Source of the DNA: Burkholderiales bacterium
GTDB lineage: Bacteria > Pseudomonadota > Gammaproteobacteria > Burkholderiales > WYBJ01
DNA length: 64,000 nucleotides
Reading direction: 5' to 3'
NCBI GenBank assembly: GCA_020848435.1
Contig: JADLAC010000043.1
Location: 670 to 64,669 of the forward strand
Positions 1 through 64,000 of this stretch are shown here, piece after piece. The position numbers and the translations under genes are program-made. The first letter of the stretch is position 1; each line of letters begins with the position of its first letter. The notes below the pieces were generated by a model. The model was not told the DNA's origin, searched no databases, and was given only the letters and a program-made list of their open reading frames with translations.

Positions 1-511
1 CGACGCTCAAGCGCTGGCGTTGCAAATCCTTCTCCGCGTTGATGCCGTAGGCTTCCAGGATCCGCAGCGCCATCACCTCAGTGCCGCTCCCCGGAGAACC
101 CGTGGACACGCGCTTGCCCTTGAGATCGGCGATCTTGTCGATGCCGCGGCCCTCGACGGTCACCACGTGCATCACCAGCGGATGCACCACGGCGATGGTA
201 CGCATAGGCACCTTGTCCTTGAACTTGCCGAGCGCGTTGGCACCTTCCCAGGCCGTGTCGACCATGGAGAAGGCGAGCTCGGTCTTGTTGGTTGCCAGCA
301 GCTTCACGTTGTCGACGCTGCCGCCGGTGACTTCAGCGGTCGCGGATGCGCTCTTCATGTGCTTGGACAGCACGTTGGCCATCGCCCCGCCCATCGGATA
401 CCACACCCCGCCGGTGCCGCCGGTGGAGATCGAGAGCTTCACGTCCTGGGCCTGCGCGCCGCCGATCAGCACGGCACACAGCGCCGCCGCCGTTGCGTAA
501 CGGAACTTCAT
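1..511 (-). CDS. TAXI-family TRAP transporter solute-binding protein, N-terminal ~170 codons (3' end lies outside the window)
   Basis: Absent from the ORF track because it runs off the window edge. My reverse-strand translation from the ATG at 511-509 gives MKFRYATAAALCAVLIGGAQAQDVKLSISTGGTGGVWYPMGGAMANVLSKH.... This is a signal peptide plus the TGGTGGVxYPxGG motif typical of TAXI receptors. AAGGAGGAG lies just upstream. Confidence 0.75.
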   Translation of the reverse strand, partial: MKFRYATAAALCAVLIGGAQAQDVKLSISTGGTGGVWYPMGGAMANVLSKHMKSASATAEVTGGSVDNVKLLATNKTELAFSMVDTAWEGANALGKFKDKVPMRTIAVVHPLVMHVVTVEGRGIDKIADLKGKRVSTGSPGSGTEVMALRILEAYGINAEKDLQRQRLSV

Positions 512-603
512 GCGTCTCCTCCTTGGTTTTCCAGCCGTTCGGATCCGGCCGCTGCCGGCCGGCGTCATTGTAGGGCGAGCGCGCCGCAGCCGAAGCTCAC
601 GCC

Positions 604-1212
604 TCAGATTCGCACCGGCTCGCCCCAGCGCCCCTCGAAGAAACGCTCGGCGAGCGGCTTGCGCGCGCGCGGCGCGAGCTCCTTCTTCCTGGTCTCTTCG
701 TCCAGCACATCGGGGCTCGCCTGGTGGCCCACGGCGATCATCGCCATCGGCATGCAATCGGCCGGGATACCGAATGTCGCGCGCGCTCGGTCGGCGTCGT
801 AGCCCGCCATCTGGTGCGCGATCAGCCCCAGCGCCACGGCCTGCAAAACCAGGCTCATACTGGCCATTCCGGTGTCATACTGCGAATAGCGGTTCGGGCG
901 CCCGCCACCGAGCGGGTCGGCGCTCGCGATCGACAACAGCAGCAGCGGCGCATGCTTGACCCAGCGCTTGTTGGATTCGGTCAGGCAGTCGAATGCGCGC
1001 TCGAATCCCGCCGCATCCTGGGTTCGATCCCACACCAGGAAACGCCACGGCTCGACCCCGTTGCACGAGGGCGCCCAGCGGGCCGCTTCCAGCAGCGAAG
1101 CGAGCTGCGCGCGCGTGACCGGCTTAGCCGCGTCGTAGGCACGCGGGCTCCAACGCCGCGTCATCAGCTCGTGGATCGGGACCGAAGCGGCTGCATTCTT
1201 TTCCAGGATCAT
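604..1212 (-). CDS. Nitroreductase-family protein (202 aa)
   Basis: This is the C-terminal part of tracked ORF 604..1596. The ATG at 1212 (MILEKNAAASVPIHELMTRRWSPRAYDAAKPV...) is preceded by AGGAA. It carries RWSPRAY and WAPSCNGVEPWRF nitroreductase-fold signatures. The 128 codons upstream in the tracked ORF are Arg-rich shadow sequence. Confidence 0.8.
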   Translation of the reverse strand: MILEKNAAASVPIHELMTRRWSPRAYDAAKPVTRAQLASLLEAARWAPSCNGVEPWRFLVWDRTQDAAGFERAFDCLTESNKRWVKHAPLLLLSIASADPLGGGRPNRYSQYDTGMASMSLVLQAVALGLIAHQMAGYDADRARATFGIPADCMPMAMIAVGHQASPDVLDEETRKKELAPRARKPLAERFFEGRWGEPVRI

Positions 1213-1411
1213 GGCCGTGTTCCTAGCGTCGATGGTCGATTTGCATACTGCTGGACTCAGCAGGCGTGCGAGAGATGTCCTAGCTCGCATTCGCCTTCCA
1301 ACCCTGTCCCTGCCGGGTGCGGGAGCGCCGTGCGGAAACCGGCTCGTGCGCCGCGGCCCGCAGCGTCGTCGATCGCGGCCCGCTCGTCCGGCACGGGCCG
1401 CTCGGGTGCGC

Positions 1412-2347
1412 TCACCTGGGCTCCTCCAAGGCGTAACCCGCGTCGCGCCATGCATCGATTCCACCGAGCAAGGGCCGCACCCGCACGAATCCTCGATCCA
1501 GCAGCATACGGGCGACACGCGCCGCACTGACTTCGTTCGGTCAACTGCAATAGACCACGATTTCGCGCTCTCGCGGCACACTCGCGAGCGCGGCATCGGG
1601 GTAATCGGGATCGATCAGCACGGCATTGGGAAGCGTTCGGAGATCGGCGTCAAGCGCAGCCGCGCTGCGCACGTCCAGGATCAGGGGCTCGTCGCCGCGC
1701 TCGATCATCTCGTTGAGCTCCGGCACGGCGATGCGGGCGGCGCGCAACTGCGCGAGGAAGCGATAGCGCTCGAACCATTTGAACGTCATGTAGCCGGCGA
1801 GAAGGATGAGCAGCCCGCCCGCGGCGTAGGTGCCCATGCGCGCAAGCCGGTCGAGCAGCGCATCGATTTGCTGGGAGAGCAGCCAGCCCGCGAGCATCGA
1901 GCCACCGGCCCACAGCGCGGCGCCGATGCCGTTGAAGAGCGTGAAGGTACCGGTACCGAGCCGAATCGCACCGGCGAGCGGCGGCGCGACGGTCGCAAGC
2001 CCGGGAACGAACTTGGCGATGACGAGCGCGCCGGCGCCCCAACGCAGGAACACGCGCTCGGTCTGGCGCACGCACGATTCGGGCGAGAACGACATGCGGC
2101 ACAGCAGGGCGAGAACACGGTGTCCATAGCGCCGGCCGGCGCTATACCAGATCGCATCGGCGATCATGCTCGCGCCCAGGGCCGCGACGAAGGCCTGCAG
2201 GACCGACAGCTGGCCGCCGGCAGCAAGCGCGCCGGCCAGCATCATTGTCGGAATCGCAGGCAGCGGCACGCCGAGCTGGGTGAGCAGCACGTTTCCGAAC
2301 ACGAGCCCGACCCCGTAATGCGCGAGAACCGCCGAGAGCTCGTTCAT
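1412..2347 (-). CDS. DedA/SNARE-associated membrane domain fused to a C-terminal rhodanese domain, interrupted by an in-frame TGA at 1541-1543
   Basis: Tracked ORF 1541..2347 ends ...REREIVVYCS-TGA. The same frame then reads PNEVSAARVARMLLDRGFVRVRPLLGGIDAWRDAGYALEEPR and reaches its own TGA at 1412-1414. That stretch is the missing second half of a rhodanese domain. See findings. Confidence 0.7.
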
Positions 2348-2363
2348 CGATCCCGCGAAGCGC

Positions 2364-4637
2364 TCAGCGAGTGCCGCCCGCGCCCGTGCTGGCGAGCGCG
2401 GTCATGTTGACGATGCGCCGCACCGTGGCCGAGGGCGTGACGATGTGCACCGACCTGGCGCAACCCAGTAGCAGTGGGCCGATGGTGATGCCCCCGCCGC
2501 CGGTGATCTTGAGCAGGTTGTAAGCGATGTTGGCCGCATCCAGGTTCGGCATCACCAGCAGGTTGGCCTCGCCCTTCAAGCGCGAATCGGGGTAGAGCTT
2601 CGAGCGGATGTCCTCGGACAGCGCCGCGTCGCCCTGCATTTCGCCATCGACCTCCAGCTCGGGCACGCGCGCTTCGAGCAGCTCGCGCGCACGCGCCATC
2701 TTGCGTGCCGATGCCGAACGCGAGCTGCCGAAGTTCGAGTGCGAGACCAGCGCGACTTTCGGCGTGTGGCCGAAACGACGCACCTCCGCCGCCGCCATCA
2801 CGGTCATTTCGGCGATCTGCTCGGCGCTCGGATCTTCGTTCACATACGTGTCGCAGATGAATAGCGTCCGCTCAGGCAACAGCAGCACGTTCATCGCCGC
2901 GAAGATATCGTGCCCTTGCGCGCGACCGATCAATCCCGCGATATGGTCTAGGTGCTCTTCATGTGTACCGAAGGTCCCGCACAACATGGCGTCGGCATCG
3001 CCGCGGCGAAGCAGCATGGCGCCGATCAAGGTGGTGTGCTGGCGCACCCGGGCCTTCGCCACATCGGGCGTGACGCCCTGGCGGCCCATGGCGCGGTGAT
3101 AGTCGCTCCAGACCTCGCGGTAGCGCGGATCGCTTTCCGGATTGACCGCTTCGAAGTCCTTGCCGGCCGCGAGGCGCAGGCCATAGCGCTTGATGCGGCT
3201 CGATATCACCTCGGGGCGGCCGATCAGGACCGGCCGGGCCAAGCCCTCGTCGACCACCTGCTGGACCGCCCGCAGAACGCGTTCGTCCTCGCCTTCGGCA
3301 TAGACCACGCGCTTGGGCGCCTGCTTCGCGGCCTCGAACACCGGGCGCATGATGAGGCCCGAGTGATAAACGAACTGCATCAGTTGCTGGCGGTACGCTT
3401 CCCAGTCCTTGATCGGGCGCGTCGCGACACCGCTGTCCATCGCGGCGCGCGCCACTGCGGGAGCGATCTGGATGATCAGGCGCGGATCGAACGGCCGCGG
3501 GATGATGTAGTCGGGTCCGAACTCGGTCTCAGCTTCGCCGTAAGCCATCGCGACCACGTCCGACTGCTCGGCCTCCGCCAGCGCTGCCAGCGCGCGCACG
3601 CATGCCATCTTCATTTCGTCGGTGATCTTGGTCGCGCCCACGTCGAGCGCGCCGCGGAAGATGAAGGGAAAGCACAGAACGTTGTTGACCTGGTTGGGAT
3701 AGTCGGAGCGCCCGGTGGCGATGATGCAGTCGGGGCGCGCGGCTTTCGCTTCCTCGGGCGTGATCTCGGGGTCCGGATTGGCGAGCGCGAGTATGATGGG
3801 CTTGGCCGCCATGCGCTTCACCATCTCGGCATTGAGCACCCCGCGCGTGGAGCAGCCGAGAAACACGTCGGCGCCGTCGATGACATCGGCAAGTGACCGT
3901 GCCGCGGTATCCTGCGCATAGCGCGCCTTGTTGGGCTCCATGTCTTTCTCGCGCCCGCGGTAGATGACGCCGCGGCTATCGCAGACGAACACCTTGCGCG
4001 CATCGAGACCGAGCTTGACGAAAATATCCAGGCAGGCGATGGAGGCGGCGCCCGCCCCCGACACCACGAGCTTCACCTCCCCGATCGGCTTGCCGACGAT
4101 CTTGAGCGCATTGATGAGCGCCGCCGAGGAGATGATCGCGGTGCCGTGCTGATCGTCGTGGAACACCGGGATGTTGAGCCGCTCGCGCAGCTTCTGCTCG
4201 ATGTAGAAGCACTCCGGCGCCTTGATGTCCTCGAGGTTGACGCCGCCCAGGGTGGGCTCCAGCGCGACCACGGCCGCCACGACCGCGTCCGGGTCCTTGG
4301 CCGCGAGCTCGATGTCGAACACGTCGATGCCGGCGAACTTCTTGAACAGGCAGCCCTTGCCTTCCATCACTGGCTTGGCCGCGAGCGGACCGATGTTGCC
4401 CAGACCGAGCACCGCCGTGCCGTTGGTGACCACGCCGACCAGGTTCGCGCGCGAGGTGAGGCTCGCCGCCTGGGTCGCATCGTCGGCGATCGCGAGGCAG
4501 GCGTAGGCAACGCCGGGCGAATACGCCAGCGCCAGGTCGCGCTGGTTGATGAGTCCCTTGGTCGGAGTGACGGAGATCTTGCCGGGCGTCGGGTAACGAT
4601 GGTACTCGAGCGCGTTGATGCGCAGTTGCTCGTCCAT
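2364..4637 (-). CDS. maeB: NADP-dependent malic enzyme (malic enzyme domain plus phosphotransacetylase-like domain)
   Basis: The 759-aa ORF has [23 protein letters not shown] at its N-terminus and a PTA-like C-terminal half, as in MaeB. I prefer the second ATG (4637) because AGGGGA sits 7 nt upstream of it. The tracked start is 4643. Confidence 0.95.
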
Positions 4638-4917
4638 GGACATTCCCCTATGGATGCCCGCGCGTGCTGTTGGAGGGGCCGCGTCGGGCGCCGTGTGAGT
4701 CGACGAGGCATTCTACCCGCCGCCGGGACGATTTACCCGTCCGGTGGTTGGCGTGCAATACGCGCCGCGGCGAATGGGTGCGTCGGCCGCAGGGGCCGAC
4801 ATAGCGCGTCATGAGCCGGACGCACGCGTGCTCGGCGCGATCGATCGAGGTCGCGCGAGCGTGACTCGGGAGAATTCCGGAATGCTTCGGCTGATTTCCG
4901 TCATCGATCGCACCCCG

Positions 4918-7269
4918 TCACCTTTTCCCGTGCTTCCCGCCAGCTGCGCCGGCAGCGCGCAGTGCCTGCCAGACGCGTGCCGCGCTCATCGGCATCTCCA
5001 GATGAAGCACGCCCGCCGGTCGCAACGCGTTCATCACCGCGTTGGCGGCGGCGGGCAACGCGCCGACGCACCCGCCCTCGCCCACCCCCTTCGCTCCGAG
5101 CGGATTGCGCGCGCTCGCAATGGGTCGTTCGTCGTGCGTGATGGTCTGGAGCCACCCCGCGCGTGGCAGGAAGTAGTCGAGCAGGCTGCCGCTTGCCAGT
5201 TGCCCGCTCTCGGGATCGAACGCCACGTGCTCGCCGAAGACCTGCCCGAGCCCCTGCACGAGCGCCCCGTGCACCTGGCCTTCGACGATGGCGCGATTGA
5301 GCACCGTGCCGCAATCGTCGACGACCGTGTAGCCGACGATGCGTGTGACGCCGGTATGGGGATCGATCTCGACTTCAGCGACGTGGCAGGTGTTGGGAAA
5401 GGTCGATCCCACCGACACCTCGGCGGTGAGCGCAAGCGGACTGGTGTCGCGGGCAGAAGCTTGGGCGGCGAGCTCGCCGAGATCGACCATTCGCCCCGAT
5501 TCGCGCTCGACGAAACAGCCGGCACGCGCATCGACCTGCGAAGGCTCGACCTGAAGGACGTCCGCCGCCAATGCCCGGGCACGCTCAAGCAGCTCTTTCG
5601 CGGCGGCGCGGCATGCGCTTCCCGCTCCGAGCGCCGAGCGTGATCCACCCGTGTGATTGCCGACCAGCGCGACATCGCTGACCGACTGGCGCACGCGCAC
5701 ACGATCGTGCGCGATGCCGAGCACATCGGCGGCGATCTGCGCGAACACCGTCTCGTGGCCCTGGCCGGAAGAATGCGTGACCGAAACAAGATCGATGCTC
5801 CCGTCGGGCAACGCTTCGATTCGCACCTGATCCTTGGGAAACACTCCGGCCCAGGTGACCTCGATCGCGGACGCGGTACCGATACCCCGCAGCATGCCGC
5901 TGGCGGCCGAGCGAGCGCGGCGCCGCTCGAACCCGGCGTGATCGGCAAGATCGAGGGCACGCTGCTGCACACCGGCGAAGTCGCAGCGCTCGTATTCGAC
6001 GCCGGATGGTGTGCGATAGGGAAACGCGTCGAGCGGAATGAAGTTGCGGCGGCGCAGCTCGGCCGGGTCGAGGGCGAGCTCGAACGCCGCCTGATCGACC
6101 AGGCGCTCGATCGCATACACACAGTCGGGCCGACCCGCTCCGCGATACGACGCCACCGGCACGGTGTTGGTAAACGCCTGACGCAAGCGTGCATGCACCG
6201 CCGGGATGCGGTAGACGCCGGTTGCACCGGCAACGGGATTGCGCAGGTGGCTCGCGGGACCGCCCGGTGTGGGATAGGCGCCGAGATCGATCGCATACTC
6301 GATTGAAAGCGCGAGAAAGCGACCACTCGCGTCCAGCGCAAGCGTGCCGTCGGCTGCGATCGCGCGCCCGTGGGTATCGGCAAGGAAGCCTTCGCTGCGC
6401 GTCGACACCCATTTCACCGGGCGTCCGGTGCGCCGCGCGGCGAGCATCAGCGCCGCGTACTCGGGATAGGACTGGCTGCGCTGCCCGAAGCTTCCGCCGA
6501 CGTCGCGTGCGACGATCCGGATGTTTTCCTCGGCCACACCGGTGAGCGTCGCCATCTGCAGCCGCATCATGTTGATGCCTTGCACCGGCAGATGGAGCGT
6601 ATAGCCGCCGCCGGCCGCGTCGTAGTGCGCAAGACAGGCGCGCGGCTCGAGCGGATTGGGCGCGACACGCGTGCTCTCGACGCTCAGGAGCGTGACATGG
6701 CTCGCGGCCGCGATCGCCGCCGCGACGGCCTGCGCATTGCCGAGCGCGTAATCGAACGCGAGATTACCCGGCGCCTGCGCATGGACCACTGGGGCGCCGG
6801 CTGCAAGCGCGCATCGCGCCCCCACCACAACCGGCAAGTCCTCGTAGCTCACGCTCAGGTGCTCCGCCGCATCGAGCGCAATCGCTTCGCTGTCGGCCAC
6901 GATCAGAGCGAGCGGCTCGCCGACGTAGCGGACACGGCCGTGCGCAAGCACCGGCCGCTCGGGTTGCACCAGCGCACGGCCATCGAGTCCGACGACGGAC
7001 ATCATCTGGTAGAAACGAACGTAACCCGCCGCGACGGCGTCGGAGCCGGTCAGAACGGCGTGCACCCCGGGCAAGGCCGCAGCGCGAGCGCTGTCGAGCG
7101 CAACCAGCCGCGCGTGCGCGCGGTCGGAACGAACGAATACGCCGGCGAGCATGCCGGGCAAGCGCCAGTCGGCGGCGTACCGGCCCGCACCCGTGACGAG
7201 GCGCGCGTCTTCCAGCCGATTCGCGCGCCGCGGGCGGTCGCGCGCGGATTCGGAATCGGCCAACATCAT
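4918..7269 (-). CDS. Molybdopterin-binding large subunit of the xanthine dehydrogenase / aldehyde oxidase / CoxL family (783 aa)
   Basis: The N-terminus RLEDARLVTGAGRYAADW is typical of the family, and the size and overall composition fit it. The start ATGATG overlaps the stop of the upstream Bug gene by 4 nt. Confidence 0.9.
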   Translation of the reverse strand: MMLADSESARDRPRRANRLEDARLVTGAGRYAADWRLPGMLAGVFVRSDRAHARLVALDSARAAALPGVHAVLTGSDAVAAGYVRFYQMMSVVGLDGRALVQPERPVLAHGRVRYVGEPLALIVADSEAIALDAAEHLSVSYEDLPVVVGARCALAAGAPVVHAQAPGNLAFDYALGNAQAVAAAIAAASHVTLLSVESTRVAPNPLEPRACLAHYDAAGGGYTLHLPVQGINMMRLQMATLTGVAEENIRIVARDVGGSFGQRSQSYPEYAALMLAARRTGRPVKWVSTRSEGFLADTHGRAIAADGTLALDASGRFLALSIEYAIDLGAYPTPGGPASHLRNPVAGATGVYRIPAVHARLRQAFTNTVPVASYRGAGRPDCVYAIERLVDQAAFELALDPAELRRRNFIPLDAFPYRTPSGVEYERCDFAGVQQRALDLADHAGFERRRARSAASGMLRGIGTASAIEVTWAGVFPKDQVRIEALPDGSIDLVSVTHSSGQGHETVFAQIAADVLGIAHDRVRVRQSVSDVALVGNHTGGSRSALGAGSACRAAAKELLERARALAADVLQVEPSQVDARAGCFVERESGRMVDLGELAAQASARDTSPLALTAEVSVGSTFPNTCHVAEVEIDPHTGVTRIVGYTVVDDCGTVLNRAIVEGQVHGALVQGLGQVFGEHVAFDPESGQLASGSLLDYFLPRAGWLQTITHDERPIASARNPLGAKGVGEGGCVGALPAAANAVMNALRPAGVLHLEMPMSAARVWQALRAAGAAGGKHGKR

Positions 7270-8276
7270 TCGACGCGGATATCGGCGGCGCGCGCGATGC
7301 GCTCGTTGCGCATGACCTCCGAGCGCAACAGAGCATTGAACGCATCGGGGTCGCGTGGCGACGGCCGGAATCCGAGTTTGCCAAGCGCCTCCTTGAGCGC
7401 GGGCGACTGCACGATCGCGAGAAACTCACCGGAGAGCCGTCCCATCGCCTCGCGCGGCACGCTCGCTTGGGTCACGGCACCGTACCAGATCGTCCAGTCG
7501 AATCCCGGAATTGCGGATTCCGCGACCGTCGGTACCTCCGGCAGCAGCTCGTTACGTTGCGTCGAGCCTACGGCGAGCGCGCGCAGACGTCCCGTGCGCA
7601 CGTGCGGCGCGACATCCGGTACGTTCGAGAACAGGACGCCGACATGCCCACCCATGACGGCAGTACCGGCTGGAGCGGTGCCGGCATAGTGCACCGCACG
7701 AACATCGATCTTCGCGGTCAGCTTGATCACCTCGGCCGCGAGGTGATGCCCGGCACCGAGGCTTGTGCTCGCATAGTTGAGCTCGCCCGGCCGGCGCCTG
7801 GCCAGATCGATCAGCTCGCGCAGGTTGCGCACCGGCACCGAGGGATGTACCGCGATCACGATCGGCGTATCGGCGATCCCGGCGACAGCGGTGAAATCTT
7901 TCAACGTGTCGTAGGGAAGCTTGGGCCGGATCGCGGGGTTGATCGTGAAGCTGTTGGCCACCAGCAAAACGGTGTGTCCGTCCGCTGGCGCCTTGGCGAC
8001 GTAGTCGGTGCCGATGACCGTGCCCCCGCCTGGCCGATTGTCGACGACCACGCTCTGGCCAAACGCGCGCGACAACGGAGTCGCGAGCGTGCGCGCGACG
8101 ATGTCGAGCGTGCCACCGGCCGGAAAAGCCACGACCAGCCGCACCGGGCGCGCCGGGAACTGCTGCGCGAACGCGCCGCCCGTCCCCACCAGCAGCAAAG
8201 GCACGACAACATACAACGGATGCGCGCGCCGCGCGCCCTCGCGGCGGCGGCCGGTATCAGGATGCTGCCGGTGCAT
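7266..8276 (-). CDS. Bug/TctC-family tripartite tricarboxylate transporter substrate-binding protein
   Basis: MHRQHPDTGRRREGARRAHPLYVVVPLLLVGTGGAFAQQFPARPVRLVVAFPAGGTLD... carries the family motifs. The ATG at 8276 is preceded by GGGAGGGAAG. The tracked ORF begins 14 codons earlier. Confidence 0.9.
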   Translation of the reverse strand: MHRQHPDTGRRREGARRAHPLYVVVPLLLVGTGGAFAQQFPARPVRLVVAFPAGGTLDIVARTLATPLSRAFGQSVVVDNRPGGGTVIGTDYVAKAPADGHTVLLVANSFTINPAIRPKLPYDTLKDFTAVAGIADTPIVIAVHPSVPVRNLRELIDLARRRPGELNYASTSLGAGHHLAAEVIKLTAKIDVRAVHYAGTAPAGTAVMGGHVGVLFSNVPDVAPHVRTGRLRALAVGSTQRNELLPEVPTVAESAIPGFDWTIWYGAVTQASVPREAMGRLSGEFLAIVQSPALKEALGKLGFRPSPRDPDAFNALLRSEVMRNERIARAADIRVE

Positions 8277-8400
8277 GAAACTTCCCTCCCCTGTTATACG
8301 TGTGCGGCGTGATCGCATTCTGCGCCGGGCAGCCTGTCCGCCGCAAGGCAGTCGATTTACCCGTCCGAGTGCTTTGCGTACAATATGCGTCCTGCCAAAT

Positions 8401-8476
8401 GGGTCCCTAGCTCAATTGGTAGAGCAGCGGACTCTTAATCCGTTGGTTCGGGGTTCGAGTCCCCGGGGGCCTACCA
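8401..8476 (+). tRNA. tRNA-Lys (anticodon CTT), 76 nt with encoded CCA
   Basis: I folded the cloverleaf by hand. The acceptor pairs GGGTCCC with GGGGCCT (two G-U pairs). The D arm is GCTC/GAGC. The anticodon stem GCGGA/TCCGT closes the loop CT-CTT-AA. The T arm is CGGGG-TTCGAGT-CCCCG, followed by discriminator A and CCA. Confidence 0.9.
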
Positions 8477-8535
8477 AGTAATTCAAGAACTTACCGCCAT
8501 CATTTGGCGGTCACGATGTCGGAAGGAGCCGCTTC

Positions 8536-9239
8536 GTGTCTATTCGGTGCCTGTTACGATCTTGCTCCGTCTTTGTGAGCAGGCACGTCGCGCGAGTGCT
8601 TAGCACGGTCACACTGGCCGTTGCTTGCATTGCCGCTCATGCAAACGTCATCCTCCTGGATGTCCGCATCGACGGGTACGACATGATCAGCTACGGCGGT
8701 CCGGCCGGCCAACTCAGCGTGCTCCTCCGCGTCGATGCTGACCACGATCAGGACGTGACACCCGACTTCGGGATCTACGGCGCGACATTCGATCTGGGCT
8801 TTGGCGGCAGCACGTACAGCGGCACGCAAGGCTGGCTCAAAGTCGGCAACACGGGTCGCGGCTTCCCCAATGATTTGGTCACATCGCTGATCATTGGGTC
8901 GAAACAATTCCCTGGTGTGAACACCACATCCGAGTTCCCTTACCTCGAAGTGCACTTGGTCGGCGACTCTGATGCTCTGTGGCCTACAGATGCCGTGCCG
9001 ACCGACGCCAGCTTCGCGCCGCACATCACGGGCGCTCGTGTCTTCCGTCAGGTGTTTGAGCCGAGCAACGGCATCACGCGCGTTGTCGAGACGACGCACG
9101 AGGCATCCGCGATCGGCGTATCGTTACCGGCAACGGTTCCAGAACTTCTGCGCTTGCTCTGGCCGGGATTGGCGCACTGTGCGCGCTTCTTTTCAGCCGT
9201 CAGCGCGTGTGCCGTGGAACAGATCAGGCGCGCAAGTAA
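8536..9239 (+). pseudogene. PEP-CTERM-anchored secreted protein disrupted by a 1-nt frameshift inside the VPEP motif (or a sequencing error)
   Basis: A GTG start follows AAGGAG, and a signal peptide is present. Tracked ORF 8536..9414 reads ...LPATVPE then LLRLLWPGL.... Shifting frame after gaa (9142-9144) gives SALALAGIGALCALLFSRQRVCRGTDQARK-TAA (9237-9239), a textbook PEP-CTERM transmembrane helix and basic tail. Only ct remains where a Pro codon is expected. Confidence 0.6.
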
Positions 9240-9649
9240 GCTGTGCGACGCCCGCTCAGTCGTGCACACCCACCCAAAGCCCCAGGCTCCAGTACGAGGT
9301 CGCTTCCAGCGTCTTTCGGATGATCCCGTTGCAGGCAGCGTCGGTCAGGTCCGAGGCTGTTCAGCATTGCCTCGCTTACCCGCGCTCTCAGCGATGCTGA
9401 CTCAGCCTTCGTGATCGGCAGGAGCGACCAATACTGCGGGTCTTCGCCGTCGACGTAGTCGATCATTTCAGCGAACACCGATACGAACTCTTGCCAGCAT
9501 GCGGGGCACTTGAGGATCATGACGTGGAAGTGCGAGTCGTCGATCAGTTCGGCCGCGCGCTTGAGGCGGTCTCGCGCCTCCCACGCCGACTCGGGTTCTG
9601 CCGGGCAGCACGTAGCGCAGCCGAAACGTTCTTCTGCGTCTGCTGGCAT
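9224..9649 (-). CDS. Hypothetical protein with two Cys pairs (141 aa)
   Basis: This is an open frame in the lower-GC islet: MPADAEERFGCATCCPAE...VMILKCPACWQEF. I recognise no family. The 3' third may be non-coding. Confidence 0.4.
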   Translation of the reverse strand: MPADAEERFGCATCCPAEPESAWEARDRLKRAAELIDDSHFHVMILKCPACWQEFVSVFAEMIDYVDGEDPQYWSLLPITKAESASLRARVSEAMLNSLGPDRRCLQRDHPKDAGSDLVLEPGALGGCARLSGRRTAYLRA

Positions 9650-9778
9650 GGTGAATCTCTCGCATGTCAGGGCCCGCGATCTTACCGCAGAGGACTGCCG
9701 CTCTCGTTCGGCTCGGCAGCCAGCCTCAGTACCATGCCATCTTTCGCCGTTTCCACTCCAACCAACTTCAGGGTGAAC

Positions 9779-10078
9779 TCAGGCGGAGATTGCTTCAATC
9801 TCGCGCCGCATGGGGCTACCCCGCTCGAATGAACTGATCGCACGCCGATGGATCAGGTCGCAGTCCCCACGTTTGAACATGAGCCGGTTCTCAATGTAGC
9901 GCTGACGGGTCGCCTGGTACAGTTGTTCGACCGCTTGCGTCCGACCGGCAGGGCGGCCGCCGATGTCCTTCCACTCGCCAATGCCAAATCGGGTAATCTG
10001 TCGACGCAAGTACAAGCTCGCGGAGCGCTCTGTAGGCGATGGGGCAGATTCCGTTGGTGATGGCTTCCTGCGAGTCAT
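9779..10078 (-). CDS. Hypothetical protein (99 aa)
   Basis: The ATG at 10078 is preceded by GGGAG (MTRRKPSPTESAPSPTERSASLYLRRQITRFGIGEW...). I recognise no family. The tracked ORF extends to 10216. Confidence 0.35.
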   Translation of the reverse strand: MTRRKPSPTESAPSPTERSASLYLRRQITRFGIGEWKDIGGRPAGRTQAVEQLYQATRQRYIENRLMFKRGDCDLIHRRAISSFERGSPMRREIEAISA

Positions 10079-10181
10079 GCGCGCTCCCATTCCGCTTCCC
10101 TGGGTGAGAAGCCGAACCGGGCCGGCAGGGAGATCGGCTTCTCGGGCATCAGCCTCGGCGCGGCAGGACTTGCGCAGCGTG

Positions 10182-10502
10182 TTACGCCGCCTTGCGTGCC
10201 GGACGAACGCTGACATCCACCCGACGCCCAGCGTGTGCCAGCATATTCACCAGTGCATCGATCGAGAACTCATCGATGCGCCCCTTCAACGCGAGGTTGA
10301 GGCGAGGCTGCGAGACACCAAAGAGCTTGGCGCCGGCGGTCTGGGTAAGTTTCGCGCGACGATAGATGCGCTGCGCTTCGCTGAGTAGCCGCGCCCGAAC
10401 GTAGAGATTGCCGGCTTCGTCGGGAGGGAAGCCCAGGTCGGCGAAGATGTTGCCGTCCGCCGGTGTGATGTGGGTCGCGCTTCGGCCTAGAAGCTTGTCC
10501 AT
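10182..10502 (-). CDS. XRE-family HTH protein of the small-antitoxin type (106 aa), with no adjacent toxin gene
   Basis: MDKLLGRSATHITPADGNIFADLGFPPDEAGNLYVRARLLSEAQRIYRRAKLTQTAGAKLFGVSQPRLNLALKGRIDEFSIDALVNML. The GNxFADLGF...LTQ..AAK.LGV.QPR...L..G.ID.FS.D.L pattern belongs to an antitoxin family that normally follows a RelE-like toxin gene. Confidence 0.75.
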   Translation of the reverse strand: MDKLLGRSATHITPADGNIFADLGFPPDEAGNLYVRARLLSEAQRIYRRAKLTQTAGAKLFGVSQPRLNLALKGRIDEFSIDALVNMLAHAGRRVDVSVRPARKAA

Positions 10503-10633
10503 ACGTGTTTCCGTGTTTGATCTCGCGTCAATGCGCCTCGATCGGCTGCACCGACAGCTGCAATCCCGTGGCCGCAAGCACTGCGCCTTCAGGATCTCGC
10601 CCGAATGCGGCGGGTTGTGCATGCGTGTTGCCA

Positions 10634-10951
10634 CTACGCCGCAATCTCCTTCAGCACCTCGCGCAGCACCCGCGGGCGTCGGGTGGCCACTGCGATGAGC
10701 GAGTGCGCCGCGCCGGTGGGGATACGCCGGCCCTGTTCCCAGTCCTGGAGCGTACGCACCGACACACCGAGGAGCTTCGCGAACTCCGCCTGCGTGACAC
10801 CCATCAGCCGCCGCGCCTGCGCTGCCGGCGGGATCTCGATCTGCACCTTGCGTCCACGGCCAGCCTTGATATCGCGGATGCTTTGCAGAACCTCGGCAGC
10901 AATGTCTCGCTTGGCGTCACGCTTGAGCAGTTCTTTCTCAGAAAGCGGCAT
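10634..10951 (-). CDS. higA: HigA-2-type XRE antitoxin (105 aa)
   Basis: ...MGVTQAEFAKLLGVSVRTLQDWEQGRRIPTGAAHSLIAVATRRPRVLREVL closely resembles the Vibrio HigA-2 C-terminal HTH pattern (SV.TLRNWEQGRR.PTG.A..LL). It overlaps the upstream toxin gene by 14 nt. Confidence 0.8.
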   Translation of the reverse strand: MPLSEKELLKRDAKRDIAAEVLQSIRDIKAGRGRKVQIEIPPAAQARRLMGVTQAEFAKLLGVSVRTLQDWEQGRRIPTGAAHSLIAVATRRPRVLREVLKEIAA

Positions 10952-11258
10952 CTTGCATCTCCTTCAACAAGGACCTCAGGACGTGCCCGGGAATATTCTC
11001 CTCGGCACTCTTTGCATAGATCGTGAGCAGCCAGATCTCGCCCTGTTTCGTGCGGGCGAAATAGATCACTCTCACACCGCTACTCTTACCGCTGCCAGCG
11101 CGCGCCCAGCGAAGCTTGCGCACGCCGCCTGAGCCCTTGACGAGAGCTCCAGCCTCGGGATCGCTCGCGAGGTAGCGTTGCAGCGCGGCGTACTCGTCGT
11201 CGGCCAGATAGTCATAAACCTGCTTGGCGAAGAGCGGAGATTCGATGAACGTAAACAT
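10938..11258 (-). CDS. higB: HigB-2 / RelE-ParE superfamily toxin (106 aa)
   Basis: MFTFIESPLFAKQVYDYLADDEYAALQRYLASDPEAGALVKGSGGVRKLRWARAGSGKSSGVRVIYFARTKQGEIWLLTIYAKSAEENI matches the HigB-2 pattern (F.ES..F...YL.D.EY...Q..L...P..G....G.GG.RK.R.A..G.GK.GG.R.IY......LLT.Y.K.E). The toxin-first gene order is also HigBA-like. Confidence 0.8.
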   Translation of the reverse strand: MFTFIESPLFAKQVYDYLADDEYAALQRYLASDPEAGALVKGSGGVRKLRWARAGSGKSSGVRVIYFARTKQGEIWLLTIYAKSAEENIPGHVLRSLLKEMQDAAF

Positions 11259-11267
11259 GAACCATCC

Positions 11268-11282
11268 TACGGCACTGCCGTA
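11268..11282. promoter_or_regulatory. Perfect 15-bp palindrome TACGGCACTGCCGTA immediately upstream of the higB ribosome-binding site; candidate TA operator
   Basis: Read directly from the sequence. It lies 10-24 nt upstream of the higB ATG (11258) and adjoins AGGATGG. Confidence 0.35.
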
Positions 11283-11708
11283 TTAGCGTCAAGTGAGCTA
11301 TCTGCGACCGATCGAGCGCACCGCCATCGCCGGCTCATCGAAGTATCGCTCATCGTTCGCAGCCACCAAGCGATCAATGTTCAGGCGCGCAGCGCTCCAC
11401 CCACGAATTCGGAGAAGACCGGCCGCTGCAGGACGGAGCTGTGCGAGTGTTGCCGCTCGTCGCTTTTCTGCGCGGATTGACCAGCGGGCGCGTTCTCAAC
11501 CCGGTGCCCTAGGGTCTTGCGGCGCCGCCGACCGGATGCTCGGACTCCCGTTCGAAGCTGGATCATCCTCGCAGCGAATGTCATAACCGGCAGCGCCGAG
11601 GCGTTCCGTTTTTCGGTACACTCACTGGCACGATCGTGGAAGCGCGCCGAGAGCATCGAGTTTTTGCCCCGCCTCGACGCGCTCTTCGCTGCGCCGAAGG
11701 AGGAGAGC

Positions 11709-12677
11709 ATGAATCCCGTAGCGCTCGTTTCGTTCGGCTGCGTTTCAGCGCTCGGCATGACAACTGCGCTAGCGCAGTCGAGCTATCCGGAAAGGACCGT
11801 GCGGATCATCGTCGGCTATCCCGCCGGCACTCAAATCGACACCATTGCGCGCCTGCTCGGTCCGCCGCTCGCGGATTCGTTCGCCAAGCAGGTGATCGTC
11901 GACAACGTCGCCGGTGCGAGCGGCAACATCGGCGCGGAGCGCTTGGCCAAGACGGTGCCCGACGGCTACACGGTCGGCCTGGTGAACACCGCACAAACGA
12001 CGATCAATCCCAGCCTGTACAAGGTGTCCTACGACGCGACGAAGGACTTCGCGCCGATATCGCTGGTCGCGTCGGCGCCTTTCCTTATCGTGGTGCACAG
12101 CGGGCTGCCGGTGAAGGGCCTTGCCGATCTGGTCAAGCTCGCCCAGGCACGCCCGGGCGAGGTGACCTATGCATCCGCGGGAAGCGGCACAGGCATACAC
12201 ATGACGGCTGAATACTTCAAGTCGGTCGCGAGAATCGACCTGATGCACGTTCCCTACCGTGCCGTGGCGGTCGCGATGCCCGATCTGCTAAGCGGACGCG
12301 TGATGATGACCTTCAGTCCCATCGCTACATCGGTGCCGCTGGTGCGCGAGGGAAAGCTGCGTGCTCTGGCCGTGACCTCGACCCGCCGCAATGCAGCTAC
12401 GCCCGAAACGCCCACGGTTTCCGAGTCCGGCTATCCGGGATTCGAGGCGGCGAACTGGTTCGGACTGGTGGGGCCCGACAAGACGCCGCCCGCGGTCGTA
12501 AGCCGGCTGCACACGACAACGACCAAGGCGCTAGGGTTGCCGGATGTCCGCGCGAAGCTGACGAGTCTCGGCGTCGATGTCATCGGCGGCTCGCCGGACG
12601 ACTTGTCGGCGCTGATAAAGAACGAGGTCCCGCGCTGGGCTAAGCTCATCCGCGAGCGCGGCATCAAGGCGCAGTGA
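11709..12677 (+). CDS. Bug/TctC-family substrate-binding protein (322 aa)
   Basis: The ATG at 11709 follows AAGGAGGAGAG. MNPVALVSFGCVSALGMTTALAQSSYPERTVRIIVGYPAGTQID... The tracked ORF starts 64 codons earlier in non-coding-like sequence. Confidence 0.9.
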   Translation: MNPVALVSFGCVSALGMTTALAQSSYPERTVRIIVGYPAGTQIDTIARLLGPPLADSFAKQVIVDNVAGASGNIGAERLAKTVPDGYTVGLVNTAQTTINPSLYKVSYDATKDFAPISLVASAPFLIVVHSGLPVKGLADLVKLAQARPGEVTYASAGSGTGIHMTAEYFKSVARIDLMHVPYRAVAVAMPDLLSGRVMMTFSPIATSVPLVREGKLRALAVTSTRRNAATPETPTVSESGYPGFEAANWFGLVGPDKTPPAVVSRLHTTTTKALGLPDVRAKLTSLGVDVIGGSPDDLSALIKNEVPRWAKLIRERGIKAQ

Positions 12678-12749
12678 ATCCAGTCCCCGTTCGTTGCGCA
12701 GATCGACGGGCACGGGGCTGGCATGGATCGGCCCGCGCCATGCGGCGCG

Positions 12750-13090
12750 TCAGCCGGGAGTGATTCCCGCCCGCCTGATGATGGGCACCCAGCGCTTCTG
12801 CTCGCTGCCGATGAGCTCACGGTATTGCGCACCGCTCGTGGGCGAGGAGTCGATACCGCTGTCCCTGAGTTGCTGGACGACGTCCGGCGCCTTGAGCGCA
12901 GCCGTGAAATCCCGGTTGAGCCGATCGACGCTGGCCGCGGGCGTCTTCGGCGGCGCGCTCAGGCCGTACCAATTCACCGCCTGGTAGCCTTTGATGCCCG
13001 CTTCGGCCATGGTCGGCACGTCCGGCAGCGCTTCGGGCCCGTGACGGCGATCGGTAGCGGCCGGGTGGGCTACCCGGGGGTGACCGATCC
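12750..13090 (-). pseudogene. 3' remnant of a Bug/TctC-family gene (last ~110 codons only)
   Basis: ...ATDRRHGPEALPDVPTMAEAGIKGYQAVNWYGLSAPPKTPAASVDRLNRDFTAALKAPDVVQQLRDSGIDSSPTSGAQYRELIGSEQKRWVPIIRRAGITPG aligns with the C-termini of the intact paralogs in this window. An in-frame TAA lies at 13125-13127 and no N-terminal two-thirds is present. Confidence 0.7.
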
Positions 13091-13184
13091 GGATGTGCGC
13101 TGCGAAGGTCGCCGCCCAAACACGTTACCCAGTGGCTGCCCGCGCGCGTTGTTGACCGATCCGGATGTGCGCGGCAAAGGTCGC
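13081..13184. repeat. Two copies of a 32-nt core (30/32 identical) spaced 72 bp apart, part of a diverged ~72-bp tandem duplication
   Basis: 13081-13112 is tgaccgatccggatgtgcgcTgcGaaggtcgc and 13153-13184 is tgaccgatccggatgtgcgcGgcAaaggtcgc. The sequences after each core are also partly similar (gtggctgcccgcgcg versus gcggctagcccgcgc). Confidence 0.8.
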
Positions 13185-13206
13185 AACTGCAAGCGCCGGG
13201 AAGCGG

Positions 13207-15054
13207 CTAGCCCGCGCATCCTGCGGCTTCGCGATGCCGCCCCCGGCGTGCCACCGCGCCGACGAGGCCCAGACCCGCGAGCAGCAGCGCGTAGGTCCGC
13301 GGCTCCGGGACCGCCGTGATCGGGGCGAGCGAAGTTACGCCCAGCCCTTGCGGTCCGAACGAGAGGGTCGATCCCGGACGGTTCGGAAATGCCCAAGTGA
13401 AATTGTCGCCGTACTCGATGTTGACGCCGCAGAGCAACGCGCCATCACCGCAGGCAAAGAACTGGATGCCCTGCAGGTCCGCCACCGTGACGCCGGCCCC
13501 GACGAGCAGTTCGACGCGGCCATTGAGCAGGATCGAGCCGTTTACGACGACCTTGTCCCACAACACGCCGCCGGGCGTGGACTCGACTTCCAATTCGAGC
13601 ACGCCGTTCGGGTCGAGCGCGAAGTTGCCGTTGATGGTCATGGTACCTGGGGAATGGCCCGGCGTGAAGATGGCACCGCCCGGGCCGCCGCCGACGAACG
13701 CATCGCCATTGATGACACCGCCGCCCTCCAGCTTGCCACCCAGCAGCACGAGACGCCCACCTTCCCGGTTCCACAGATCACCGTCGACCCGCAGCACGCC
13801 GTCATGGTTCGCGAAGTTCCAGACCTCCGCCACGTGGCCCGCGGGGATCTCGAACTCGCCGCGATTGGCGACGTTGACCAATTCGAGCGAGCCGTCCGTC
13901 CGGTACCCACCCGCCTGGATCCCGCCTTGGAACTTGGCCCCGGCCTCGTTCGAGAAGTTGCCGTGACCGTACATACGCCCCCCAAAGCCGGTGGTCAGCG
14001 TTCCGGTGTTGATCAGGGTGGCGCCGTCCATATGGAGCGTGCCCGTGACCCTCAGCACACCCTGCTGGCGCCATTCTCCGGGCTGCGCGGGGGTTGTGAT
14101 CGCGCGCACGGTCGATCCGGCGATGATCTCGAAGCTTCCGCCGGCGGTCGTCGTGCTTCCGCTGAAGACGTGGGTATCGAAAAATCTGAGCTCGCTGGTG
14201 AACGGGTGCGTGCCCAGCCCGTTCGAATAGAACACGCCGTTAAGGTAGGTGCCGCCGGCTCCGAGCACGAGAATGCCGTCCCAGACCTCGAACTTGCCGT
14301 CCGTATGCACGATCGGAACGTTGATTGCGCTGACGGTCCCTGCGCTACCGCGCTTGATGAACGAACCGCCTTGGTTGACGAGTTGGGTCAGTCCCGAGGT
14401 TGTCTTCATCCCGCGGTCGTTATCGAAGAAGTAGGTCGAACCCGCCGCGGCGACGAAAGTCGTCCTTCCCATCAGCGTGAGCTCACCGGTCCCCGATTGA
14501 GTGAACGTCCCGTGATTCACGACCGTCATTCCCTGAGAATCGAACGGGCTTGCGTTCAAGTACATCCCTTCGGCGGGGTAAGGACCCGTAGGCGCGCCGG
14601 GCACGGTGGTTTCGCCGTAGAAGCGGAAGCTCGTTCCCGGGGACTGGGCGTACCAATGGCTGATCAGGCCGCGAGCGAGTATCGTGGGTACCGCAGTCGT
14701 GCCGGTCGCGGCGACCGAGAGCGCTCGACCGGTGGACGGATCGCCGATGCGTAGCGTGCCGCCGTCCATCTTCAGCGGGCCATAGCACAAGGGGATGCAG
14801 GGGTTGCCGCCACTGATGTCGGCCGGAAAACTGCTGTTGGTCGTGACATCCAGCGTCTCGCCGACGTCAACGATCTCGCTCCAGGCCGGCGTGCTCCACG
14901 CGGCCAGAAGCATGCCGAGGGTCACGGCGATCCTGCGCCCGATCCGGAACGACCATGAGTTACGCGAACGGCCGCGCAGCCGAAAACGAAAAGCAACGCG
15001 CCGCGGCGCGCGCTCGCTCGGCCAGTTCACCACTCGCGAGATTGGCTGATTCAT
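13207..15054 (-). CDS. Large secreted PEP-CTERM protein with beta-helix/autotransporter-passenger-like Gly-rich repeats (~615 aa)
   Basis: The C-terminus ...APITAVPEPRTYALLLAGLGLVGAVARRGRH is a canonical PEP-CTERM sorting signal. The N-terminal region contains the signal-like stretch RRIAVTLGMLLAAWSTPAWSE. The body is rich in G/T/N/V repeats. The start is uncertain: ATG 15054 or the tracked 15123. Confidence 0.8.
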   Translation of the reverse strand: MNQPISRVVNWPSERAPRRVAFRFRLRGRSRNSWSFRIGRRIAVTLGMLLAAWSTPAWSEIVDVGETLDVTTNSSFPADISGGNPCIPLCYGPLKMDGGTLRIGDPSTGRALSVAATGTTAVPTILARGLISHWYAQSPGTSFRFYGETTVPGAPTGPYPAEGMYLNASPFDSQGMTVVNHGTFTQSGTGELTLMGRTTFVAAAGSTYFFDNDRGMKTTSGLTQLVNQGGSFIKRGSAGTVSAINVPIVHTDGKFEVWDGILVLGAGGTYLNGVFYSNGLGTHPFTSELRFFDTHVFSGSTTTAGGSFEIIAGSTVRAITTPAQPGEWRQQGVLRVTGTLHMDGATLINTGTLTTGFGGRMYGHGNFSNEAGAKFQGGIQAGGYRTDGSLELVNVANRGEFEIPAGHVAEVWNFANHDGVLRVDGDLWNREGGRLVLLGGKLEGGGVINGDAFVGGGPGGAIFTPGHSPGTMTINGNFALDPNGVLELEVESTPGGVLWDKVVVNGSILLNGRVELLVGAGVTVADLQGIQFFACGDGALLCGVNIEYGDNFTWAFPNRPGSTLSFGPQGLGVTSLAPITAVPEPRTYALLLAGLGLVGAVARRGRHREAAGCAG

Positions 15055-15658
15055 ATCGCTATCGCTCAAATCGATTCGTCTCAGTGAATATTCGTCCCTT
15101 GGTCGCCGGTCGGCCTTGGGCATCCGCGGGACGCAACAAACAGGTGCCGCTCCCGCAACGGACCGGAAAATTACTCGCGACCCGGCACTTTCTTCCGCAC
15201 ACCCCTCGGACCGTAGGACGTGCGGGCAGAAAGCGGCAATGATGCAAATGTACTAGACGAAATGGGGAGCGTGACAAGATTGGCGCCGCTTGGCGGACTT
15301 CGCGGCAGCGCGAGTGCCGCGGAAACCGACAAGATGCCGTCACGGTGTATGCTGCATGCATCCCGGTTGACCAGAATTGCCAAACCCAAGAACGACCCGG
15401 CTGAGCGCATCTATCGTCGCGCTCTGTGCCGCGATATCCTTGGCCCACGCCCTCAACGGCCTCAACGTCATCGGCTTCGGCGCCGAATCGAGTGCGCTGG
15501 GTGGTGGCTGATATCGGCCTGGCCCGAGACACGGGCGTGCTGAACGCCAATCCCGCGGGGCTCACTGGTGTGGGGTGGTGCGCAGACGTGTATTTCACCG
15601 CGGCGCATGCCATCGACATCGCGCATGCCGGTCTGCTCGGTAACGACCGAGGCGGACA

Positions 15659-16675
15659 TCACTCGTAAATCTGCACCAGCGCGGCGATCTGCGCCTTGTT
15701 CCGCGCCTGAACGCGGCGACAGGCCATCGCCAAGTGGTTGCGCACCGTCGCGGGCGACAGGTTCAGCAGCCGCGCGATGTCCTTGTGACTCAGTCCCTGC
15801 GCGGTGTGCAAGGCGATCTCACGTTCGCGCGCGGTCAATCGATCGATCGGCGTCGCGCGGCGCGCCTGGAGAAGATAGAGATCACGCATCGGTGCGATCT
15901 TGAACACGAGCTTCTGGCCCAGAATCCGCTGCGCCCGTCCGCCCGCGATCGCTTCGCCAAGAAGTTTCGGCAGATAGGGGCCGCTCCAATCCGGCCATTC
16001 ATCCGTCAGCAGTCGAGGAAACTCGCTTTCGGCGTAGTGCAACACGCCGGCGCGGTCTGCCATCGCCGCGGCCCACGGCCCGCCGATCCGCGGCATCGCG
16101 ATTCTTCCCAGATGAGTCAGGCGATTTCGCGTACACGCATCGATCAGATGCGGGAACGCAGCCTGCATGAACAGGCGCTCGTCCTCCGTATAGGGCCGAT
16201 CCCGACCCGCGCGCCATAACGCGATATCGTTGAGCAGCCCGGTCAGGGGCTCGATGTCGCAGGTATTGAGCACATGCTCGATATGGTAACGGCCGACATA
16301 CTCCCTCCAAGCGTCGAGTCGACCGTCGCGCGTATCGGCGATGACCGTAACACCCAGGCTGCGCAGCGAATCTGCGAACACCACGTCGTGGGGCGCGACA
16401 TCGATGTAGTCGACCATCAGCTGTGGCGGCTGTCGATGCAGCCAGTGCGTATGAACGACCGGCACCCCGTCCGCGGTGGCATTTCCGACACCCCAGAACC
16501 CGGAATCAAAGTGGACATACTTCTTGAGTGCCTCGAAGGCCCAGTCGATGAAGGATTCCTCTAGCTGGGACGACGCACCCCGCTGTAGCTCGAGCGCAAG
16601 CGCGCTCAGATCGAAAAGCCGCTGCACGCTACGGTCCAACTGCCTGCTCCCCCCATTGTCCGGCCAGCGATTCAT
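15659..16675 (-). CDS. LuxR-family transcriptional regulator (C-terminal HTH, ~338 aa)
   Basis: The C-terminus is LTAREREIALHTAQGLSHKDIARLLNLSPATVRNHLAMACRRVQARNKAQIAALVQIY. I prefer the ATG at 16675 (MNRWPDNGG...). The alternative ATG 16801 and tracked start 16903 lie in a region of lower GC3 that contains a tandem repeat. Confidence 0.8.
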   Translation of the reverse strand: MNRWPDNGGSRQLDRSVQRLFDLSALALELQRGASSQLEESFIDWAFEALKKYVHFDSGFWGVGNATADGVPVVHTHWLHRQPPQLMVDYIDVAPHDVVFADSLRSLGVTVIADTRDGRLDAWREYVGRYHIEHVLNTCDIEPLTGLLNDIALWRAGRDRPYTEDERLFMQAAFPHLIDACTRNRLTHLGRIAMPRIGGPWAAAMADRAGVLHYAESEFPRLLTDEWPDWSGPYLPKLLGEAIAGGRAQRILGQKLVFKIAPMRDLYLLQARRATPIDRLTAREREIALHTAQGLSHKDIARLLNLSPATVRNHLAMACRRVQARNKAQIAALVQIYE

Positions 16676-16739
16676 CGGGATGCTCGCTGGCGCTTGCGCT
16701 GGCACAACGAAGTATTGCCGCGACGAACGCGCGCAGTCA

Positions 16740-16767
16740 ACGGATCGAATGCCACGGATCGAATGCC
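16740..16767. repeat. Perfect tandem duplication of the 14-nt unit acggatcgaatgcc
   Basis: Read directly: acggatcgaatgcc acggatcgaatgcc. It sits in the divergent region between the LuxR gene and the Bug gene that starts at 16961. Confidence 0.85.
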
Positions 16768-16960
16768 TCGTGTCGGAGTGGAACTGTCGGGTTTGGGACA
16801 TGAATCGTCCGCTCTTGGCGATGATCCCGGACAAGGGATGGTTGCGCCGAGCCTCGAGTGTCTGGGCATCTGGATTCGCTTTCATGCACGCCGTGCCTTC
16901 CATTCCGGACCCCGTTTACTGCACAGCAGTGTATGCTGCCGCCACCGGGAGGAGGATCGC

Positions 16961-17983
16961 ATGGCATTCTCGCGAAGCGCACGAGCAGCAGGCGTTCGCC
17001 CCGCTCGACTGGCGACGTGGCGGCTCTGGATCGTGGCCGCATCGGTCCCGGTGGTGCTCGTCTCGACTGCCGCCTGCGGACAACCGGCATATCCCGTGCG
17101 ACCGCTGCGCCTGGTGGTTCCCTTCCCTCCCGGAGCGAGCAACGATCTGATCGGGCGAACCATCGCCGAGAAGATGCGCGAGGGCCTCGGCCAGCCGGTC
17201 ATCGTCGACAACCGCGGCGGCGCCGGCACAACCATCGGCACCCTGCTCGTGGCCAAGGCGGCGGCGGACGGCTATACGCTGCTGTTCAGCTCAGTGTCCT
17301 ACACGACCAACGCGGCCGTCCAGCCGAAGCTGCCATTCGACCCGATCGCCGACATCGCCGGCATCTCGATGGTCGGTCGAGCGCCGATGCTGCTGGTCGC
17401 GCATCCCGCGCTCGCCGCGAAGTCGGCCGCGGAGCTCATTGCCCTGGTGCGTGCTCGGCCGGGGCAGATCAACTACGCCTCGAACGGCATCGGCGCTATC
17501 CCGCACTTGTTGATGGAGCTGCTCATGCGCGAGGCGAAGCTGTCGATGGTGCACGTGCCCTACAAAGGGCTCGCCGCCGCGCTCACGGACCTCGTGGCCG
17601 GACAGGTGCACGTGCTCATCGCCAGCCCGCCCTCGGTCTGGCCGCAGGTGAAGGCCGGCAAATTGCGCGCCCTGGCGGTCAGCACCGAGAAGCGCTCGGC
17701 GCTCGCCCCCGAGCTACCGACCCTCGCCGAATCGGGTGTACCCGGCTTCACGGCGCAACAGTGGTGGGGCATGTTCGCGCCGGCCGCCACGCCTGCTCCC
17801 ATCATGGCGCAACTGAACGCCGAGATCGGCCGCATCCTCGCCACCGAGGAAATCCGGCGCCGATTGTCGGCCGAAGGCGCCGAGCCTGCACCGCTGCCGG
17901 CGGCGGATTTCAACGCGCTGCTGAAGAACGAAATCGCGCTGTGGTCCAGGATCGTCAAGGAGCGCGGGATCGTGGCGGAATAG
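16961..17983 (+). CDS. Bug/TctC-family substrate-binding protein (340 aa)
   Basis: The ATG at 16961 follows GGGAGGAGGA. MAFSRSARAAGVRPARLATWRLWIVAASVPVVLVSTAACGQPAYPVRPLRLVVPFPPGASND... Confidence 0.9.
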   Translation: MAFSRSARAAGVRPARLATWRLWIVAASVPVVLVSTAACGQPAYPVRPLRLVVPFPPGASNDLIGRTIAEKMREGLGQPVIVDNRGGAGTTIGTLLVAKAAADGYTLLFSSVSYTTNAAVQPKLPFDPIADIAGISMVGRAPMLLVAHPALAAKSAAELIALVRARPGQINYASNGIGAIPHLLMELLMREAKLSMVHVPYKGLAAALTDLVAGQVHVLIASPPSVWPQVKAGKLRALAVSTEKRSALAPELPTLAESGVPGFTAQQWWGMFAPAATPAPIMAQLNAEIGRILATEEIRRRLSAEGAEPAPLPAADFNALLKNEIALWSRIVKERGIVAE

Positions 17984-18080
17984 GCACAGCTCGCGCCACC
18001 GCTCCTCGTGAACGCTGCTCGCCGTGAACCTGGCCCTCGGCGATGCGTTCGCTCAGGCGACCCTCCCTCGGAAAAACCTC

Positions 18081-18485
18081 TTATGGAAGCAACCGGGTTC
18101 GAAGCCCGTAGCGTTCGTAGACTGGCAATGCACGCCGGTCGCAAGTGACCAGCTCCGCATCGAATCCCGCCGCTGTTGCCGCCACGAGCGCGTCGTATGC
18201 GGCTCCCCCAGACACCGATCGCTCGGGCAGTCCAAGGACGAATTCCCTGAAGGTCCGCTCATTCATCCGCAACCACGGCTCGGGAAATCGTAACGTGAGG
18301 AAGTCACGCACCGTTTCACCCGAGGCGCGGTGGGGCGACGGCAACCGGGTGAGCACGGAATAGGTTTCGAGCGCGCAGTGCTCGATCAAGCGCAGCCCGC
18401 TGTCCAGCGCGCGCCTCGCGGCCTCGTGGCTTTCATGCCAGGACGCAAATGCGGCGATCACCAGGCTCGTGTCGGCGGCTCTCAC
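18081..18485 (-). CDS. vapC: PIN-domain ribonuclease toxin VapC (134 aa)
   Basis: (GTG)RAADTSLVIAAFASWHESHEAARRAL...AYDALVAATAAGFDAELVTCDRRALPVYERYG shows the PIN layout (DTS...D...D near the C-terminus). The GTG start overlaps the antitoxin stop as GTGA. Confidence 0.85.
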   Translation of the reverse strand: MRAADTSLVIAAFASWHESHEAARRALDSGLRLIEHCALETYSVLTRLPSPHRASGETVRDFLTLRFPEPWLRMNERTFREFVLGLPERSVSGGAAYDALVAATAAGFDAELVTCDRRALPVYERYGLRTRLLP

Positions 18486-18727
18486 CGCCGAACCCGCTCC
18501 AATGTATCTCGCACTTGCTCGGCGCTCAGCGATGGCAGCGGAGCATCCGGAATCGCGACGACGCCTTTCCCACGCTTCTTCAGCCGCATCGCGGTCGGCG
18601 CGATCTGGATTTCCAATCGCCCGTCGCCTGCTCGGATCTCTACCGTCTGGCCGGCTTTAAGGCCCAAGGCCTCGCGCATTGCCTTCGGCACGACGATTCG
18701 TCCTGCGGCATCGATCGTGGTTTGCAT
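18482..18727 (-). CDS. vapB: AbrB/MazE/SpoVT-fold antitoxin VapB (81 aa)
   Basis: MQTTIDAAGRIVVPKAMREALGLKAGQTVEIRAGDGRLEIQ is the swapped-hairpin AbrB motif. An alternative ATG lies 4 codons upstream at 18739. The tracked ORF continues upstream without a stop through a decayed XRE gene. Confidence 0.8.
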   Translation of the reverse strand: MQTTIDAAGRIVVPKAMREALGLKAGQTVEIRAGDGRLEIQIAPTAMRLKKRGKGVVAIPDAPLPSLSAEQVRDTLERVRR

Positions 18728-18856
18728 GCCACCAAGCATGGCATAACAATGGTATGCGAGCAATACCTCGTCTTCATCCATATGCCGGCGGATCTGCGGT
18801 CGATGAAGCGGGATGTACCGGATAAGCCCGGTCGGTTCGAGTGCGCTCCTTCGCAT

Positions 18857-19113
18857 GCCTCCAGCCTTCTTGACCCGGAGCCGCACCAACATGCCAGCGC
18901 GTGCGGCAACGAGTACGTGTGCATCGAGGCCAAGCGGATCGATCCGGCCGTTGAGCAGCAAGTTAAACCGTGGCTGTGTGAGTCCGAGGCGCTTCGCCGC
19001 TTCGGTCCGAGTCGGCCCGCTCTTGCGGTGGAAGTCCCGATGCGCACTATGAGCTCGGCCCGCAGCTGCAGGTTTTCCGCTCCCCCCCGCGCAGTGCCAA
19101 GGCCCTTGAACAC
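18857..19113 (-). pseudogene. Frameshifted paralog of the XRE antitoxin at 10182..10502
   Basis: The N-terminal half is in one frame (tracked ORF 18640..19113: FKGLGTARGGAENLQLRAELIVRI). The HTH half is in another (tracked ORF 18482..19126: KSGPTRTEAAKRLGLTQPRFNLLLNGRIDPLGLDAHVLVAARAGMLVRLRV). A 1-nt shift near 19020 joins them. The native stop is also lost. Confidence 0.55.
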
Positions 19114-19196
19114 GTTGCCGCCTCATCGAGTGCGCCTCGGTTCCGCGCTCATCTTCCGCGTGTCCTCTAGCGCATCAGCGCTCTGAACCCAGGACC

Positions 19197-20165
19197 TCAC
19201 TGCTGCTCCACCTTCGCCATCTTGACGATCCGGCCCCAGATCTCGAAGTTCCTGCGCATCAATGCGCCCAGCTCCTCGGCGGAGGTCGGCGTCACGTCGT
19301 AGCCCTGCTTGTTCAGCGCGGCCGCGGTCTCCTTGTCGGCCAGGGCCGCATGGAGCGTTCGATTGAGCTTCGCGATCACCGCCGCGGGCGTATTGAGCGG
19401 CGCGAGCACCGCGTGGTAGATCCCGGGCAGGTCGAAGCCTTTCATCCCCGCCTCTTCCATGGTAGGCACCTCGGGCAGGTAGTGATGACGCGCGGTGTCG
19501 GCCACGCCGATGATGCGCAGCTTGCCCGCGCGCGCGTGCGGCAACACGTGTCCCATGCCCGCGAACATGAAGCCGATGCGCCCGCCGAGAAGGTCCGTCA
19601 ACGCCGGACCGCTGCCCTTGTACGGCACATGGATCAGGCGCACCCCGGAGACATGCTGGAGCAGCTCTCCCGCCAGGTGATTGGAAATCCCGACACCGGC
19701 CGAGCCGTAGCTCGCCTTGGTCGGATCGGCGTTGGCCAACGCGAGCAGCTCGGACACCGACTTCACCGGCAGGCCGGCGCTGACCACGAGCACGTTGACG
19801 GTGCTTACGGTCTTGGCGATCGGGGCATACCCCAGTGGATCGTACGACAGCGACTTGTAGATGTGCGGGTTGAGCGCATGGGTGGAGTCCGTGGTCCAGA
19901 ACAGCGTGTAGCCGTCGGGCGCCGCCTTCTGCACGTACTGCGCGCCGATGCCGCTGCCGGCGCCGGGCTTGTTGTCGATGATGACCTGTTGGCTGAGCAA
20001 CGCCGCCAGCTTGTGCGCGACGGTGCGCGCGGCGGTATCGGTCGCGCCGGCGGGATAGGCGACGACGATGCGGATCAGCTTGGCCGGATACTCCTGCGCG
20101 CGGGCGTGCGGCGCGGCCAGCAGCGCCGACAGCACCAAGCCCATTACCCATGTCCTAGCTTGCAT
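19197..20165 (-). CDS. Bug/TctC-family substrate-binding protein (322 aa)
   Basis: The ATG at 20165 follows AAGGAG. MQARTWVMGLVLSALLAAPHARAQEYPAKLIRIVVAYPAGATD... Confidence 0.9.
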   Translation of the reverse strand: MQARTWVMGLVLSALLAAPHARAQEYPAKLIRIVVAYPAGATDTAARTVAHKLAALLSQQVIIDNKPGAGSGIGAQYVQKAAPDGYTLFWTTDSTHALNPHIYKSLSYDPLGYAPIAKTVSTVNVLVVSAGLPVKSVSELLALANADPTKASYGSAGVGISNHLAGELLQHVSGVRLIHVPYKGSGPALTDLLGGRIGFMFAGMGHVLPHARAGKLRIIGVADTARHHYLPEVPTMEEAGMKGFDLPGIYHAVLAPLNTPAAVIAKLNRTLHAALADKETAAALNKQGYDVTPTSAEELGALMRRNFEIWGRIVKMAKVEQQ

Positions 20166-20283
20166 TCCCAGCTCCTTCACGAGATCGATTCGTTTCCAAG
20201 CCCAAGTTGAGATCACTGCGTTTGCGCACGCAGCTTCGGGGGACCACCTCGGCGCCACGCGCAACCGATGCTCAACGCGAGCT

Positions 20284-22827
20284 CTATGCCGGCCCCGCCT
20301 GGGGCGCCTTGCCGCGAGGCAATGGCGGCAACGCCCGCGTCCCGATGACGCCGCGCGCGGCGAGAGCTTCGAGCTCCGAGGCGGACAACCCGAGCAGGCG
20401 CCCCAGCACCTCGGTGTTGTGCTCGCCCAGCGTGGGGGCGGGGCTGCGTACGGCAAAGGGCACGCCCTGCTCGCGAAACGGCGCCGAAGCCTGCGGCTGC
20501 TCGCCTACGTGCTCGCGGCGCACGCTCTGCCAGAAGCCGCGCACGGCGAGATGCGCATCGGAGAGCAGTTCCCCCGGCGACAGCACCGCGCCGGCGGCGA
20601 CCCCGGCGCGCTGCAGCTCGAGCATCGCGTCGGCCTTGGTGCGTCGGCTCGTCCAAGCTTCCACGCGCGCATCGATCTCGTCGTGCCGGGCGCGCCGCCC
20701 ATCGGCATGGGCAAGCTCCGGGTCGCGCGCGAACGCATCGAGGCGCATCACCGCGCACAGTGCGCGCCACATCGCATCATCGGTAACCGCCACCAGCACC
20801 CACTCGTCGGCGCCCTCGCAGCGATAGATGCCCTGCGGCGCGTGCATCGGGTGGCGATTGCCCGCGCGCGGCCCGATGCCGCCGTTGGCCGACTGCTCGA
20901 TCACCCAGGGTGCGGCGAGCGAGAGCATGCACTCGACCTGGGACAGATCGATGAACTGGCCGGCGCCGGTGCGTTTGCGATGCAGGAGCGCGGTCAACAG
21001 GGCCGCGCACGCATTGAGGCCGCTGACGGCATCGCCGTAGGCGACATGGTTCTGCACCGGCGGGTCCTGCGCCCGCCCCGACACGCTCGGCAGCCCCGAG
21101 CCATGCTCGAGCGTCGAACCGTAGGCGCGCAAATCGCTCCAGGCGTTGTTCGCGCCGAAGGCGTTCATCGACACCATCACCAGCGAAGGATTCACCGCGA
21201 CCAGCCGCGCATAGTCGAGGCCGAGCTTCGGCAGCACGCCCGCCGAGTTGTTCTCGATCATCCCATCGGCGAGCGCGACCAGCCGCTTGAGCAGATCGAC
21301 GCCCTCGGGCGCGGTGAGATCGAGCGTGATGCCGCGCTTGTTGCGATTGAGCAGGTTGAAGCGCGAGCTCTTCTCGTAGAGCATCTGTTCATACACCGCC
21401 GCGTGGCGCTCCTGCCCGCGCCACCAGTCGGGGTAGCGCACCGCTTCCACCTTGATGATGTCGGCGCCGAGGTCCCCCAGCATGCGGGTCGCGATGGGTC
21501 CCGCCCAGCCCATCGACAGGTCGATGATGCGCGTACCGGCGAGCGGCAGCGCCGGCGGCGCCACGTCGATCCTGACCGGCGCGAACGGCGAGCGCTCGCG
21601 CGACGCGGCCGCCAGCGCATCGTGCTCAGCGGGCCGCGGCACCACCCCGCCCGCCGAGGGCGGTGTGCGCGTCAGGCGTAGCGGGCAACCCGGCGCGCGC
21701 ACCGTGCGGCTACCCGCGCGCAGCTCGACGAAGCTCCCGCGCTGTGCCCACACCGGCTGCGCCAACAGCTCCGCCATATCGGGGACGATCGCGATCGGCA
21801 GTTTCAATCGCAGCGCATCCTGCAGCCATTCGTGCGCGCTGCGCTGCTCGAAGCGCGCAGCGAGCAGCGACCCCAGCTCGGCCGCGCGCTTGGCCCGCGC
21901 GACCGCGTTGGCGTAATCGGGATGATCCCCGAGCTGCGGCATTTCCAGCAGGGCGCACAAGGCTCGCCACTGGGCGGGCGAATTGCAGGTGACACCGATC
22001 CGGCCTGCCTTGCAGGCAAAGATGCCGAGCGTGCCGCCCGAGGTGAAGAGATTGACCCCAGCGCGACGTTCCTCGTAGCCGGGCACCAGACGGGAGATAT
22101 CCAGCTCCGACAAGGCCGCCGCGGCCTCGTGCACGCTCACCTCGAAATAGCGGCCGCGAGCGCCGTCCACGCGCGCCATCAATGCGGCGACCAGCGCGAT
22201 GAAGGCCGACAAGCCGCCGATGATCCCCGCCTGGTAGTCGGGCAGGGTGAGCGGCGGCCCCTCGACCGGACCCACTAGCTTCACGAGCCCCGCGAGCGCG
22301 CGGCAGACCGCGTCCGTACCCCGGAAGTCCCGATACGGGCCGCTCGCGCCGAACCAGCTTACATCGGCGATCACCAGGTGCGGATGCGCGCGCGCCAGCT
22401 CGGCATGGTCGATCCCCGCCGCCGGCCGGGCGCTGCCGATCGTGCCGTCGACCAGCACGTCGGCGCCGGCCACCAACGCGGCGAGCCCATCCTCGGTCGC
22501 GGCGATGCTGCGCTTGTTGGCATTCAAGAAGGCGAAGAACGCGCTCTCGCGCCGGTCCGCGCCGATGTCGAAGACGGGGAGCGCGCGTCGCGCCGGGTCG
22601 CCTTGCGGGGCTTCCACCTTGATCACGTCCGCACCGAAATCGGCCAGCAGGCGGGCACAGTATGCCGCCGCGGGTAAGGTGCCGAGCTCGATCACCCGCA
22701 CGCCGGCGAACGGCGCCGGCTCACGGCCAGCGGTCGGCTTCGCCATGTCGCGTCGCCGCCCATGCTCGCGCCCTGCGCTGGAAGGCCTCGGCTCACGGCC
22801 AGCGGCCGGCTTCGCCGGCGAGTGCAT
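20284..22827 (-). CDS. Tandem-fused family III (CaiB/BaiF) CoA-transferase with two complete domains in one ~847-aa polypeptide
   Basis: Domain 1 is FAGVRVIELGTLPAAAYCARLLADFGADVIKVEAPQGDPAR. Domain 2 is LAGTRIIDLSMGWAGPIATRMLGDLGADIIKVEAVRYPDWWRG. I prefer the ATG at 22827, directly after GAGGAGAAGGGAG. Alternatives are 22746 and 22845. Confidence 0.85.
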   Translation of the reverse strand: MHSPAKPAAGREPRPSSAGREHGRRRDMAKPTAGREPAPFAGVRVIELGTLPAAAYCARLLADFGADVIKVEAPQGDPARRALPVFDIGADRRESAFFAFLNANKRSIAATEDGLAALVAGADVLVDGTIGSARPAAGIDHAELARAHPHLVIADVSWFGASGPYRDFRGTDAVCRALAGLVKLVGPVEGPPLTLPDYQAGIIGGLSAFIALVAALMARVDGARGRYFEVSVHEAAAALSELDISRLVPGYEERRAGVNLFTSGGTLGIFACKAGRIGVTCNSPAQWRALCALLEMPQLGDHPDYANAVARAKRAAELGSLLAARFEQRSAHEWLQDALRLKLPIAIVPDMAELLAQPVWAQRGSFVELRAGSRTVRAPGCPLRLTRTPPSAGGVVPRPAEHDALAAASRERSPFAPVRIDVAPPALPLAGTRIIDLSMGWAGPIATRMLGDLGADIIKVEAVRYPDWWRGQERHAAVYEQMLYEKSSRFNLLNRNKRGITLDLTAPEGVDLLKRLVALADGMIENNSAGVLPKLGLDYARLVAVNPSLVMVSMNAFGANNAWSDLRAYGSTLEHGSGLPSVSGRAQDPPVQNHVAYGDAVSGLNACAALLTALLHRKRTGAGQFIDLSQVECMLSLAAPWVIEQSANGGIGPRAGNRHPMHAPQGIYRCEGADEWVLVAVTDDAMWRALCAVMRLDAFARDPELAHADGRRARHDEIDARVEAWTSRRTKADAMLELQRAGVAAGAVLSPGELLSDAHLAVRGFWQSVRREHVGEQPQASAPFREQGVPFAVRSPAPTLGEHNTEVLGRLLGLSASELEALAARGVIGTRALPPLPRGKAPQAGPA
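22717..22816. repeat. 28-nt direct repeat (27/28 identical) spaced exactly 72 bp (24 codons) apart in the 5' end of the CoA-transferase gene
   Basis: 22717-22744 is cggctcacggccagcggTcggcttcgcc and 22789-22816 is cggctcacggccagcggCcggcttcgcc. They encode the duplicated peptide AKP(A/T)AGREP. Confidence 0.85.
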
Positions 22828-23042
22828 CTCCCTTCTCCTCGACACGCGCAGCCTGCGACCACATGGTGGCGCTTGCGCCGCTCGCGCTCTACTCCCGGCG
22901 CGCTCGACGCAATCTCATCCTTCAGCGAAACGACGCCATGGCGGTCGCACGCCGTGACCACAATGCGAAATCGCGATCGCGCTTCGCCTGTGAATACTGG
23001 ACGATGTGCGGGGATTGTGCAACCATCGCCGCTGAGGGAGCC

Positions 23043-26000
23043 ATGAAGAAGACAGGCACGCAAGCAATCGTCGCCGCCGTGCCGAACTGTTCACGCATAC
23101 TGATCGCCAATCGCGGCGAGATCGCGATCCGCATTGAGCGCGCCGCCGCCGACCTCGGGCTCGCTGCGGTCGCCGTGTACGCGAGCGACGACGCCGCCTC
23201 GCTGCACGCGCTGCGTGCGCGCGAATCGGTCGCGCTACAAGGCAGCGGCGCGCGCGCCTATCTCGACATCGACGCGATCATCGCCGCGGCGCGGGCGAGC
23301 GGCTGCGATGCCGTCCACCCCGGCTACGGCTTCCTGTCGGAGAACGCCGCCTTCGCGCAGGCCTGCCAGGCGGCCGGGCTCACCTTCATCGGCCCGCCGC
23401 CGCAGGTGCTCGACGTCTTCGGCGACAAGAGCCGCGCGCGCGATCTTGCGCTCAGCCAAAGCGTGGCGGTGTTGCCCGGGACCCACGGCCCCGCGAGCCT
23501 AGGTACCATCCAGCGCTTCTTCGCCGAGCTGCCGGCGGACTGCGGCATGGTGATCAAGGCGCTGGGCGGTGGCGGCGGGCGCGGCCTGCGCGTCGTTCGT
23601 GCCGCGCACGAGATCGAGCCCGCCTTCGCTGCCTGCACGCGCGAAGCCCTGGCGGCCTTCGGCGACGGCGGCGTCTATGCCGAGCGCCTGATCGCCAATG
23701 CGCGTCATGTCGAAGTCCAGATCGCGGGCGACGGTACGCGCGTCATCGCACTGGGCGATCGCGATTGCAGCTTGCAGCGGCGGCATCAGAAGATCGTCGA
23801 GATCGCGCCGGCGCCTGAGCTGCCGGCAGCGCTGCGCGAAGCGCTGCATGCCGCGGCGGTAAGGCTCGCCGCGGCGGTGAGCTACCGCAGCCTCGGCACC
23901 ATGGAGTTCCTGGTCGACGCGAGCCGCGGTGAATACGCCTTCATCGAGTGCAACGCCCGCCTGCAAGTGGAGCACACGGTCACCGAGGAGGTCACCGACA
24001 TCGACCTCGTGCAGCTTCAGATCGCGCTCGCCCAGGGCCGCACGCTCGCTTCGCTCGGGCTCGATGCGACGCCGCCTTGCCGCGGTTACGCGGTGCAGGC
24101 CCGCGTCAATCTGGAAACGCTGGCCGCGGACGGCACGGTGCGCTCCGAATGCGGGCGCCTGAGCGTCTACGAGCCGCCGAGCGGGCGCGGCGTGCGCGTC
24201 GACGGCTACGGCTATGCGGGCTACGACACCAGTCCCAACTACGACTCGCTGCTCGCCAAGGTGATCGCGCGCGGTGCGAGCTTCGCCGAAGCGGCGGCGC
24301 GCTGCGAGCGGGCGCTGGCCGACTTCCGCATCGACGGCGTGCCAACCAGCATCGCCCTACTGCGTGCGCTGCTCGCCGATCCGGCGGTGCTCGCCGCTCG
24401 CGCCAGCACGCGTTACATCGAAGAGCACGGCGCGGCGCTCATCGATGCAGCATCCAAGCTTGCGCCGCCTCGGCTCGCGGCCGGTGCCGCCCCCGCCGCG
24501 CAGCCGTCGTTCGAGACGCTGGCCGGGGCCACGGCCGTGATCGCGCCACTGCAGGCGACGCTGATCGCGCTGGAAGCCGCCGAGGGCGACCTGGTGAGCG
24601 CGGGCCAGACCGTCGCGGTGCTGGAAGCAATGAAGATGGAGCACGTGATCGGCGCGCCGGTGAGCGGGCGCATCGCGCGCATGGCCGCGGCCGTCGGCGC
24701 GATCGTGCGACGCGACCAGCCGATCGCCTTCATCCTGCCCGCTGAGGTCGAGATTGCCGACTCGGACGAAGAACGCGAGATCGATCTCGACCACATCCGC
24801 CCGGACTTGGCCGAAGTGCTGGAGCGCTGGCGCATGACCCGCGACGAGGCCCGCCCGCAGGCGGTTGCCAAGCGCCGCGCGCGCAACCAGCGCACCGCCC
24901 GCGAGAATATCGACGACCTGCTCGATCCCGGCAGCTTCATCGAATACGGCGCGTTCGCCATCGCCAGCCAGCGCAGCCGCCATTCCGTGGAGCACCTGCT
25001 CAAGATGAGCCCGGCCGATGGGCTCATCACCGGCGTGGGCACGGTCAACGCGGCGCTGTTCGGCGCCGCGCAGGCGCGCATCGCCGCGCTCGCCTACGAC
25101 TACACCGTGCTCGCGGGTACCCAGGGCGGTATCAACCACTACAAGACCGATCGCATTCTCGGCATCGCGCTGGAGCACAAGCTGCCCATCGTCTGGTATA
25201 CCGAGGGCGGCGGCGGCCGCCCGGGCGACGATCGCAGCGGTCCGGGTCACCGCACCTTCGGCGCGATCGGCGAAGTCTCGGGCGAGGTGCCGATGATCGC
25301 GATCGCCTCGGGCTATTGCTTCGCCGGCAATGCCTCGGTCGCCGGCATGTCCGACATCCTGATCGCCACCAAGGGAAGCAATCTCGGCATGGCGGGCCCG
25401 GCTATGATCGAGGGCGGCGGCATGGGCATCGTCAAGGCCGCCGACATCGGCCCGCTGCACGAGCAAGTGGCCAACGGCGTGGTGGACATCGTGGCCAACG
25501 ACGAGGCCGACGCCACACGGCTCGCGAAAGAAGCACTGTCCTATTTCCAGGGTCGCACCACCGGTTGGGCGTGCGCCGACCAGCGCCTGCTGCGCAACGC
25601 GATTCCCGAGAACCGGCTGCGCGCCTTCGACGTGCGCGCGCTGATCCGCACGCTGGCCGATACCGGCTCGATGCTGGAGCTGCGCCCCGAGTTCGGCCGC
25701 CCCATAATCACCGCCTTAATCCGCATCGAGGGCCGCCCCGTCGGTCTGATCGCGAACGACAACCACCACTTGGGCGGCGCCATCGACTGCGATGGCGCCG
25801 ACAAGGGCACGCGCTTCATGCTCCTGTGCGACAACTACGGCATCCCGGTGTTGAGCCTGGTCGACACCCCGGGGTTCATGGTCGGGTTGGAGAGCGAGCG
25901 CAAGGCGGCGGTGCGCAAGACCTCGCGCATGTTCCTCGCCGGCGCCAAGCTCGGCGTGCCCTTCCTCGCCGTGGTGCTGCGCAAGTGCTACGGCCTGGGC

Positions 26001-26327
26001 GCGAGCGGCATGACCGGCGGCTCGCGCATGGACCCGATGTTCTCGGTCTCCTGGCCCACCGGCGAGTTCGGCCCGATGAACCTCGAAGGCGCGGTGCAGC
26101 TCGCCTATCGCAAGGAGCTCGCGGCGCAACCCGACGACACCGCCAGGAAGGCGCTGTACGACAAGTTGCTCGGCAACCTGTACGCGCTGGGCAAGGCGAC
26201 CGAGCACGCCACGCACCTGCGCATCGATGCGGTCATCGACCCGGCCGACACCCGCCGCTGGATCATCGCCGGCCTGGACGCCGCCAAGCGCAAGCACCCC
26301 AGCCGCCGCTGGGTGGACGCATGGTAG
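23043..26327 (+). CDS. Single-chain biotin-dependent acyl-CoA carboxylase: biotin carboxylase, BCCP and carboxyltransferase fused (1094 aa)
   Basis: The ATG at 23043 follows GAGGGAG. The BC domain is ILIANRGEIAIRIERAA...MVIKALGGGGGRGLRVV. The BCCP carries the biotinylation motif VLEAMKMEH. The C-terminal ~520 aa are a PccB/AccD-like carboxyltransferase. The tracked ORF starts 127 codons early. Confidence 0.9.
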   Translation: MKKTGTQAIVAAVPNCSRILIANRGEIAIRIERAAADLGLAAVAVYASDDAASLHALRARESVALQGSGARAYLDIDAIIAAARASGCDAVHPGYGFLSENAAFAQACQAAGLTFIGPPPQVLDVFGDKSRARDLALSQSVAVLPGTHGPASLGTIQRFFAELPADCGMVIKALGGGGGRGLRVVRAAHEIEPAFAACTREALAAFGDGGVYAERLIANARHVEVQIAGDGTRVIALGDRDCSLQRRHQKIVEIAPAPELPAALREALHAAAVRLAAAVSYRSLGTMEFLVDASRGEYAFIECNARLQVEHTVTEEVTDIDLVQLQIALAQGRTLASLGLDATPPCRGYAVQARVNLETLAADGTVRSECGRLSVYEPPSGRGVRVDGYGYAGYDTSPNYDSLLAKVIARGASFAEAAARCERALADFRIDGVPTSIALLRALLADPAVLAARASTRYIEEHGAALIDAASKLAPPRLAAGAAPAAQPSFETLAGATAVIAPLQATLIALEAAEGDLVSAGQTVAVLEAMKMEHVIGAPVSGRIARMAAAVGAIVRRDQPIAFILPAEVEIADSDEEREIDLDHIRPDLAEVLERWRMTRDEARPQAVAKRRARNQRTARENIDDLLDPGSFIEYGAFAIASQRSRHSVEHLLKMSPADGLITGVGTVNAALFGAAQARIAALAYDYTVLAGTQGGINHYKTDRILGIALEHKLPIVWYTEGGGGRPGDDRSGPGHRTFGAIGEVSGEVPMIAIASGYCFAGNASVAGMSDILIATKGSNLGMAGPAMIEGGGMGIVKAADIGPLHEQVANGVVDIVANDEADATRLAKEALSYFQGRTTGWACADQRLLRNAIPENRLRAFDVRALIRTLADTGSMLELRPEFGRPIITALIRIEGRPVGLIANDNHHLGGAIDCDGADKGTRFMLLCDNYGIPVLSLVDTPGFMVGLESERKAAVRKTSRMFLAGAKLGVPFLAVVLRKCYGLGASGMTGGSRMDPMFSVSWPTGEFGPMNLEGAVQLAYRKELAAQPDDTARKALYDKLLGNLYALGKATEHATHLRIDAVIDPADTRRWIIAGLDAAKRKHPSRRWVDAW

Positions 26328-26381
26328 GCGTGCAACGAAACAGCCCCACGAAAGGATGATCTCGAATTGGATGCGGATCGC

Positions 26382-27872
26382 ATGCAGGCAGACGTGGTCG
26401 TGGTGGGCGGGGGCGGCGCCGGGCTGGCCGCGGCCATCGGTGCGCGCCAGGCCGGCGCCGATGTCGTCTTGTTGGAGAAGAACCCGATCCTCGGCGGCAC
26501 CACGGCCCGATCCGTGGGATCGATCAGCGCCACCGGCACGGCGCACCAGCGCCGGCACGGAATCGCCGACACGCCCGAGGAGCACTACCGCGACATGCCG
26601 CTGTTCGCCGACGGCAAGCATCCGGACAACGACGAGCTGCGCCGCGTGCTCACCGACAACGTGCCGGAGACGTTCCGTTGGCTCGGCGCCGCAGGGGTGG
26701 AGTTCTTCGGGCCGTCGGAGGAGCCGCCGCACACCAAGCCGCGCATGCACAACGTGCTGCCGAATTCGCGCGCGTACATCTTCCATCTCGAGAACACGGC
26801 GCGGCGGCTGGGCGTTCGCATCCTGACGCAAGCGCGCGCGCGCCGACTGGTCACCTCCGGCGGCAGAGTGAGCGGGGTAGAGCTCGATCGCGGCGCGGCC
26901 GCGGGCGCCGTCGTCGAGGCCGGGCGCGGCGTGATCCTGGCTGCCGGCGACTACGCCGCCAACGTGGAGATGAAGCGCGCTCTGATCGGCGAAGCGGTCG
27001 CCATCACCGAGCCGACCAATCCGACCAGCACCGGCGACGGCATCCGCATGGGACTCGAGCTGGGCGGCAGCATCATCAACGGCGAGCGCTATTCCGGCGG
27101 CATTCGATTCGTGGCACCCACGAAACCGTCCTGGCTCACCGGGCTGCCGCCGTCGCGCTGGCTCATGCGCCCTGCCGGCCTCGCTTTGCGCCGCGCCCCG
27201 TCGGCGCTGGTGCGCAAGTTCCTGATGGGCTTTCTCACGACCGTGCTGGTGCCCTCGGCGCGGCTGTTTTCCGACGGCGCGATCCTCGTCAACGCCAATG
27301 GCGAGCGCTTCGCCGAAGAACGCCAGAAGATGGTCGCGGAGCTCGCGTACCAGCCCAGCGGGGTCGCGTACATCGTATTCGACGGCGCTCTGGGCGAGCG
27401 CTTCATGCGCTGGCCGAACTTCATATCGACCGCGCCCGGAATTGCGTACGCCTACCTCGACGACTACGAACGAAACCGTCCGGATCTCTTTCACAGAGCC
27501 CGCAGCGTCGAGGCCCTCGCGCGCGATCTGGGCATGGACCCGTCGCATCTGAGCGCGACGCTTTCGGCGTACAACGAGACCGCCGGGACGCTCGCAGGGG
27601 CATCGCCGCGCGGCGATCGACCGGCGCTCGCGGCGCCACCGTACTATGCGCTCGGGCCGGTCAAGAACTTCATCAACTTCACCGACGGCGGCCTGGCGGT
27701 GAATACGCGGCTGCAAGTGCTCGACCAAGCCGGCGCGCCCATCGCGGGGCTTTATGCCGCCGGATCGAACGGCCAGGGCGGCTTATTGCTCGACGGCCAC
27801 GGCCATCACCTGGGCTGGGCCTTCACGTCGGGACGCCTCGCCGGCGCCTACGCCGCCGCGAACGGCGCGTAG
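26382..27872 (+). CDS. FAD-dependent oxidoreductase (fumarate reductase / KstD / TcuA-like flavoprotein fold)
   Basis: MQADVVVVGGGGAGLAAAIGARQAGADVVLLEKNPILGGTTARS is a dinucleotide-binding motif, with ...GLYAAGSNGQGG near the C-terminus. The start is either ATG 26382 or TTG 26367. Confidence 0.8.
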   Translation: MQADVVVVGGGGAGLAAAIGARQAGADVVLLEKNPILGGTTARSVGSISATGTAHQRRHGIADTPEEHYRDMPLFADGKHPDNDELRRVLTDNVPETFRWLGAAGVEFFGPSEEPPHTKPRMHNVLPNSRAYIFHLENTARRLGVRILTQARARRLVTSGGRVSGVELDRGAAAGAVVEAGRGVILAAGDYAANVEMKRALIGEAVAITEPTNPTSTGDGIRMGLELGGSIINGERYSGGIRFVAPTKPSWLTGLPPSRWLMRPAGLALRRAPSALVRKFLMGFLTTVLVPSARLFSDGAILVNANGERFAEERQKMVAELAYQPSGVAYIVFDGALGERFMRWPNFISTAPGIAYAYLDDYERNRPDLFHRARSVEALARDLGMDPSHLSATLSAYNETAGTLAGASPRGDRPALAAPPYYALGPVKNFINFTDGGLAVNTRLQVLDQAGAPIAGLYAAGSNGQGGLLLDGHGHHLGWAFTSGRLAGAYAAANGA

Positions 27873-27889
27873 TCGGCTCGATCGGCGTC

Positions 27890-28879
27890 TCACTCGCCGC
27901 GGATGTTGGCGTCCTTGATCAACTTCGCCCACAGCGCCATTTCCGTGCGCCGGATGTGCGCGTATTGCTGCGGCGTGGTATCGGCCGGCAGGTAGCCGAT
28001 CTTGCTCATCAACGCGACGACATCGGGCATGCGCACCACCTTTGCCGTCTCCTCGTACAGGCGCCGTACGATTGCCGGCGGGGTGCGCGCCGGCGCCTCG
28101 AAGCTGCTCCAGGCCTGGACGTGAAATCCGGGGAAGCCCGACTCGATCATCGTCGGCAGCTCGGGCATCAGCGCGGAGCGTTCCAGGCCGGTGCCCGCCA
28201 GCGCGCGCAGCCTGCCCGCGCGCACGTGCGCGAGGGAAGCCGCGAAGCTGCCGAAGATCATCTGCGCCTCGCCGGCGAGCACGGCGGTGGCGGCAGGAAC
28301 GCCGCCCTTGTAGGCAACGTGCACGATGTCCACGCCGGCGCGATGCTTGAAGAGCTCCGCCGCGAGGTGCAGCGGGCTGCCGATGCCGCCCGAGGCATAG
28401 TTGAGGCTGCGCGGCTTGGCCCTCGCCAGGGCCACGAGCTCGCCGACGCTCGCGGCGGCGACCGAAGGGTGGACGGCCAGCATGAAGGATGCGGTCGCGA
28501 ACTGCGTGATCGGCGCGAAGTCCCTGGCCGTGTCATAAGGCAGCTTGTACAGGCTGGGCGCGGCGGTCACGCCCGTCGACGAGCCCATGAAGAGCGTGTA
28601 ACCGTCGGGCGCGGAGCGGGCGACGATCTCGGCCGCGAGTACGCCCGCGGCCCCCGGCCGATTGTCGATCACGATCGGCTGGCCCAGCGCCTGGCCCAGC
28701 TTCGGCGCAATCAGCCGTGCCATCGAGTCGGTACCACCGCCGGGCGGAAACGGAAGCACGAGCCGGACCGGCCGCTCGGGGTAGACCTGGGCGGGTGCGG
28801 GATCGATGCCCGCCAGCAACGCGACGGCGAAGGTCGCGAAGCGCACGCACATGCGGCGCCGATAGGAACACGAGTACAT
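27890..28879 (-). CDS. Bug/TctC-family substrate-binding protein (329 aa)
   Basis: The ATG at 28879 follows GGAGGTGATCG. ...FAVALLAGIDPAPAQVYPERPVRLVLPFPPGGGTD... Confidence 0.9.
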   Translation of the reverse strand: MYSCSYRRRMCVRFATFAVALLAGIDPAPAQVYPERPVRLVLPFPPGGGTDSMARLIAPKLGQALGQPIVIDNRPGAAGVLAAEIVARSAPDGYTLFMGSSTGVTAAPSLYKLPYDTARDFAPITQFATASFMLAVHPSVAAASVGELVALARAKPRSLNYASGGIGSPLHLAAELFKHRAGVDIVHVAYKGGVPAATAVLAGEAQMIFGSFAASLAHVRAGRLRALAGTGLERSALMPELPTMIESGFPGFHVQAWSSFEAPARTPPAIVRRLYEETAKVVRMPDVVALMSKIGYLPADTTPQQYAHIRRTEMALWAKLIKDANIRGE

Positions 28880-28943
28880 CGATCACCTCCATGGATGCGG
28901 CACAAGCGAAGCGTACAGCGAACGACCTGCGGTGCAAATCGCA

Positions 28944-29247
28944 CCCGCTCGCGCAAGCAGGCCGATCTCACAATGATCGATACCCGGGGCATGAACGTGT
29001 TCGGCATCGTGCCCGGGGGGGCGATCCCGTCGATGCGGTGGTGATGAATGCGGAAGCGGCCGACATCGACGCCGTGATGGTCGCGGGGCACTTCGTCAAG
29101 CGCGACGGCAAGCTCGCGTTTCCCGAAGCGCGGCTGCACGAGCCGCGCGCGCAGGCGTTGGAATCGCGCCTGCGGCTCATGGCGCAGGCCGATTATGCGT
29201 ACGCGCCGTTTCCGCGCGGTCCGCTGCCCGAGCGTTACCTCGTATAG
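28944..29247 (+). pseudogene. C-terminal remnant (~95 codons) of an amidohydrolase-superfamily gene, frameshifted in a G7 run
   Basis: One frame reads KQADLTMIDTRGMNVFGIVPGG. After the G run at 29015-29021 the next frame reads DPVDAVVMNAEAADIDAVMVAGHFVKRDGKL.... Joined, these form the typical amidohydrolase C-terminus. No N-terminal ~300 codons exist, and the Bug gene start lies 65 nt away. Confidence 0.6.
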
Positions 29248-29447
29248 GAGCCGCATGCGTTCCGTGGCGAGGATGATGATCTGGGCGGCCGGCGTAGTTC
29301 CGCGGGCCAGAGGCGCTTGGTCGTCCTCGATACCCAGCTTCTTCTTCCGCGTGGAAGCCGTTCGCGACGCGAGGCAGCACACGCTCGCACCGCGATCGTC
29401 GCTAGAATAGTCGCATCGGCCGCACAATCCTGGGGAGGACGACATCG

Positions 29448-30917
29448 ATGGGACCGACGCAAGCACTCGCGCAATGGACCGCGGGATTGCGCTACGACGA
29501 CCTGGCGCGGGAGGTCGTCGAGCAGGCCTGCCACATCATCGCGGATACGCTCGGCTGCTGCCTGGCGGCCTTCGCCGAGGACCGGGAGAAGTGCCGCGTC
29601 GCCACCGGCGTAGCGAAGCTCTACGCCGATCCGCGCGGCGCGACCGTGATCCGCGGCCGCGGGCTGCGCGCGCGCCCGGCGTTCGCCGCGCTTGCCAACG
29701 GCATACTCGCCAATGCCGCCGACAACGACGACACCCACAAGCGCGCGCTGCTGCATACCGGCTCGGTGGTCGTGCCGGCCGTGCTCGCGATGGCGCAGGC
29801 GCACCGGCGCTCCGGTGCGGATGCCATCGCGGCACTGGTGGCCGGATACGAAGTCGCGGTGCGCGTGGGCATGGCGGTGATGCCGACGCATTACCGCTTC
29901 TGGCACAGCACAGCTACCAACGGCACCTTCGGCGCTGCCGCGGCCGCCGCCTACGCGTTGGGGCTGGATGCCGGCGGCGTGCAGCGTGCGCTCGGCCTCG
30001 CCGGCACCCAGGCCGCCGGCCTCAACACCTTCTTCGAGTCCGGCGACATGACCAAGAGCATCCATCCGGGTAAGGCCGCGTGCAACGGCATCCTGTCGGC
30101 GGAGCTCGCCCGCCTCGGCGCCACCAGCCCGCCGGCGATCCTCGAGCACCCGAAGGGCTATCTCGCCGCGTTCTCGACCGATCCCGATCCGGCAGCGCTG
30201 GTGCGGGGGCTGGGCACGCAGTGGGAGATCCTGCAAAACGGCTTCAAGTACTTCCCCTCGATCCTGGCGAGCCACTCGCCGATCCAGGCGACGCTGCGAA
30301 TCGTACAGAAACACCCGGTCGATGCGCGTGACATCGTAGCCATCACCAACGAAACCTACAACACGGTGAAGAGCCACTTCAGCAACAAGACGGTCGGCAG
30401 CGTCATGGCGGCGCGCGTTTCAGTGCCGTATTGCATCGCCATCGCGGCGGTCGACCGCGAGCTGACCCAGCGGCAGTTCACGCCGCAACGTTACACCGAC
30501 CCGCTGGTACAGCAGGTGCTCGCGAAGACCGAGGTGGTGGCCGATGAGAAGCTCAACAAGCTCTACCCCGACAAGTTTCCGGCGCGGGTCACCATCCGCT
30601 TGAAGGACGGGACGGCGCTGCAGGAAACCGTGCTGTTCCCGAAGGGCGATCCGCAGGACCCGCTCTCGGCAGCCGAGCTTGAAGCCAAGTTCCGTGACAA
30701 CGCGGCCGCCTGCCTCACCTCCGCCGAGGCCGATGCACTGCTGGATGCGATCTACGCGTTGCCGAAAGCTGGGAGCGTGTCGCGGCTTGCGCGCTTGCTC
30801 GCAGGCGCGCCGGCTTCGAAGCGAATGTTGCCCGCGAAGGCCGCAGGGCGATCGACCAAAGGGCGTGCGAGGCTCGCGCGGCGCACGAAAGCAGCGCGCA
30901 AGCGCGGCTTGAAATAG
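29448..30917 (+). CDS. MmgE/PrpD-family protein (2-methylcitrate dehydratase superfamily) with a Lys/Arg-rich C-terminal tail
   Basis: MGPTQALAQWTAGLRYDDLAREVVEQACHIIADTLGCCLAA... is a typical MmgE/PrpD N-terminus. The ATG follows GGGGAGGA. The tail is ...KAAGRSTKGRARLARRTKAARKRGLK. Confidence 0.9.
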   Translation: MGPTQALAQWTAGLRYDDLAREVVEQACHIIADTLGCCLAAFAEDREKCRVATGVAKLYADPRGATVIRGRGLRARPAFAALANGILANAADNDDTHKRALLHTGSVVVPAVLAMAQAHRRSGADAIAALVAGYEVAVRVGMAVMPTHYRFWHSTATNGTFGAAAAAAYALGLDAGGVQRALGLAGTQAAGLNTFFESGDMTKSIHPGKAACNGILSAELARLGATSPPAILEHPKGYLAAFSTDPDPAALVRGLGTQWEILQNGFKYFPSILASHSPIQATLRIVQKHPVDARDIVAITNETYNTVKSHFSNKTVGSVMAARVSVPYCIAIAAVDRELTQRQFTPQRYTDPLVQQVLAKTEVVADEKLNKLYPDKFPARVTIRLKDGTALQETVLFPKGDPQDPLSAAELEAKFRDNAAACLTSAEADALLDAIYALPKAGSVSRLARLLAGAPASKRMLPAKAAGRSTKGRARLARRTKAARKRGLK

Positions 30918-30958
30918 CGCGCTGCGAATCGATCTTCGCGCGGGCGCTCGCGGGCTGC

Positions 30959-32032
30959 TCAGTTCGCCGGTATCGTGATCAGCGGAAGCTGCGGCACCGC
31001 GCCCGTCTCCGCGATCGACGAAAAGATCCGCAGGAAGGTGAACACCCGTTTGGAGCTCAGATCGCGATCGTCGATCCAGAACCAATGGTCGCGATAGCGC
31101 ACGGCGATGTACGCGTCCTGCGGCGGCGTGACGCTCGAGCGAATGCGCGCGAGCGGGTACTCGCCCGGGCCGGCCGCCGCGGCTGCTGGGTTCGGCTCGC
31201 GCGCGCGCCCTTCCGCCAGGTGCTGCTGCGGGACTTCCACGCCGGCGGAGAGCTCCACCAGCATTTCCATCAGCGAGCGCGTGAGCAGCGTGAGCTCGTT
31301 GTCCCGATGCCGCAACGAGCCGAAGCCGAGCTCCAACTCCTTGACCGCGTCCGGGATGCCGAGCGCCCGCTTGAGGTCCAGGATCGCGGCGCCCAGATCC
31401 GCGTCGACCTGCTCGCGAAAGAAGATGATCGTCACGTCCCCGGCGCGTGTCTTCTGTACCCGCACCCCCAACGCGCCCGCCTGCTGCAGGCGTCGAAACG
31501 CGCGAATCACCCGCTCGAACTCGGGATCGCGAGCGCGGGCGCGAGCGGGCGCGCCCGAATAGTTATAGACATCGTTGATCGCCCGTACGCCGGCCTGCAG
31601 GATGAAGTCGGCTTGGTGGCCCGCCTGGATCATGGCGAAAATCGCCTGCGGCGGGATCGGCCGCAGCAGATGATTGACGAACTTTTCGCCGGCGAGCGGC
31701 GCATATGCGATGGTCGGCCGATCGATATAGATCCCGCTCGCGCCGAGCTCCTTGTAAGTCCCCTGCGGCGCGCTGCGGAAGATGCGCGTGCCCAGCTCCA
31801 CCTGGCTCTGCAAAGTATATGAGCTGATCACCGACGACACGTCGAGGAACACCGGCGGGTCGAAATAGCGCAGCTTGACGATGTTGAGCAGCGCCTGTTC
31901 TTTCCAGGAATCGCCGATGGCGGTCGCGTAGTCGAGCCGATCGCGCTGCACGCTGCCCACGCCGATGGTCTGGCACGCGGACAACATGCCCGCCAGCAGG
32001 ATCAGCGCCGTCGGGTGGATCGATGGGCGCAT
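30959..32032 (-). CDS. Hypothetical lipoprotein (~357 aa)
   Basis: MRPSIHPTALILLAGMLSAC has a lipobox (L-S-A-C). It lies immediately downstream of the CocE/NonD gene: stop 32045-32047, GTG 32044, ATG 32032. I recognise no family. Confidence 0.6.
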   Translation of the reverse strand: MRPSIHPTALILLAGMLSACQTIGVGSVQRDRLDYATAIGDSWKEQALLNIVKLRYFDPPVFLDVSSVISSYTLQSQVELGTRIFRSAPQGTYKELGASGIYIDRPTIAYAPLAGEKFVNHLLRPIPPQAIFAMIQAGHQADFILQAGVRAINDVYNYSGAPARARARDPEFERVIRAFRRLQQAGALGVRVQKTRAGDVTIIFFREQVDADLGAAILDLKRALGIPDAVKELELGFGSLRHRDNELTLLTRSLMEMLVELSAGVEVPQQHLAEGRAREPNPAAAAAGPGEYPLARIRSSVTPPQDAYIAVRYRDHWFWIDDRDLSSKRVFTFLRIFSSIAETGAVPQLPLITIPAN

Positions 32033-32044
32033 GGCGAGATGCAC

Positions 32045-34066
32045 TCAGTTGCCCTTGCGTGCCACGCGCTGGTCGAAGCTGCGGTCGAAGACTCGCGCTT
32101 CGCCTTCGAAGCCCGCGACCCGCGCCGCGATCACGAAATGCCGCGCCGTGCACGTCACCGTCGTACTGCATAACGTGCGAATGCGCCAATCCCCGCGCTC
32201 GAACTCCCACTGGCAATCCATCGCGGCGCTCGCCCGCAGCGGATCGTCCTCGCGCACGCTGTAGCGCTCGGTCGAGCGGGCCTCGGCGATGAGATCGATT
32301 TCATCGTAGCGGATGCGTCCGCCGCGGTCGTCGATCTCGACCACGGTATCGCCGGTGCCAACGTCGGTGTGGATCGAGCGCCGGCGTCCGCCCGTTGTGA
32401 GCACGGTACGCGCCGCCGGCGGCGCGGCTTCCAAGCGCGGGAAGCGCACCGCCTGGTCGGCGCGCAACGGCGGGCGCCGCGGCAGCTCGATGCTGCTCTT
32501 GCCGGTGAAGAGCGTCAGCGTCACGGGCGCGGGCGAGGGCCAGATAAGCGGCCAGTAGGTCGTCGACAGCGCGACCCGGATGCGATGTCCGCGCTCGAAC
32601 GCGTAGCCGGCCGGTGTCAGCGGCACGCGCACGCGATAGCGCTTGCCGGGCACCAGTGGGGTCGGACGCTCGGCGCCGGCGAGATGCGTGAGGTTGAGCA
32701 CGCCGTAAGTCGCGCGCGCGGAGGTGCCGTCGGTGGCCACGTCGCACAACCGCACGCAGATGAACGCCGCCGGGCGATCCACGGCAAGCTCCAGGGTTGC
32801 TATCGGCGCACCGAGGATTTCCAGCCGGCGCGGGAGCGGATCGGAATCGAACACGAGCGACTTGCCGTCGTCGGCACGCTGGTCGCCCGGAAGTTCCGCG
32901 CTCTCGCCGTGTTGGAACCACGGCATCAGCTCGCCGCATTCGAGCCCCAGGGTCTGCGGCGATCGCCATTGCACCCGGCTCACCTTCCCAGCCCGAGCCG
33001 CCAGTCGCCCGCTTGCGTTCAATGCCAAGCGCATCGGCTCGATGCGCGGCGAGGGCCACGTCGCCTCGACCACCCAGCGCCCGGGCGATTGCGCGTAGAA
33101 GGGCTTCGCCGGCACCGGCCCCGCCATCCAGGCGGTGAGCATGGGCTCGCGCAACATGCCGCTATCGCGCCCGCGCATCCATTGGTCGAACCAGCGCAGC
33201 GTCTCCTGCAGAAAGCCGACCGCCGGACCGGGCACGCCCAGGTGGGGAAACCGATGGCCCCACGCGCCGATCAGGCCGCGGCGGGGAACATCGAGCTTCG
33301 CCAACGCTTCGCCCACCGCGCCGACGTAGGCGCCGTCGGCCCAGCCGCTCGCCGCATAGACGGGGCACCGGATCCTGCCGAAATCGATCGCCCGGCTCTT
33401 CCAGTAGGCGTCGTGCGCCTGGTGCTCGAGCGCCGCGATGACCTGGGGCGCATCGTGCTCGAGCCGCTCCAGCCACATGGCGCGCCAGCGTTCGCCGACC
33501 CGCCTGGGGTCGGGCGGGCGCGATTTATAGCCCATCATCTGCGTCGACCAGCGGATCGAGCGCAGCAGCACGCAGCCGCCGCGATACACCTGGCTGTAAA
33601 TGTATCGATCCGGCGCGAACGAGCACGGCACGATCGCCTTGAGCTGAGCCGGGCTGCGGTATGCCGTCTGGATGGCCTGGAAGCCGCCCCAGGAGAGCCC
33701 GAACATCCCGACCTGGCCGTCGCTCCAGGGCTGGGCGGCGATCCATTCCAACACGCTCAAGGTGTCGTCCTGTTCCTGGCGCATCGCGAACACGCCCTGG
33801 TGGCCGTCGGAGTCGCCGGAGCCGCGAATGTCCACGCGCAGACAAGCGTAGCCATGGCCCGCGAAATAGCGGTGGTGCATTGCATCGCGCGGCGCGGAGA
33901 TGTCGCGGCTGCGATACGGCAGCACTTCGATGATCGCAGGCACGCGCCGGCTGCGGGCCATGTCGGGCAGCCAAAGCTTCGCGGCAAGTCGCGCGCCGTC
34001 GGGCATCGGTATCCAGCAGTCGTCGGTCTCGGCCCAGGTGTGCGGAAAGCGTTCGATGGTCTTCAT
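32045..34066 (-). CDS. CocE/NonD-family (S15 X-Pro dipeptidyl-peptidase-like) alpha/beta hydrolase
   Basis: MKTIERFPHTWAETDDCWIPMPDGARLAAKLWLPD...VPAIIEVLPYRSRD...GYACLRVDIRGSGDSDG...VGMFGLSWGG contains the nucleophile elbow GxSWGG. The tracked ORF starts 13 codons earlier. Confidence 0.85.
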   Translation of the reverse strand: MKTIERFPHTWAETDDCWIPMPDGARLAAKLWLPDMARSRRVPAIIEVLPYRSRDISAPRDAMHHRYFAGHGYACLRVDIRGSGDSDGHQGVFAMRQEQDDTLSVLEWIAAQPWSDGQVGMFGLSWGGFQAIQTAYRSPAQLKAIVPCSFAPDRYIYSQVYRGGCVLLRSIRWSTQMMGYKSRPPDPRRVGERWRAMWLERLEHDAPQVIAALEHQAHDAYWKSRAIDFGRIRCPVYAASGWADGAYVGAVGEALAKLDVPRRGLIGAWGHRFPHLGVPGPAVGFLQETLRWFDQWMRGRDSGMLREPMLTAWMAGPVPAKPFYAQSPGRWVVEATWPSPRIEPMRLALNASGRLAARAGKVSRVQWRSPQTLGLECGELMPWFQHGESAELPGDQRADDGKSLVFDSDPLPRRLEILGAPIATLELAVDRPAAFICVRLCDVATDGTSARATYGVLNLTHLAGAERPTPLVPGKRYRVRVPLTPAGYAFERGHRIRVALSTTYWPLIWPSPAPVTLTLFTGKSSIELPRRPPLRADQAVRFPRLEAAPPAARTVLTTGGRRRSIHTDVGTGDTVVEIDDRGGRIRYDEIDLIAEARSTERYSVREDDPLRASAAMDCQWEFERGDWRIRTLCSTTVTCTARHFVIAARVAGFEGEARVFDRSFDQRVARKGN

Positions 34067-34148
34067 CGCGGATGTCCCAGTCTGCAACACAAACGGTCGG
34101 GGCAACGGTTGGGGTCAAACGGTTGGGGTCGAATGCTGCAACGGCACT

Positions 34149-35147
34149 TTAGTCCACGCGGATGTTGAACGCCTTCACCACGGCGCCAATGCGCGCGCGC
34201 TCGGTCTGGATGAACTTGTCGAAGCCGCGCGGAGTGTCGGTGTAGACGTCGAGCCCGAGGCTCGTCTGGCGTTCCTTGACATCGGGCGCGAGCACCGCGG
34301 CACTGATCGCGGCGTTCAGCGCCGCGACGACCGGTGCGGGCGTGGCCGCGGGCGCGACGATGCCGAACCAGGTTCCCCCCTCGTAGCCCTTCAGCCCAAC
34401 CTCGCCGAAGGCCGGAATGTCCGGAAACATGGCGAGGCGCTTTTCGCTGCACACGCCGATCACCTTGAGCTTGCCGTTCTTCATCTGCGGGGCCACCAGC
34501 GCCATGCCCGTGAAATTGAGCAGCACGCGCCCGGCCAGCAGCTCGAGCGTCGCAGGCGCCGATCCCTTGAAGGCGACGTGCAGCAGCTTCACCCCCGCCA
34601 GCAGCTCGAACATGGCGCCGGCGAGATGCCCGGCCGAGCCGTTTCCGGTCGATGCGAACGCCAGCGTGCCGGGCTTCGACCTCGCCAATGCGATCAGCTC
34701 CGCGGGCGCGTTGGCGGCGAGCGATGGATGCGCGGCGACGACGTAGGAATACGCGGTTATGGGCGCGACCGGCACGAAATCCCGAGCGGCATCGTAGGGC
34801 AGGCGGCCGTAGACGTGCGGATTGATCGACATCGAGCCCGCCGAGGCGAACAGCAGCGTATAGCCGTCGGGATTTGCCTTGGCACCGAGCTCGGTGCCGA
34901 TGATGGTGTTCGCGCCGGGACGATGATCGAACACGATCTGCTGCTTCCAGCGCTCGGTGAGCTTGACCGCTATCGGGCGCAACAAAGTGTCGCCGACCCC
35001 GCCCGGCGAGAACGGCACGATGAGCCGTATCGGCCGGCTCGGGTAGTCGGTCGCTTCCTTCTGGGCGTGCGCGGCGCTCACCATGGCGGCCACGACCGCG
35101 CCTGCGACGAATCGAGCTGCTTTCAATGCCTTCACCCTCATCGTCAT
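34149..35147 (-). CDS. Bug/TctC-family substrate-binding protein
   Basis: MTMRVKALKAARFVAGAVVAAMVSAAHAQKEATDYPSRPIRLIVPFSPGGVGD... The start is ambiguous (35147, 35141 or tracked 35186). It lies about 70 nt downstream of the YeeE-like gene on the same strand. Confidence 0.85.
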   Translation of the reverse strand: MTMRVKALKAARFVAGAVVAAMVSAAHAQKEATDYPSRPIRLIVPFSPGGVGDTLLRPIAVKLTERWKQQIVFDHRPGANTIIGTELGAKANPDGYTLLFASAGSMSINPHVYGRLPYDAARDFVPVAPITAYSYVVAAHPSLAANAPAELIALARSKPGTLAFASTGNGSAGHLAGAMFELLAGVKLLHVAFKGSAPATLELLAGRVLLNFTGMALVAPQMKNGKLKVIGVCSEKRLAMFPDIPAFGEVGLKGYEGGTWFGIVAPAATPAPVVAALNAAISAAVLAPDVKERQTSLGLDVYTDTPRGFDKFIQTERARIGAVVKAFNIRVD

Positions 35148-35219
35148 CTTCAAAGTTGGGGTCACGAAGTTCACACAAGTCCACAATGCAATCCGCGAGA
35201 CCTGACCCCAAGTCCACCG

Positions 35220-36347
35220 TCAGGCTTCGCGCAGCATGCGCCAGTACTGGTATTTCATGGTGAGCACGGCGCCGATGACGATCGCGAAGAAGGTGAGAAT
35301 CGAGCCGAGCGCGAAGGTGGAGATGCCGGTGACCCCCTGGCCGATGGTGCATCCCATCGCGAGCACCCCGCCGGTGCCCATGAGCGCGCCACCCAGCACG
35401 TGGTTGCCGAAATCTCCCCACGAGAAGAAACGTTCGACGCGGAAATCTTTCGCCGCAAGGGCATGCAGCAGCGCGCCGAGGATCACGCCCGCGAGCGCGA
35501 CCACGCCGAAATTGACCAGCGACAGCCGGGCAGGGTCCATGAGATAGCGCACGCTGTCGCCCATGGGCGAGATGAAGGTGAAGGATTGCGCCTGCACGCG
35601 GCTCGGGATCTCGGTCGCCATCTCGGCGTATTCCTTCCACGCCTGCCCCATAGGCCCCGCGGTGAGATACCAGCCCGCCACGACGGCGAGGCCGACCACC
35701 GCGCCGCCCAGGATGTGGTCGAAGTCGCCCGTGAAGTCGCGCGACTTGAATACCCACGCGAGCATCGCCACGGCAGCCACGCCGGCCACGCCGAGCTTCG
35801 CTGCCGGGCTCGCCTCGAAGCCGAACATGCCCGCCAGTATCGCGCCCACCTCCTGCGAGGCCATGCCGTGGCGGGCGAGATCGATGCTGGTCGCCTGCAC
35901 CCAGGGCAGAAATGCCTTCTCGTACACGGGTGTCCACAACATGAGGTAGGCGCATAGCGCCGCCACCGCCAGCACCGTCAGCGACTTCACGTTGCCCCCG
36001 CCGATCCGAACCAGCGTGCGATTACCGCAGCCACTCGCGAGCGTCATGCCGATGCCGAACGTGAGGCCGCCGGCAAGATAACGCAGCCACGAGAAACTGG
36101 CGCTGCGATACGGCGGAAAAGTGTCGGTCGAGAGCCTAGCCAGACCCGCCGCCTCCAGCACGATCACGCCGGCGAGCGCGATCGCCATCGCGAACACCCA
36201 GGCGCGCATGCGTCCCGTGTGCCCCATGTTGACCCAGTCGGACACCGCGCCCATGGTGCAGAAGCGCGTCTTCTGACCGACCGCGCCGACCACGAGCGCG
36301 ATGACGAAAACCCAGAGCAGGACTTGCTGATGTATCGTGAAATCCAT
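35220..36347 (-). CDS. YeeE/YedE-family sulfur-compound transporter (SoxT-like), 375 aa
   Basis: This is a polytopic membrane protein with the paired conserved Cys motifs of the family: QKTRFCTMGAV, ASGCGNRTLVR and LAMGCTIGQGVTG. Confidence 0.85.
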   Translation of the reverse strand: MDFTIHQQVLLWVFVIALVVGAVGQKTRFCTMGAVSDWVNMGHTGRMRAWVFAMAIALAGVIVLEAAGLARLSTDTFPPYRSASFSWLRYLAGGLTFGIGMTLASGCGNRTLVRIGGGNVKSLTVLAVAALCAYLMLWTPVYEKAFLPWVQATSIDLARHGMASQEVGAILAGMFGFEASPAAKLGVAGVAAVAMLAWVFKSRDFTGDFDHILGGAVVGLAVVAGWYLTAGPMGQAWKEYAEMATEIPSRVQAQSFTFISPMGDSVRYLMDPARLSLVNFGVVALAGVILGALLHALAAKDFRVERFFSWGDFGNHVLGGALMGTGGVLAMGCTIGQGVTGISTFALGSILTFFAIVIGAVLTMKYQYWRMLREA

Positions 36348-36377
36348 GGCGTTACCTCCGCACGAACGGCTCGTGCC

Positions 36378-38093
36378 TCAAGCGCCGGGCGCGATCCCGG
36401 GATCGGCGCCGACACCGGAAAGCGCCGGCCGGTTCAGCGCCGGCGGGCGAATGGTCTTGCTGTTGCGCAGATACGTGCTCACGACCTCCCACACCGGCTC
36501 GCCGGATGCGCCCTCGGCCACCGGCGCCCAGCTCACGATCTTGTAGCGCTTGCCGGCCTCGATCGGTTGGCCCTTCAGCGTCATGTTGCCGATGCGCTTG
36601 CCCATCGCGGCCGTCGGATCGCAGGCGTAGCGCATGCCGCCGATGCGCACCATGTCGCCGCCTTGCTGGTAATAGGGATCGGGGTTGAACAGGTTGTCGC
36701 AGATATCTTCGAGCAGCGCCTTGATGCTCTCCCCGCTCAGCTCGTTCACGGTGACGTAAGGATAGGTGATCGCGGTCGCGTTCATGACGTCTTCGGTCGT
36801 GATCGGCGTCCCGGGGAGCACGCTCGTGCCCCAACGAAAGCCGGGCGAGAACGCGATCTCGGCGCCCTTCACCGCGAGCAGCGCATCGAGAATGACCTGG
36901 TCCAGCGTGCCATTGAAATTCCCGCGCCGGTAGAGCAAGCCCTCGCTCACGGCGAGCTTTTCGCCGAGCTTCGCCGCGTACGGTGCGCGGTACTTGCGAA
37001 TGAGCGCCTCCATGTCGGCATCGGCGGGGAGCGCATTGGCGAATACCGGCAGCAGGCGGTAGTCGTAGCCGCTCACCCCGGCGCGCGTGACCTCCAGGTC
37101 CAGCACGGCGAGAAACTTGCCGTTCGAGCCCGCGTTGGTGACCAAGGTCGTGCCGCTCGCGTTCTTCACGACAACCGGCCGGGGCACCGCGTCGTGCGTG
37201 TGACCGCCGAGAATGGCGTCGATGCCGGTCACGCGCGATGCGAGCTTCAAATCGACATCCATGCCGTTGTGCGAGAGCAGGATCACGGCCCAGGCGCCTT
37301 TGGCGCGCGCCTCCGCGACCGTCTTCTGCAGCCGCTCTTCCTGGATGCCAAAGGTCCACTCGGCGACGAAGTGGCGCGGATTCGCGATCGGCGTATACGG
37401 AAACGCCTGGCCGATGATGGCGACCGGCACGCCGTTGAGCTCGCGCAGCGAGTACGCCTTGAAGACGGGATCGTCGAAATCCGCGCTGCGCACGTTCTGC
37501 GCCAGGAATTCGATGCTGCCGAGATCCTCGGCGAGCGCCTGCTTCACGCGCGCCGCGCCATAGGTGAATTCCCAATGCGCCGTCATCATGTCCACGCCGA
37601 GCGCGCGGCAAGCGGCACGCATGTCGGCGCCCTGGGTCCACAGCGCGGTCGCGGAGCCTTGCCAAGTGTCACCGCCATCGAGCAGCAGAGCGCCGGGACG
37701 CTGCGCGCGCACTTGCTTCACCAGCGTGGCGAAGTGCGCGAAGCCACCGACCTTGCCGTACCTACGCGCCGCTTCGACGAAATCGAGGTGGCTGTAGGCG
37801 TGCGCGAGCGCCGTGCCTGGCGAGATGCCGAAATGGCGCAGCAACGCCTCGCCGACGAGGTGCGGCGGTTTGCCGCGCGCCTCCTTGACCCCGATGTTGA
37901 CGTCCGGCTCGCGAAAATAGACCGGCAGGAGCTGCGCGTGGCAGTCGGTGAAATGCAGTAGCGTGACCTGGCCGCGCCGCTTCGGCAGGACGTAGAGCGC
38001 TTGCGGCTCGCTTGCCGCGCGCGTCGCCAGCGGCAATCCGGCCGCGAGCGCGGCCGCCAGGACCTCGAGAAACTCGCGCCGCGTCATCGACAT
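36378..38093 (-). CDS. soxB: Thiosulfohydrolase SoxB
   Basis: Tat signal MSMTRREFLEVLAAA, then VTLLHFTDCHAQLLP...DGGDTWQGS...LLSHNGMDVD...GGHTHD. These are the dimanganese metallophosphoesterase motifs of SoxB, and the protein is 571 aa. Confidence 0.95.
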   Translation of the reverse strand: MSMTRREFLEVLAAALAAGLPLATRAASEPQALYVLPKRRGQVTLLHFTDCHAQLLPVYFREPDVNIGVKEARGKPPHLVGEALLRHFGISPGTALAHAYSHLDFVEAARRYGKVGGFAHFATLVKQVRAQRPGALLLDGGDTWQGSATALWTQGADMRAACRALGVDMMTAHWEFTYGAARVKQALAEDLGSIEFLAQNVRSADFDDPVFKAYSLRELNGVPVAIIGQAFPYTPIANPRHFVAEWTFGIQEERLQKTVAEARAKGAWAVILLSHNGMDVDLKLASRVTGIDAILGGHTHDAVPRPVVVKNASGTTLVTNAGSNGKFLAVLDLEVTRAGVSGYDYRLLPVFANALPADADMEALIRKYRAPYAAKLGEKLAVSEGLLYRRGNFNGTLDQVILDALLAVKGAEIAFSPGFRWGTSVLPGTPITTEDVMNATAITYPYVTVNELSGESIKALLEDICDNLFNPDPYYQQGGDMVRIGGMRYACDPTAAMGKRIGNMTLKGQPIEAGKRYKIVSWAPVAEGASGEPVWEVVSTYLRNSKTIRPPALNRPALSGVGADPGIAPGA

Positions 38094-38142
38094 GCTGGCT
38101 AGCGAATGGTGTCCGCCGCGCTGAGTTTGGCCTCGCCGCGAG

Positions 38143-38778
38143 CTAGCGGTTGAGCGGCGATTGCGGGTCGATCAGGTACGCGACCAGGTGCGTGATCTGA
38201 TCGCTCGTGAGATGCTTGTTCGCGCCGAGGCGCGGCATGTTCGAGCACGGGAAGTACAGCCAACTGTTGTAGACCTTTTCGTAGACGTACTTCGCCGTCT
38301 CCGGCGAATTGCCGCGCTTGGTGCCGAATCCGGTCAGCGCGGGGCCCACGTTGCCAACGTTGATCTCGCCGCGTGCGAGGGCATGACAGTTCTGGCACAG
38401 GCCGCCATTCTCCTTGCGCTTTTCCAGCACCCCGCGAGCGATGCGATCGCCCGCCCCGTCGTGCGCCAGCGCTTCGCCGATCTTCCAGTTGCCGACCAGC
38501 TTGCCCGAGGCAGGATACTGGATCGAGGTGCGAGCGAGCTCGATGACCTCGGCGGCCTCTTCCTGCGTCAGGGCGGCATCCTCCACCTTGCTACAGAGGC
38601 GTTGCGCGCGATCCTGCTCAAGGCGCTTGAGCAGCTGCGGCGATGGGGCGGTAAAGCTCGCGCTGACGATCTTCTCGGCGCTCGCCCGGGTCTCGGCGGC
38701 ATCCGGAAAGGTCGCGCAACCGAGCGCCAGCGCGGCAGGCACGCTAGCGGCAATGCATTTCCACCATCCAGCTCGCAT
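38143..38778 (-). CDS. soxX: Monoheme cytochrome c SoxX
   Basis: There is a single CQNCH heme motif followed by ...NVGPALTGFGTKRGNSPETAKYVYEKVYNSWLYFPCSNMPRLG. It sits between soxA and soxB. Confidence 0.85.
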   Translation of the reverse strand: MRAGWWKCIAASVPAALALGCATFPDAAETRASAEKIVSASFTAPSPQLLKRLEQDRAQRLCSKVEDAALTQEEAAEVIELARTSIQYPASGKLVGNWKIGEALAHDGAGDRIARGVLEKRKENGGLCQNCHALARGEINVGNVGPALTGFGTKRGNSPETAKYVYEKVYNSWLYFPCSNMPRLGANKHLTSDQITHLVAYLIDPQSPLNR

Positions 38779-38787
38779 GTTTGCTCC

Positions 38788-39597
38788 TCAGCGCTTGAAC
38801 CCGGGCACCTCGATGACGGCGCCGTGGCCTTGCCGGTGCAGATAGGTCGTGAGCGCGATCGACACATCCGAAAGATAAGTCAGCTCCGGCAGGCGCATCT
38901 GCCAGAAACAATCGTACAGCCGCCACTGCATCGTGCGCACCACGCCGTGCGAGCCGCGATAGGCTGGCCAGCTCGACACCACCCCCTGAATCCCGGCCGG
39001 CTCGGTCATGTTGATCAGATCCTGCAGACGGATGCGTTTGCCCGATTCGCCATGGCAGGTGACGCAGGCGAAATCGGTCTGCCCCGAGCGGCGGTGGAAC
39101 AGATACTCGCCCATCTTGTACATCTCGCGCTCCTTCGCATGCGCGAGCGGCGGATCCATCTTCATGCCGTTCGAGCGCGAGGTGACGTACAAGGCGAGCG
39201 ATTCGATATCCGAGCCGTCGCTCAAGGGCGCGCTGATCGCGCTCTTGGCCAGGGCCGCTTGATCGAAGCCCTGCAAGCGCACCATGCAAGTGACCAGGCG
39301 CGATTCGAGGTCCTGCACCCGATCGGTATCGGCGAAATAGCGCGGCAGCCGGGCCGCGGCGCCCGCCAGCTTGCCGGGGCCGAGCCCGAAGTCGCACTGC
39401 TCGAGGCTCGCCTGTTTCGGGCCGCGCTTCTCGTGGTAGAGGCGTTTGCCGCGATCGAGCCACAGCTCGCCCGGGTTGTCCTCCACCAGCATCTTGCGGC
39501 CGATTTCGAGTCCCTCGCCCGGGCTTTGCGCGCTGCTCGCGGCCGAACACAGGCACGCGAACGCGAGCGCCGCCACGCGAATGGGTCGTGTGGGCAT
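38788..39597 (-). CDS. soxA: Cytochrome c SoxA (single-heme type)
   Basis: There is one CVTCH motif. The conserved distal Cys lies in WRLYDCFWQMRLP. The N-terminal heme site is absent (EQCDFG). The protein is 269 aa with a signal peptide. Confidence 0.9.
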   Translation of the reverse strand: MPTRPIRVAALAFACLCSAASSAQSPGEGLEIGRKMLVEDNPGELWLDRGKRLYHEKRGPKQASLEQCDFGLGPGKLAGAAARLPRYFADTDRVQDLESRLVTCMVRLQGFDQAALAKSAISAPLSDGSDIESLALYVTSRSNGMKMDPPLAHAKEREMYKMGEYLFHRRSGQTDFACVTCHGESGKRIRLQDLINMTEPAGIQGVVSSWPAYRGSHGVVRTMQWRLYDCFWQMRLPELTYLSDVSIALTTYLHRQGHGAVIEVPGFKR

Positions 39598-39628
39598 GCT
39601 CCTCCTCCTATGCTTGGACTGTGTACGA

Positions 39629-39949
39629 TCAGGAGGGCGGCGCGACCGTTGCCTCGTCGGAACGCTTGTCGCCCTTGTTGTCGGTCCAGGTCACCATGAT
39701 TTTGTCGCCGGCCTTCGCGCCCTTGATGCGCAGCCCGAGAAACGGATCGCGCGACACCGCCTGACTCCATTGCGCGTCGAATACCGTCTTGCCGTTGTGG
39801 CTCACCACCACGTTCTGAATGAAATGCAACGGAATGACCTGCCCCTTCGCGTCCTTGCGTTGCCCGGTTTCCATCGGATGGCGCATGAGGATGCGCACAT
39901 CGGCCACGTCGCCCTGCAGCGTGGCTCTGATTCTCATCGGCTCAGCCAT
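39629..39949 (-). CDS. soxZ: Sulfur carrier complex subunit SoxZ
   Basis: MAEPMRIRATLQGDVADVRILMRHPMETGQRKD...HFIQNVVVSHNGKTVFDAQWSQAVSRDPFL is typical SoxZ. Confidence 0.9.
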   Translation of the reverse strand: MAEPMRIRATLQGDVADVRILMRHPMETGQRKDAKGQVIPLHFIQNVVVSHNGKTVFDAQWSQAVSRDPFLGLRIKGAKAGDKIMVTWTDNKGDKRSDEATVAPPS

Positions 39950-39985
39950 TACGGCATTCTCCCTGGTCGCGTCGCAGCGAGCGTA

Positions 39986-40450
39986 TCAACCGCATCCGCC
40001 GACGGTGACCTTCACTTCCTTCACCGCGGTGTAGAACTTGCCGTCGGCCTTGACGATCGCGCGCACATTCGAGGTCTGGCCCATCTTCAGGCGCACCGAG
40101 GCGTAGCCCTCGGCGCCGCTGCCGAAATCGAACGTCGCCGCCAGCGGGAACGGATTCTTTTCCGCGATGATGGAAATGCTCTGGGTATTGGGCAGCTTGC
40201 TCGTCACCGCGATCGGCACGACCGCACCGTTTTCCGCGATGTCCGGAGCCGTGATGATGATGTCCTTCGACTCGAGCGCATCGGTCGCGCCCAGGTGCTT
40301 GACCGCTTCGGCCGCCGCCTTGGAGTCGAACCCGGCCGCGTTGCGCGCGGCCCCGGCCGGCATGACCGCGATCAGCCCGAGCGCAGCGGCCGCTCCCCAT
40401 GCCGCGGTGCCCGCGCTTGCTTCGAGAAAACGCCTGCGTGAACGCTTCAT
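39986..40450 (-). CDS. soxY: Sulfur carrier protein SoxY
   Basis: It has the Tat signal MKRSRRRFLE. The invariant C-terminal swinging arm ends ...VKVTVGGCG. Confidence 0.95.
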   Translation of the reverse strand: MKRSRRRFLEASAGTAAWGAAAALGLIAVMPAGAARNAAGFDSKAAAEAVKHLGATDALESKDIIITAPDIAENGAVVPIAVTSKLPNTQSISIIAEKNPFPLAATFDFGSGAEGYASVRLKMGQTSNVRAIVKADGKFYTAVKEVKVTVGGCG

Positions 40451-40530
40451 GAACCCTCCTCGCTAAACGGTTGCGTCCGGCGTGCATTCGCGCCTGCTGC
40501 CGGCAATCGCACCGGCGCGCCTCGCCGCGC

Positions 40531-40557
40531 GAAAACATAATATATGAAAAGGCGAAT
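40531..40557. promoter_or_regulatory. The only AT-rich patch (gaaaacataatatatgaaaaggcgaat) in the 107-bp divergent soxY / plus-strand-array intergenic region; candidate promoter or operator
   Basis: Read directly. It contains CATA-N3-TATG dyad symmetry and a TATAAT-like stretch in an otherwise very GC-rich spacer. Confidence 0.3.
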
Positions 40558-41661
40558 ATGATTACAATGGCCGGGTTTCGGCTTGCAGCTAGACTTGGCG
40601 CCATGCACGTCGACGTGTTCCTCGAATTCGCCTCGCCGCCGGCGGCAGGCCATCGCCTGGACGAGGTTTTCGGCAACGGTCTCGCGGCTGCCCGCGCCGC
40701 CGACCGGGCGGGCTTCGGGGCCGTCTGGCTCGCCGAGCACCATTTCCTCGGCGACTATTCGAACGCGGCCGCACCCGAGATGCTGGCCGCGGCGATGGCG
40801 CGCGAGACCCGGCGGATCGGCCTGGGCTTTGCCGTGATCCCGCTGCCGCTGCACGACCCCGTGCGCGTCGCCGAGCGGCTCGCGACGCTCGATCTGCTCT
40901 CGAACGGACGCGCGTTATGGGGCGTGGGCCGTGGCGTCACAGCGGCCGAGCTGCACGCTTTTGGCGTCGAGCCCGCGCACAGCCGCGGCGAGTTCCTGCG
41001 TCGCTACGCGGAGCTGGCCGCGGTGCTGCGCAGCGGCGACGTCGTGCGCGGGGGTCGCGCGCTGAAGCTTCGCCCCGCCCCCGCGGCGCGGCTCGCGCAG
41101 GGCTGGATGGCCGCGGTGAGCCCCGAGAGCTACACCCTTGCCGCCGAGCTCGGCCTCGACGTGATGGCCGGTCCATTCAAACCCTGGCGCTGGGTGCGTG
41201 CCGATTTGGCGCGTTATCGCCTGCTGCGCCCGCAAGGGCGAACCTCGTTCACGCTCGCTTGTTATTGCGAGCGCGACCATGCCGCGGCGCGCAGGCGCGC
41301 CGGCCCAGGCATCGTCTGGGCGTTCCGCCATATCGTCGAGGTCGCGCGCCCGTTCCTGAGCACCCGCACCGGAGGTTACGAGTATTACCGCCGTCTGGGC
41401 GTCGCTTCCATGCTGATGGAGCAGCGGCTGAGCCTGCCCCTGCTGGAGCTGCTCGGACTGGCCGCGGTCGGCGATCCGGCGCACGTCGCGGCGAAGCTCG
41501 CCCGGCTCGCCGCGTCCGGCTTGGACCGGGTACAGCTCGTCATTGGCGGCGGCGACCTGGCTGCCGCGCAGCTCGAAGCCTGTATCGACCTCCTCGCCGA
41601 GCGCGTGCTGCCCGCGCTTGCCGCGGCGGGGCCTTCAGCCGCAGTCGAGGAGGCCGCTTGA
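40558..41661 (+). CDS. Luciferase-like (LLM-class) flavin-dependent oxidoreductase
   Basis: ...MHVDVFLEFASPPAAGHRLDEVFGNGLAAARAADRAGFGAVWLAEHHFLGDYSNAAAPEMLAAAMARETRRIGLGFAVIPLPLHDPVRVAERLATLDLLSNGRALWGVGRG is the canonical LLM TIM-barrel N-terminal pattern. The start is ATG 40558 (after AAAAGG) or ATG 40603. Confidence 0.8.
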   Translation: MITMAGFRLAARLGAMHVDVFLEFASPPAAGHRLDEVFGNGLAAARAADRAGFGAVWLAEHHFLGDYSNAAAPEMLAAAMARETRRIGLGFAVIPLPLHDPVRVAERLATLDLLSNGRALWGVGRGVTAAELHAFGVEPAHSRGEFLRRYAELAAVLRSGDVVRGGRALKLRPAPAARLAQGWMAAVSPESYTLAAELGLDVMAGPFKPWRWVRADLARYRLLRPQGRTSFTLACYCERDHAAARRRAGPGIVWAFRHIVEVARPFLSTRTGGYEYYRRLGVASMLMEQRLSLPLLELLGLAAVGDPAHVAAKLARLAASGLDRVQLVIGGGDLAAAQLEACIDLLAERVLPALAAAGPSAAVEEAA

Positions 41662-42518
41662 GCACGACGCTCGCCAGGATCCATCGGCGCGCGGCGCGTT
41701 ATCGCGATCCGCTCGCCCTGCTGGATTTTTCCGTGGCCGACCCCAAGCTGCCCTGGATTCCGTACGAGCTTCTGAGCCTCGCTGCCTTGCCCGAGTATGC
41801 GGCGATGTCGCAGGCCGAGCGCGTGCGGCTGAGCCGGGTCGATTTCGCCCGCCTGTGCGCAACCGGCGTGTGGCTCGAGGGCCTGCTCATGAGTCGCGCG
41901 ACCGCGCGCGGCTTCGTCGGCGCACCGATCGACGAGGCGTGCGTCATGCTGCAGGAAGTGCGGGAGGAAGCCGGACACAGCTTGATGTTCTTGCGCATGA
42001 TCGAGCGCGCCGGCATGTCCGCTGTGCCGCTGCTCGGACCGACGCGGCTTCTGACGGCGTTCGCGCGCCGGCTCGCGCCGGATCAAGCCGAGTTCTGGGC
42101 CATGGTCTATCTCGGCGAATCGGTCACCAACACTTTCGCCGCCAAGGTGCTGCGGGCAGCGGCCGCGGGCGCGGCACTGTGTCCACTGGCGCGCCAAGTG
42201 ATGGCATTGCACCATCATGACGAAGCGCATCATCTCGCCGCGGCACGCGCGCTGTTGGAAGCCCGCATTGCCGGCCTGGGGGCCCTGCGCCGGCACGCGT
42301 TTGCCGGGCTCGTGCGCGCGCTGCTGCGCCGTTTTCTCGAGGCCACGCTCTATCCCACGCCGGCGAGCTTACGCTCGCTCGGCGTCGATGACGCGGACGC
42401 CCTGGCGCGGCGGGTGCGGCAATCGCGCGAGCGCCGCGCGCTCGCCGAGGCTTGTGCCGCGCCCGCGCTCGCCTTTTTGACCCGCACCGGGCTGCTCGGC
42501 GCGACGGAGGCAGCATGA
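41658..42518 (+). CDS. AurF-like diiron oxygenase family protein (286 aa)
   Basis: A TTG start follows GAGGAGG and overlaps the LLM stop as TTGA. There are two E-x-x-H ligand motifs (VREEAGHSLMF and HHHDEAHHLAAA) in a helical protein, plus the family-typical N-terminus YRDPLALLDFS...PWIPYELLSL. This is the last 286 codons of tracked ORF 40917..42518. Confidence 0.7.
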   Translation: MSTTLARIHRRAARYRDPLALLDFSVADPKLPWIPYELLSLAALPEYAAMSQAERVRLSRVDFARLCATGVWLEGLLMSRATARGFVGAPIDEACVMLQEVREEAGHSLMFLRMIERAGMSAVPLLGPTRLLTAFARRLAPDQAEFWAMVYLGESVTNTFAAKVLRAAAAGAALCPLARQVMALHHHDEAHHLAAARALLEARIAGLGALRRHAFAGLVRALLRRFLEATLYPTPASLRSLGVDDADALARRVRQSRERRALAEACAAPALAFLTRTGLLGATEAA

Positions 42519-43576
42519 CCGAACGCAACCACGCCGGGCACGATTGGCGTGCCGCCAGCGCGCGAATCGAGCCCTTCGAGGATGCGCCATTCGATGCGGC
42601 GCTCATCGCCGAGTGCGAGCGCGAGGCGGCGGCCATAAGGCAGCGTCCGCTCAAGGTCTCCACGCCGACGTTCAAGACCTTCGACAGCGCCGACATCAAG
42701 GGCTGCTCGAAGATGAGCTTCCCCGCCTTCTCGATCACCGGCGGCGGCTGTGCGCTCATGTGCGACCACTGCCAGGCGAAGATACTCGAGCCCATGATCC
42801 CGGCGACCAGCCCGGAGATGCTCGAGCGCAAGGTGCGCGACCTCGTCCGGCTGCAGGACCTGCGCGGCTTTCTCCTCTCGGGCGGATCGAATCGCCGCAA
42901 CGAAGTGCGTTACGAGCGCTTCCTCCCGGCGATCGAGCGGCTGAAGCGGGAGTTCCCTTATCTGCGGATCGCGGTTCACAGCGCGCTGCTCGATTCGGCG
43001 CGCGCCAAGCAGCTCGAAAGCGCCGGCATCGATACGGCGATGATGGACGTGATCGGGGCCGAGGCGACCATCCGCGAGGTCTATCACCTGGAGCGCTCGG
43101 TCGAGGATTTCGAAGACACCCTCGCGGCCTTGTGCGCGACCCGCATGCAGATCGTCCCGCACATCGTCATCGGACTGCACTACGGCCGCCTGCTAGGCGA
43201 GGAGAACGCACTCGCGATAGTCGCCCGGCAGCGCGTGCACGCGCTGGTGCTGGTCGTCGTCATGCCGTTCTATGCCAAGGCCGGGACGTTCGCGACCCCC
43301 GAGCCGGCCGCGGCCGGGCGCATTTTCCTGGCCGCGCGCCGCATGCTGCCCGCGCAGGACGTGCTGCTCGGCTGCGCCCGTCCCGCGGGGATGGACAAGC
43401 GTCTGACCGATGCCTATGCGGTCATGGCCGGTCTCGACGGCATCGCCTTCCCTGCCGAAGGCGCGGTTGCGCTCGCGCGCGCGATCGGGCGGCCGATCCA
43501 CCAGGAGCACGCCTGCTGCGCGGTCAAGCTCGGCGCGCGCGCGCGCTCGGCCTTCGGCGGGGCCTGCGCGGCATGA
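42515..43576 (+). CDS. Radical SAM protein, LipS-type (sHdr-associated lipoyl synthase component; LipS1 by synteny)
   Basis: The ATG follows GGAGG and overlaps the diiron-oxygenase stop as ATGA. The CX3CX2C cluster motif is GGGCALMCDHCQAK. Confidence 0.8.
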   Translation: MTERNHAGHDWRAASARIEPFEDAPFDAALIAECEREAAAIRQRPLKVSTPTFKTFDSADIKGCSKMSFPAFSITGGGCALMCDHCQAKILEPMIPATSPEMLERKVRDLVRLQDLRGFLLSGGSNRRNEVRYERFLPAIERLKREFPYLRIAVHSALLDSARAKQLESAGIDTAMMDVIGAEATIREVYHLERSVEDFEDTLAALCATRMQIVPHIVIGLHYGRLLGEENALAIVARQRVHALVLVVVMPFYAKAGTFATPEPAAAGRIFLAARRMLPAQDVLLGCARPAGMDKRLTDAYAVMAGLDGIAFPAEGAVALARAIGRPIHQEHACCAVKLGARARSAFGGACAA

Positions 43577-44640
43577 CGCCCGCGATCGACGTGCTCGTGG
43601 TGGGGCTCGGGCCGGCGGGCAGCCGCGCTGCCTGGGCAGCCGCGCGCGCGGGCTTGAGCGTGCTGGCCATCGAGCGCAAGCCGCGCATCGGCGAACCGGT
43701 GCAGTGCGCCGAACTGGTCCCCATGGCCCTCGAGCAGGAGCTGCCCCAGCTCGGCCGCGCCACGGTACAAAGCATCGAGGCCATGCACACCTATATCGAG
43801 GACGGCGCCTGCGACGTCGCGCCGCATTTTCCCGGCGCCATGCTCGATCGAAGGCGCTTCGATGCCGCGCTCGCGGATGCGGCACGCACGGCGGGCGCGG
43901 ATTGCCGTTGCGGAATCGCTTTTCAGTCACTGGAGCAAGGCGGTGCCGTGCGCTTGAACGATGGCAGCCGCATCCATGCCGGCGTGATCATCGGCGCCGA
44001 CGGCCCGCGCTCGCGCATCGGGCGCTTGGCCGGTCGCAGCAATCGCGAGCTGTTGGAAGCGCGGCAAGTCAGCGTGCCGCTCACGCACCGGCACGCGGCC
44101 ACCGATATCTTCCTGTCATGCAATATTCCGGGCGGCTACGGCTGGTTGTTTCCGAAAGGCGATGTCGCCCACGTCGGCGCCGGCGTGGCGCCGGCGGCGC
44201 GGGCGCAGTTGCGGAAAATCGTCGAGCGGCTGCACGCCAAGCTGGCCGCGCAAGGCCGCGTGGGCACATCGGTCCTGGAGCGCACCGGCGGCGCCATCCC
44301 GGCGAGCGGAATGCTCGATCCGATCGCGCGCCTGGGGGAGACACCCGTGCTGCTCGCGGGCGATGCAGCCGGCCTCACCAACCCGGTGACCGGCGCGGGC
44401 ATCGCCGCGGCGGTGTACTCCGGCGCGCTCGCAGGCGAGGCGGCCGCCGCATGGCTAGCAGGCAAGCGTAACGCCTTGCACGACTACCGCGACGAGCTGC
44501 AATGCATCTTCGGCGCCGCGCTCGAACGCGCTCTGTCGCGCCGGCGCGCGCTCGCGCAAGCGCAGCGCAACGGCGAGGTTCTCTCGCGCGCGGCGCAGCG
44601 CCGCGGCTGGATCGCCTATCCCGAGTACTGGACGGCCTGA
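43573..44640 (+). CDS. lipT: Geranylgeranyl-reductase-family FAD-dependent oxidoreductase (LipT-like)
   Basis: MTPAIDVLVVGLGPAGSRAAWAAARAGLSVLAIERKPRIGEPVQCAE...IIGADGPRSRIG...LLAGDAAGLTNPVTGAGI. The ATG overlaps the upstream stop as ATGA. The symbol is assigned by synteny only. Confidence 0.75.
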   Translation: MTPAIDVLVVGLGPAGSRAAWAAARAGLSVLAIERKPRIGEPVQCAELVPMALEQELPQLGRATVQSIEAMHTYIEDGACDVAPHFPGAMLDRRRFDAALADAARTAGADCRCGIAFQSLEQGGAVRLNDGSRIHAGVIIGADGPRSRIGRLAGRSNRELLEARQVSVPLTHRHAATDIFLSCNIPGGYGWLFPKGDVAHVGAGVAPAARAQLRKIVERLHAKLAAQGRVGTSVLERTGGAIPASGMLDPIARLGETPVLLAGDAAGLTNPVTGAGIAAAVYSGALAGEAAAAWLAGKRNALHDYRDELQCIFGAALERALSRRRALAQAQRNGEVLSRAAQRRGWIAYPEYWTA

Positions 44641-44664
44641 TCGATAACGACGAGGAGAAGCGCC

Positions 44665-45924
44665 GTGGCGTGCGTCACCCCGGACAATGCCCTGCCCCGA
44701 GCGAACGCGGCGGGCACGCTCGACTTCAACCCCTACGGCGCGATGCAGCCGCGCGCCTCGCCGCCGGTCCCGCAGGCACTGCGCAACGGGGCGCGCGTGA
44801 AGTCGCACAACGTCGCGCCCGCCGGGGCCTACATCCCGGACATCAATATCCTCACGCCCCACATGCGCTCGCCGCAATACGTGCAGATGTCGCGCGCGGC
44901 CGCTATCACGCTCGGGGTCATGCCCGGCAAGATGCATCGCTGCGAGTGTACGCGCTGCCTCAACCTGCTGCTCACGTACCCGGAGGGATGCCGCGCGAAC
45001 TGCGCCTACTGCGGGCTCGCCCGCCATCGCGAAGCCGAGCGCGATTATGCCGATCGCAATTTCATCCGCGTCGACTGGCCGGCCTTGCCGCTCGAGCAGG
45101 TGACCGCCATGGTCGCCGGCGCGGCCAGTGGCACGCCGTTCCACCGCATGTGCATCAGCATGATCACCCACCCGCGCTCGGACGCCGACACCGTCGCGGT
45201 GCTCCGCAGCTGGACGCGCCGCGTCGATCCGCGCTCGCTCCCGGTATCGATCCTGTCGAATCCGACCACGATGAGCCGCGCCGACGTGCAGCGTTTGAAG
45301 GACCTGGGCGCCGACATCTTCACCGTCGCGCTCGACGCCTGCACTCCGGAGCTGTTCGAGCGCACCCGCGGGCGCGGCGTCCAGTCGCCACATTCGTGGC
45401 GCAAGTACTGGGAGATTCTGCACGACGCGCGCGATATCTTCGGCCGCGAGAAGTTCGGCATGCACCTCATCATCGGCATGGGCGAGAGCGAATTCGAGGC
45501 GCTCTCGGTGGTGCAGCGGCTGGTCGATCTCGGCGGCCACAGCCACATGTTCTGCTTTTTTCCTGAGCAGGGTTCGCTCATGGATCACCTGCCGGCCACG
45601 CCGCGCGACCAATGGCGCCGGGTGCAGCTCGCGCGCTACCTGATCGACTACCGCGGCGTGCGCCTCGAGCACATGCGCTTCGACGAGCTCGGCCGCGTGA
45701 GCGATTTCGGCCTGCCGCGCTCGGAGCTCGACGCCATCGTCGATGCCGGCATCGCCTTTCGCACCTCAGGTTGTCCCGGCAAGTTTCGCGACGACGTCTC
45801 GGCCTGCGACCGGCCGTACGGAGACTCGCCGCCGTCGAACATCGCCAGCTACCCGTTCCAGCCGCTCGGCCGCGACATCGTGCGCATCCGGCGCGATCTC
45901 GCCATGCGCAAGCGCGCGCGTTGA
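44665..45924 (+). CDS. Radical SAM protein, LipS-type (LipS2 by synteny), biotin-synthase-like
   Basis: The GTG start follows GAGGAG. The CX3CX2C motif is YPEGCRANCAYCGLAR. The protein is 419 aa. Confidence 0.8.
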   Translation: MACVTPDNALPRANAAGTLDFNPYGAMQPRASPPVPQALRNGARVKSHNVAPAGAYIPDINILTPHMRSPQYVQMSRAAAITLGVMPGKMHRCECTRCLNLLLTYPEGCRANCAYCGLARHREAERDYADRNFIRVDWPALPLEQVTAMVAGAASGTPFHRMCISMITHPRSDADTVAVLRSWTRRVDPRSLPVSILSNPTTMSRADVQRLKDLGADIFTVALDACTPELFERTRGRGVQSPHSWRKYWEILHDARDIFGREKFGMHLIIGMGESEFEALSVVQRLVDLGGHSHMFCFFPEQGSLMDHLPATPRDQWRRVQLARYLIDYRGVRLEHMRFDELGRVSDFGLPRSELDAIVDAGIAFRTSGCPGKFRDDVSACDRPYGDSPPSNIASYPFQPLGRDIVRIRRDLAMRKRAR

Positions 45925-45931
45925 GCTCGCC

Positions 45932-47008
45932 GTGGCGACGGCGTTCGGCGTCATCGATACCGGCCTGCGCGAGGGCCGGGCCAATATCGCCTTCGACGCC
46001 GCGCTGATCGAGGCGCGGCGCACCGGCGTGATCGGGGACACCATCCGCTTCCTCAGCTTCGCGCCGAGTGCCCTGGTCGGCAGGCACCAGGCCATCGGGC
46101 GCGAGATCAAGCTCGACTATTGCCGCGCGCACGGCATCGGGCTGGCGCGTCGCATCACCGGCGGCGGCGCGATCTACTTCGATCCGGGCCAGCTCGGCTG
46201 GGAGCTGGTGTTCGAGCGCAAGAGCCTGGGCCTCGACTCGCTGGCCGAGACCACGGCGGCGATTTGTTCGGCAGCGGCGAAAGGGCTGCAACGCCTGGGT
46301 GTCGCCGCGGCGTTTCGGCCGCGCAACGACATCGAGGTCGAGGGTCGCAAGCTCTGCGGCAGCGGCGGGTTCGTCGACGCTGACGTGGTGTTCTTCCAGG
46401 GCACGCTGCTGATCGAGTGCGACCTGGCTGCGGTGGTGCGTGCGCTCAACGTGCCGCAGCCCAAGCTCGCCAAGCGCGGTCTCGAAACGGCAGCGCAGCG
46501 CATGGTGACCTTGCACGAACTGCTCGGCGTCCGCCTGCCGAGCCCGGATCGGATCAAGGCGGCATTGCTGGCGGGCTTCAGCGAAGGGCTCGACCTCGAT
46601 GCCCAGTGGCGCCGCGTGAGCGAAACCGAGGAAGCGATCGCGCAGCGCCTGCTGGAAGAGGAGATCGGCACCGACGCTTTCGTGTTCGACATCGACGATC
46701 CGGCGGCCGACGGCGCGGCCGCGGCAGGCACCCGCACGACCCCCGGCGGCACCATCACCGCGTACCTGAAGCTCGAAACCGCGGGGACGCCGCGGGTCGG
46801 CGAAGCGCTTGTGACCGGCGACTTCTTCGCCGCCCCTCCGCGCCTCGTTCTGGACCTTGAAGCCGCGCTACGGGGAGCTCCGGTGCAGGATATCGGCGCG
46901 GCCGTGGAGCGGTTCTTTGCCGGGCGGCACGTGGAGGTGCTGTCGGTGACGCCGGCGGATTTTCGCGCGGCCTTGGAGCAAGCCGCCGACGCAGCCGGGC
47001 AGCGTTGA
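45932..47008 (+). CDS. Lipoate-protein ligase, sLpl(AB)-type (358 aa)
   Basis: The start is GTG 45932: (V)ATAFGVIDTGLREGRANIAFDAALIEARRTGVIGDTIRFLSFAPSALVGRHQAIGREIKLDYCRAHGIGLARRITGGGAIYFDPGQLGWELVF. This is the LplA/LipB/BPL catalytic-fold pattern, including RR.TGGGA.Y.D. Confidence 0.8.
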   Translation: MATAFGVIDTGLREGRANIAFDAALIEARRTGVIGDTIRFLSFAPSALVGRHQAIGREIKLDYCRAHGIGLARRITGGGAIYFDPGQLGWELVFERKSLGLDSLAETTAAICSAAAKGLQRLGVAAAFRPRNDIEVEGRKLCGSGGFVDADVVFFQGTLLIECDLAAVVRALNVPQPKLAKRGLETAAQRMVTLHELLGVRLPSPDRIKAALLAGFSEGLDLDAQWRRVSETEEAIAQRLLEEEIGTDAFVFDIDDPAADGAAAAGTRTTPGGTITAYLKLETAGTPRVGEALVTGDFFAAPPRLVLDLEAALRGAPVQDIGAAVERFFAGRHVEVLSVTPADFRAALEQAADAAGQR

Positions 47009-47014
47009 ATCGCC

Positions 47015-47740
47015 ATGGCGCCCGCACGCCCGAGCTTCTATGTTTTCCAGCCGACCGATGCCGAATACCTCGGCCTCATCGAGGACCACCTGGAAGGCCG
47101 CGGCATCGGCTTCACCTACCTGCGCCCGCACGTCGCCGGCGCGAGGCTGCCGCAGAACACGCGCGCGGCCTGCGGGCTGATACTGCTCGGCGGGGGTCCC
47201 TACGGCGCTCTGGGTCCCCCGCAACTGCCCGGGCGCGATGTCGCCGTGCGGCTTGCGCGCGATGCGTTCGAGCGCGGCAAACCGGTGATCGGCATCGGTC
47301 TCGGCGCACAGCTCCTCGCCATCGCGGCCGGGGGCAGCGCGGAATCGGCGCCTTTGCGGTTCACGGTCGGACGCGCGACCCGCACCGACGATACTGCCCT
47401 GAACGGCCTGCTGCCGCCCGACTATCCCCTGGTGGTGTACATGCGCGATCGGCCGCAGCCGCCGAGCTATGCGCGGATACTGGCGCGCGACGAGGCGGGC
47501 GAGAGCGCGCTGTTCCAGGTCGGCCCCCATGGCCTTGGCTTCAGCGGGCATCCCGGCATCAAGTCCGCCATGGTCGAGGATCTCATCATGGAATTCGACG
47601 ACGCCCCCGCGGATACGGCTACAGGGCTCGCCAAGTTGCGCGGCCTCCAGTCACAAATCGAAGATGCCCTTGTCGGCATCATGGCCGGCGTGCTCGCCAG
47701 CGCCGGGATCGCGGCGCCGGAGGTGACGCGGGACGCTTAA
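47015..47740 (+). CDS. Class I glutamine-amidotransferase-like protein lacking the nucleophile Cys (241 aa)
   Basis: KPVIGIGLGAQLLA replaces the canonical G-I-C-L-G-H-Q-L-L elbow (Cys to Gly). GFSGHPG replaces Q-F-H-P-E (Glu to Gly). The fold-typical spacing is retained. Confidence 0.7.
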   Translation: MAPARPSFYVFQPTDAEYLGLIEDHLEGRGIGFTYLRPHVAGARLPQNTRAACGLILLGGGPYGALGPPQLPGRDVAVRLARDAFERGKPVIGIGLGAQLLAIAAGGSAESAPLRFTVGRATRTDDTALNGLLPPDYPLVVYMRDRPQPPSYARILARDEAGESALFQVGPHGLGFSGHPGIKSAMVEDLIMEFDDAPADTATGLAKLRGLQSQIEDALVGIMAGVLASAGIAAPEVTRDA

Positions 47741-47800
47741 ACATATTCGATTTGCGTTATATGATCAGGCCGGGTATCGTTGCCGCGAAGGATGCCGACA

Positions 47801-48178
47801 ATGAGCAAGAAGCTGGTAATCGTGATGGTGAACACCGATACGCGTAACGGCGAGGAGCTCGGCGCGCCGCTGTTCCAGGCGAGCGTCGCGGCCGCGATGG
47901 ATTACGAGGTCGAAGTGATCTGCACGGCGACCGCCGGGCGGCTCATGAACAAGGGCGTCGCCGAAAACCTGGTGGTGAAACCGGGCTCGCCCAAGACCGT
48001 GTACGATTTCATCAAGGACGCCCACGAGGCCGGGGTGAAGTTCTACGCCTGTTCGCCCAACCTGGAGCTGTTCGGCGTGACCGAGGCGGACCTCATCCCG
48101 GAATGCGCGGGTGTCGTCGGCGGCGCCTACCTGATCGAGCAGGTGATGGAAGGCGACTGCAAGGTCCTAAGCTACTGA
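47801..48178 (+). CDS. dsrE: DsrE/DsrF-family sulfur-relay protein (125 aa)
   Basis: MSKKLVIVMVNTDTRNGEELGAPLFQASVAAAMDYEVEVICTATAG...VKFYACSPNLELFG contains the conserved active-site Cys context. It lies directly upstream of shdrC1. The subtype (DsrE3 and so on) cannot be resolved by eye. Confidence 0.8.
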   Translation: MSKKLVIVMVNTDTRNGEELGAPLFQASVAAAMDYEVEVICTATAGRLMNKGVAENLVVKPGSPKTVYDFIKDAHEAGVKFYACSPNLELFGVTEADLIPECAGVVGGAYLIEQVMEGDCKVLSY

Positions 48179-48186
48179 GCACCGCC

Positions 48187-48933
48187 ATGCACGCCACGGC
48201 CAGCCGCAAGCAGCAGCACATCGGCGATCCGCTGTCGCCGCAGCCGGTGCTCGATCGGGCGCGGCTCGAAGCGATTTTCAACGACATCCAGGCCGACGCC
48301 CGCTACGACCACGAGCTGAACGGGTGCTTGAACTGCGGCATCTGCACCGCGACCTGCCCGGCGGCGCAGTACTACGATTTCAGCCCGCGCGAAATCGTCC
48401 AGCTCCTGTGGACCGAGAACCTGGAGGGCATCTACGACGCGATGCAGGAAAAGATCTGGGCCTGCGCCCAGTGCTATACCTGCGCCGCGCGCTGCCCCTT
48501 CCGCAATTCGCCCGGCAGCCTCATCATGATCATGCGCGAGGTGGCGATCAAGCACGGGCTGCAATCGGCGAAAGACGTGCTGCGGCCGTTCTCGCGCGTG
48601 ATGCTGAAGCTGATCTCGACCGGCAACCAGCTCTCGCCCGACATGATCACCGCCGATCACTTCGCCGACTGGGGGCCGAACATCTCCAAGATCGATGCGC
48701 CGCTCAAGCTGTTGCGCCAGGCGATCCCCATGCCCACGCTCAACACCATGCAGACGGCTTGGGAGGTCAACCTCAAGACCTCGATCGAGCTCTATACCAT
48801 ATGGGAGATGACCGGCGTGCTGAAGCAGCTCGAGATCATCGACGAAAACCTGTTCGACGTGATCACCGACATCATGGACGAGAAGCGCGAGGACTACGAG
48901 GACTGGCGCGAGTCGCAAGACGGCAACGAGTGA
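48187..48933 (+). CDS. shdrC1: Heterodisulfide-reductase-like subunit C1 (two 4Fe-4S ferredoxin motifs)
   Basis: CLNCGICTATCP and CAQCYTCAARCP motifs are present. The position and size (248 aa) fit sHdrC1. Confidence 0.85.
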   Translation: MHATASRKQQHIGDPLSPQPVLDRARLEAIFNDIQADARYDHELNGCLNCGICTATCPAAQYYDFSPREIVQLLWTENLEGIYDAMQEKIWACAQCYTCAARCPFRNSPGSLIMIMREVAIKHGLQSAKDVLRPFSRVMLKLISTGNQLSPDMITADHFADWGPNISKIDAPLKLLRQAIPMPTLNTMQTAWEVNLKTSIELYTIWEMTGVLKQLEIIDENLFDVITDIMDEKREDYEDWRESQDGNE

Positions 48934-48961
48934 CGGCGCTGGACGCCGGCGGAGGCATGGC

Positions 48962-50305
48962 ATGAACGACATCGAGGGCACTCGTTTCACCGGTCACGGA
49001 CCGGAGTGGAAGGACGCGAAGCTCAGCGCGCGGGATGCGCGGGCCGCGACCGCCTGGGTGGAGGCGAAAGTCGACCGCGCGGCCTTGACCGGCAAGGATC
49101 GCGTCGAGGACGTGCGCGATCGCATGCGCGAGCTGGAGCGCGACGGCGAAATCGTCGTGCACCGCATCCGCGACGAGCACGCACCGGTCGAGGCCAAGAC
49201 GCTCTACGGCTGGACCAAGCGCATCCCCACGGCGCAGCTCTGGCATCACAAGTCCTGCGGCCAGTGCGGCAACATTCCGGGCTACCCGACCTCGCTGCTG
49301 TGGCTCATGAACCAGCTCGGCACGGTCTACCTGGACGAGACCGACCAGACCTCGTGCACCGCCTGGAACTACCACGGCTCGGGCATCGGCAACCTGGAGA
49401 GTCTCGCCTGCGTCTTCCTGCGCAACTTCCACCAGGCTTATGTCTCGGCGCGCGCGCAAGGGCTGCCCGATGGCTACTATTTCCCGCTGGTTCACTGCGG
49501 CACCTCCTTCGGCAATTACAAGGAAGTGCGCGCCTACCTGCTGCGCTCGGCGGAGCTGCGCGAGAAAGTGAAGAAGGTGCTGGCGAAGCTCGGCCGGCTG
49601 GTCGACGGCAAGCTGCTCATTCCCGAGGAGGTGGTGCATTACTCGGAGTGGCTGCACGTCATGCGCAGCCGTATCCGCGCGATCCAGACCATCGATGTCG
49701 GCAAGCTGCGTGCCGTCATCCACCCGGCATGCCACGTCTACAAGATGGTCCCCGAGGACGCGATCTACGACGATGAAGTGCTCGACGGCAACCGGGTCGC
49801 GGTGTCCACCGGCCTCGTCCAGGCGCTCGGCGCGCAGGTGATCGATTATTCAACCTGGTACGACTGCTGCGGCTTCGGCTTCCGCCACATCATCTCCGAG
49901 CGCGAATTCACCCGCTCGTTCGCCATGGACCGCAAGGTCAAGGTCGCGGTCGAGGAAGCGCACGCCGACGTGATGATCGGTCACGATACCGGTTGCATAA
50001 CCACGCTCGACAAGAACCAGTGGATCGGCAAAGCGGCCGGCAAGCACGCCGAGATCCCGATCGTCGCCGATTGCCAGTTCGCCGCGCTCGCCTGCGGGGC
50101 GCACCCGTACAAGATCGCGCAGCTGCACTGGCACGCCTCGCCGGTCGAGAAACTGCTCGCGCAGATGGGCATCGACTGGCAGCGGGCCAAGGCCGAATTC
50201 GAGAGCTATCTCGAAGCAGTGCGCAATGGCCGTGGCGAGCATCTGTACGACCCGCGCCGCGCCATTACCTCCGGGCCGGGCGCGCGCAAACCCGTGATGG
50301 CGTAA
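48962..50305 (+). CDS. shdrB1: Heterodisulfide-reductase-like subunit B1 (CCG domain)
   Basis: The ATG follows GGAGG. Motifs: HHKSCGQCGNIPGY, TSCTAWNYHGSG, HPACHVYK and YDCCGFGFRH (CCG motif). The protein is 447 aa. Confidence 0.85.
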   Translation: MNDIEGTRFTGHGPEWKDAKLSARDARAATAWVEAKVDRAALTGKDRVEDVRDRMRELERDGEIVVHRIRDEHAPVEAKTLYGWTKRIPTAQLWHHKSCGQCGNIPGYPTSLLWLMNQLGTVYLDETDQTSCTAWNYHGSGIGNLESLACVFLRNFHQAYVSARAQGLPDGYYFPLVHCGTSFGNYKEVRAYLLRSAELREKVKKVLAKLGRLVDGKLLIPEEVVHYSEWLHVMRSRIRAIQTIDVGKLRAVIHPACHVYKMVPEDAIYDDEVLDGNRVAVSTGLVQALGAQVIDYSTWYDCCGFGFRHIISEREFTRSFAMDRKVKVAVEEAHADVMIGHDTGCITTLDKNQWIGKAAGKHAEIPIVADCQFAALACGAHPYKIAQLHWHASPVEKLLAQMGIDWQRAKAEFESYLEAVRNGRGEHLYDPRRAITSGPGARKPVMA

Positions 50306-50310
50306 CGACC

Positions 50311-51354
50311 ATGACCATACTCGTAGTGGGTGCCGGCCCGGCCGGGTTGGCGGCGGCGTATGCCCTGGCCCGGGTCGGCCAGCCGGTAACGCTGGTGGAC
50401 AAGGCGCAGCGCCTGGGCGGCGCGCCGATTCTTTCCGGCTATGCGAAGCTGATTCCCTCGGGCGAATGGGCGCGCGATGCGATCGGCGGCATGGTGCGCC
50501 GGGTCGAAGAGGCGGCCCTCGTGAGCGTGGAAACGAACACCACGGTGAGTGCATTCGACGGAGAGGCGGGCAAGTTCACCGCCCGTTTGAGCAACGGCAA
50601 GAGCGTGCCATGCGCTGCCGCCATCCTGTGCACGGGCTTCACCCACTTCGATTCGGTGAACAAGCCCGAATGGGGCTTCGGCACCTATCCCGATGTCGTG
50701 ACCACGACCCAGGTGGAGCAGATGATCTCCTCTGGCCAGGGCGTACGCTGCCCCTCGGACGGCCGCAAGCCCGAGCGCGTCGCCATCCTGCTGTGCGTCG
50801 GCTCGCGCGACCGGCAGATCGGCCGCGAATGGTGCTCGAAGGTATGCTGCACCGTGTCGGCGAATCTCGCCATGGAGATTCGCGAAGAGCTGCCTCAGTG
50901 CCATGTGTACATCTATTACATGGACATCCGCACCTTCGGCTTGAACGAGGACCTGTACTACTGGCGCAGCCAGGAACAGTTCAAGGTCAAGTACATCAAG
51001 GCACGGATCGCCGAGGTCACTTCCGACGGCCAGCGGCTGGTCGTGAAGGGCGAGGATACGCTGGTTAAGCGCCCCATCACCATACCGTTCGACCTGGTCG
51101 TGCAAGCGATCGGCATGGATCCCAATGTCGACAATCGCGCGCTGGCCGCGGTGTTCGGAGTCGGTCTGCAGCACCACGGCTACGTCGCGCGCGCCAGCGC
51201 GTATGCCGGCATGGCGCTGTCGACACGTCCCGGGGTGTTCGTGGCGGGTGCGGCTACCGGACCGGAGACGATCGACGACTCGATCGCCCAAGGCGAAGCA
51301 GCGGCGATGGCCGCCCTCGGCGTGGTGCGCGCCAGCGCCGCGCTGGCAGCGTGA
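50311..51354 (+). CDS. shdrA: Heterodisulfide-reductase-like flavoprotein subunit A (short sHdrA type, 347 aa)
   Basis: MTILVVGAGPAGLAAAYALARVG is the FAD motif. ILLCVGSRDRQIGREWCSKVCCTVS is the HdrA 4Fe-4S Cys pattern. GVFVAGAATGPETIDDSIAQG lies at the C-terminus. Confidence 0.9.
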   Translation: MTILVVGAGPAGLAAAYALARVGQPVTLVDKAQRLGGAPILSGYAKLIPSGEWARDAIGGMVRRVEEAALVSVETNTTVSAFDGEAGKFTARLSNGKSVPCAAAILCTGFTHFDSVNKPEWGFGTYPDVVTTTQVEQMISSGQGVRCPSDGRKPERVAILLCVGSRDRQIGREWCSKVCCTVSANLAMEIREELPQCHVYIYYMDIRTFGLNEDLYYWRSQEQFKVKYIKARIAEVTSDGQRLVVKGEDTLVKRPITIPFDLVVQAIGMDPNVDNRALAAVFGVGLQHHGYVARASAYAGMALSTRPGVFVAGAATGPETIDDSIAQGEAAAMAALGVVRASAALAA

Positions 51355-51358
51355 TCGC

Positions 51359-52210
51359 ATGCGAGCAGCAAGCGTCGCGGCGCCGGCCTCGGTTGCGCAC
51401 CCCACGCTGCACCTGAGCGGTCCCAAGCTGCGCACTGCGCTCGAGCGCCTGCTCGCCGGCACCGAGGCCGCCGGCGGCATCGAGCGCTGGGTCGGCGGAC
51501 TGAAGCTCAAGGCGGCGGTGTTCGAACGCTCGCTCCACAACTCGCAGCTCGGCGCGCTCGACGAGCATACCTTCCTCGGCGTGTGCGCGCTGATGCCCAC
51601 GGTGCGCCGGCGCATCGCTGCGTGGCTTTCGCGCACGGGCTTCGATGCCGCGCGCAGGCTCTTGCGAGAGCTGCTCGACGAAGCGCGCGACGCAGCGAGC
51701 ACGGATGATCGCATTGCCACCTTCTGCGCCGGGTTTCCGGCCGATCGCGAGCATCGCTACGCGCGCGATCTCGCCGCCGAGCTGCTGCACTGGAGCGCGC
51801 TCGAACGCCATCCTCTCATGACGCGCTGGGTGTGGGACCAGGCGGCGGATAGCGGCGTCCTGCGCGAGATCTGGCACGACGCTGCGGACCCCGCGCTGAA
51901 CCGCATCGCCGATGGCCGCGACACCTTCCTCGTCCTGCGCGCAGAGCTCGCACAATACCTGACCGACAACGGCTTCTTTCGCGACGTACCGCTGTACGTG
52001 GACCTGCTGTGCGCGCAAGTCTATGCGAGCTACATCGCGGAACAAGGCGGGAGCTACTTGCGTGCCGACTTTTCATCCGAGCACGATCCCATGCAGTACG
52101 TCCGCCGCATGTTGGGGCTCGATGGCATCGATATCGACAGCGGCCTGACGCGCTTGAAGCTCGCCGACGGCCGCGCGTATGTGTTGCACCCCGCGGCGCA
52201 CCAGACCTGA
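51359..52210 (+). CDS. shdrH: Conserved hypothetical protein of sHdr clusters (sHdrH position), 283 aa
   Basis: It has no recognisable motifs. The assignment rests on its invariant position between shdrA and shdrC2 and a 4-nt gap to shdrA. Confidence 0.65.
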   Translation: MRAASVAAPASVAHPTLHLSGPKLRTALERLLAGTEAAGGIERWVGGLKLKAAVFERSLHNSQLGALDEHTFLGVCALMPTVRRRIAAWLSRTGFDAARRLLRELLDEARDAASTDDRIATFCAGFPADREHRYARDLAAELLHWSALERHPLMTRWVWDQAADSGVLREIWHDAADPALNRIADGRDTFLVLRAELAQYLTDNGFFRDVPLYVDLLCAQVYASYIAEQGGSYLRADFSSEHDPMQYVRRMLGLDGIDIDSGLTRLKLADGRAYVLHPAAHQT

Positions 52211-52225
52211 TGCGCGACCGAGCCC

Positions 52226-52993
52226 ATGCCGATCCATGAGAAATCGCTGATCCGCCCCGAGAACCTCGTCACGCACGACCAGCTCGTGCTCGACGGGGTC
52301 GACGTGTCGGGGCATTGGAGCACCTTCATCCAGCCGCGCGCGCTCACCGACTACAACGAGCGCCTGCAGGAAGAGATCGCCGCCCTCGACGGCGGCGAGA
52401 ACATCCACCGCTGCTGGCAATGCGGGTCGTGCACCAACGCGTGTACCGTCAACGCGATCAATCCGGATTTCAATCCGCGCTACTGGATCTACCTCATCCG
52501 CTTGGGGATGGAAGCGGAGCTGGTGCGCGACAAGGACATCATCTGGCAGTGCGTGTCGTGCCACAAGTGCACCTACGCCTGCCCGCGCGATGTCGTCCCG
52601 GAAGGCGTGATGAAGGCGACCGCGCACTGGCTCGCGCTCAACGGCCACACGCCGAAGTCGCCCGCCGCGCACTTCGACGAGGTGTTCACGAGCCAGATCG
52701 TCGCCACCGGCCGGATCGAGGAAGGCCGTGTCATACGCCAGTTCTTCGACCGCACCGGCCAGCCGCTCAAGCAGGATTGGCTGCTGGAGATGGCGCGACG
52801 GCTGCTCGCCAAGCTGCCGCTCACGCTGATGATCAAGATGGGGCTTGCCGCAGTGTTCCGCCCGCGCACGCGGCGCTGGGGGAAAGTGCGTGCGGCGCTC
52901 GCGCAACACCTGGCCGAGCACGAGCGCAATGCGCGCTCGGCGGGCACGGCCAGGGCTGCGGCAGGCGCGCCGATGAAAGGCTCGGAGGGCTGA
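52226..52993 (+). CDS. shdrC2: Heterodisulfide-reductase-like subunit C2
   Basis: CWQCGSCTNACT and CVSCHKCTYACP ferredoxin motifs are present. The protein is 255 aa. Confidence 0.85.
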   Translation: MPIHEKSLIRPENLVTHDQLVLDGVDVSGHWSTFIQPRALTDYNERLQEEIAALDGGENIHRCWQCGSCTNACTVNAINPDFNPRYWIYLIRLGMEAELVRDKDIIWQCVSCHKCTYACPRDVVPEGVMKATAHWLALNGHTPKSPAAHFDEVFTSQIVATGRIEEGRVIRQFFDRTGQPLKQDWLLEMARRLLAKLPLTLMIKMGLAAVFRPRTRRWGKVRAALAQHLAEHERNARSAGTARAAAGAPMKGSEG

Positions 52994-53012
52994 CGCCGTT
53001 GACGAGGCAGCA

Positions 53013-53939
53013 ATGACGAACAAATACCGCAAGGTCGCCTATTACCCCGGCTGTGCGCTGGAGGGTAGCGGCCACGCCTACCATCGTTCCACCAAGGCGC
53101 TCGGCAAGGCGCTCGGCCTCGACTTGGTCGAAGTGAAGAACTGGAACTGCTGCGGCGCGATGGAAGCGAAGAATATCGATCCGAAGCTCCAGACCTACCT
53201 GTCGTCGCGCGTCATGAGCATCGCCGCCGGCGAAATGGGCTTCGACACCGTCATGGCGCCGTGCAACGGCTGCTATCACAATCTCAAGAAGGCCGAATAC
53301 GATCTCGCGCACGATCCGGCCAGCGTCGAAGTCGTCGAGAAGCTCGCCCGCAAGGGCGGCCACGAGCCGTATCGCAGCGGCTCGCTCGAGACCATACACG
53401 CGCTCGACTGGATCAAGGAAGCGATTGGCGAGGACGGCATCCGCAGCCGCGTGAAGAAGTCGCTCGCCGGCATCCGGATCGCGAACTACTACGGCTGCCT
53501 GTATACGCGCCCGCGCCACATCTTCCCGGAGAAGGACAAGGGCCCCGGCAGCGAGTCGACCGCGAAGCCGCACTTCATGGACGACATCCTGCGAGCGGCC
53601 GGCGCCGAGATCGTCGAGTTTCCCTTGAAGACAGCCTGCTGTGGCGGCGCGCACACGCTCTCGGATTCGGATACGTCCACCAAGCTGGTGCTCAACATCC
53701 TGGAAGCCGCCGAGATGTGCGGCGCCGACATCATCGCAACCGAGTGCCCGACCTGCCATTCGGGCCTGGAGATGCACCAGGTGCGCGCGGAAAAGAACTT
53801 CGGCCGCAAGACGGCCGTGAAAATGCTCTACTTCACGCAGCTTCTCGGGATCGCGCTCGGCCTGCCCCCGCGCCGACTCGGCGTGCAGGAGAATGTTTCC
53901 GACGCCCGGGCGCTGCTCGAAGCGAAGGGACTGGCATGA
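53013..53939 (+). CDS. shdrB2: Heterodisulfide-reductase-like subunit B2 (two CCG domains)
   Basis: YYPGCALEGSG, NWNCCGAME, APCNGCYHN, YYGCLYTRP, KTACCGGAH and ECPTCHSG together form the classical HdrB double-CCG layout. The protein is 308 aa. Confidence 0.9.
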   Translation: MTNKYRKVAYYPGCALEGSGHAYHRSTKALGKALGLDLVEVKNWNCCGAMEAKNIDPKLQTYLSSRVMSIAAGEMGFDTVMAPCNGCYHNLKKAEYDLAHDPASVEVVEKLARKGGHEPYRSGSLETIHALDWIKEAIGEDGIRSRVKKSLAGIRIANYYGCLYTRPRHIFPEKDKGPGSESTAKPHFMDDILRAAGAEIVEFPLKTACCGGAHTLSDSDTSTKLVLNILEAAEMCGADIIATECPTCHSGLEMHQVRAEKNFGRKTAVKMLYFTQLLGIALGLPPRRLGVQENVSDARALLEAKGLA

Positions 53940-54358
53940 GAACGCTGGCCGAGCTCGAAACCGCCGCCGTGCGCGTTCGCGACGGCGAAGCGGCGCCGGT
54001 GGAACGCTCGGAGGCGTTGCTCGCGCTCGCCGAAGCGACCTTGGAGCACTGGCTGCTCGCGCACGACCTGATGCCGACCGGCGCGAAGCGCGAAGGATTC
54101 CGCTTGCTCGCATTGCATCGCCAGGGCAGTCGGGACGATCCCAGCTTCAACGCCTGCCGCGAAACCTGCCGCGAGATCGTCTACCATCACAATGTCATCG
54201 CCGCCGAGCGCGTCTCGCCCGAGGCGCCCCGGCAGGCGCGATTGATGGCGATGCTGGTGCTGCACCTGATCCTGTTCGTGGGCGGCAAGCTGCAGAACGC
54301 CAAGCTGGGCGAGTTCTGCTGCTCGGCACGCCCGCTGCACGCCGAGACCAACTGCTAG
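53936..54358 (+). CDS. Hypothetical Cys-containing protein (140 aa), translationally coupled to shdrB2
   Basis: The ATG overlaps the shdrB2 stop as ATGA. MRTLAELETAAVRVRDGEAAPVERSEALLALAEATLEHWLL...FNACRETCREIVYHH...EFCCSARPLHAETNC. I recognise no family. Confidence 0.6.
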   Translation: MRTLAELETAAVRVRDGEAAPVERSEALLALAEATLEHWLLAHDLMPTGAKREGFRLLALHRQGSRDDPSFNACRETCREIVYHHNVIAAERVSPEAPRQARLMAMLVLHLILFVGGKLQNAKLGEFCCSARPLHAETNC

Positions 54359-54376
54359 GAACAGCGGAGACGAGCG

Positions 54377-54817
54377 ATGCCTATTGTGCGCGGGTGCAAT
54401 CTGCCCGATGAGCTGCTGTACGATGTCGACAGCCATATCTGGTTCACCGAGCTGCCCGACGGCAACGTACGCCTGGGAATGACGGCGGTCGCGACCGCCT
54501 TGGCGGGACAGGTCGTCGCGGTGACACCGAAGAAAGTCGGCCGCTCGGTCGATGCCGGCAAGTCGTGCGCCACCATCGAAAGCGGGAAATGGGTCGGCCC
54601 GGCGAAGAGCGCGGCTGCCGGCGAGATCGCCGCGGTCAATACCGCGGTCGCGGCGCGGCCGGCGCTCATCAACGACGATCCCTACGGACAAGGCTGGCTG
54701 GTCGAAATCAAGCCGAGCGATTGGCCGAGCGTCAAGGCAACGCTGACGCCGGGCACCGCGGTCGCCGCGAAATACGAGGCCAAGATGCAGGCTGACGGCT
54801 TTCAAGGCTGCAAGTAG
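54377..54817 (+). CDS. lbpA: GcvH-like lipoate-binding protein LbpA
   Basis: MPIVRGCNLPDELLYDVDSHIWFTELPDGNVRLGMT...GKSCATIESGKWVGPAKSAAAGEI...DPYGQGWLVEI shows the GcvH fold pattern, with the lipoyl-Lys in ESGKW. It lies at the end of the shdr genes, and the ATG follows GGAGACG. Confidence 0.85.
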   Translation: MPIVRGCNLPDELLYDVDSHIWFTELPDGNVRLGMTAVATALAGQVVAVTPKKVGRSVDAGKSCATIESGKWVGPAKSAAAGEIAAVNTAVAARPALINDDPYGQGWLVEIKPSDWPSVKATLTPGTAVAAKYEAKMQADGFQGCK

Positions 54818-54860
54818 TCCCGGTATGAGCTAGCGTCACGCTCGCCGTCCGTGCGTCGCA

Positions 54861-54870
54861 TCGATATCGA
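54861..54870. promoter_or_regulatory. Perfect 10-bp palindrome TCGATATCGA ending 3 nt before the ArsR-type regulator ATG
   Basis: Read directly. It occupies the position where a Shine-Dalgarno sequence would be expected. Confidence 0.3.
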
Positions 54871-54873
54871 ACC

Positions 54874-55302
54874 ATGGTCCAGGGTGTAGACAAGCGCCTG
54901 CTCGCCACCAGCGCACGGCGCGCGAGCCGGTTCTTGAAGGCGCTCTCCAACGAGCACCGCTTGCTCGTGCTGTGCAACCTGGTGGAGGCCGAGAAGACGG
55001 TGCGCGAGCTGGAAGCCATCCTCGGCATCAGCCAACCGACGCTGTCGCAACAGCTTGCGCGCCTGCGTGCCGATGGACTGGTCACCACGCGCCGCGACGG
55101 CAAGTCGATTCACTACTCGCTGGCAAGCGAGGATGCGCGGGCGCTGATCGGCCTGCTTTACCAGCGCTTCTGCGCCCCCGCGCAGGCACCGAGGGCGGCG
55201 CGGATTCGCCGTTCGCGCGCGCCGTCCGCGACGGCCGCGCTGGCGAGCCCGAGCGCTCACCGGAGCGTGAGGAATAACGCGCACGCCAAGCCAATGCCGT
55301 AA
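54874..55302 (+). CDS. ArsR/SmtB-family transcriptional regulator (sHdrR/SoxR-like), 142 aa
   Basis: FLKALSNEHRLLVLCNLVEAEKTVRELEAILGISQPTLSQQLARLRADGLVTTRRDGKSIHYSL is a winged HTH. One Cys lies in the alpha2 helix region (VLCNL) and a second after the wing (RFCAP). A low-complexity tail overlaps the convergent UbiA-family gene by 46 nt. Confidence 0.85.
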   Translation: MVQGVDKRLLATSARRASRFLKALSNEHRLLVLCNLVEAEKTVRELEAILGISQPTLSQQLARLRADGLVTTRRDGKSIHYSLASEDARALIGLLYQRFCAPAQAPRAARIRRSRAPSATAALASPSAHRSVRNNAHAKPMP

Positions 55303-56252
55303 ACATGCGCGGCGAGCAGCGTACTTTTGATCGCGGGCAGCAGCAGGCTTACTGGTTGTTTCGCGCTAAAGCGCAACAGCCTCCATGCCGCGAACAGCGA
55401 GCACGGTGCCGCGAGCAGCCCGTACCAGGCAAGCCGCGGCAGGGCGCCGCTCGCGATCGCGGCCGCCAAGCCGGAGTAGGCGGTGATCACGACACCGAGG
55501 TATACCCAGCGGGCCGCCTCGGTCCCCAGCTTGACGACCAGGGTGTGCTTGCCCGCGGCTGCGTCCGCGCTACGGTCGGGGAATTCGTTGACGATCAGGA
55601 TGGCCGCAACCAGCAAGCCGAACGGCATGGCGGCAGCGGCGGGGGCGAGCGCCCATGTTCCGCGCTGAACGAGATCCGAGCCCACGACGAGCACCATCCA
55701 AGCGAGCGCCACGGCCAGCTCGCCGCAGCCGCGTCCCGACAAGCGCAAGGGCGGTGCCGAATACACGATGGCGAGCGCAATGCCGATCGCCCCGATCGAG
55801 AGCAGCTCCAGTCGCCCCGACAATGCCAGCGCAAGGCCCACGGCGGCAGCCGCCGCAATCATGGCGTAGCCGTAGAGCGCGATCGTGCGCGGCGCGAAGC
55901 GGCCTTGCGCGATCATGCGGCTGCCGCCGGTGTAAGGGGGGAGAGCCTCGTCGTTCACCGCGTCGGCGTAGCGGTCGTGGTAGTCGTTGACGAGGTTGGC
56001 ACCGGCGTGCAGCGCCAGCGCGGCAACCAGGGTGAACGCGGCACCCGCGTAGGACAACGCGATGCCCTCGCTCGCCGCGGTTGCCCATCCGAGCACCACC
56101 CCCGCGATCGTCATGGTCAGGAATTGTGGGCGCGTCGCCGCGACCCATGCTGTCCAGCGCTCACGAGGGTGCAGGGGACGTTCTGCTCGCCGGCTTGCCG
56201 CGATACGGCCGGGCGGAGCTTGGTTGCGTGGGCCGCGACTTGAACCGCGCAT
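55257..56252 (-). CDS. UbiA-superfamily prenyltransferase (MenA-like)
   Basis: This is a polytopic membrane protein with HAGANLVNDYHDRYADAVND (first Asp-rich motif) and NEFPDRSADAAAGKHTL (second motif). The start is uncertain: ATG 56252 or tracked 56291. Confidence 0.75.
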   Translation of the reverse strand: MRGSSRGPRNQAPPGRIAASRRAERPLHPRERWTAWVAATRPQFLTMTIAGVVLGWATAASEGIALSYAGAAFTLVAALALHAGANLVNDYHDRYADAVNDEALPPYTGGSRMIAQGRFAPRTIALYGYAMIAAAAAVGLALALSGRLELLSIGAIGIALAIVYSAPPLRLSGRGCGELAVALAWMVLVVGSDLVQRGTWALAPAAAAMPFGLLVAAILIVNEFPDRSADAAAGKHTLVVKLGTEAARWVYLGVVITAYSGLAAAIASGALPRLAWYGLLAAPCSLFAAWRLLRFSAKQPVSLLLPAIKSTLLAAHVYGIGLACALFLTLR

Positions 56253-56341
56253 GATCTTTGTCAATGTCCGAACCCCAAAGGAGCGCATCATGGCCGTGTT
56301 GTCGCTCGCAAGGGCAGTGTACCTCGATCAAGGAGCACACC

Positions 56342-56788
56342 ATGTACAAGCACATTCTGCTGGCATACGACGGGTCCGAGCTTTCGGACAAGGCGCTCAA
56401 CGAAGGCATCGCTTTGGCCAAGGATGCCGGCGCTAAGATCACGCTCATCTATGTCGTGACGCCGCACCACCTGCTCATCGGCGGCGGTCGCCCGGTGCCA
56501 GGCCTCAAGCGCCTGGAGAGTCAATACGCCGAGGACATCAGGCAGGACGCGAAGCAGATGCTGGACAACGCCTGCCAGCGCGCCGTGGCCGCCGGACGCA
56601 CGGCCGAGGTGTTGATCGAAGACGGCACTCATCCGTACGAAAACATCGTCGAGGCCGCCAAGCGCCTGAAAGCCGACGTCATCGTCATGTCCACCCACGG
56701 TCGCGGCAATATCGCCGGCCTGATGGTCGGATCGCAGACCTTGAAGGTGCTCACGCACTCGAGCGTGCCGGTCCTGGTCGTGCGCTGA
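56342..56788 (+). CDS. Universal stress protein (UspA family), 148 aa
   Basis: The ATG follows AAGGAG. MYKHILLAYDGSELSDKAL...ADVIVMSTHGRGNIAGLMVGSQTLKVLTHSSVPVLVVR. Confidence 0.9.
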   Translation: MYKHILLAYDGSELSDKALNEGIALAKDAGAKITLIYVVTPHHLLIGGGRPVPGLKRLESQYAEDIRQDAKQMLDNACQRAVAAGRTAEVLIEDGTHPYENIVEAAKRLKADVIVMSTHGRGNIAGLMVGSQTLKVLTHSSVPVLVVR

Positions 56789-56804
56789 ATCCGGGAGATC
56801 GTTG

Positions 56805-57233
56805 ATGCCGATATCCGCCATCAACCACTATAACGTCATGGTGAGTGACCTCGAACGCTCGGTGGAGTTCTACGCCGAGGTGCTGGGCCTCGACCCGGGC
56901 GATCGCCCGCCCTTCTCGACCCACGGGGCTTGGCTGTACCTCGGCGAGCAGCCCATCTTGCACCTGTCGACCAGCCGCAAGGCGACATCGCAGAAGTCGG
57001 ATGCGTTCGATCACATCGCGTTCACGGCATCCGACGTCGCTGCCTTTCGCGCCAAGCTCGCGCAGCGCGGCGTCAAGTTCGACGAGTTCGCGGTGCCCGA
57101 TCGGGAGCTGCATCAACTGTTCTTTCGCGATCCCGACGGCGTCGAGATCGAGCTCCAATTCGCCGGTGAGGACGCCCGCGCGGCGCGCGCAGCCGGGGCA
57201 AAAGTCGATTCGAGCCGCGGCCGCAATACCTGA
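56805..57233 (+). CDS. VOC/glyoxalase-family protein
   Basis: MPISAINHYNVMVSDLERSVEFYAEVLGL...FDHIAFTASD...QLFFRDPDGVEIEL. The ATG follows GGGAG. Confidence 0.85.
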   Translation: MPISAINHYNVMVSDLERSVEFYAEVLGLDPGDRPPFSTHGAWLYLGEQPILHLSTSRKATSQKSDAFDHIAFTASDVAAFRAKLAQRGVKFDEFAVPDRELHQLFFRDPDGVEIELQFAGEDARAARAAGAKVDSSRGRNT

Positions 57234-57297
57234 TCGCGGCGTGCGGCGTTTCGCCCGTGTTACCATCGGTCGCAATAGTCTCGTGTCGAGCGCGAAC

Positions 57298-58029
57298 GTG
57301 ACCGAAGCGCTGTTTCAAGACGACGCCTACCTCGCCGAATGCAGCGCCCGGATCGTGCACTGCGACCAGCGCGGCATCGAGCTCGATCGCACCGTCTTCT
57401 ATGCGGCGAGCGGCGGCCAGGCGGGCGATAGCGGCGCGCTCGTGCTCCCCGACGGCAGCGAAATCCGGATCGCCGATACGCGCAAGGGCGAGGCACCGGG
57501 ACAGCTTCTGCACATCCGCGACGCCTCATTCGCCAGCGAGGGCGCGCTCCCCGCTGCGGGTACCCCGGTGCGCGCGGCGATCGATTGGCCGCGGCGCTAT
57601 CGCATGATGCGGCTGCATACATGCATGCACTTGCTGTGCGCCGTGGTGCCGGCCGCGGTCAGCGGCGGCGGCATCACCCCCGAGCGCGCCCACCTCGATT
57701 TCGACATCGACATGGAACGGCTGCGCAAGGACGAGATCGAGGCGAAGCTCAACGCGCTGATCGCGGCAGGCCACCCGGTCGTGCCGCGCTGGATCAGCGA
57801 CGAAGAACTGGCGGCGCGTCCCGAGCTCGTGCGTACCATGTCGGTGAAGCCGCCGCTCGGTAGCGGGCGGGTGCGCCTGCTCGACATCGCCGGCGTCGAC
57901 CTGCAACCGTGCGGCGGGACTCACGTCCGCAACAGCGGCGAGATCGGGCCCGTCGCCGTGACTCGCATCCGTAACGAAGGCCGGCGCAACAAGCGCGTGA
58001 TCGTCGCCTTCGCGAGCGAGCGCGCGTGA
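57298..58029 (+). CDS. Alanyl-tRNA editing protein (AlaX-type, Thr/Ala-tRNA synthetase SAD domain)
   Basis: (GTG)TEALFQDDAYLAEC...RMMRLHTCMHLLCAV...DLQPCGGTHV carries the HxxxH and CxxxH zinc/editing motifs. An alternative GTG lies at 57283. Confidence 0.8.
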   Translation: MTEALFQDDAYLAECSARIVHCDQRGIELDRTVFYAASGGQAGDSGALVLPDGSEIRIADTRKGEAPGQLLHIRDASFASEGALPAAGTPVRAAIDWPRRYRMMRLHTCMHLLCAVVPAAVSGGGITPERAHLDFDIDMERLRKDEIEAKLNALIAAGHPVVPRWISDEELAARPELVRTMSVKPPLGSGRVRLLDIAGVDLQPCGGTHVRNSGEIGPVAVTRIRNEGRRNKRVIVAFASERA

Positions 58030-58105
58030 GAGCGCAGCTCGCGCAGGCGCTGGCGAGGGGCCGCGGCGCGGCCCGCTAACGCCGCGCTGGCATCGGCCGC
58101 ACGCC

Positions 58106-59290
58106 ATGACCGGCTCGACACGACGCCCGGCGAATGACGTGCACACCCGCCTGGTACACGCGGACAGTGGGCTCGATGCCGATACCTCGGTCGCCCCACC
58201 CGTCTATCCGAGCGTCACCTATCGCGCCGACAGCGCCGAGCAGTTTCGCGACATGGCCACGCAGGCGCGCCATCCTCGTTTCTACGCCCGCTACGGCAGC
58301 CCCACGCACGCGCGGGTCGAAGCGCTGCTCGCGGACCTCGAAGGCGCCGAAGCGGCCCTGCTGCTCGCATCCGGCATGGCCGCCATGGCGAGCACCGTGC
58401 TGGCCCTGGTCCGAAGCGGCGACCATGTCGTCGCCCAGCGCTCGCACTACATGGGTACCACGCAACTCGTGGGGAGCGTGCTGGAGCGTTTCGGAGTCGC
58501 TGCGACCCTCGTCGACCAGACCGATCCCGCGGCGTTCGCCGCGGCGCTACAGCCGCACACGAAGCTGCTGGTGGTCGAATCGCCGTCCAATCCGCTGCTG
58601 CGCTTGACCGATCTTGCCGCCGTTGCGCGCATCGCCCGCGAACGGGGCGTAACGACCGTTGCGGACAACACTTTCGCCACCCCGATCAACCAGAATCCGA
58701 TCGCGCTCGGCATCGATGTGGTCGTGCACAGCGCCACCAAGTTTCTCGGTGGCCATCACGACCTGCTCGCGGGCGTCGTCGCCGGCAGGCGGGCTACGAT
58801 CGAGCGCATCTGGGACATGTCGCTGGTGCTCGGCGGCAACCTGGGGGCGTTCGAAGCCTGGTTGCTGCTGCGCGGCCTGCGCACGCTCGCGCTGCGGGTC
58901 GAGCGCCAGAACGCTACCGCGCTCGCCGTTGCCCGATTCCTCGCGACGCACCGGGCGGTGGCGGCGATCCACTATCCGGGGCTCGCGAGCCACCCACAAC
59001 ACGCGCTCGCCCAGGCGCAAATGCGCGGCTACGGCGGGGTGCTGTCGTTCGCGCTGCGCGGCGGCGGCGATGCCGCCGCGCTCATGCCGCGCTTGAAACT
59101 GTTCGCCCAGGCGGTCAGCCTGGGCGGCATCGAAGCGCTCGCGATGCACGCTGCCACCACCTGGGCGGGCACGCTCACCGAAGCGCAGATGCGGGCTTCG
59201 GGCGTCGACCCGGCGCTGGTTCGCATCTCCGTCGGGCTCGAAGAGGCGGGGGACCTCATCGCCGATCTCGACCAGGCGCTGTCGGGCTGA
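58106..59290 (+). CDS. Cys/Met-metabolism PLP-dependent enzyme (cystathionine gamma-synthase / beta-lyase family)
   Basis: ...YARYGSPTHARVEALLADLEGAEAALLLASGMAA...VVHSATKFLGGHHDLLAGVV includes the PLP-Lys in SATKF. The protein is 394 aa. Confidence 0.9.
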   Translation: MTGSTRRPANDVHTRLVHADSGLDADTSVAPPVYPSVTYRADSAEQFRDMATQARHPRFYARYGSPTHARVEALLADLEGAEAALLLASGMAAMASTVLALVRSGDHVVAQRSHYMGTTQLVGSVLERFGVAATLVDQTDPAAFAAALQPHTKLLVVESPSNPLLRLTDLAAVARIARERGVTTVADNTFATPINQNPIALGIDVVVHSATKFLGGHHDLLAGVVAGRRATIERIWDMSLVLGGNLGAFEAWLLLRGLRTLALRVERQNATALAVARFLATHRAVAAIHYPGLASHPQHALAQAQMRGYGGVLSFALRGGGDAAALMPRLKLFAQAVSLGGIEALAMHAATTWAGTLTEAQMRASGVDPALVRISVGLEEAGDLIADLDQALSG

Positions 59291-59380
59291 ATGCCCGCCA
59301 GCCGCCGAAGTCGAAGGCTCACACAGCTCGAGATCGGGTCGCTGCCGGGTTGACCCCGGTGCAGCGCCCACGGCAACAGG

Positions 59381-60010
59381 CTACTTCTTTTCCGCCGTAC
59401 CGAACTTCGCCCGCGCCGCGTCGTTGATGGTCCAGTAATAGACATCGCGGCCTTCGACCTTGAGGTGCTTTTCCGGCTCCCATTCGGCCATGTCGAAGGC
59501 ATGCGAGACGATGCGGGTGCCGTTCTTCAGCTCGGCGAAGAGCTTGGGACGAAGCTTCACGTTGAGCCGCGGCAGGAGATAAAGCGTGACCACGGTGGCC
59601 TCGCCGATGTCGGTGGTGAACAGGTCGGTCTGCTTGAACGTCACCAGGTGGCTCACACCTTCCTTGCGGGCGTTGTCGTTCGCCTCGGCGATGCGCTGCG
59701 GGTCGATGTCGATGCCGATGCCGCGAACACCGAAGCGCTTGGCGGCGGTGATGACGATGCGACCGTCGCCCGAGCCCAGGTCGTAGAGCACGTCGCCTTT
59801 CTTCACGTTCGCCACCTTCAGCATCTCGTCCACCACCGATTGCGGGGTCGGCACGAAAATCACGTCGGGCGTGCGCGCCGCCGGCGCGGCAGCCTGGGCA
59901 ATGTGCAGGGACGCGGGCTGCGGTTGCTCCGCGCGCGCGGCGCCGGCGAGCGCCGCTGCGATCAAGCCACTGGCGAATAGAACGATTGCGGCGGGGCGAT
60001 TCAGCCTCAT
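59381..60010 (-). CDS. Class I SAM-dependent methyltransferase with an N-terminal signal peptide
   Basis: The ATG at 60010 follows AGGAGAGCAGGA. The signal-like sequence is MRLNRPAAIVLFASGLIAAALAGAARAEQ. Motif I is VLYDLGSGDGRIV. Confidence 0.85.
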   Translation of the reverse strand: MRLNRPAAIVLFASGLIAAALAGAARAEQPQPASLHIAQAAAPAARTPDVIFVPTPQSVVDEMLKVANVKKGDVLYDLGSGDGRIVITAAKRFGVRGIGIDIDPQRIAEANDNARKEGVSHLVTFKQTDLFTTDIGEATVVTLYLLPRLNVKLRPKLFAELKNGTRIVSHAFDMAEWEPEKHLKVEGRDVYYWTINDAARAKFGTAEKK

Positions 60011-60296
60011 TCCTGCTCTCCTGGTTGGTTGCATTGGATTCGAGCCTGCGCGCCTCGGGCGGCTGCGCCGCCGCGCGCGCGGCGCCGTATTCTAGCCGAG
60101 TGGCCATCCATCGCCGCGCGCAGCGCTTCGTCCTCGACCAGCTTCCCCCGCACCCTCGCTCGCCGATGGCGTCGCCTCGGCGTAGCACGCCATCGGGCGT
60201 GTCTGTTGTTTCAGCGCATAGCGCTCGGCCACGGCCGGCGGCTCGGTGCTGCGCACGGCGACGAGACGCGCATCGCTCGACCCGACCGGGCGAGGC

Positions 60297-61265
60297 TCAG
60301 CTCAACGCCGGCGCCGACTCCACCGGCCGCGCAACCTCCTCCAGCAGCCAGTCGGTGAATGCGCGGATCGCGGGCCGCTTGCAGGCGCCAGGCTCGCACA
60401 CGATGTAATAGGCGTAGTCGGCCGGCACCAGCCGCTCGAAAGGCAGAAACAAGCGCCCGGCGGCGATATCGCCGGCAGCGAGCGCCGGCAGGCTCAGGAC
60501 CACCCCCAGGCCATCGATCGCCGCTTCGATCGCGAGGTTGGCATGGCTGAAATGCACTCCGCGCGAGGTGTCGATGCCGAGCGCGCCGACTGCGTCGAGC
60601 CAGCAGTCCCAATTCTGCCGGCCGCTCGCGAAGTAGGCCGTATCGTCGTGCAGCAGCGGGTAGCGCTTGAGGTCCGCCGGGTGCTTCAGCGGACCGGAGG
60701 GATGGGCGAGCTGCGGGCTCAACATCGGCGCCACCGACAAGGTCAGCAGCAGCGTCGCGTCGAGACCAGGGAAATGGCCGTCGCCGAAGCGGATAGCCAC
60801 GTCGGCATCGTCGAGCGAGGTGTCGTTGATGTCCCGGCGCGGCGAACCGTGTGACGCATGCCACAGCGAGCGCATGCGCGCCGACAACCGGACATCGATC
60901 TGCGGATAGCGGCTGACGAAGCGATGCAGCCTCGGCATGAGCCATTTGCCGGCGAAGGAAGGTGCGGCGCTGACCGTCAGCAGGTTGTCCCGTTCACCCT
61001 CACGCAGCTTTTCCACCGCCTGGAAGATGGCTTTGAAGCCCTCGTGCAGGTGCTGGGCCGCGACCCGCGCGGCGGGCGTCAGCTCGACGCGCCGGTTCGC
61101 GCGCCGGAACAGCTTGATGCCGAGGAAGTCTTCCAATGCCTTGAGCTGGTGGCTGATCGCCGCTGGCGTGACGTGCAGCTCCTCGGCCGCCTTGCGGAAG
61201 CTCAGATGGCGCGCGGCCGCCTCGAAAGCGCGCAACGAATTGAGCGGCGGTAACGAGCTGCTCAC
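60297..61265 (-). CDS. LysR-family transcriptional regulator (GcvA-like)
   Basis: GTG start; (M)SSSLPPLNSLRAFEAAARHLSFRKAAEELHVTPAAISHQLKALEDFLGIKLFRR. Confidence 0.9.
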   Translation of the reverse strand: MSSSLPPLNSLRAFEAAARHLSFRKAAEELHVTPAAISHQLKALEDFLGIKLFRRANRRVELTPAARVAAQHLHEGFKAIFQAVEKLREGERDNLLTVSAAPSFAGKWLMPRLHRFVSRYPQIDVRLSARMRSLWHASHGSPRRDINDTSLDDADVAIRFGDGHFPGLDATLLLTLSVAPMLSPQLAHPSGPLKHPADLKRYPLLHDDTAYFASGRQNWDCWLDAVGALGIDTSRGVHFSHANLAIEAAIDGLGVVLSLPALAAGDIAAGRLFLPFERLVPADYAYYIVCEPGACKRPAIRAFTDWLLEEVARPVESAPALS

Positions 61266-61290
61266 GCCATGGACTCATGACAAAAGCTAA

Positions 61291-61329
61291 ACGCAACAAT
61301 GATAACAAGTCATCTGTTGCGACGCAACA
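61291..61329. promoter_or_regulatory. Candidate LysR binding sites: the 15-bp palindrome TGTTGCGACGCAACA (61315-61329) plus an extra half-site ACGCAACA (61291-61298)
   Basis: Read directly. They lie in the divergent region between the LysR gene and the small ORF at 61440. Confidence 0.4.
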
Positions 61330-61439
61330 AAGCGGCCCGAATTCAGTCAATAAGCACTGTAGTCAGCGCAAACGGTGCCGTAAACAACGGTGAGCGGCTC
61401 GAGCGCGAGCTACGTGACTCACACATTCAGGAGCGACAC

Positions 61440-61637
61440 ATGAGTAACGGCAAAAGTCATTTAGGGTTCAATGTCGAGGATAAGCTGAACGAGCTGGATC
61501 TGACCCCATCCCAGCGGGCGCAAGCAGTCGGCGCCATGAAGGTGGCGGAGGACGTGGTCGAAATCGTCGAGGCCCTCGCTCAAGCGGTCAAGCGCATTGC
61601 CGCGGTCGTGTCGCTCAAGCCGAGCATCCGGGCCTAA
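61440..61637 (+). CDS. Small hypothetical protein (65 aa)
   Basis: The ATG follows AGGAGCGACAC. MSNGKSHLGFNVEDKLNELDLTPSQRAQAVGAMKVAEDVVEIVEALAQAVKRIAAVVSLKPSIRA. Two hairpins follow, including a strong intrinsic terminator. Confidence 0.5.
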   Translation: MSNGKSHLGFNVEDKLNELDLTPSQRAQAVGAMKVAEDVVEIVEALAQAVKRIAAVVSLKPSIRA

Positions 61638-61684
61638 GGCCCCAGTCTCCTCCTCCCCTAGAACCTCCTCCTCTAGGGGCTTCG

Positions 61685-61714
61685 AAGCGCGGGCCAGCTC
61701 CCGCGCTTTTTTTT
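61685..61714 (+). terminator. Rho-independent terminator
   Basis: The stem aagcgcggg/cccgcgctt closes a 6-nt loop and is followed by T8 (61707-61714). A second 8-bp hairpin, cccctaga/tctagggg, lies just upstream at 61655-61679. Confidence 0.8.
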
Positions 61715-61820
61715 GTTCCATCCATCCTTTAGCATAGCCCGCGAGTCGCGGCCGGTGCGTTCGCGTCTCGAGCGCGAGCACCTTCATCCTGAACGCCTAC
61801 AACTCGAGGGAGCCCTCACG

Positions 61821-62591
61821 ATGGCCGAGATCAACCCCTATCAGGCCCCACGGGCCGCGGTGGCCGACGTCCAAGCCGCCGAGAGCGGGCTCGCGGCCGA
61901 ACCGAACGCGGTCGATGCGGGCCGTGGTTTGGTCTGGCTCACCCAGGGCTGGGCGATATTCAGGCAAGCGCCGCTCATCTGGGTTGCCATCTGCGTGATC
62001 GGCATCGTCGTCTTCGCGCTGCTGGCGTGGATCCCGATCATCGGTCAGCTCGCCACGACGTTCCTGTCGATTCTGTTCGCCGGCGGTGTCATGCTCGGGT
62101 GCCGTGCCCTCGATCGGGGCGAGGAATTGACGCTTGCTCATCTGTTCGCCGGCTTCCAGAGCCATCGCTCGCCGCTGCTCGTGATCGGCGCGCTGTATCT
62201 CGCGGGCCTGTTCGTGCTCATCGTGGCGGTATCGCTCATCACGGGCGGCACCGCGTTCGCGTTCGTGCGCGGAGGTTTCGATGTCGGCACGGCCTTCACC
62301 AGCATCCTGCTCGCCTTGCTCGCGGTCGGCCTGGTCATCGTGCCCTTGGCGATGGCGATCTGGTTCGCCCCCGGACTGGCGACGCTGAACGACGTGCCCC
62401 CGGTCGAGGCGATGAAGCGCAGCTTCCGCGGCTGTCTGCGCAACGTGCTCGCCTTTCTCGTCTACGGCGTGCTCGGTTTCATGCTCGCGCTGCTGGCGAC
62501 CCTTCCCGCCGGCCTCGGTTGGCTCGTATTGCTCCCCGTGCTGGCCGGGTCGACCTACGCCGCGTACAAGGAAATCTTCCTCCAGCATTGA
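61821..62591 (+). CDS. Integral membrane protein (BPSS1780/DUF-type, 256 aa)
   Basis: The ATG follows GAGGGAG. MAEINPYQAPRAAVADVQ... is followed by about 5 hydrophobic helices. The family call is approximate. Confidence 0.65.
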   Translation: MAEINPYQAPRAAVADVQAAESGLAAEPNAVDAGRGLVWLTQGWAIFRQAPLIWVAICVIGIVVFALLAWIPIIGQLATTFLSILFAGGVMLGCRALDRGEELTLAHLFAGFQSHRSPLLVIGALYLAGLFVLIVAVSLITGGTAFAFVRGGFDVGTAFTSILLALLAVGLVIVPLAMAIWFAPGLATLNDVPPVEAMKRSFRGCLRNVLAFLVYGVLGFMLALLATLPAGLGWLVLLPVLAGSTYAAYKEIFLQH

Positions 62592-62661
62592 GGCTATGGG
62601 GTCGTGGCATCATCGCGCTTGAAGCGTCTGCATACGCCGACGGCGATGGTATGACTAGCGG

Positions 62662-63342
62662 ATGCTAGACACCACGCGCGCTGTCCCGACGCCGGAGGGC
62701 ATCGAGCTCGTGCTGCGTCTCGCGGGCCCCGTGCCGCGGGCGCTCGCCTGGCTCATCGACACGATGCTCAGGCTCGCCGTGCTACTCGTCGCCGGCTGGC
62801 TGCTCGCCATGCTCGGGCGCTTCGGTTGGGGCGTTCTGCTCATCCTCGCGTTCCTGCTCGAGTGGCTCGCACCCGCGGCATTCGAGGTCTGGGCCGACGG
62901 ATCGACGCCGGGCAAGAAATCGCTCGGCTTGATGGTGCTGCACGACGACGGCACGCCCGTCGGCTGGGCCGCGGCGCTGGTGCGTAACCTGCTCCGGGCG
63001 ATAGACTTCTTGCCGGTAGGCTATGGTTTCGGGCTGGTCGCCGCGTCGATCAATCGCGACTTCAAGCGCCTCGGCGACATCGCAGCCGGCACCGTGGTGG
63101 TCTATCGCGATCCCGCGCAGCGGCCGGTTCCGATTCCGGCCGCGGCACCGGTGCCGCCGCTACGGCCCTTGAGCCTGGAGGAACATCGCGCGGTGCTGGA
63201 TTTCGCCGAACGCGCCGCCACCCTGACGCCGCAGCGCGCCCAGGAGATCGCGGAATTGGCCTCACCCATCACCGGCGTCTCGCCGCAACGCGCGACCCAA
63301 CGCCTGCTCGAAGTGGCGAGCTTCCTGAGCGGGCGCAAATGA
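62662..63342 (+). CDS. RDD-family membrane protein
   Basis: PEGIELVLRLAGPVPRALAWLIDTMLRLAVLLV...GSTPGKKSLGLMVLHDDGTPVGWAAALVRNLLRAIDFLP is the RDD domain pattern. Confidence 0.85.
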   Translation: MLDTTRAVPTPEGIELVLRLAGPVPRALAWLIDTMLRLAVLLVAGWLLAMLGRFGWGVLLILAFLLEWLAPAAFEVWADGSTPGKKSLGLMVLHDDGTPVGWAAALVRNLLRAIDFLPVGYGFGLVAASINRDFKRLGDIAAGTVVVYRDPAQRPVPIPAAAPVPPLRPLSLEEHRAVLDFAERAATLTPQRAQEIAELASPITGVSPQRATQRLLEVASFLSGRK

Positions 63343-64000
63343 TGCCGCAAGAGACATTCGAAGCGCGCCACGGCTCGCAATGGCTGGAGTTCGAGCAATG
63401 GCTGGACGCAATGACCGCAAGCCGCACCAAGCGCAGCGCGGCCGCACCCGCGCTGGCCGAGGCTGCGGTCGCCCACCGTTATCGCTGCCTGTGCCAGCAC
63501 CTCGCGCTCGCCCGCGAACGCCGTTACAGTCCGGGACTGGTGGCACGGCTGAACGGCCTGGTCATTCGTGGGCACCAGTTCCTGTACGGCGCTCATCTCG
63601 ACACGGGTCCGGCGCTGGTGCGTTTCTTCGCCCGCGACCTGGCGCGCGCGGTGCGTACGCAATGGCGGCCGATCGCATGGGCCTGCGCGCTGTTCTTCGG
63701 GCCGCTCATCGTGGTCGCCATGGCGATGCAGCAGTACCCGGATCTCGTTCACATGCTCATGCCTGCCGAGCAGATCGCCGCTTACGAGCAGATGTACGAC
63801 CCGGCACAGCGGCGCGCTGGTGAGCGCGGCGCGCAGGTCGACAGCTACATGCTCGGGCATTACATCTGGAACAACGTGCGGATCGGCTTCCAGACCTTTG
63901 CCGGCGGCATGTTGTTCGGTATCGGGACGGTATTCTTCCTCACGGTCAACGGCGTGCTGATCGGCGCGTCCGCCGGGCATCTGATCGAGATCGGCTTTGC
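63339..64000 (+). CDS. Stage II sporulation protein M-like (DUF95) membrane protein, 5' part (continues beyond the window)
   Basis: Absent from the ORF track because it runs off the edge. The ATG overlaps the RDD stop as ATGA. My translation is MMPQETFEARHGSQWLEFEQWLD...HRYRCLCQHLALARERRYSPGLVARLNGLVIRGHQFLYG...YMLGHYIWNNVRIGFQTFAGGMLFGIGTVFFLTVNGVLIG. Confidence 0.7.
   Translation, partial: MMPQETFEARHGSQWLEFEQWLDAMTASRTKRSAAAPALAEAAVAHRYRCLCQHLALARERRYSPGLVARLNGLVIRGHQFLYGAHLDTGPALVRFFARDLARAVRTQWRPIAWACALFFGPLIVVAMAMQQYPDLVHMLMPAEQIAAYEQMYDPAQRRAGERGAQVDSYMLGHYIWNNVRIGFQTFAGGMLFGIGTVFFLTVNGVLIGASAGHLIEIGF

What the first reader, a model, noticed from the sequence alone, without database searches (positions are those of the whole stretch)
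1412..2347. In-frame TGA splits a DedA-rhodanese fusion at a loop Cys position: selenocysteine recoding or a very recent lesion
The frame reads ...REIVVYCS-TGA-PNEVSAARVARMLLDRGFVRVRPLLGGIDAWRDAGYALEEPR-TGA. The 42 codons after the internal TGA form an undamaged rhodanese C-terminal half with normal GC3-rich codon usage. As I recall, homologous rhodanese domains read Y-C-x-C-P-N-E here. The TGA therefore sits where a Cys codon (TGC/TGT, one substitution away) is expected, two residues after the catalytic Cys. A C-x-U motif in a sulfurtransferase loop would be chemically plausible. A modest hairpin (GUGCGGCG-CGUGU-CGCC(C)GUAU) starts about 14 nt downstream, but it is weak as a SECIS candidate. 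A nonsense mutation or a base-call error are the simpler explanations.
Basis: partly seen in the sequence, partly recalled or inferred. Interest (0 to 1): 0.55.

Follow-up and report, generated by a model that had tools for sequence, protein, structure and literature searches.

The report
Selenocysteine codon in membrane rhodanese gene
The apparent stop codon inside this gene is almost certainly a conserved selenocysteine codon, which reveals a membrane-anchored rhodanese selenoprotein that gene callers in two bacterial phyla routinely cut short.

Summary
A minus-strand gene (2347->1412) encodes a DedA/VTT membrane domain fused to a rhodanese domain. It is interrupted at codon 269 by TGA (1543-1541), two residues after the catalytic Cys267.

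The TGA is not a lesion:
- Seven independent run assemblies carry the identical gene.
- 162 protein clusters from Burkholderiales and Acidobacteriota (Thermoanaerobaculia) end at exactly this codon (Y-C-S/T).
- All 18 distinct DNA sequences examined continue in frame for 40-62 codons under purifying selection.
- 147 of 148 homologues without the TGA carry TGC/TGT (Cys) here.

An 18-nt hairpin lies 15 nt after the UGA (window 1525-1508, loop CGUGU).
- It is fully paired in 18/18 TGA forms, with compensatory G-C<->C-G changes at synonymous sites.
- It is fully paired in only 1/139 Cys forms.

This is the standard signature of a bacterial selenoprotein gene with its SECIS element.

The closest curated family is the stand-alone CxU rhodanese selenoprotein (NF041203), but the score is below its cutoff. 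The DedA fusion is absent from NCBIfam 2026 and from a 2026 selenoproteome review. It is therefore a new variant of a known kind.

The sel genes could not be tested, because they are absent from the 64-kb window. Biochemical function remains inferred.

The parts
1412..2347 (-). Complete selenoprotein gene: 311 codons plus stop (DedA/VTT membrane domain, a transmembrane anchor and a rhodanese domain). Gene callers stop it at codon 268.
   Evidence: Translation; Pfam; homologues of 308-336 aa with the same architecture
1883..2251 (-). DedA/VTT domain (residues 33-155). It contains a Cys pair, C83 (2101-2099) and C92 (2074-2072), that is invariant in this fusion family.
   Evidence: PF09335 38.9 bits, cutoff 33.9; invariant columns C83 and C92
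1772..1828 (-). Predicted last transmembrane helix (residues about 174-192, YAAGGLLILLAGYMTFKWF). It is followed by a basic stretch, which suggests a cytoplasmic rhodanese domain.
   Evidence: Long helix 173-203 in the AF2 model of homologue P0039. The sequence is read directly. The topology is inferred from the positive-inside rule.
1442..1723 (-). Rhodanese domain (residues 209-302). The UGA splits it.
   Evidence: PF00581 40.7 bits, cutoff 22.2; NF041203 69.9 bits; PDB and Foldseek matches to single-domain rhodaneses
1547..1549 (-). TGC codon of Cys267, the rhodanese catalytic cysteine.
   Evidence: Aligns with the active-site Cys of 6mxv and 3o3w; invariant in all homologues
1541..1543 (-). 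UGA codon 269, read as selenocysteine (motif C267-S-U269).
   Evidence: TGA in 18 distinct orthologous sequences; TGC/TGT in 147 other homologues
1503..1532 (-). SECIS element. Lower stem: 1532-1530 pairs with 1505-1503. Upper hairpin 1525-1508: 5' arm 1525-1520, loop CGUGU 1519-1515, 3' arm 1514-1508 with one bulged C (1510). The upper hairpin starts 15 nt after the UGA.
   Evidence: RNAalifold consensus; pair counts 99.4% paired, two pairs with compensatory changes, 0/500 shuffles reach the covariation score; 18/18 Sec forms against 1/139 Cys forms fully paired
1412..1414 (-). True stop codon (TGA) of the gene.
   Evidence: orthologues end within a few codons of this point or 20 codons later
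2364..4643 (-). Upstream neighbour, NADP-malic enzyme (maeB type, 759 aa). Its stop lies 16 nt before the start of the selenoprotein gene. The synteny is conserved in the Burkholderiales clade.
   Evidence: ORF list; Pfam malic/Malic_M/PTA_PTB in orthologous loci
604..1212 (-). Downstream neighbour, nitroreductase-family gene (202 aa). The synteny is conserved in the Burkholderiales clade.
   Evidence: PF00881 71.6 bits; the same neighbour in L161-L167 and L172

Best explanation
UGA269 is a selenocysteine codon. During translation, the 18-nt hairpin 15 nt downstream (loop CGUGU, one bulged C) acts as a bacterial SECIS. It recruits SelB-GTP-Sec-tRNASec to the ribosome, so the ribosome inserts Sec and continues for 42 more codons.

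The product is a 311-residue inner-membrane protein. It has an N-terminal DedA/VTT domain, a transmembrane anchor, and a probably cytoplasmic single-domain rhodanese. The rhodanese active-site loop reads C267-S-U269-P-N-E.

Shown here:
- the conserved UGA
- the Cys/Sec pairing with homologues
- purifying selection on the downstream frame
- a SECIS-type hairpin, specific to the UGA forms, with compensatory changes

Inferred:
- that SelB/tRNASec is the decoder
- that the catalytic Cys267 carries a persulfide (or perselenide) and that Sec269 attacks it as a resolving or relay nucleophile, forming a Cys-Sec selenenylsulfide that a thiol reductant recycles. This would make the protein a more reactive version of the CxC unit that is invariant in the Cys homologues.

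The role of the DedA domain is not established. It could deliver a membrane-associated or transported substrate, or the rhodanese domain could gate it by redox state.
For: - The TGA lies at the same codon in 18 distinct DNA sequences whose proteins are 45-96% identical. Each is followed by an open frame of 40-62 codons that encodes the conserved second half of the rhodanese domain.
- 43 + 119 = 162 protein clusters end at Y-C-S/T.
- Homologues without TGA carry TGC/TGT at this codon: 79 genome loci and 68 metagenome loci.
- In codons +14 to +39, pairwise differences are 0.217/0.189/0.536 at codon positions 1/2/3. That is a coding pattern, and it is more constrained than the 40 codons upstream.
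- RNAalifold predicts the hairpin independently. All six upper pairs are kept in 18/18 sequences. G-C<->C-G double changes occur at two pairs (6 and 2 sequences), plus G-U wobbles. Sliding the partners by 1-3 columns drops pairing from 99% to 26-60%.
- The hairpin is fully paired in 18/18 Sec forms but in 1/139 Cys forms. The loop is CGTGT in 17/18 Sec forms and 3/139 Cys forms. Third-position entropy falls to 0.3-0.9 bit in codons +6 to +13, and only in Sec forms.
- In a neighbour-joining tree the Sec forms make one clade of 19 leaves. The single Cys member has a decayed hairpin.
- The gene is identical, TGA included, in 7 independent run assemblies.
- Cys267 aligns with the rhodanese catalytic Cys. 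The model of a Cys homologue places C-x-C in the strand-loop-helix active-site cradle.
- The best NCBIfam hit is NF041203, 'rhodanese-related (seleno)protein', whose motif is LYCAU, that is CxU. A CxU rhodanese selenoprotein is listed in the reviews PMC9312934 and PMC13188914.
- The Sec-decoding trait is common in Betaproteobacteria (PMC1794560). It is demonstrable in Burkholderia cenocepacia: a TGA-containing fdnG homologue followed downstream by selA-selB-tRNA-SeC.
Against: - No selA, selB, selD or tRNA-Sec was found in the 64-kb window or in any fetched locus, up to 10 kb either side. The machinery is therefore not shown for any genome that carries this gene.
- The window's own hairpin is not thermodynamically exceptional (z = 0.39).
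- The geometry differs from the E. coli and Burkholderia fdh SECIS: a 15-nt rather than 11-nt spacer, and the bulge on the 3' rather than the 5' side in the covariation-supported register.
- Rfam has no matching family.
- There is no direct evidence of selenium in the protein.
Confidence: 0.88

Rival explanations
1. Recent nonsense mutation, pseudogene or base-call error: a TGC/TGT Cys codon hit by a single substitution in this genome only.
For: TGA is one substitution from TGC/TGT. Cys is the ancestral residue in most homologues.
Against: - The same TGA occurs in 18 distinct sequences and 162 protein clusters from two phyla.
- The downstream frame is intact and under purifying selection.
- The gene is identical in 7 independent assemblies.
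Confidence: 0.01
2. Genuine termination. The functional product is the 268-residue DedA protein with half a rhodanese domain. The downstream 42 codons are conserved for another reason, such as a separately translated peptide, re-initiation, or an RNA element with a non-SECIS role.
For: Gene callers and PGAP annotate it this way, as 'VTT domain-containing protein'. Some termination at UGA is expected even in true selenoprotein genes. Recoding efficiency in E. coli is reported as 30-40% (PMC4513850 abstract).
Against: - A rhodanese domain cut inside its active-site loop cannot fold.
- The downstream residues are the conserved helix-strand-helix of the same domain, in the same frame.
- No start codon or ribosome-binding site is conserved. 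The only AUG, at codon +12, is absent in L145 and L168.
- The codon-position pattern shows translation in frame 0.
Confidence: 0.04
3. The UGA is recoded, but not to selenocysteine. Possibilities are Cys inserted by a tRNASec-mimicking tRNACys (selC*-type), or hairpin-stimulated near-cognate read-through (Trp/Cys).
For: selC* tRNACys opal suppressors that mimic tRNASec have been described in some bacteria (PMC5389517). Neither the machinery nor the inserted residue was observed here.
Against: - selC* genes were reported in anaerobic Firmicutes, Thermodesulfobacteria, Nitrospirae and Proteobacteria (named as delta-proteobacteria in the abstract); Burkholderiales were not mentioned in that paper (0 occurrences).
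- If Cys were inserted, a plain Cys codon would do, as it does in the 147 homologues.
- Maintaining UGA plus a hairpin over deep divergence implies a benefit specific to Sec.
- The element has the position and the small G-containing apical loop typical of bacterial SECIS (PMC1088965).
Confidence: 0.06

Closest known systems
[quoted passage not shown]
   Same: Single-domain rhodanese with Sec two residues after the catalytic Cys (CxU). It is the best NCBIfam hit for the rhodanese domain (E = 1.5e-19). Predicted selenoprotein with Cys homologues.
   Different: - The model describes a stand-alone protein of about 126 residues.
- This protein scores 69.9 bits against a cutoff of 115.
- It is fused to a DedA membrane domain.
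- Its motif is YC[S/T]UPNE rather than LYCAU.
- It occurs in Burkholderiales and Thermoanaerobaculia.
Cys-type 'DedA family protein/thiosulfate sulfurtransferase GlpE' fusions (for example Thermithiobacillus tepidarius, P0045)
   Same: Same architecture and length (308-336 aa), 50-57% identity. Invariant C83, C92, Y266 and C267, with PNE after the second Cys. These are clearly homologues; the Sec forms nest within them.
   Different: They carry TGC/TGT instead of TGA at codon 269 and lack the conserved hairpin. None is functionally characterised, as far as the searched literature shows.
Bacterial SECIS of formate dehydrogenase genes (E. coli fdhF and fdnG; Burkholderia cenocepacia fdnG homologue)
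   Same: A small hairpin of 17-18 nt inside the coding region, just after the UGA. It has one bulged nucleotide and a G-U in a small apical loop.
   Different: - The spacer is 15 nt, not 11 nt, so the loop GU lies 3 nt (one codon) further from the UGA.
- The bulge is on the 3' side in the register that covariation supports.
- The loop is CGUGU rather than GGUC or AGGUCU.
TsoB, rhodanese/DsbD fusion-like selenoprotein (NF045694, 'form 5' in PMC13188914)
   Same: A rhodanese-domain selenoprotein that the review names as a fusion to a DsbD-like domain.
   Different: Different partner domain (DsbD-like, not DedA), a different motif (UxxxxU, two Sec) and no detectable match here.
DedA of Cupriavidus (Ralstonia) metallidurans CH34, linked to selenite uptake and resistance (Ledgham et al. 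2005, cited in PMC8659212 ref 62 and PMC11422209)
   Same: A DedA-family membrane protein from a Burkholderiales bacterium with a reported connection to selenium handling.
   Different: It is not known to be a selenoprotein or a rhodanese fusion. Orthology was not tested here. The link is a lead only.

Membership tests
Bacterial selenoprotein gene (UGA-Sec recoding) | In-frame UGA followed by conserved coding sequence in the same frame | tested here: met
   18 distinct sequences; open frames of 40-62 codons; codon-position differences 0.217/0.189/0.536
Bacterial selenoprotein gene (UGA-Sec recoding) | Homologues with Cys aligned to the UGA (Cys/Sec pair) | tested here: met
   147 loci with TGC/TGT at the aligned codon
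Bacterial selenoprotein gene (UGA-Sec recoding) | Stem-loop immediately 3' of the UGA with a small apical loop containing G (bacterial SECIS) | tested here: met
   Hairpin at 1525-1508 with loop CGUGU. It shows compensatory changes and is present in 18/18 Sec forms against 1/139 Cys forms. Feature definition from PMC1088965.
Bacterial selenoprotein gene (UGA-Sec recoding) | selA, selB, selC (tRNA-Sec) and selD in the same genome | not testable with these tools
   None in the 64-kb window or within 10 kb of the gene in other loci. The rest of these genomes could not be read. The method detects selA, selB and tRNA-SeC in a B. cenocepacia control.
Bacterial selenoprotein gene (UGA-Sec recoding) | Selenium in the protein (75Se labelling or mass spectrometry) | not testable with these tools
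   Requires an experiment
NF041203 rhodanese_LYCAU (CxU rhodanese selenoprotein) | HMM score at or above the curated cutoff (115 bits) | tested here: not met
   69.9 bits, E = 1.5e-19, residues 202-309 on profile positions 19-125 of 126
NF041203 rhodanese_LYCAU (CxU rhodanese selenoprotein) | Sec two residues after the catalytic Cys (CxU) | tested here: met
   C267-S-U269; Cys267 aligned to the catalytic Cys of solved rhodaneses
NF041203 rhodanese_LYCAU (CxU rhodanese selenoprotein) | Stand-alone single-domain protein of about 126 residues | tested here: not met
   311 residues with an N-terminal DedA/VTT domain
Rhodanese domain (PF00581) | Pfam gathering score, and catalytic Cys at the strand-loop-helix active site | tested here: met
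   40.7 bits against 22.2; alignment to 6mxv and 3o3w; fold match to Alr3790, BH2092, GlpE and YgaP with TM up to 0.87 on the target
DedA / VTT domain (PF09335) | Pfam gathering score | tested here: met
   38.9 bits against 33.9, residues 33-155
E. coli-type fdhF SECIS | Minimal 17-nt hairpin 11 nt after the UGA, bulged U on the 5' side, GU in the loop (feature list from my own knowledge of the fdhF literature; sequence checked) | tested here: not met
   The spacer is 15 nt. The bulge is a C on the 3' side in the conserved register. Only the loop GU and the overall size agree.

The most novel reading that the evidence does not exclude
This is an uncatalogued selenoprotein family: a DedA membrane domain fused to a C-x-U rhodanese. 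It is widespread in freshwater and soil Burkholderiales and in Thermoanaerobaculia, and it is systematically mis-annotated as a truncated 'VTT domain-containing protein'. In the strongest reading, the fusion couples membrane transport or flipping by DedA (a family already linked to selenite uptake in Cupriavidus) to a Sec-based sulfur/selenium relay. That relay might also involve the invariant C83/C92 pair. The protein would then be a dedicated chalcogen-trafficking or redox-gated envelope device, not merely a more reactive sulfurtransferase.
Probability: 0.2. Interest if true: 0.75.

Novelty: new variant of a known kind. Interest (0 to 1): 0.55.

Why it matters
- **Annotation.** At least 162 protein clusters in public databases are cut at this UGA and lose half of their catalytic domain. 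A dedicated model would let annotation pipelines call the gene correctly.
- **Selenoproteome.** A 2006 survey found formate dehydrogenase to be the only selenoprotein family in Betaproteobacteria (PMC1794560). This adds a second kind of selenoprotein for that class, and a membrane-anchored one.
- **SECIS diversity.** The gene offers a compact, well-conserved SECIS variant (15-nt spacer, CGUGU loop, 3' bulge) with natural compensatory mutations. That is useful for defining what betaproteobacterial and acidobacterial SelB proteins accept.
- **Function.** It gives a handle on the uncharacterised DedA-rhodanese fusions. The invariant CxC/CxU unit marks them as redox or persulfide-relay proteins, and the Sec forms mark where high reactivity is selected.

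Tried and rejected
- **Rfam scan of 1380-1620 at E <= 10.** The only hit was a chance match to Moco-II, with no SECIS family. Rfam does not model this element.
- **Single-sequence folding of the window hairpin.** Not better than shuffles (z = 0.39). Thermodynamics alone says nothing in a 67% GC genome, so only the comparative evidence counts.
- **Alternative hairpin register.** RNAfold favours a 5' bulged C with a UGU triloop for the Burkholderiales sequence. I rejected it as the family consensus, because it breaks in the Acidobacteriota sequences while the RNAalifold register is kept with compensatory changes. It remains possible in Burkholderiales.
- **tblastn with E. coli SelA, SelB and SelD, plus ARAGORN, on the window and all loci.** Nothing found. 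This is uninformative, because only small parts of each genome were available.
- **Scan of the window for other in-frame TGAs flanked by coding-like sequence.** The 11 hits are all ordinary gene junctions in the same frame. There is no second selenoprotein candidate.
- **Gene-neighbourhood clustering over 164 loci.** No partner gene is conserved across the family. Synteny is specific to each clade: maeB/nitroreductase in Burkholderiales and the kds cluster in Thermoanaerobaculia.
- **The two collection scans.** They were biased towards Cys forms by their peptide patterns. I recovered Sec-form DNA mainly through exact-protein look-ups.
Full report
**1. What is in the sequence**

The gene lies on the minus strand. 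Its ATG is at 2347, an in-frame TGA is at 1543-1541 (codon 269), and 42 further sense codons lead to a second TGA at 1414-1412.

With Cys placed at 269, the 311-residue product matches Pfam VTT_dom (DedA; residues 33-155, 38.9 bits) and Rhodanese (residues 209-302, 40.7 bits). Both are above their cutoffs.

The base composition by codon position is 0.71/0.49/0.84 (GC1/GC2/GC3) upstream of the TGA and 0.76/0.52/0.71 in the 42 codons after it. The frame signature continues, although GC3 is somewhat lower.

The upstream neighbour is a malic enzyme gene (2364-4643). The downstream neighbour is a nitroreductase-family gene (604-1212).

**2. The TGA is conserved, not a lesion**

A search of 5.8 billion proteins returned 43 clusters, 62-100% identical to the query, that all end at ...Y-C-S, the residue before the TGA. 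Full-length homologues (308-336 aa, no more than 57% identical) read Y-C-[S/T]-C-P-N-E.

A second search used a more distant TGA-form protein. In it, 119 of the best 120 clusters end at ...Y-C-T. Those that carry a name come from Thermoanaerobaculia and other Acidobacteriota, where they are called 'VTT domain-containing protein'.

At the DNA level I collected 18 distinct sequences with TGA at this codon:
- the window
- nine loci from Burkholiderales-type MAGs and metagenomes
- eight more distant ones

Their proteins are 45-96% identical to one another. In every one, the frame stays open for 40-62 codons and encodes PNEASAARVARM...RVRPL.GG[IL][DE]AW..AG, the second half of the rhodanese domain.

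At the same codon, 147 other homologues have TGC or TGT.

Pairwise differences in codons +14 to +39 are 0.217, 0.189 and 0.536 per site at codon positions 1, 2 and 3. This is the signature of a translated region under purifying selection. It is stronger than in the 40 codons before the TGA, where the values are 0.317/0.291/0.556.

The window's 936-nt gene is reproduced without a single mismatch, TGA included, in assemblies of seven different sequencing runs.

A recent nonsense mutation or a base-call error is therefore excluded.

**3. A SECIS-type hairpin specific to the TGA forms**

The region after the TGA is far more conserved at the DNA level than its amino-acid conservation requires (alignment A2).

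RNAalifold, run without guidance, predicts two helices:
- an upper hairpin of six pairs, columns 28-33 with 39-45, with one bulged C and loop CGUGU
- a three-pair lower stem, columns 21-23 with 48-50

In window coordinates:
- The upper hairpin is 1525-1508: 5' arm 1525-1520, loop 1519-1515, 3' arm 1514-1508.
- The lower stem pairs 1532-1530 with 1505-1503.
- The upper hairpin begins 15 nt after the UGA.

Pairing statistics:
- All six upper pairs are standard pairs in 18/18 sequences.
- Pair 33-39 is G-C in 12 sequences and C-G in 6.
- Pair 30-42 is G-C in 15, C-G in 2 and G-U in 1.
- The window itself has a G-U at pair 28-45.
- All of these changes fall on synonymous third positions.
- Overall, 99.4% of cells are paired, and no shuffle out of 500 reaches the observed covariation score.
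- Sliding the partners by 1-3 columns reduces pairing to 26-60%.

The decisive control is the Cys forms. At the homologous positions, only 1 of 139 distinct Cys-form sequences can form all six pairs, and most form two to four. The loop is CGTGT in 17/18 Sec forms but in 3/139 Cys forms. Third-position entropy falls to 0.3-0.9 bit across codons +6 to +13 only in the Sec forms, against 1.3-1.8 bit in the Cys forms.

The RNA constraint also explains why the peptide SAARVARM is invariant in Sec forms but variable in Cys forms.

Two further Thermoanaerobaculia loci keep the hairpin, with the bulge shifted by one position.

**4. Caveats on the hairpin**

Folded alone, the window sequence is not more stable than shuffled sequence (z = 0.39).

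Rfam has no matching family.

Compared with them, the element is of similar size (18 nt against 17 nt) and has a single bulge and a GU in a small loop. It differs in two ways. Its spacer is 15 nt rather than 11 nt, which puts the loop GU one codon further from the UGA. Its bulge is on the 3' side.

For the Burkholderiales sequence alone, an alternative register is energetically preferred. It has a 5' bulged C and a UGU triloop, closer to fdhF. That register is not conserved in the Acidobacteriota sequences.

**5. Evolution**

In a neighbour-joining tree of 165 homologues, the 18 Sec forms fall in one clade of 19 leaves. The single Cys member (L109) has a partly decayed hairpin.

A Cys form also occurs among the Thermoanaerobaculia relatives (P0150).

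The picture is one old Cys-to-Sec change, maintained since, with occasional reversion. This is the pattern described for other selenoprotein families (PMC1794560).

**6. What could not be shown**

The window contains only tRNA-Lys(CTT) and no selA, selB or selD. None was found within 10 kb of the gene in any other locus.

The method works when the genes are present. In B. cenocepacia, tblastn and ARAGORN found selA, selB and tRNA-SeC directly downstream of the TGA-containing fdnG homologue.

The literature reports the Sec-decoding trait as common in Betaproteobacteria and reports selenoproteins in Acidobacteria (PMC1794560).

Decoding by SelB/tRNASec is therefore inferred from the gene's signature, not demonstrated.

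**7. How the protein probably works**

Cys267 aligns with the catalytic cysteine of solved rhodaneses.

An AlphaFold model of a 56%-identical Cys homologue has pLDDT 81.5 and pTM 0.72. It shows the canonical beta-strand (262-266), active-site loop (C267-x-C269-P-N) and helix (272-284). Its best structural matches are single-domain rhodaneses: Alr3790, BH2092, GlpE and YgaP.

Sec269 therefore sits inside the active-site cradle, two residues from the catalytic Cys. Both cysteines of the CxC unit are invariant in the Cys forms.

The most economical mechanism is a persulfide (or perselenide) carried on Cys267 that is resolved or relayed by residue 269, giving a Cys-Sec selenenylsulfide that is then reduced. 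Sec would make this step faster. This is inference.

The DedA domain carries a further invariant pair, C83 and C92, which could extend a thiol relay. I could not measure their position relative to the active site.

The basic stretch after the last hydrophobic helix suggests that the rhodanese domain is cytoplasmic. This rests on the positive-inside rule and is also inference.

Gene context gives no family-wide partner. In Burkholderiales the gene follows maeB and precedes a nitroreductase gene. In Thermoanaerobaculia it sits between kdsD and kdsA in a KDO/envelope cluster, which fits the envelope-lipid roles proposed for DedA proteins.

A DedA protein of Cupriavidus metallidurans has been linked to selenite uptake (Ledgham et al. 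2005, as cited in PMC8659212 and PMC11422209). This is a lead and was not tested here.

**8. Comparison with what is known**

Rhodanese selenoproteins are known. The 2026 review lists five forms, including 'form 3', defined by NF041203 with a CxU motif, and a rhodanese/DsbD-like fusion, TsoB.

NF041203 is the best NCBIfam hit here, but the score of 69.9 bits is well below the cutoff of 115. That model describes a stand-alone protein of 126 residues.

No NCBIfam model (release of June 2026) covers the DedA fusion. The words DedA, VTT and SNARE occur in neither review. No paper in the library combines selenoprotein, rhodanese and DedA.

Public annotation truncates the gene. It calls the product 'VTT domain-containing protein' or 'membrane protein DedA', and sometimes predicts a spurious 29-51-residue ORF after the TGA.

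I therefore class the gene as a new variant of a known kind:
- The recoding mechanism and the CxU rhodanese chemistry are known.
- The membrane fusion, the lineages and this SECIS variant appear not to be catalogued.

I cannot exclude that a large-scale screen outside the searchable library has listed it.

**9. Verdict**

Selenocysteine recoding is strongly supported (0.88). The lesion or error reading is refuted.

Interest is moderate (0.55). The result is a clean, widespread and mis-annotated selenoprotein with a testable SECIS, but it remains within a well-understood class of phenomenon.

Noticed in passing
window 35220-40462 (minus strand): Sulfur-oxidation (sox) gene cluster. It includes a YeeE/YedE-type sulphur-transport protein (35220-36377), a SoxB-like 5'-nucleotidase-domain protein (36378-38171) and a SoxA/TsdA cytochrome c (38788-39690), plus small ORFs that may be SoxX/Y/Z. 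The organism is probably a thiosulfate-oxidising member of the Burkholderiales. The TGA at 36380-36378, between soxB and yeeE, is an ordinary stop.
   Followed up: partly
window 4644-8476: In related loci (L001, L161, L163, L165, L166), tRNA-Lys(CTT) lies roughly 140-290 bp upstream of maeB. In the window it is 3.7 kb away (8401-8476). The gap holds a 783-aa molybdopterin hydroxylase gene of the CoxL/xanthine dehydrogenase type (4918-7269). GC content is lower (0.62-0.63) at 8-12 kb. This looks like an insertion next to the tRNA gene.
   Followed up: partly
window 11481-12677, 19197-20504, 27890-28882, 34149-35219: Four TctC/Bug-family periplasmic receptor genes lie within 25 kb, a pattern I know from Burkholderiales genomes. 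They are interleaved with genes for a CoA-transferase family III protein (20284-22914), a 1234-codon ORF that combines biotin carboxylase, BCCP and carboxyltransferase domains (22623-26327), an FAD oxidoreductase and an MmgE/PrpD protein.
   Followed up: no
L004:3805-3864 (uncultured Bordetella MAG) and L109: L004 is a Cys form (TGT) that still has all six hairpin pairs and the SAARVAR peptide, with loop CGCGU. It may be a recent Sec-to-Cys reversion. L109 is the only Cys form inside the Sec clade, and its hairpin is reduced to 4/6 pairs.
   Followed up: partly
L180:8464-14225, L181:8433-14622, L154: In Thermoanaerobaculia the TGA-form gene is embedded in a conserved tatA-tatC-kdsC-kdsD-[gene]-kdsA-pyrG-kdsB arrangement (KDO/LPS precursor genes). 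This hints at an envelope-related role for the DedA part.
   Followed up: partly
L165:10841-10936, L167:2534-2626, L168:1223-1312, L180:10841-10984, L181:10841-10996: Gene callers predict orphan ORFs of 29-51 residues just after the TGA. These are the C-terminal half of the rhodanese domain, an annotation artefact of the missed Sec codon.
   Followed up: yes
L171:11966-13677 (E. coli K-12) compared with window 604-1212: In E. coli, selD is directly adjacent to ydjA, which is annotated as a putative oxidoreductase and which I recall to be a nitroreductase-family gene. In the Burkholderiales clade, the selenoprotein gene is followed by a nitroreductase-family gene. This may be coincidence; orthology was not tested.
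   Followed up: no
window 42392-47008: Two radical-SAM genes (42392-43576 and 44641-45924) lie next to a lipoate-protein ligase A/B-type gene (45701-47008) and a luciferase-like monooxygenase gene (40453-41661). Function was not examined.
   Followed up: no

Follow-up and report, generated by a model that had tools for sequence, protein, structure and literature searches.

A putative module for organic acid uptake, CoA-activation and carboxylation in a Burkholderiales bacterium

Gene content of the locus

The analysed stretch of 64,000 nucleotides (the window) harbours six neighbouring genes between positions 19197 and 30917, distributed over no fewer than four transcription units that alternate in orientation: (i) a TctC/Bug-type periplasmic solute receptor of 322 aa (TctC_a; 19197–20165, minus strand; Pfam TctC, 225 bits), (ii) a fused double family III CoA-transferase of 820 aa (20284–22746, minus strand), (iii) a biotin-dependent, LCC-family acyl-CoA carboxylase with the domain order BC-BCCP-CT in a single chain (1094 aa; 23043–26327, plus strand), (iv) a FAD_binding_2 oxidoreductase of 496 aa (26382–27872, plus strand; Pfam and NCBIfam matches), (v) a second TctC/Bug receptor (TctC_b; 27890–28879, minus strand; Pfam TctC, 237 bits), and (vi) an MmgE/PrpD-family protein of 489 aa (29448–30917, plus strand; Pfam MmgE_PrpD_N and _C). 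All six genes listed in the original prediction are thus present, each with a strong domain match and a reading frame backed by a GC3 of 0.85–0.90. The Bug receptor assigned there to the CoA-transferase does exist, but at 19197–20165 it is located just outside the range 20284–30917. The last gene is followed by one for a 361-aa protein not assigned to a family (unk361, 30959–32044).

As predicted, no regulator gene is present within 19197–30917; the closest genes for DNA-binding proteins encode a VapB-like antitoxin (18482–~18760) and a LuxR-type protein (15659–16903). At least five tctC genes are found within 20 kb, and the annotated parts of the window contain neither tctA or tctB nor genes of toluene catabolism (bbs). 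The host also carries sox genes for sulfur oxidation.

Fused CoA-transferase and solute receptor

The start at 22746 yields a CoA-transferase of 820 aa, identical to NCBI product P0121, which contains two CoA_transf_3 domains (605 bits) in a single chain. The two halves share 32 % sequence identity. The C-terminal half (about 20284–21561) contains Asp572 (codon 21031–21033), which aligns with D178 of BbsF, the carrier of the CoA adduct in PDB 9FOL. The N-terminal half (about 21541–22746) is devoid of the catalytic Asp, its position being occupied by Gly, Ala or Ser in a comparison of 12 homologues. The AF2 model (pLDDT 81, pTM 0.90) has its best fold match in chains B/D of BbsEF, with a TM of 0.90 per half. 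BbsEF, the succinyl-CoA:(R)-benzylsuccinate CoA-transferase (PDB 9FN0/9FOL), likewise consists of two different family III units making up one enzyme and, with 219 bits and 34 % identity, is the best match of the C-terminal half. Unlike in BbsEF, however, both units are fused in the window protein, the N-terminal half shows no particular resemblance to BbsE (best PDB matches 4ED9 and SUGCT), and no bbs genes for β-oxidation are located nearby.

The CoA-transferase gene is separated from the divergently oriented carboxylase gene by an intergenic (promoter) region of 296 bp (22747–23042), as read directly from the sequence. A 48-nt direct repeat has one copy in this region (22769–22816) and the other inside the 5' coding end of the CoA-transferase gene (22697–22744). 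No match to the sigma-70 consensus was found in 22747–23042.

The tctC_a gene lies 118 bp 3' of the CoA-transferase gene on the same strand, its start being preceded by GAAGGAG. The best solved relative of TctC_a is a terephthalate-binding TTT receptor (8HKA, 228 bits).

LCC-type biotin carboxylase

The carboxylase comprises Biotin_carb_N, CPSase_L_D2, Biotin_carb_C, Biotin_lipoyl and Carboxyl_trans domains (Pfam) in one chain, with the predicted biotinyl-Lys531 in an EAMKME motif (codon 24633–24635). Both this motif and Asp572 of the CoA-transferase are intact catalytic features. A longer open reading frame starting at 22662 was rejected in favour of the ATG at 23043, which is preceded by GAGGGAG.

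The protein matches LCC (4RCN) with 1025 bits over residues 18–1075. LCC (2015 Nature 518:120) has homologues in P. aeruginosa (PA1400) and in the Deinococcus single-chain carboxylase (PDB 5FIF/5H80), and the summary of the cited paper describes characterised LCCs as ATP-dependent carboxylases. The window carboxylase resembles LCC in its length of about 1,090 aa, in the order BC, BCCP, CT of the domains on a single chain, in its end-to-end homology and in the EAMKME motif. Placement of the CT domain alone, as suggested in the original prediction, groups it with LCC (588 bits to 4RCN) and away from the PCC, MCC and GCC enzymes. The α-carbon carboxyltransferases of the 12S transcarboxylase (231 bits) and propionyl-CoA carboxylase (PccB, ~215 bits) are next most similar, though much more weakly, ahead of GCC (148 bits) and MCC (143 bits); moreover, propionyl-CoA carboxylase differs in being composed of α/β subunits rather than a single chain. 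Since the CT domain falls into the LCC clade and the NCBIfam scores for PrpD and TcuA are far below the cut-offs (see below), the substrate does not belong to the propionate/methylcitrate, leucine, geraniol or itaconate pathways, in agreement with the original prediction.

Conservation of receptor, CoA-transferase and carboxylase

The two closest relatives, L001/L005 (78/67/68 % identity) and the metagenome contig L084 (74/67/63 % identity), share the divergent order of LCC versus CoA-transferase–TctC. TctC_a orthologues (63–79 % identity) are located 3' of the CoA-transferase gene in L001, L084 and L085. In Cupriavidus metallidurans CH34 (L171), LCC, fused CoA-transferase and TctC form a compact co-directional trio with transposon genes and a gene for cytochrome c peroxidase on its flanks; a TctC_a homologue of 40 % identity follows the CoA-transferase there.

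Among 80 genome loci with relatives of the fused CoA-transferase, about 36 possess an LCC gene within 10 kb, and at least eight more have separate genes for a PCC-β-like CT and/or a BC protein, often directly abutting the CoA-transferase gene. Fused CoA-transferase and LCC genes are paired in many lineages and in at least eight distinct gene orders, e.g., CoA-transferase, Dpp-type ABC transporter and LCC in Bradyrhizobium (directly adjacent in L058), TRAP DctM, CoA-transferase and LCC in a Desulfuromonadales MAG, and further orders in Acetobacteraceae and several metagenome contigs. The type of transporter beside the two enzymes thus varies (TTT, TRAP, ABC) while both enzymes stay, as would fit an imported acid.

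In a sample of 80 metagenome loci centred on LCC, a fused CoA-transferase is encoded nearby in 4 cases, a single family III CoA-transferase in 8 and an AMP-forming ligase in 15. LCC genes therefore habitually adjoin a dedicated acid-activating gene, in about a third of the sampled loci. In a neighbour-joining tree of 112 LCCs, these activation-linked enzymes are dispersed; both the tree and the clustering of neighbours are rough methods. Neither the closest unlinked relatives of the window LCC (Caulobacterales-like, 60–66 % identity) nor the P. aeruginosa LCC has a CoA-transferase within 7–10 kb; pairing is therefore frequent rather than obligatory. Since only a divergent LysR gene adjoins the P. 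aeruginosa homologue, the association of LCC with a TTT receptor and a fused CoA-transferase might be confined to branches other than those of the characterised LCCs.

Neighbouring FAD oxidoreductase, TctC_b and PrpD-like genes

The original prediction regarded the six genes as one catabolic pathway for a C4–C7 di- or tricarboxylic or branched acid. The conserved neighbourhood supports this for the carboxylase and for the CoA-transferase with its Bug receptor, but not for the FAD and PrpD-like genes, and among ~165 related loci a single, distant PrpD homologue was observed. No homologues (E<1e-5) of the FAD and PrpD-like proteins, and none of CocE and unk361, were detected in 83 loci around relatives of the fused CoA-transferase or LCC; 80 further LCC loci contain no FAD homologue and only the one PrpD homologue (34 % identity). 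DNA synteny with the closest relative (L001) stops exactly at the carboxylase stop codon.

The FAD gene (start 26382; product identical to P0241) lies 54 bp 3' of the carboxylase stop in the same orientation, and a terminator-like site was not found in between. In the source organism it may be co-transcribed with the carboxylase gene, and its product could act on the same metabolite. Its product scores below the NCBIfam cut-offs for TcuA (153 bits, cut-off 369) and flavocytochrome c (179 bits, cut-off 285); PDB matches are the flavoproteins of fumarate reductase and urocanate reductase. The closest FAD homologues (72–74 % identity), however, follow a YgaP-like gene rather than a carboxylase gene, with no LCC nearby, one of them originating from the same metagenome sample as the LCC–CoA-transferase contig L084. 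At family level, the FAD subfamily co-occurs elsewhere (L086, an Ancylobacter plasmid) with genes for TctC, DUF4286, MmgE/PrpD paralogues, CoA-transferases and β-oxidation, which would favour a shared pathway; yet these PrpD paralogues are only 23–42 % identical to the window protein.

TctC_b is encoded convergently to the FAD gene (gap of 17 bp) and shares only 33–35 % identity with the CoA-transferase-linked receptors of L084 and L085; TctC_b homologues of 47–49 % identity adjoin the FAD homologue in L086. Identity of the MmgE/PrpD protein with the PrpD equivalog was rejected, the NCBIfam scores (62 and 45 bits) being far under the cut-offs (950 and 575, respectively). In the PDB, this protein is best matched by IDS epimerase and cis-aconitate decarboxylase (~120–136 bits). 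The closest homologues in the plasmid collection searched (55 % identity, Bosea and Aminobacter plasmids) adjoin other, single-domain family III CoA-transferases, which again agrees in kind with the six-gene proposal. Considering also the alternating transcription units, a single six-gene pathway is unlikely. The FAD oxidoreductase, TctC_b and PrpD-like genes are lineage-specific neighbours outside the conserved module and probably belong to other Bug-linked catabolic units.

Proposed function of the three-gene module

Since only the receptor, the CoA-transferase and the carboxylase travel together, they constitute a small conserved module rather than a six-gene pathway. TctC_a, the fused CoA-transferase and the LCC-family carboxylase are its core members. 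It is rather probable that these three genes form a functional unit by which an organic acid is taken up, activated and carboxylated. A periplasmic carboxylic acid would be bound by TctC_a and passed to a TctAB system encoded elsewhere. The fused CoA-transferase, working as an intramolecular pseudo-heterodimer, would then transfer CoA from a donor thioester to the imported acid at a single canonical active site: Asp572 of the C-terminal half would serve as nucleophile, and the N-terminal half, lacking this Asp, would complete the fold. By analogy to BbsEF, SUGCT and Frc, succinyl-CoA or another dicarboxylyl-CoA is the probable donor. Finally, biotin on Lys531 would be carboxylated with ATP and bicarbonate, and the PCC-like CT domain would transfer the carboxyl group to the α-carbon of the acyl-CoA, yielding a 2-carboxyacyl-CoA (substituted malonyl-CoA). 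The α-regiochemistry is suggested by the higher scores of the CT domain to PCC/12S than to MCC/GCC.

Alternatively, an imported substituted malonate or other dicarboxylate might be converted to its CoA ester, from which the CT domain removes or transfers a carboxyl group in the manner of malonate or methylmalonyl-CoA decarboxylase and transcarboxylase. Di- and tricarboxylates are the typical ligands of TTT receptors, the closest solved relative of TctC_a binds terephthalate, the characterised CoA-transferases nearest to the window enzyme (BbsEF, SUGCT, Frc) use dicarboxylates as substrates, and at least ten other loci have a stand-alone CT gene, with no BC-BCCP gene adjoining, directly beside the fused CoA-transferase gene. 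However, the complete ATP-grasp BC domain and biotinylation motif of the window carboxylase, together with the ATP dependence described for characterised LCCs, render decarboxylation or carboxyl transfer of this kind quite improbable.

Equally doubtful is a chance juxtaposition of an independent LCC (e.g., a general acyl-CoA carboxylase) with an unrelated Bug-plus-enzyme pair typical of Burkholderiales: many LCC genes are indeed solitary or only beside a LysR or TetR regulator gene, family III CoA-transferases are highly paralogous in such genomes and the density of tctC genes in the window is high, but in unrelated lineages, with varied orders and transporters, the fused CoA-transferase is found repeatedly and specifically beside LCC or PCC-like CT genes, a pattern that two low-copy genes would not be expected to show in multi-megabase genomes. 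With the Bug/TctC pairs of Burkholderiales, i.e., TTT receptors adjoining CaiB-type CoA-transferases, MmgE/PrpD proteins and similar, the proposed uptake, activation and carboxylation module shares an orphan tctC gene after an enzyme gene and several adjoining units of this kind. It differs from them in that its receptor–CoA-transferase pair is specifically tied to LCC across genomes, and in that LCC-linked CoA-transferases also occur with TRAP or ABC systems replacing TTT.

Gene organization of the locus

The G+C content of the window is high, and true reading frames are marked by GC3 values of 0.85–0.90. A gene for a TctC/Bug-type solute receptor (TctC_a, 19197–20165, minus strand) and one for a CoA-transferase (20284–22746, minus strand, 820 aa) are separated by a divergent intergenic region of 296 bp from a carboxylase gene (23043–26327, plus strand, 1094 aa). 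These are followed by genes for (i) an FAD_binding_2 oxidoreductase (26382–27872, plus strand), (ii) a second receptor (TctC_b, 27890–28879, minus strand), (iii) an MmgE/PrpD-family protein (29448–30917, plus strand) and (iv) a third receptor (TctC_c), a CocE/NonD hydrolase and a 361-aa protein of unassigned family (unk361, 30959–32044, minus strand), the latter three as one unit on the minus strand (35186–30959). Genes for Sulf_transp and soxBXAZY lie beyond this unit. The gene starts agree with the products annotated by NCBI on the 194-kb contig of this MAG (CoA-transferase, 820 aa; carboxylase, 1094 aa; FAD protein, 496 aa). Gene content and orientation are as described in the original prediction, which had read six genes at 20284–30917 as one pathway for a C4–C7 di- or tricarboxylic or branched organic acid, except that the first Bug receptor gene is located just outside this range.

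No regulator is encoded in the locus, as had also been predicted, the DNA-binding ORF after TctC_a being the antitoxin of a VapBC-like pair. This pair (18081–19126, minus strand), directly downstream of TctC_a, is composed of a PIN-domain ORF (18081–18485) and an AbrB/MazE-type ORF, the long frame of which also holds an HTH_37-like stretch; it is not a pathway regulator. An Rfam scan of 15–36 kb of the window yielded no RNA elements, and scanning for promoters and terminators gave nothing above shuffled expectation. A duplicate of the 5' end of the CoA-transferase coding sequence lies in the divergent promoter region, forming a 48-nt direct repeat (22697–22744 and 22769–22816; 79 % identity, spacing 72 nt); the upstream copy would encode AKPAAGREPRP, compared to AKPTAGREPAP at the actual N-terminus of the CoA-transferase.

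Fused family III CoA-transferase

The CoA-transferase carries two CoA_transf_3 domains in one chain (605 bits, Pfam), sharing 32 % identity with each other. The C-terminal half is most similar to BbsF of succinyl-CoA:(R)-benzylsuccinate CoA-transferase (219 bits), and its Asp572 aligns with D178 of BbsF, i.e., the residue forming the CoA adduct in PDB 9FOL, and is invariant in 12 homologues. The N-terminal half has Gly at the position of the catalytic Asp, which in family III enzymes forms the acyl-anhydride or CoA-thioester intermediate, and Gly, Ala, Ser or Cys occupies this position in all 12 aligned homologues; hence, this half probably lacks the canonical nucleophile and is probably non-catalytic. 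An Asp and a Gln (Asp170 and Gln172) are conserved close by, offset four residues from the catalytic-Asp position.

In an AlphaFold2 model based on a 12-sequence alignment (pLDDT 81), BbsF, Frc and SUGCT can be superposed on either half with TM-scores of 0.83–0.90, and the relative placement of the two halves is confident, since pTM is 0.90 for the whole chain. The protein is most aptly described as a pseudo-heterodimer in fused form that has a single canonical active site. Similarly fused homologues (780–830 aa) are frequent in Burkholderiales, Reyranella, Acetobacteraceae and Bradyrhizobium. BbsEF is encoded in the bbs β-oxidation operon and specific for (R)-benzylsuccinate; in contrast, the present locus harbours no bbs-type β-oxidation genes, and identity to BbsEF is only 34 %.

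Single-chain acyl-CoA carboxylase

LCC-type carboxylases, the structure of which was solved in 2015, combine biotin carboxylase (BC), BCCP and carboxyltransferase (CT) domains in a long single chain, their hallmark being a homohexameric, domain-swapped holoenzyme with preference for long-chain acyl-CoA. Tran et al. (2015) reportedly propose a physiological role for LCC on the basis of P. aeruginosa mutants; the papers found to mention PA1400 report only its biotinylation.

The same domain order is found in the mature polypeptide of 1094 aa encoded here (Pfam positions in the ORF: BC 144–588, Biotin_lipoyl 633–691, Carboxyl_trans 738–1213), together with the biotinylation motif EAMKME (residues 528–533) containing Lys531. 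Homology to MapLCC (4RCN) extends from end to end (1025 bits, residues 18–1075 against 4–1070). The original prediction had called for placing the CT domain among the PCC, MCC, GCC and LCC clades; by comparison of bit scores it belongs to the LCC clade, with 588 bits against LCC (4RCN) and 579 bits against the single-chain carboxylase of Deinococcus (5FIF), as compared to 231 bits against 12S transcarboxylase, about 215 bits against PccB, 148 bits against GCC beta and 143 bits against MCC beta. Among the classical enzymes, carboxylases acting on the α-carbon score higher than those acting on the γ-carbon. Judged from its sequence, the protein can be assigned without difficulty to the LCC family as a new member; this family is a very extensive one, with no fewer than 7,999 proteins below E = 1e-50. 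The locus annotation is corrected accordingly, the NCBI product name being "carbamoyl-phosphate synthase large subunit". Kinetics of LCC are given in PMC6491548.

Solute receptor

TctC_a matches the Pfam family TctC with 225 bits and possesses an N-terminus (MQARTWVMGLVLSALLAAPHARAQE) recognizable by inspection as a signal peptide. Membrane components TctA/TctB were not seen among the ORFs scanned, which cover part of the window. The closest solved relative of the receptor binds terephthalate; this compound was rejected as a clue to the ligand, since the similarity is generic to Bug proteins.

Conservation of the three-gene module

Conservation of the CoA-transferase/carboxylase neighbourhood, the main check proposed with the original prediction, was found, and extends to TctC. 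In the close relatives L001/L005, an LCC gene (78 % identity) is divergent from the CoA-transferase gene (67 %) and two tandem TctC_a paralogues (68 and 65 %), the latter lying between CoA-transferase and carboxylase (L001 7561–9596), where the window has one. Likewise, LCC (74 %) is divergent from CoA-transferase (67 %) followed by TctC (63 %) in L084. Locus L085 comprises CoA-transferase (73 %) followed by TctC (79 %), with the contig ending before a possible carboxylase gene. On the second replicon of Cupriavidus metallidurans CH34 (NC_007974.2), the genes for LCC (53 %; 1,645,473–1,648,679), fused CoA-transferase (46 %) and TctC (40 %) are co-directional, the latter two lying directly downstream of LCC. 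At ~1,648,851–1,653,426, the trio directly adjoins genes for TniB, a Mu-like TniA transposase and a resolvase; a cytochrome c peroxidase gene flanks it on the other side. These transposon genes suggest that the module can move as a unit.

FAD oxidoreductase, PrpD-like protein and adjacent genes

The broader pathway of the original prediction was upheld as regards the linkage of CoA-transferase, carboxylase and receptor, but not in its inclusion of the FAD oxidoreductase and the PrpD-like protein. Neither these two nor the CocE/NonD hydrolase and unk361 have homologues at E<1e-5 in 83 related loci; in 80 loci surveyed around LCC genes, no FAD homologue and one distant PrpD homologue (34 %, L138) were found. 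Nucleotide synteny (blastn) with L001 ends exactly at the stop codon of the carboxylase gene (26327) and restarts at soxZ/soxY (39643–40245), so that a 13.3-kb block of the window (26328–39642, as opposed to 13253–13680 in L001) containing the genes for the FAD oxidoreductase, TctC_b, PrpD-like protein, unk361, CocE/NonD hydrolase, TctC_c, Sulf_transp and SoxBXA is missing at that position in L001. The sole remaining argument for a pathway comprising all six genes is the same-strand spacing of only 54 bp between the carboxylase and FAD oxidoreductase genes, with no terminator-like site in between; such a pathway is considered unlikely.

The nearest homologues of the FAD oxidoreductase (74 and 72 % identical), one of which originates from the same JGI sample as L084, are located after a gene for a small YgaP-like membrane protein with no carboxylase gene nearby. 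More remote ones (67 %, L086; 51 %, a plasmid of Ancylobacter) reside among genes for TctC, DUF4286, MmgE/PrpD paralogues, CoA-transferases and β-oxidation, and the 55 % identical homologues of the PrpD-like protein (plasmids of Bosea and Aminobacter) abut single-domain family III CoA-transferases. It is plausible that the FAD and PrpD families work together with CoA-transferases at large, yet no finding connects either protein with the CoA-transferase/LCC module. Caution is advised when neighbouring Bug-linked genes of Burkholderiales are taken to form a single pathway.

As had been predicted, the enzyme set does not match the propionate/methylcitrate, leucine, geraniol or itaconate pathways. 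NCBIfam cut-offs and CT-domain scores rule out methylcitrate, tricarballylate, itaconate, leucine (MCC), geraniol (GCC) and propionate (PCC): the PrpD-like protein scores far below the cut-offs for 2-methylcitrate dehydratase (62 vs. 950, 45 vs. 575 and 34.5 vs. 458) with neither prpB nor prpC in the locus, and the FAD oxidoreductase below those for tricarballylate dehydrogenase TcuA (152.7 vs. 369 and 86 vs. 372.55) with no TcuB-like gene adjacent.

The gap between the genes for TctC_b and the PrpD-like protein (28880–29447) is unusually long (568 bp). It contains an ORF tail (28930–29247, plus strand) resembling an amidohydrolase C-terminus, which has no Pfam match and only weak tblastn matches to hypothetical proteins of Rhizobium and may be a gene remnant from rearrangement.

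Distribution of LCC and its putative acid-activating partners

Among 80 genome loci centred on the fused CoA-transferase (47–67 % identity), an LCC gene is present within 10 kb in about 36. Outside Bradyrhizobium, this applies to 10 of 42 loci, and at least 8 further ones contain separate genes for PCC-beta-like CT and/or BC, several of them abutting the CoA-transferase gene. Transporter types are interchangeable among the module loci: a Desulfuromonadales MAG has the order TRAP DctM–CoA-transferase–LCC, Acetobacteraceae have ligase–LCC ... TctC, CT, CoA-transferase, and Bradyrhizobium has HyuB–HyuA–SBP / MR_MLE / CoA-transferase–Dpp-type ABC–LCC, with LCC directly after CoA-transferase in L058. 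The Bradyrhizobium cluster is conserved in L054, L058 and about 30 other loci, and comprises hydantoinase/oxoprolinase B and A, a LivK-type binding protein, an MR/MLE enolase-superfamily gene and sometimes an amidohydrolase, in addition to the fused CoA-transferase, the Dpp-type ABC transporter and LCC; these genes give a hint that the precursor in Bradyrhizobium contains nitrogen and is lactam- or peptide-like.

A stand-alone PCC-beta-like CT gene (~545 aa, 27–33 % identical to the CT domain of LCC) adjoins the fused CoA-transferase in many other genomes (L016, L021, L022, L024, L028, L038, L053, L066, L067 and L077), sometimes with a full LCC also present. The fused CoA-transferase family may thus have another partner, which possibly acts independently of BC.

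In a converse survey of 80 metagenome loci centred on LCC (46–64 % identity), genes near LCC encode a fused CoA-transferase in 4, a single family III CoA-transferase in 8 and an AMP-forming acyl-CoA ligase in 15 cases; SDRs, ABC transporters, acyl-CoA dehydrogenases, TetR regulators and enoyl-CoA hydratases are also recurrent. A neighbour-joining tree of 112 LCCs has CoA-transferase-linked and ligase-linked members spread over the entire family, and groups the window LCC with those of L001 and L084, beside unlinked Caulobacterales-like sequences. Many LCCs are solitary, including that of P. aeruginosa, which has only a divergent LysR gene. A mere chance juxtaposition of the genes appears quite improbable, the fused CoA-transferase recurring specifically beside LCC or PCC-like CT genes in unrelated lineages that differ in gene order and transporter. 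In our reading, LCC enzymes habitually use CoA esters from a dedicated neighbouring activating enzyme, which in the branch of the window LCC is the fused CoA-transferase, supplied by a solute receptor.

All components belong to known families. Literature searches retrieved no account of a recurrent association between LCC, a solute receptor and a family III CoA-transferase that is fused and half-inactivated, nor of its coupling to a dedicated acid-activating enzyme in general. That LCC genes often adjoin a dedicated acid-activating gene, the partner in one widespread branch being this fused, half-inactivated CoA-transferase together with a receptor, is not surprising in principle, but renders the purpose of LCC directly testable in culturable organisms.

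Proposed function

The receptor would deliver a carboxylic acid, which the transferase, by analogy to BbsEF, SUGCT and Frc, may convert to its CoA ester with a dicarboxylyl-CoA such as succinyl-CoA as donor; LCC would then carboxylate the α-carbon to a substituted malonyl-CoA. Since no further pathway genes accompany the trio in CH34 and L001, the product would either enter central metabolism via housekeeping enzymes or pass its CoA back to the next substrate molecule. One may speculate, with a low probability, that the LCC product (2-carboxyacyl-CoA) itself serves as CoA donor for the next imported acid. On balance, a free carboxylic acid would be carboxylated to a substituted malonate at the expense of ATP, CoA being needed only in catalytic amounts, and the nucleophile-less transferase half may be a dedicated donor-binding site. 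Such a shunt would explain both the absence of further pathway genes with the trio in CH34 and the closest relatives and the loss of the nucleophile in one transferase half and, if true, would represent the first defined physiological role for the LCC family. Operation of the same enzymes in the decarboxylating or carboxyl-transferring direction is given little credence next to acid activation followed by carboxylation.

Genomic context

Between 8001 and 20000 of the window, G+C amounts to 0.62–0.65, as compared to ~0.70 in the locus, and the GC3 filter retains few ORFs; genes in this region encode a PEP-CTERM protein (13207–15123), a LuxR-type regulator (15659–16903) and a TctC protein (~17100–17983). 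On the other side, the Sox cluster (35220–40450) encodes Sulf_transp, a SoxB-like 5'-nucleotidase, the cytochromes SoxX/SoxA, SoxZ and SoxY. It is followed (42452–50305) by two radical-SAM genes, an LplA-like lipoate ligase gene, a GATase-like gene and one for a CCG-domain protein, a set reminiscent of the genes for sHdr/LbpA lipoate assembly in sulfur oxidisers. The host is thus probably a member of the Burkholderiales that oxidises sulfur.

Follow-up and report, generated by a model that had tools for sequence, protein, structure and literature searches.

The locus described here lies in a 64-kb window (the whole stretch of DNA analyzed) of a contig from a Burkholderiales MAG, and it raises the question of what sox genes without soxCD, an Hdr-like gene set, a lipoate-binding protein and a series of lipoate-assembly genes would accomplish together, and whether any part of the arrangement is new. 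The gene map proposed by an earlier sequence-only reading was reproduced from codon-position GC and inspection of start codons. On the minus strand lie soxY-Z-A-X-B and a YeeE-like soxT, as Pfam and NCBIfam also bear out, and the plus strand carries an array of 17 tightly packed genes (40558-55302) with the junctions claimed for it: neighboring genes overlap by 4 nt at four places and are otherwise 4-28 nt apart, except between lipX and dsrE (60 nt) and between lbpA and arsR (56 nt). Family assignments made with Pfam and NCBIfam across 23 genes of the locus matched all of the product identities proposed, and the gene count agrees with that in NCBI, where accessions run without a break from MCC6533713 (diiron protein) to MCC6533727 (LbpA). 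We put at roughly 0.8 the probability that the locus encodes a complete two-compartment thiosulfate oxidation pathway together with the machinery that builds its cofactor. This reading starts from the gene set and its order, diagnostic residues and similarity to characterized proteins, all of them observed directly, beginning with the left part of the locus:

34149-35186, left edge of the locus: TctC/Bug-family periplasmic binding protein (PF03401, 214 bits)
35220..36347, minus strand: soxT, YeeE/YedE-like membrane protein, candidate sulfur importer (PF04143, 196.7 bits)
36378..38093, minus strand: soxB, thiosulfohydrolase (TIGR04486, 837 bits against a cut-off of 550; Tat motif TRREFL)
38143..38778, minus strand: soxX (TIGR04485, 77.3 bits against a cut-off of 61; CQNCH at residue 128)
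38788..39597, minus strand: soxA, monohaem form (PF21342, 119 bits; single CVTCH motif, residue 178)
39629..39949, minus strand: soxZ (PF08770, 125.7 bits)
39986..40450, minus strand: soxY, periplasmic sulfur carrier (PF13501, 115.7 bits; Tat motif RRRFL)
40451..40602: divergent control region separating soxY from the plus-strand array, with an AT-rich stretch

All genes of a truncated Sox system (soxX, soxA, soxB, soxY, soxZ) are present, with SoxB and SoxX exceeding the NCBI equivalog cut-offs. SoxY lacks the full GGCGG swinging-arm motif that ends the SoxY of four relatives; its C-terminus reads VTVGGCG (gene end GGC GGA TGC GGT TGA), one glycine short of the canonical form, and the cysteine itself is kept. 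The YeeE-like gene reported to follow soxB is indeed found there, but it is not the leftmost, as two genes rather than one follow soxB; the second, the TctC/Bug gene, is one of eight TctC matches in the window and probably lies outside the sulfur system. The soxT product also has weak NCBIfam matches to TsuA, and the sulfur importer of Hyphomicrobium denitrificans is SoxT1A (PMC11582611). No SoxC- or SoxD-like product was found among the approximately 60 genes of the 64-kb window, nor were dsrAB or soeABC found within it. The proposed absence of soxCD thus holds for the window; the contig that contains these 64 kb measures at least 194 kb and belongs to an incomplete MAG.

It is on this scope that an alternative turns, in which soxCD lies elsewhere in the genome, thiosulfate is oxidized fully in the periplasm, and sHdr-LbpA serves another end, such as oxidizing organosulfur-derived sulfane sulfur or detoxifying sulfide. 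The soxCD search spans the 64 kb only, and the cluster is without tusA, which would both suit such a complete Sox system. Against this, sox and shdr diverge from one shared control region, the importer SoxT sits within the sox operon, and the sox genes adjoin the lip/shdr block in several relatives (adjacency alone was compared), and we therefore regard a complete Sox system as rather unlikely. Type I sHdr systems usually possess a tusA; here TusA was undetected in the 64-kb window by tblastn, and a DsrE is present upstream of shdrC1. The truncated Sox reading places the remaining oxidation in the cytoplasm, where the candidate components are the following:

47801..48178, plus strand: DsrE3-type sulfurtransferase in the dsrE3C position (PF13686, PF02635)
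48187..48933, plus strand: shdrC1 (two 4Fe-4S motifs; HdrC models below cut-off; 78-87% identity to relatives)
48962..50305, plus strand: shdrB1 (CCG domain; HdrB model match below cut-off)
50311..51354, plus strand: shdrA (598 bits to H. denitrificans sHdrA 6TJR; about 80% identity by eye in the alignment)
51359..52210, plus strand: shdrH, assigned by position only (50-56% identity to the gene in the same position in relatives)
52226..52993, plus strand: shdrC2 (ferredoxin motifs; 72-74% identity to relatives)
53013..53939, plus strand: shdrB2 (two CCG domains, 81.7 bits; CCG at residues 46 and 209)
53936..54358, plus strand: Cys-rich small protein in the sHdrI position, assigned by position only

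Type I sHdr clusters are defined by a core of shdrC1-B1-A-H-C2-B2 in one syntenic cluster (PMC11094781), and exactly this order is found at 48187-53939, on one strand and with gaps of 4-28 nt. Relatives also have a DsrE upstream of shdrC1, to which the one here is 76-81% identical. Neither ShdrH (51359..52210) nor the Cys-rich small protein (53936..54358) matches any family in Pfam or NCBIfam; the latter keeps NACRETC and EFCC motifs in relatives, and an sHdrI is mentioned in PMC11582611. The best named NCBIfam matches of the set are to HdrA, HdrB and HdrC models, as would be expected of a reductive or electron-bifurcating heterodisulfide reductase of the methanogen or Flox-Hdr type, unrelated to sulfur oxidation. 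All of these matches fall far below the family cut-offs, however, and the set is flanked by LbpA, DsrE and lip genes. The sHdrA is 347 aa long, about half of the methanogen HdrA chains (643-671 aa), and aligns to 6TJR over its full length at 598 bits but to methanogen HdrA at only 163-182 bits, over residues ~100-342. A reductive enzyme is thus very improbable, and the earlier assignment of these genes to the sHdr type is upheld.

A dedicated lipoate assembly had also been proposed, and genes for it do precede the shdr genes in the order lipS1-lipT-lipS2-slpl(AB)-lipX-dsrE, with lip genes at 42515-47740; the same order stands ahead of shdr in H. denitrificans (PMC10332631, PMC11582611). These genes and that of the presumptive target are as follows:

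42515..43576, plus strand: lipS1, radical-SAM lipoyl synthase subunit (NF053742 LipS1 best match; C79x3C83x2C86)
43573..44640, plus strand: lipT, geranylgeranyl-reductase-like flavoprotein (TIGR02032, 192 bits against a cut-off of 158.8)
44665..45924, plus strand: lipS2, radical-SAM lipoyl synthase subunit (NF053743 LipS2 best match; C109x3C113x2C116)
45932..47008, plus strand: slpl(AB), fused lipoate/octanoate:protein ligase (PF21948, 146 bits)
47015..47740, plus strand: lipX, GATase1-like protein (PF00117, PF07722)
54377..54817, plus strand: lbpA, lipoate-binding GcvH-like protein (PF01597, 108 bits; GcvH models just below cut-off)

LbpA retains the lipoyl-lysine, as K71 in ESGK aligns with the lysine of ESVK in E. 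coli GcvH. LbpA proteins further differ from GcvH in having a conserved cysteine near each terminus (PMC6067878), and both cysteines are present here as C7 (VRGCN) and C145 (QGCK) and kept in three relatives. LipS1 and LipS2 find their best NCBIfam matches in the models of the archaeal-type assembly, with scores of 185.9 and 178.1 bits that do not reach the equivalog cut-offs of 230 and 270. sLpl(AB) combines an LplA part with an LplB-like C-terminal domain, matched by NF053749 at residues 288-351. The name lipX and a role for LipT come from PMC10332631. Across dozens of Alpha-, Beta- and Gammaproteobacteria, the block from lipS1 to shdr shows 50-89% identity.

The last gene of the array encodes a putative regulator:

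54874..55302, plus strand: ArsR/SmtB repressor of the sulfane-sulfur-sensing type (sHdrR/SoxR/SqrR-like; 88 bits to SqrR 6O8K)

This protein has the ArsR winged helix and two sensing cysteines of the SqrR/BigR/SoxR/sHdrR repressors. It contains exactly two cysteines, C34 and C100, which align with the two sensing cysteines of SqrR 6O8K and lie 66 residues apart, the spacing of C50 and C116 in H. denitrificans sHdrR. The control region between soxY and the array holds one sigma-70-like site on the minus strand (40567-40539, against 0.1 expected) and a TATGAT on the plus strand at 40557-40562; neither an inverted repeat nor a SqrR-type box, and hence no operator, was found in 40451..40602. Another sigma-70-like site (47738-47765) lies in the 60-nt gap upstream of dsrE. 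The 107-bp spacer previously given for this region holds if the first array gene starts at 40558, but its start is probably the ATG at 40603 (352 aa), matching the public annotation and homologs, so that the spacer between soxY and this gene would be 152 bp rather than 107 bp.

From the genetics of H. denitrificans we infer how sulfur would flow and how the locus would be regulated. In the periplasm, SoxXA would couple thiosulfate to the SoxYZ cysteine and SoxB would then hydrolyze off sulfate, leaving sulfane sulfur that, since no SoxCD is encoded here, is proposed to remain on SoxY. Sulfur from SoxY would be imported via the YeeE-like SoxT, handed on by the DsrE3-type sulfurtransferase, and oxidized to sulfite in the cytoplasm by the type I sHdr complex (sHdrC1B1A-H-C2B2) with lipoylated LbpA. 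By analogy, sLpl(AB) would ligate octanoate to K71 of LbpA and the LipS1/LipS2 radical-SAM pair would insert two sulfurs, with LipT probably the electron supplier; the two-cysteine ArsR-type repressor would release the promoters when sulfane sulfur is present. Every refutation test put forward with the sequence-only reading that was run came out in favor of a truncated Sox system joined to sHdr-LbpA.

A comparison with the nearest system, the shdr-lbpA2-sox locus of H. denitrificans with its type I sHdr and truncated Sox (Koch & Dahl 2018; PMC6067878, PMC10332631, PMC11582611, PMC12423496), shows extensive agreement. Both loci have soxXABYZ without soxCD, a YeeE-like SoxT, a two-cysteine ArsR repressor, and the series lipS1-lipT-lipS2-slpl(AB)-lipX-dsrE3C-shdrC1B1AHC2B2-small protein-lbpA. 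Unlike H. denitrificans, the host here is a Burkholderiales MAG, the sox genes point away from the lip/shdr array, SoxY has a GGCG terminus, the cluster contains no tusA or rhodanese, the window contains one repressor and one SoxT, and a monooxygenase gene and a diiron gene stand ahead of lipS1. The archaeal LplAB and LipS1/LipS2 of Thermococcus kodakarensis (PMC9585515) likewise pair a ligase with two radical-SAM sulfur-inserting proteins, whereas the present locus has its ligase fused into one protein, includes LipT, LipX and the oxygenase pair as additions, and has LbpA rather than GcvH or E2 as the predicted lipoylation target. Methanogen HdrABC (PDB 5ODC and others) has homologous HdrA flavin, HdrB CCG and HdrC ferredoxin domains, but sHdrA is about half as long, the B and C subunits are duplicated here, the sHdr complex is expected by analogy to oxidize sulfur, and there is no CoM-CoB context. 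Taken with the repressor, the sHdr, LbpA and lip evidence supports this interpretation, and the cluster is thus a new Burkholderiales member of a known, well-understood thiosulfate-oxidizing system. The Sox-sHdr-LbpA core alone has annotation value and is unsurprising, the pathway having already been worked out in Hyphomicrobium. The ligase-plus-LipS1/S2 route to lipoate was itself described only in 2022-2023.

What is new is that the operon begins with genes for a luciferase-like monooxygenase and an AurF-like diiron protein, the single feature of the locus that is both conserved and non-standard:

40603..41661 (alternative start 40558), plus strand: luciferase-like (LLM) flavin monooxygenase, first gene of the array (PF00296, 149.8 bits)
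41658..42518, plus strand: AurF-like diiron oxygenase (PF11583, 119.7 bits against a gathering score of 29.6)

The sequence-only reading had listed these two genes without comment, and no mention of them was found in the searchable papers on the Sox-sHdr pathway. The monooxygenase falls below the cut-off of every NCBIfam subfamily, and its AF2 model (pLDDT 90.4) is closest in fold to the Enhygromyxa luciferase 8CBB, RslO1, LuxA and a PKS/NRPS OX domain (TM 0.74-0.80, 21-25% identity). It shares a TIM-barrel fold with these LuxA-type proteins (Vibrio LuxA, 8CBB, RslO1, OX domain 6KET), but lacks luxCDE genes or a PKS context. LuxA-type monooxygenases oxygenate aliphatic aldehydes or carrier-tethered acyl groups. 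The diiron protein (AF2 pLDDT 93.7) is nearest to AurF/CmlI (TM 0.60-0.70, ~20% identity), followed by R2lox, and shares a ferritin-like four-helix core with these arylamine N-oxygenases and R2-like ligand-binding oxidases. It carries the 4 Glu and 3 His of AurF, as E74, E104, H107, E154, H185, E189 and H192 align with the AurF motifs and are invariant in 64 sequences. Its similarity to AurF in phmmer is slight (E = 0.017), and it belongs to a small family of its own (61 representatives among 1.84 billion at E <= 1e-30). Gene context speaks against a function in arylamine N-oxygenation for an antibiotic pathway, because the diiron gene always adjoins lipS1 and no antibiotic-biosynthesis context is seen.

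Diiron orthologs with at least 48% identity were found at 36 loci (34 distinct) in about 34 other genomes. In 33 of 33 orthologous loci the monooxygenase gene is the immediate neighbor of the diiron gene, and LipS1 lies no more than 2 kb downstream in 29 of 29, a synteny that spans three proteobacterial classes. In our locus, each gene from the monooxygenase through the diiron gene and lipS1 to lipT overlaps the next by 4 nt. One genome has monooxygenase-diiron-lipS1-lipT-lipS2-slpl(AB) as a block with no shdr alongside, which links the pair to the lip genes and not to shdr. By their gene order, the two are translationally coupled to lipS1 and constitute an accessory module conserved within the lipoate-assembly operon. 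They might instead be passengers, an oxygenase pair for an unrelated substrate that stands ahead of lipS1 by chance, given that more distant diiron paralogs (30-41% identity) lie beside housekeeping genes in Thioalkalivibrio, Sulfuriferula, Acidiferrobacter and others, and that H. denitrificans is described without either gene. This seems improbable in view of the perfect synteny across three classes, the translational coupling, and a second, divergent diiron subfamily whose genes likewise immediately precede lipS1 in two Betaproteobacteria (L047, L064). Studied model organisms apparently work without the module.

As to what such a module would do, our best guess is an O2-dependent supply, salvage or editing of the octanoyl/lipoyl group of LbpA. 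Two papers on LbpA and lipoate assembly (PMC6067878, PMC10332631) name no source for the octanoate of the ligase. The module could generate or salvage the free C8 acid required by the ligase, strip wrongly or incompletely modified acyl groups off LbpA, or chemically modify the LbpA-bound cofactor. Tentatively, and at somewhat less than even odds, the pair may represent a previously unrecognized O2-dependent branch of sLpl(AB)/LipS1/LipS2 lipoate assembly in aerobic sulfur oxidizers. The carriers of the pair are all sulfur oxidizers, and the luciferase-like family includes SsuD, SfnG and DszA, so the two enzymes could be imagined to act in sulfur chemistry, for example by oxygenating an organosulfur compound or a protein-bound persulfide. 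The monooxygenase is nearest to LuxA-like and carrier-protein-acting members, not to sulfonate enzymes (~28 bits to SsuD), and the pair always accompanies lipS1 even where shdr is not adjacent, so that we consider a role in sulfur chemistry unlikely.

An O2-dependent role in lipoate assembly may involve a further protein. In the majority of carriers the pair would be joined by a class-I-HDAC-like amidohydrolase, whose gene is inserted in ~20 of the orthologous loci and is missing from this window. Joined to lipS1 in dozens of genomes, the O2-dependent pair, with the HDAC-like amidohydrolase in relatives, is worth following, and these proteins are concrete, testable candidates for missing steps such as the octanoate source and the role of LipX. 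The closest solved relative of the HDAC-like protein is Aquifex aeolicus HDLP.

Our analysis supports the presence, in this Burkholderiales MAG, of a type I sHdr-LbpA core with its own lipoate assembly genes, joined to a sox operon that lacks soxCD within the 64-kb window, as the sequence-only reading had interpreted the region. The sHdr-LbpA-sox core is a known system, and the new element is a pair of oxygenase genes opening the lip operon, together with a histone-deacetylase-like (HDAC-like) gene found in relatives, a variant that we consider worth experiment.

The GC content of the window is approximately 67%, which gives many spurious open reading frames, and genes were therefore called using third-position GC and start-codon context. 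These calls matched the gene map proposed earlier, in which two divergent blocks were described:

40450 down to 36378, minus strand: soxY-Z-A-X-B
40558-55302, plus strand: array of 17 genes

Junctions in the plus-strand array are 4-nt overlaps (four cases) or gaps of 4-28 nt, plus two bigger gaps of 60 and 56 nt, with 4-nt overlaps chaining the monooxygenase gene, the diiron gene, lipS1 and lipT. The diiron protein matches NCBI MCC6533713.1 ("MAG: Burkholderiales bacterium", contig of 194,411 bp) at 100% identity, and NCBI accessions run consecutively from this protein (...713) to LbpA (...727), in agreement with the gene count. The start of the monooxygenase is most likely the ATG at 40603, giving a predicted protein of 352 aa, in line with the public record and with homologues, whose alignments to the longer model open at its residue 15-16. 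A spacer does separate soxY from the array, as first described, and with the monooxygenase start placed at 40603 its length becomes 152 bp rather than 107 bp. Downstream of soxB there are two genes and not one: the expected YeeE-like transporter gene (soxT) is present at 35220-36347 (PF04143, 197 bits), and the gene at the left boundary (34149-35186) encodes a TctC-family binding protein. The latter has the orientation of the sox operon and lies 33 nt past soxT. Seven TctC/Bug binding-protein genes or fragments (eight hits) occur in the 64 kb (7266-8318, 11517-12677, 12750-13019, 16589-17983, 19197-20456, 27890-28879 and 34149-35186), as is typical of Burkholderiales; the call at 16589-17983 (plus strand) overlaps one at 15659-16903 (minus strand).

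NCBI equivalog thresholds are exceeded by SoxB (837 bits, cut-off 550) and SoxX (77 bits, cut-off 61), and SoxY, SoxZ and SoxA have strong Pfam matches. Twin-arginine signals are found on SoxY and SoxB, and SoxA and SoxX carry one haem motif each. SoxY ends in GGCG (gene end GGT TGA, 39986-39991) where four relatives have the canonical GGCGG, reflecting either a natural variant or a consensus error in the MAG. No SoxC/SoxD, DsrAB, SoeABC or TusA is encoded within the 64-kb window, in which tblastn with an E. coli TusA sequence returned chance matches only; the "truncated Sox" arrangement is thus shown for this window.

The order shdrC1-B1-A-H-C2-B2 corresponds to a type I system as operationally defined in the literature (PMC11094781). 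The decisive marker for the sHdr type is sHdrA, which matches H. denitrificans sHdrA (6TJR) at 598 bits across all 347 residues, with roughly 80% identity by eye, versus 163-182 bits for methanogen HdrA chains (about 650 aa) that match only residues ~100-342. This supports the sHdr type that had been anticipated, and all matches to the NCBIfam HdrA, HdrB and HdrC models fall far under cut-offs. LbpA is GcvH-like, with a score just under the GcvH cut-offs, and the lipoyl-lysine expected of it is found as K71, aligned with that of E. coli GcvH; it also has C7 and C145, a pair of cysteines that sets LbpA apart from GcvH (PMC6067878). Its N-terminus (MxxVRGCN) is kept from residue 1 in relatives, so the 133-aa public annotation (MCC6533727.1) loses the conserved C7. 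By this comparison, the annotation begins 13 codons too late (54377-54417), and the ATG at 54377 has GGAG upstream. Neither sHdrH nor the cysteine-rich protein has a family match, and both are conserved in relatives at the corresponding places in the gene order.

Dedicated lipoate assembly beside shdr and lbpA was likewise borne out: positions 42515-47740 encode lipS1-lipT-lipS2-slpl(AB)-lipX in the order known from H. denitrificans (PMC10332631, PMC11582611). LipS1 and LipS2 both possess the radical-SAM motif and have the NCBIfam LipS1 and LipS2 models as best matches, yet score under cut-offs, and the LplA and LplB parts of the ligase sLpl(AB) are both present.

The regulator at the array end, named earlier as ArsR-type, contains exactly two cysteines, C34 and C100, aligned with both sensing cysteines of SqrR (88 bits) and separated by 66 residues, as are C50 and C116 in sHdrR. 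Such two-cysteine regulators are seldom encoded beside shdr genes (PMC12423496), so this locus is among the less common cases. No operator was identified: the spacer between soxY and the monooxygenase gene contains no inverted repeat, and a SqrR-type ATTC-N8-GAAT box is absent from every intergenic gap. Upstream of the repressor gene, the palindrome TCGATATCGA was considered as an operator and is not distinctive. The spacer between soxY and the monooxygenase gene has the region's only sigma-70-like site, on the soxY strand, and no RNA element in the cluster was recognised by Rfam. There are only two copies of the heptamer ATATGAT in the 64 kb (40533-40562 and 47739-47765), a count not over chance; they stand at the heads of the two putative transcription units on the plus strand, with AAACATA 20-23 nt upstream of each, and these motifs could represent a shared promoter or operator.

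The first two array genes, encoding a luciferase-like monooxygenase and an AurF-like diiron protein, are not part of the published sHdr-LbpA system, and papers on sHdr, LbpA and LipS1/LipS2 in the searchable literature (excluding subscription-only sources) mention no luciferase-like, diiron, AurF or deacetylase genes. A GTDB scan with a diiron-protein profile, using one genome per species, returned 257 relatives, and window proteins were mapped onto the best 80 loci by tblastn. Among these 80, a diiron orthologue of at least 48% identity was found in 36 loci (34 distinct records) from Rhodospirillales, Thalassospiraceae, Magnetovibrio, Kiloniellales, Hyphomicrobiales, Ectothiorhodospiraceae and Burkholderiales. 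At all 33 such loci with enough flank, the immediate upstream neighbour is the monooxygenase, and LipS1 lies at most 2 kb downstream in 29 of 29. One genome has the run monooxygenase-diiron-lipS1-lipT-lipS2-slpl(AB) with sox genes on either side and no shdr within the 10-kb flanks covered; the tightest partner of the pair is therefore the lip operon. The diiron family is small (61 members at E <= 1e-30 and 349 at E <= 1e-10 among 1.84 billion representative proteins) compared with 4537 LipS1-like proteins at E <= 1e-20 in an indexed search, so only a minority of lip operons carry the pair. Distant diiron paralogues (30-41% identity) have housekeeping neighbours such as sucCD, NAD synthetase and PII, so these contexts are uninformative on function. 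In two betaproteobacterial loci, L047 and L064, a divergent paralogue (35-39% identity) immediately precedes lipS1 and has no adjacent monooxygenase, apparently a second, independent diiron-lipS1 pairing.

The diiron protein scores above the Pfam AurF threshold (120 bits), shows about 20% identity to AurF itself (phmmer E = 0.017), and retains seven AurF-type ligands that are invariant across 64 family members. Its confident AlphaFold model (pLDDT 93.7) best matches AurF and CmlI (TM 0.60-0.70), followed by R2-like ligand-binding oxidases. The monooxygenase model (pLDDT 90.4) is nearest to Enhygromyxa luciferase, RslO1, LuxA and a PKS/NRPS OX domain (TM 0.74-0.80); the sulfonate monooxygenases are not its nearest matches. 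Both proteins thus resemble enzymes acting on aliphatic or carrier-tethered substrates. This resemblance is compatible with, and does not prove, a role on the octanoyl or lipoyl arm or its precursor, and we put the chance of a direct role in supply, salvage or editing of the LbpA cofactor at about one in three.

About 20 loci carry an extra stretch of roughly 1.1-1.4 kb between the diiron gene and lipS1, which in annotated cases is an HDAC-like gene.

Histone-deacetylase-like genes (PF00850) in loci from other genomes
L002, 10870-11979
L004, 10870-11991
L085, 5611-6693
L086, 5658-6914
L087, 6847-8004

In most of the related loci a class-I-HDAC-like gene immediately precedes lipS1, whether or not the oxygenase pair is there, and this includes three lipS1 loci that lack the pair; in the window the pair is present and this gene absent. 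Among solved structures, its product is closest to Aquifex aeolicus HDLP (1C3R, 216 bits), with HDAC8, HDAC1 and HDAC2 next. The zinc enzyme HDAC11 is able to strip lysine of lipoyl groups and of C8-C18 acyl groups (bioRxiv 10.1101/212043), and the HDAC-like protein may act as an amidohydrolase on octanoyl- or lipoyl-lysine. Lipoate-assembly papers in the searchable literature do not mention this gene. Two predicted fusions were set aside as functional links: the 659-aa AurF-like/HDAC-like protein P0247 (L095, 157-2136) comes from a single 2.3-kb contig in one sample and so is possibly a frameshift, and P0273, in which fragments of AurF and LplA are joined, seems to be an artefact of assembly or deletion.

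Elsewhere in the window, tRNA-Lys(CTT) at 8401-8476 is followed by a stretch of lower GC (0.62) with genes for HTH proteins and for a RelE-like toxin, and 8401-11480 looks like a small islet integrated at this tRNA. An organic-acid cluster (20284-32044) encodes a doubled family-III CoA-transferase of 876 aa, a 1221-aa protein in which biotin carboxylase, biotin carrier and carboxyltransferase are fused, and, in addition, an FAD protein and a dehydratase of MmgE/PrpD-like type.
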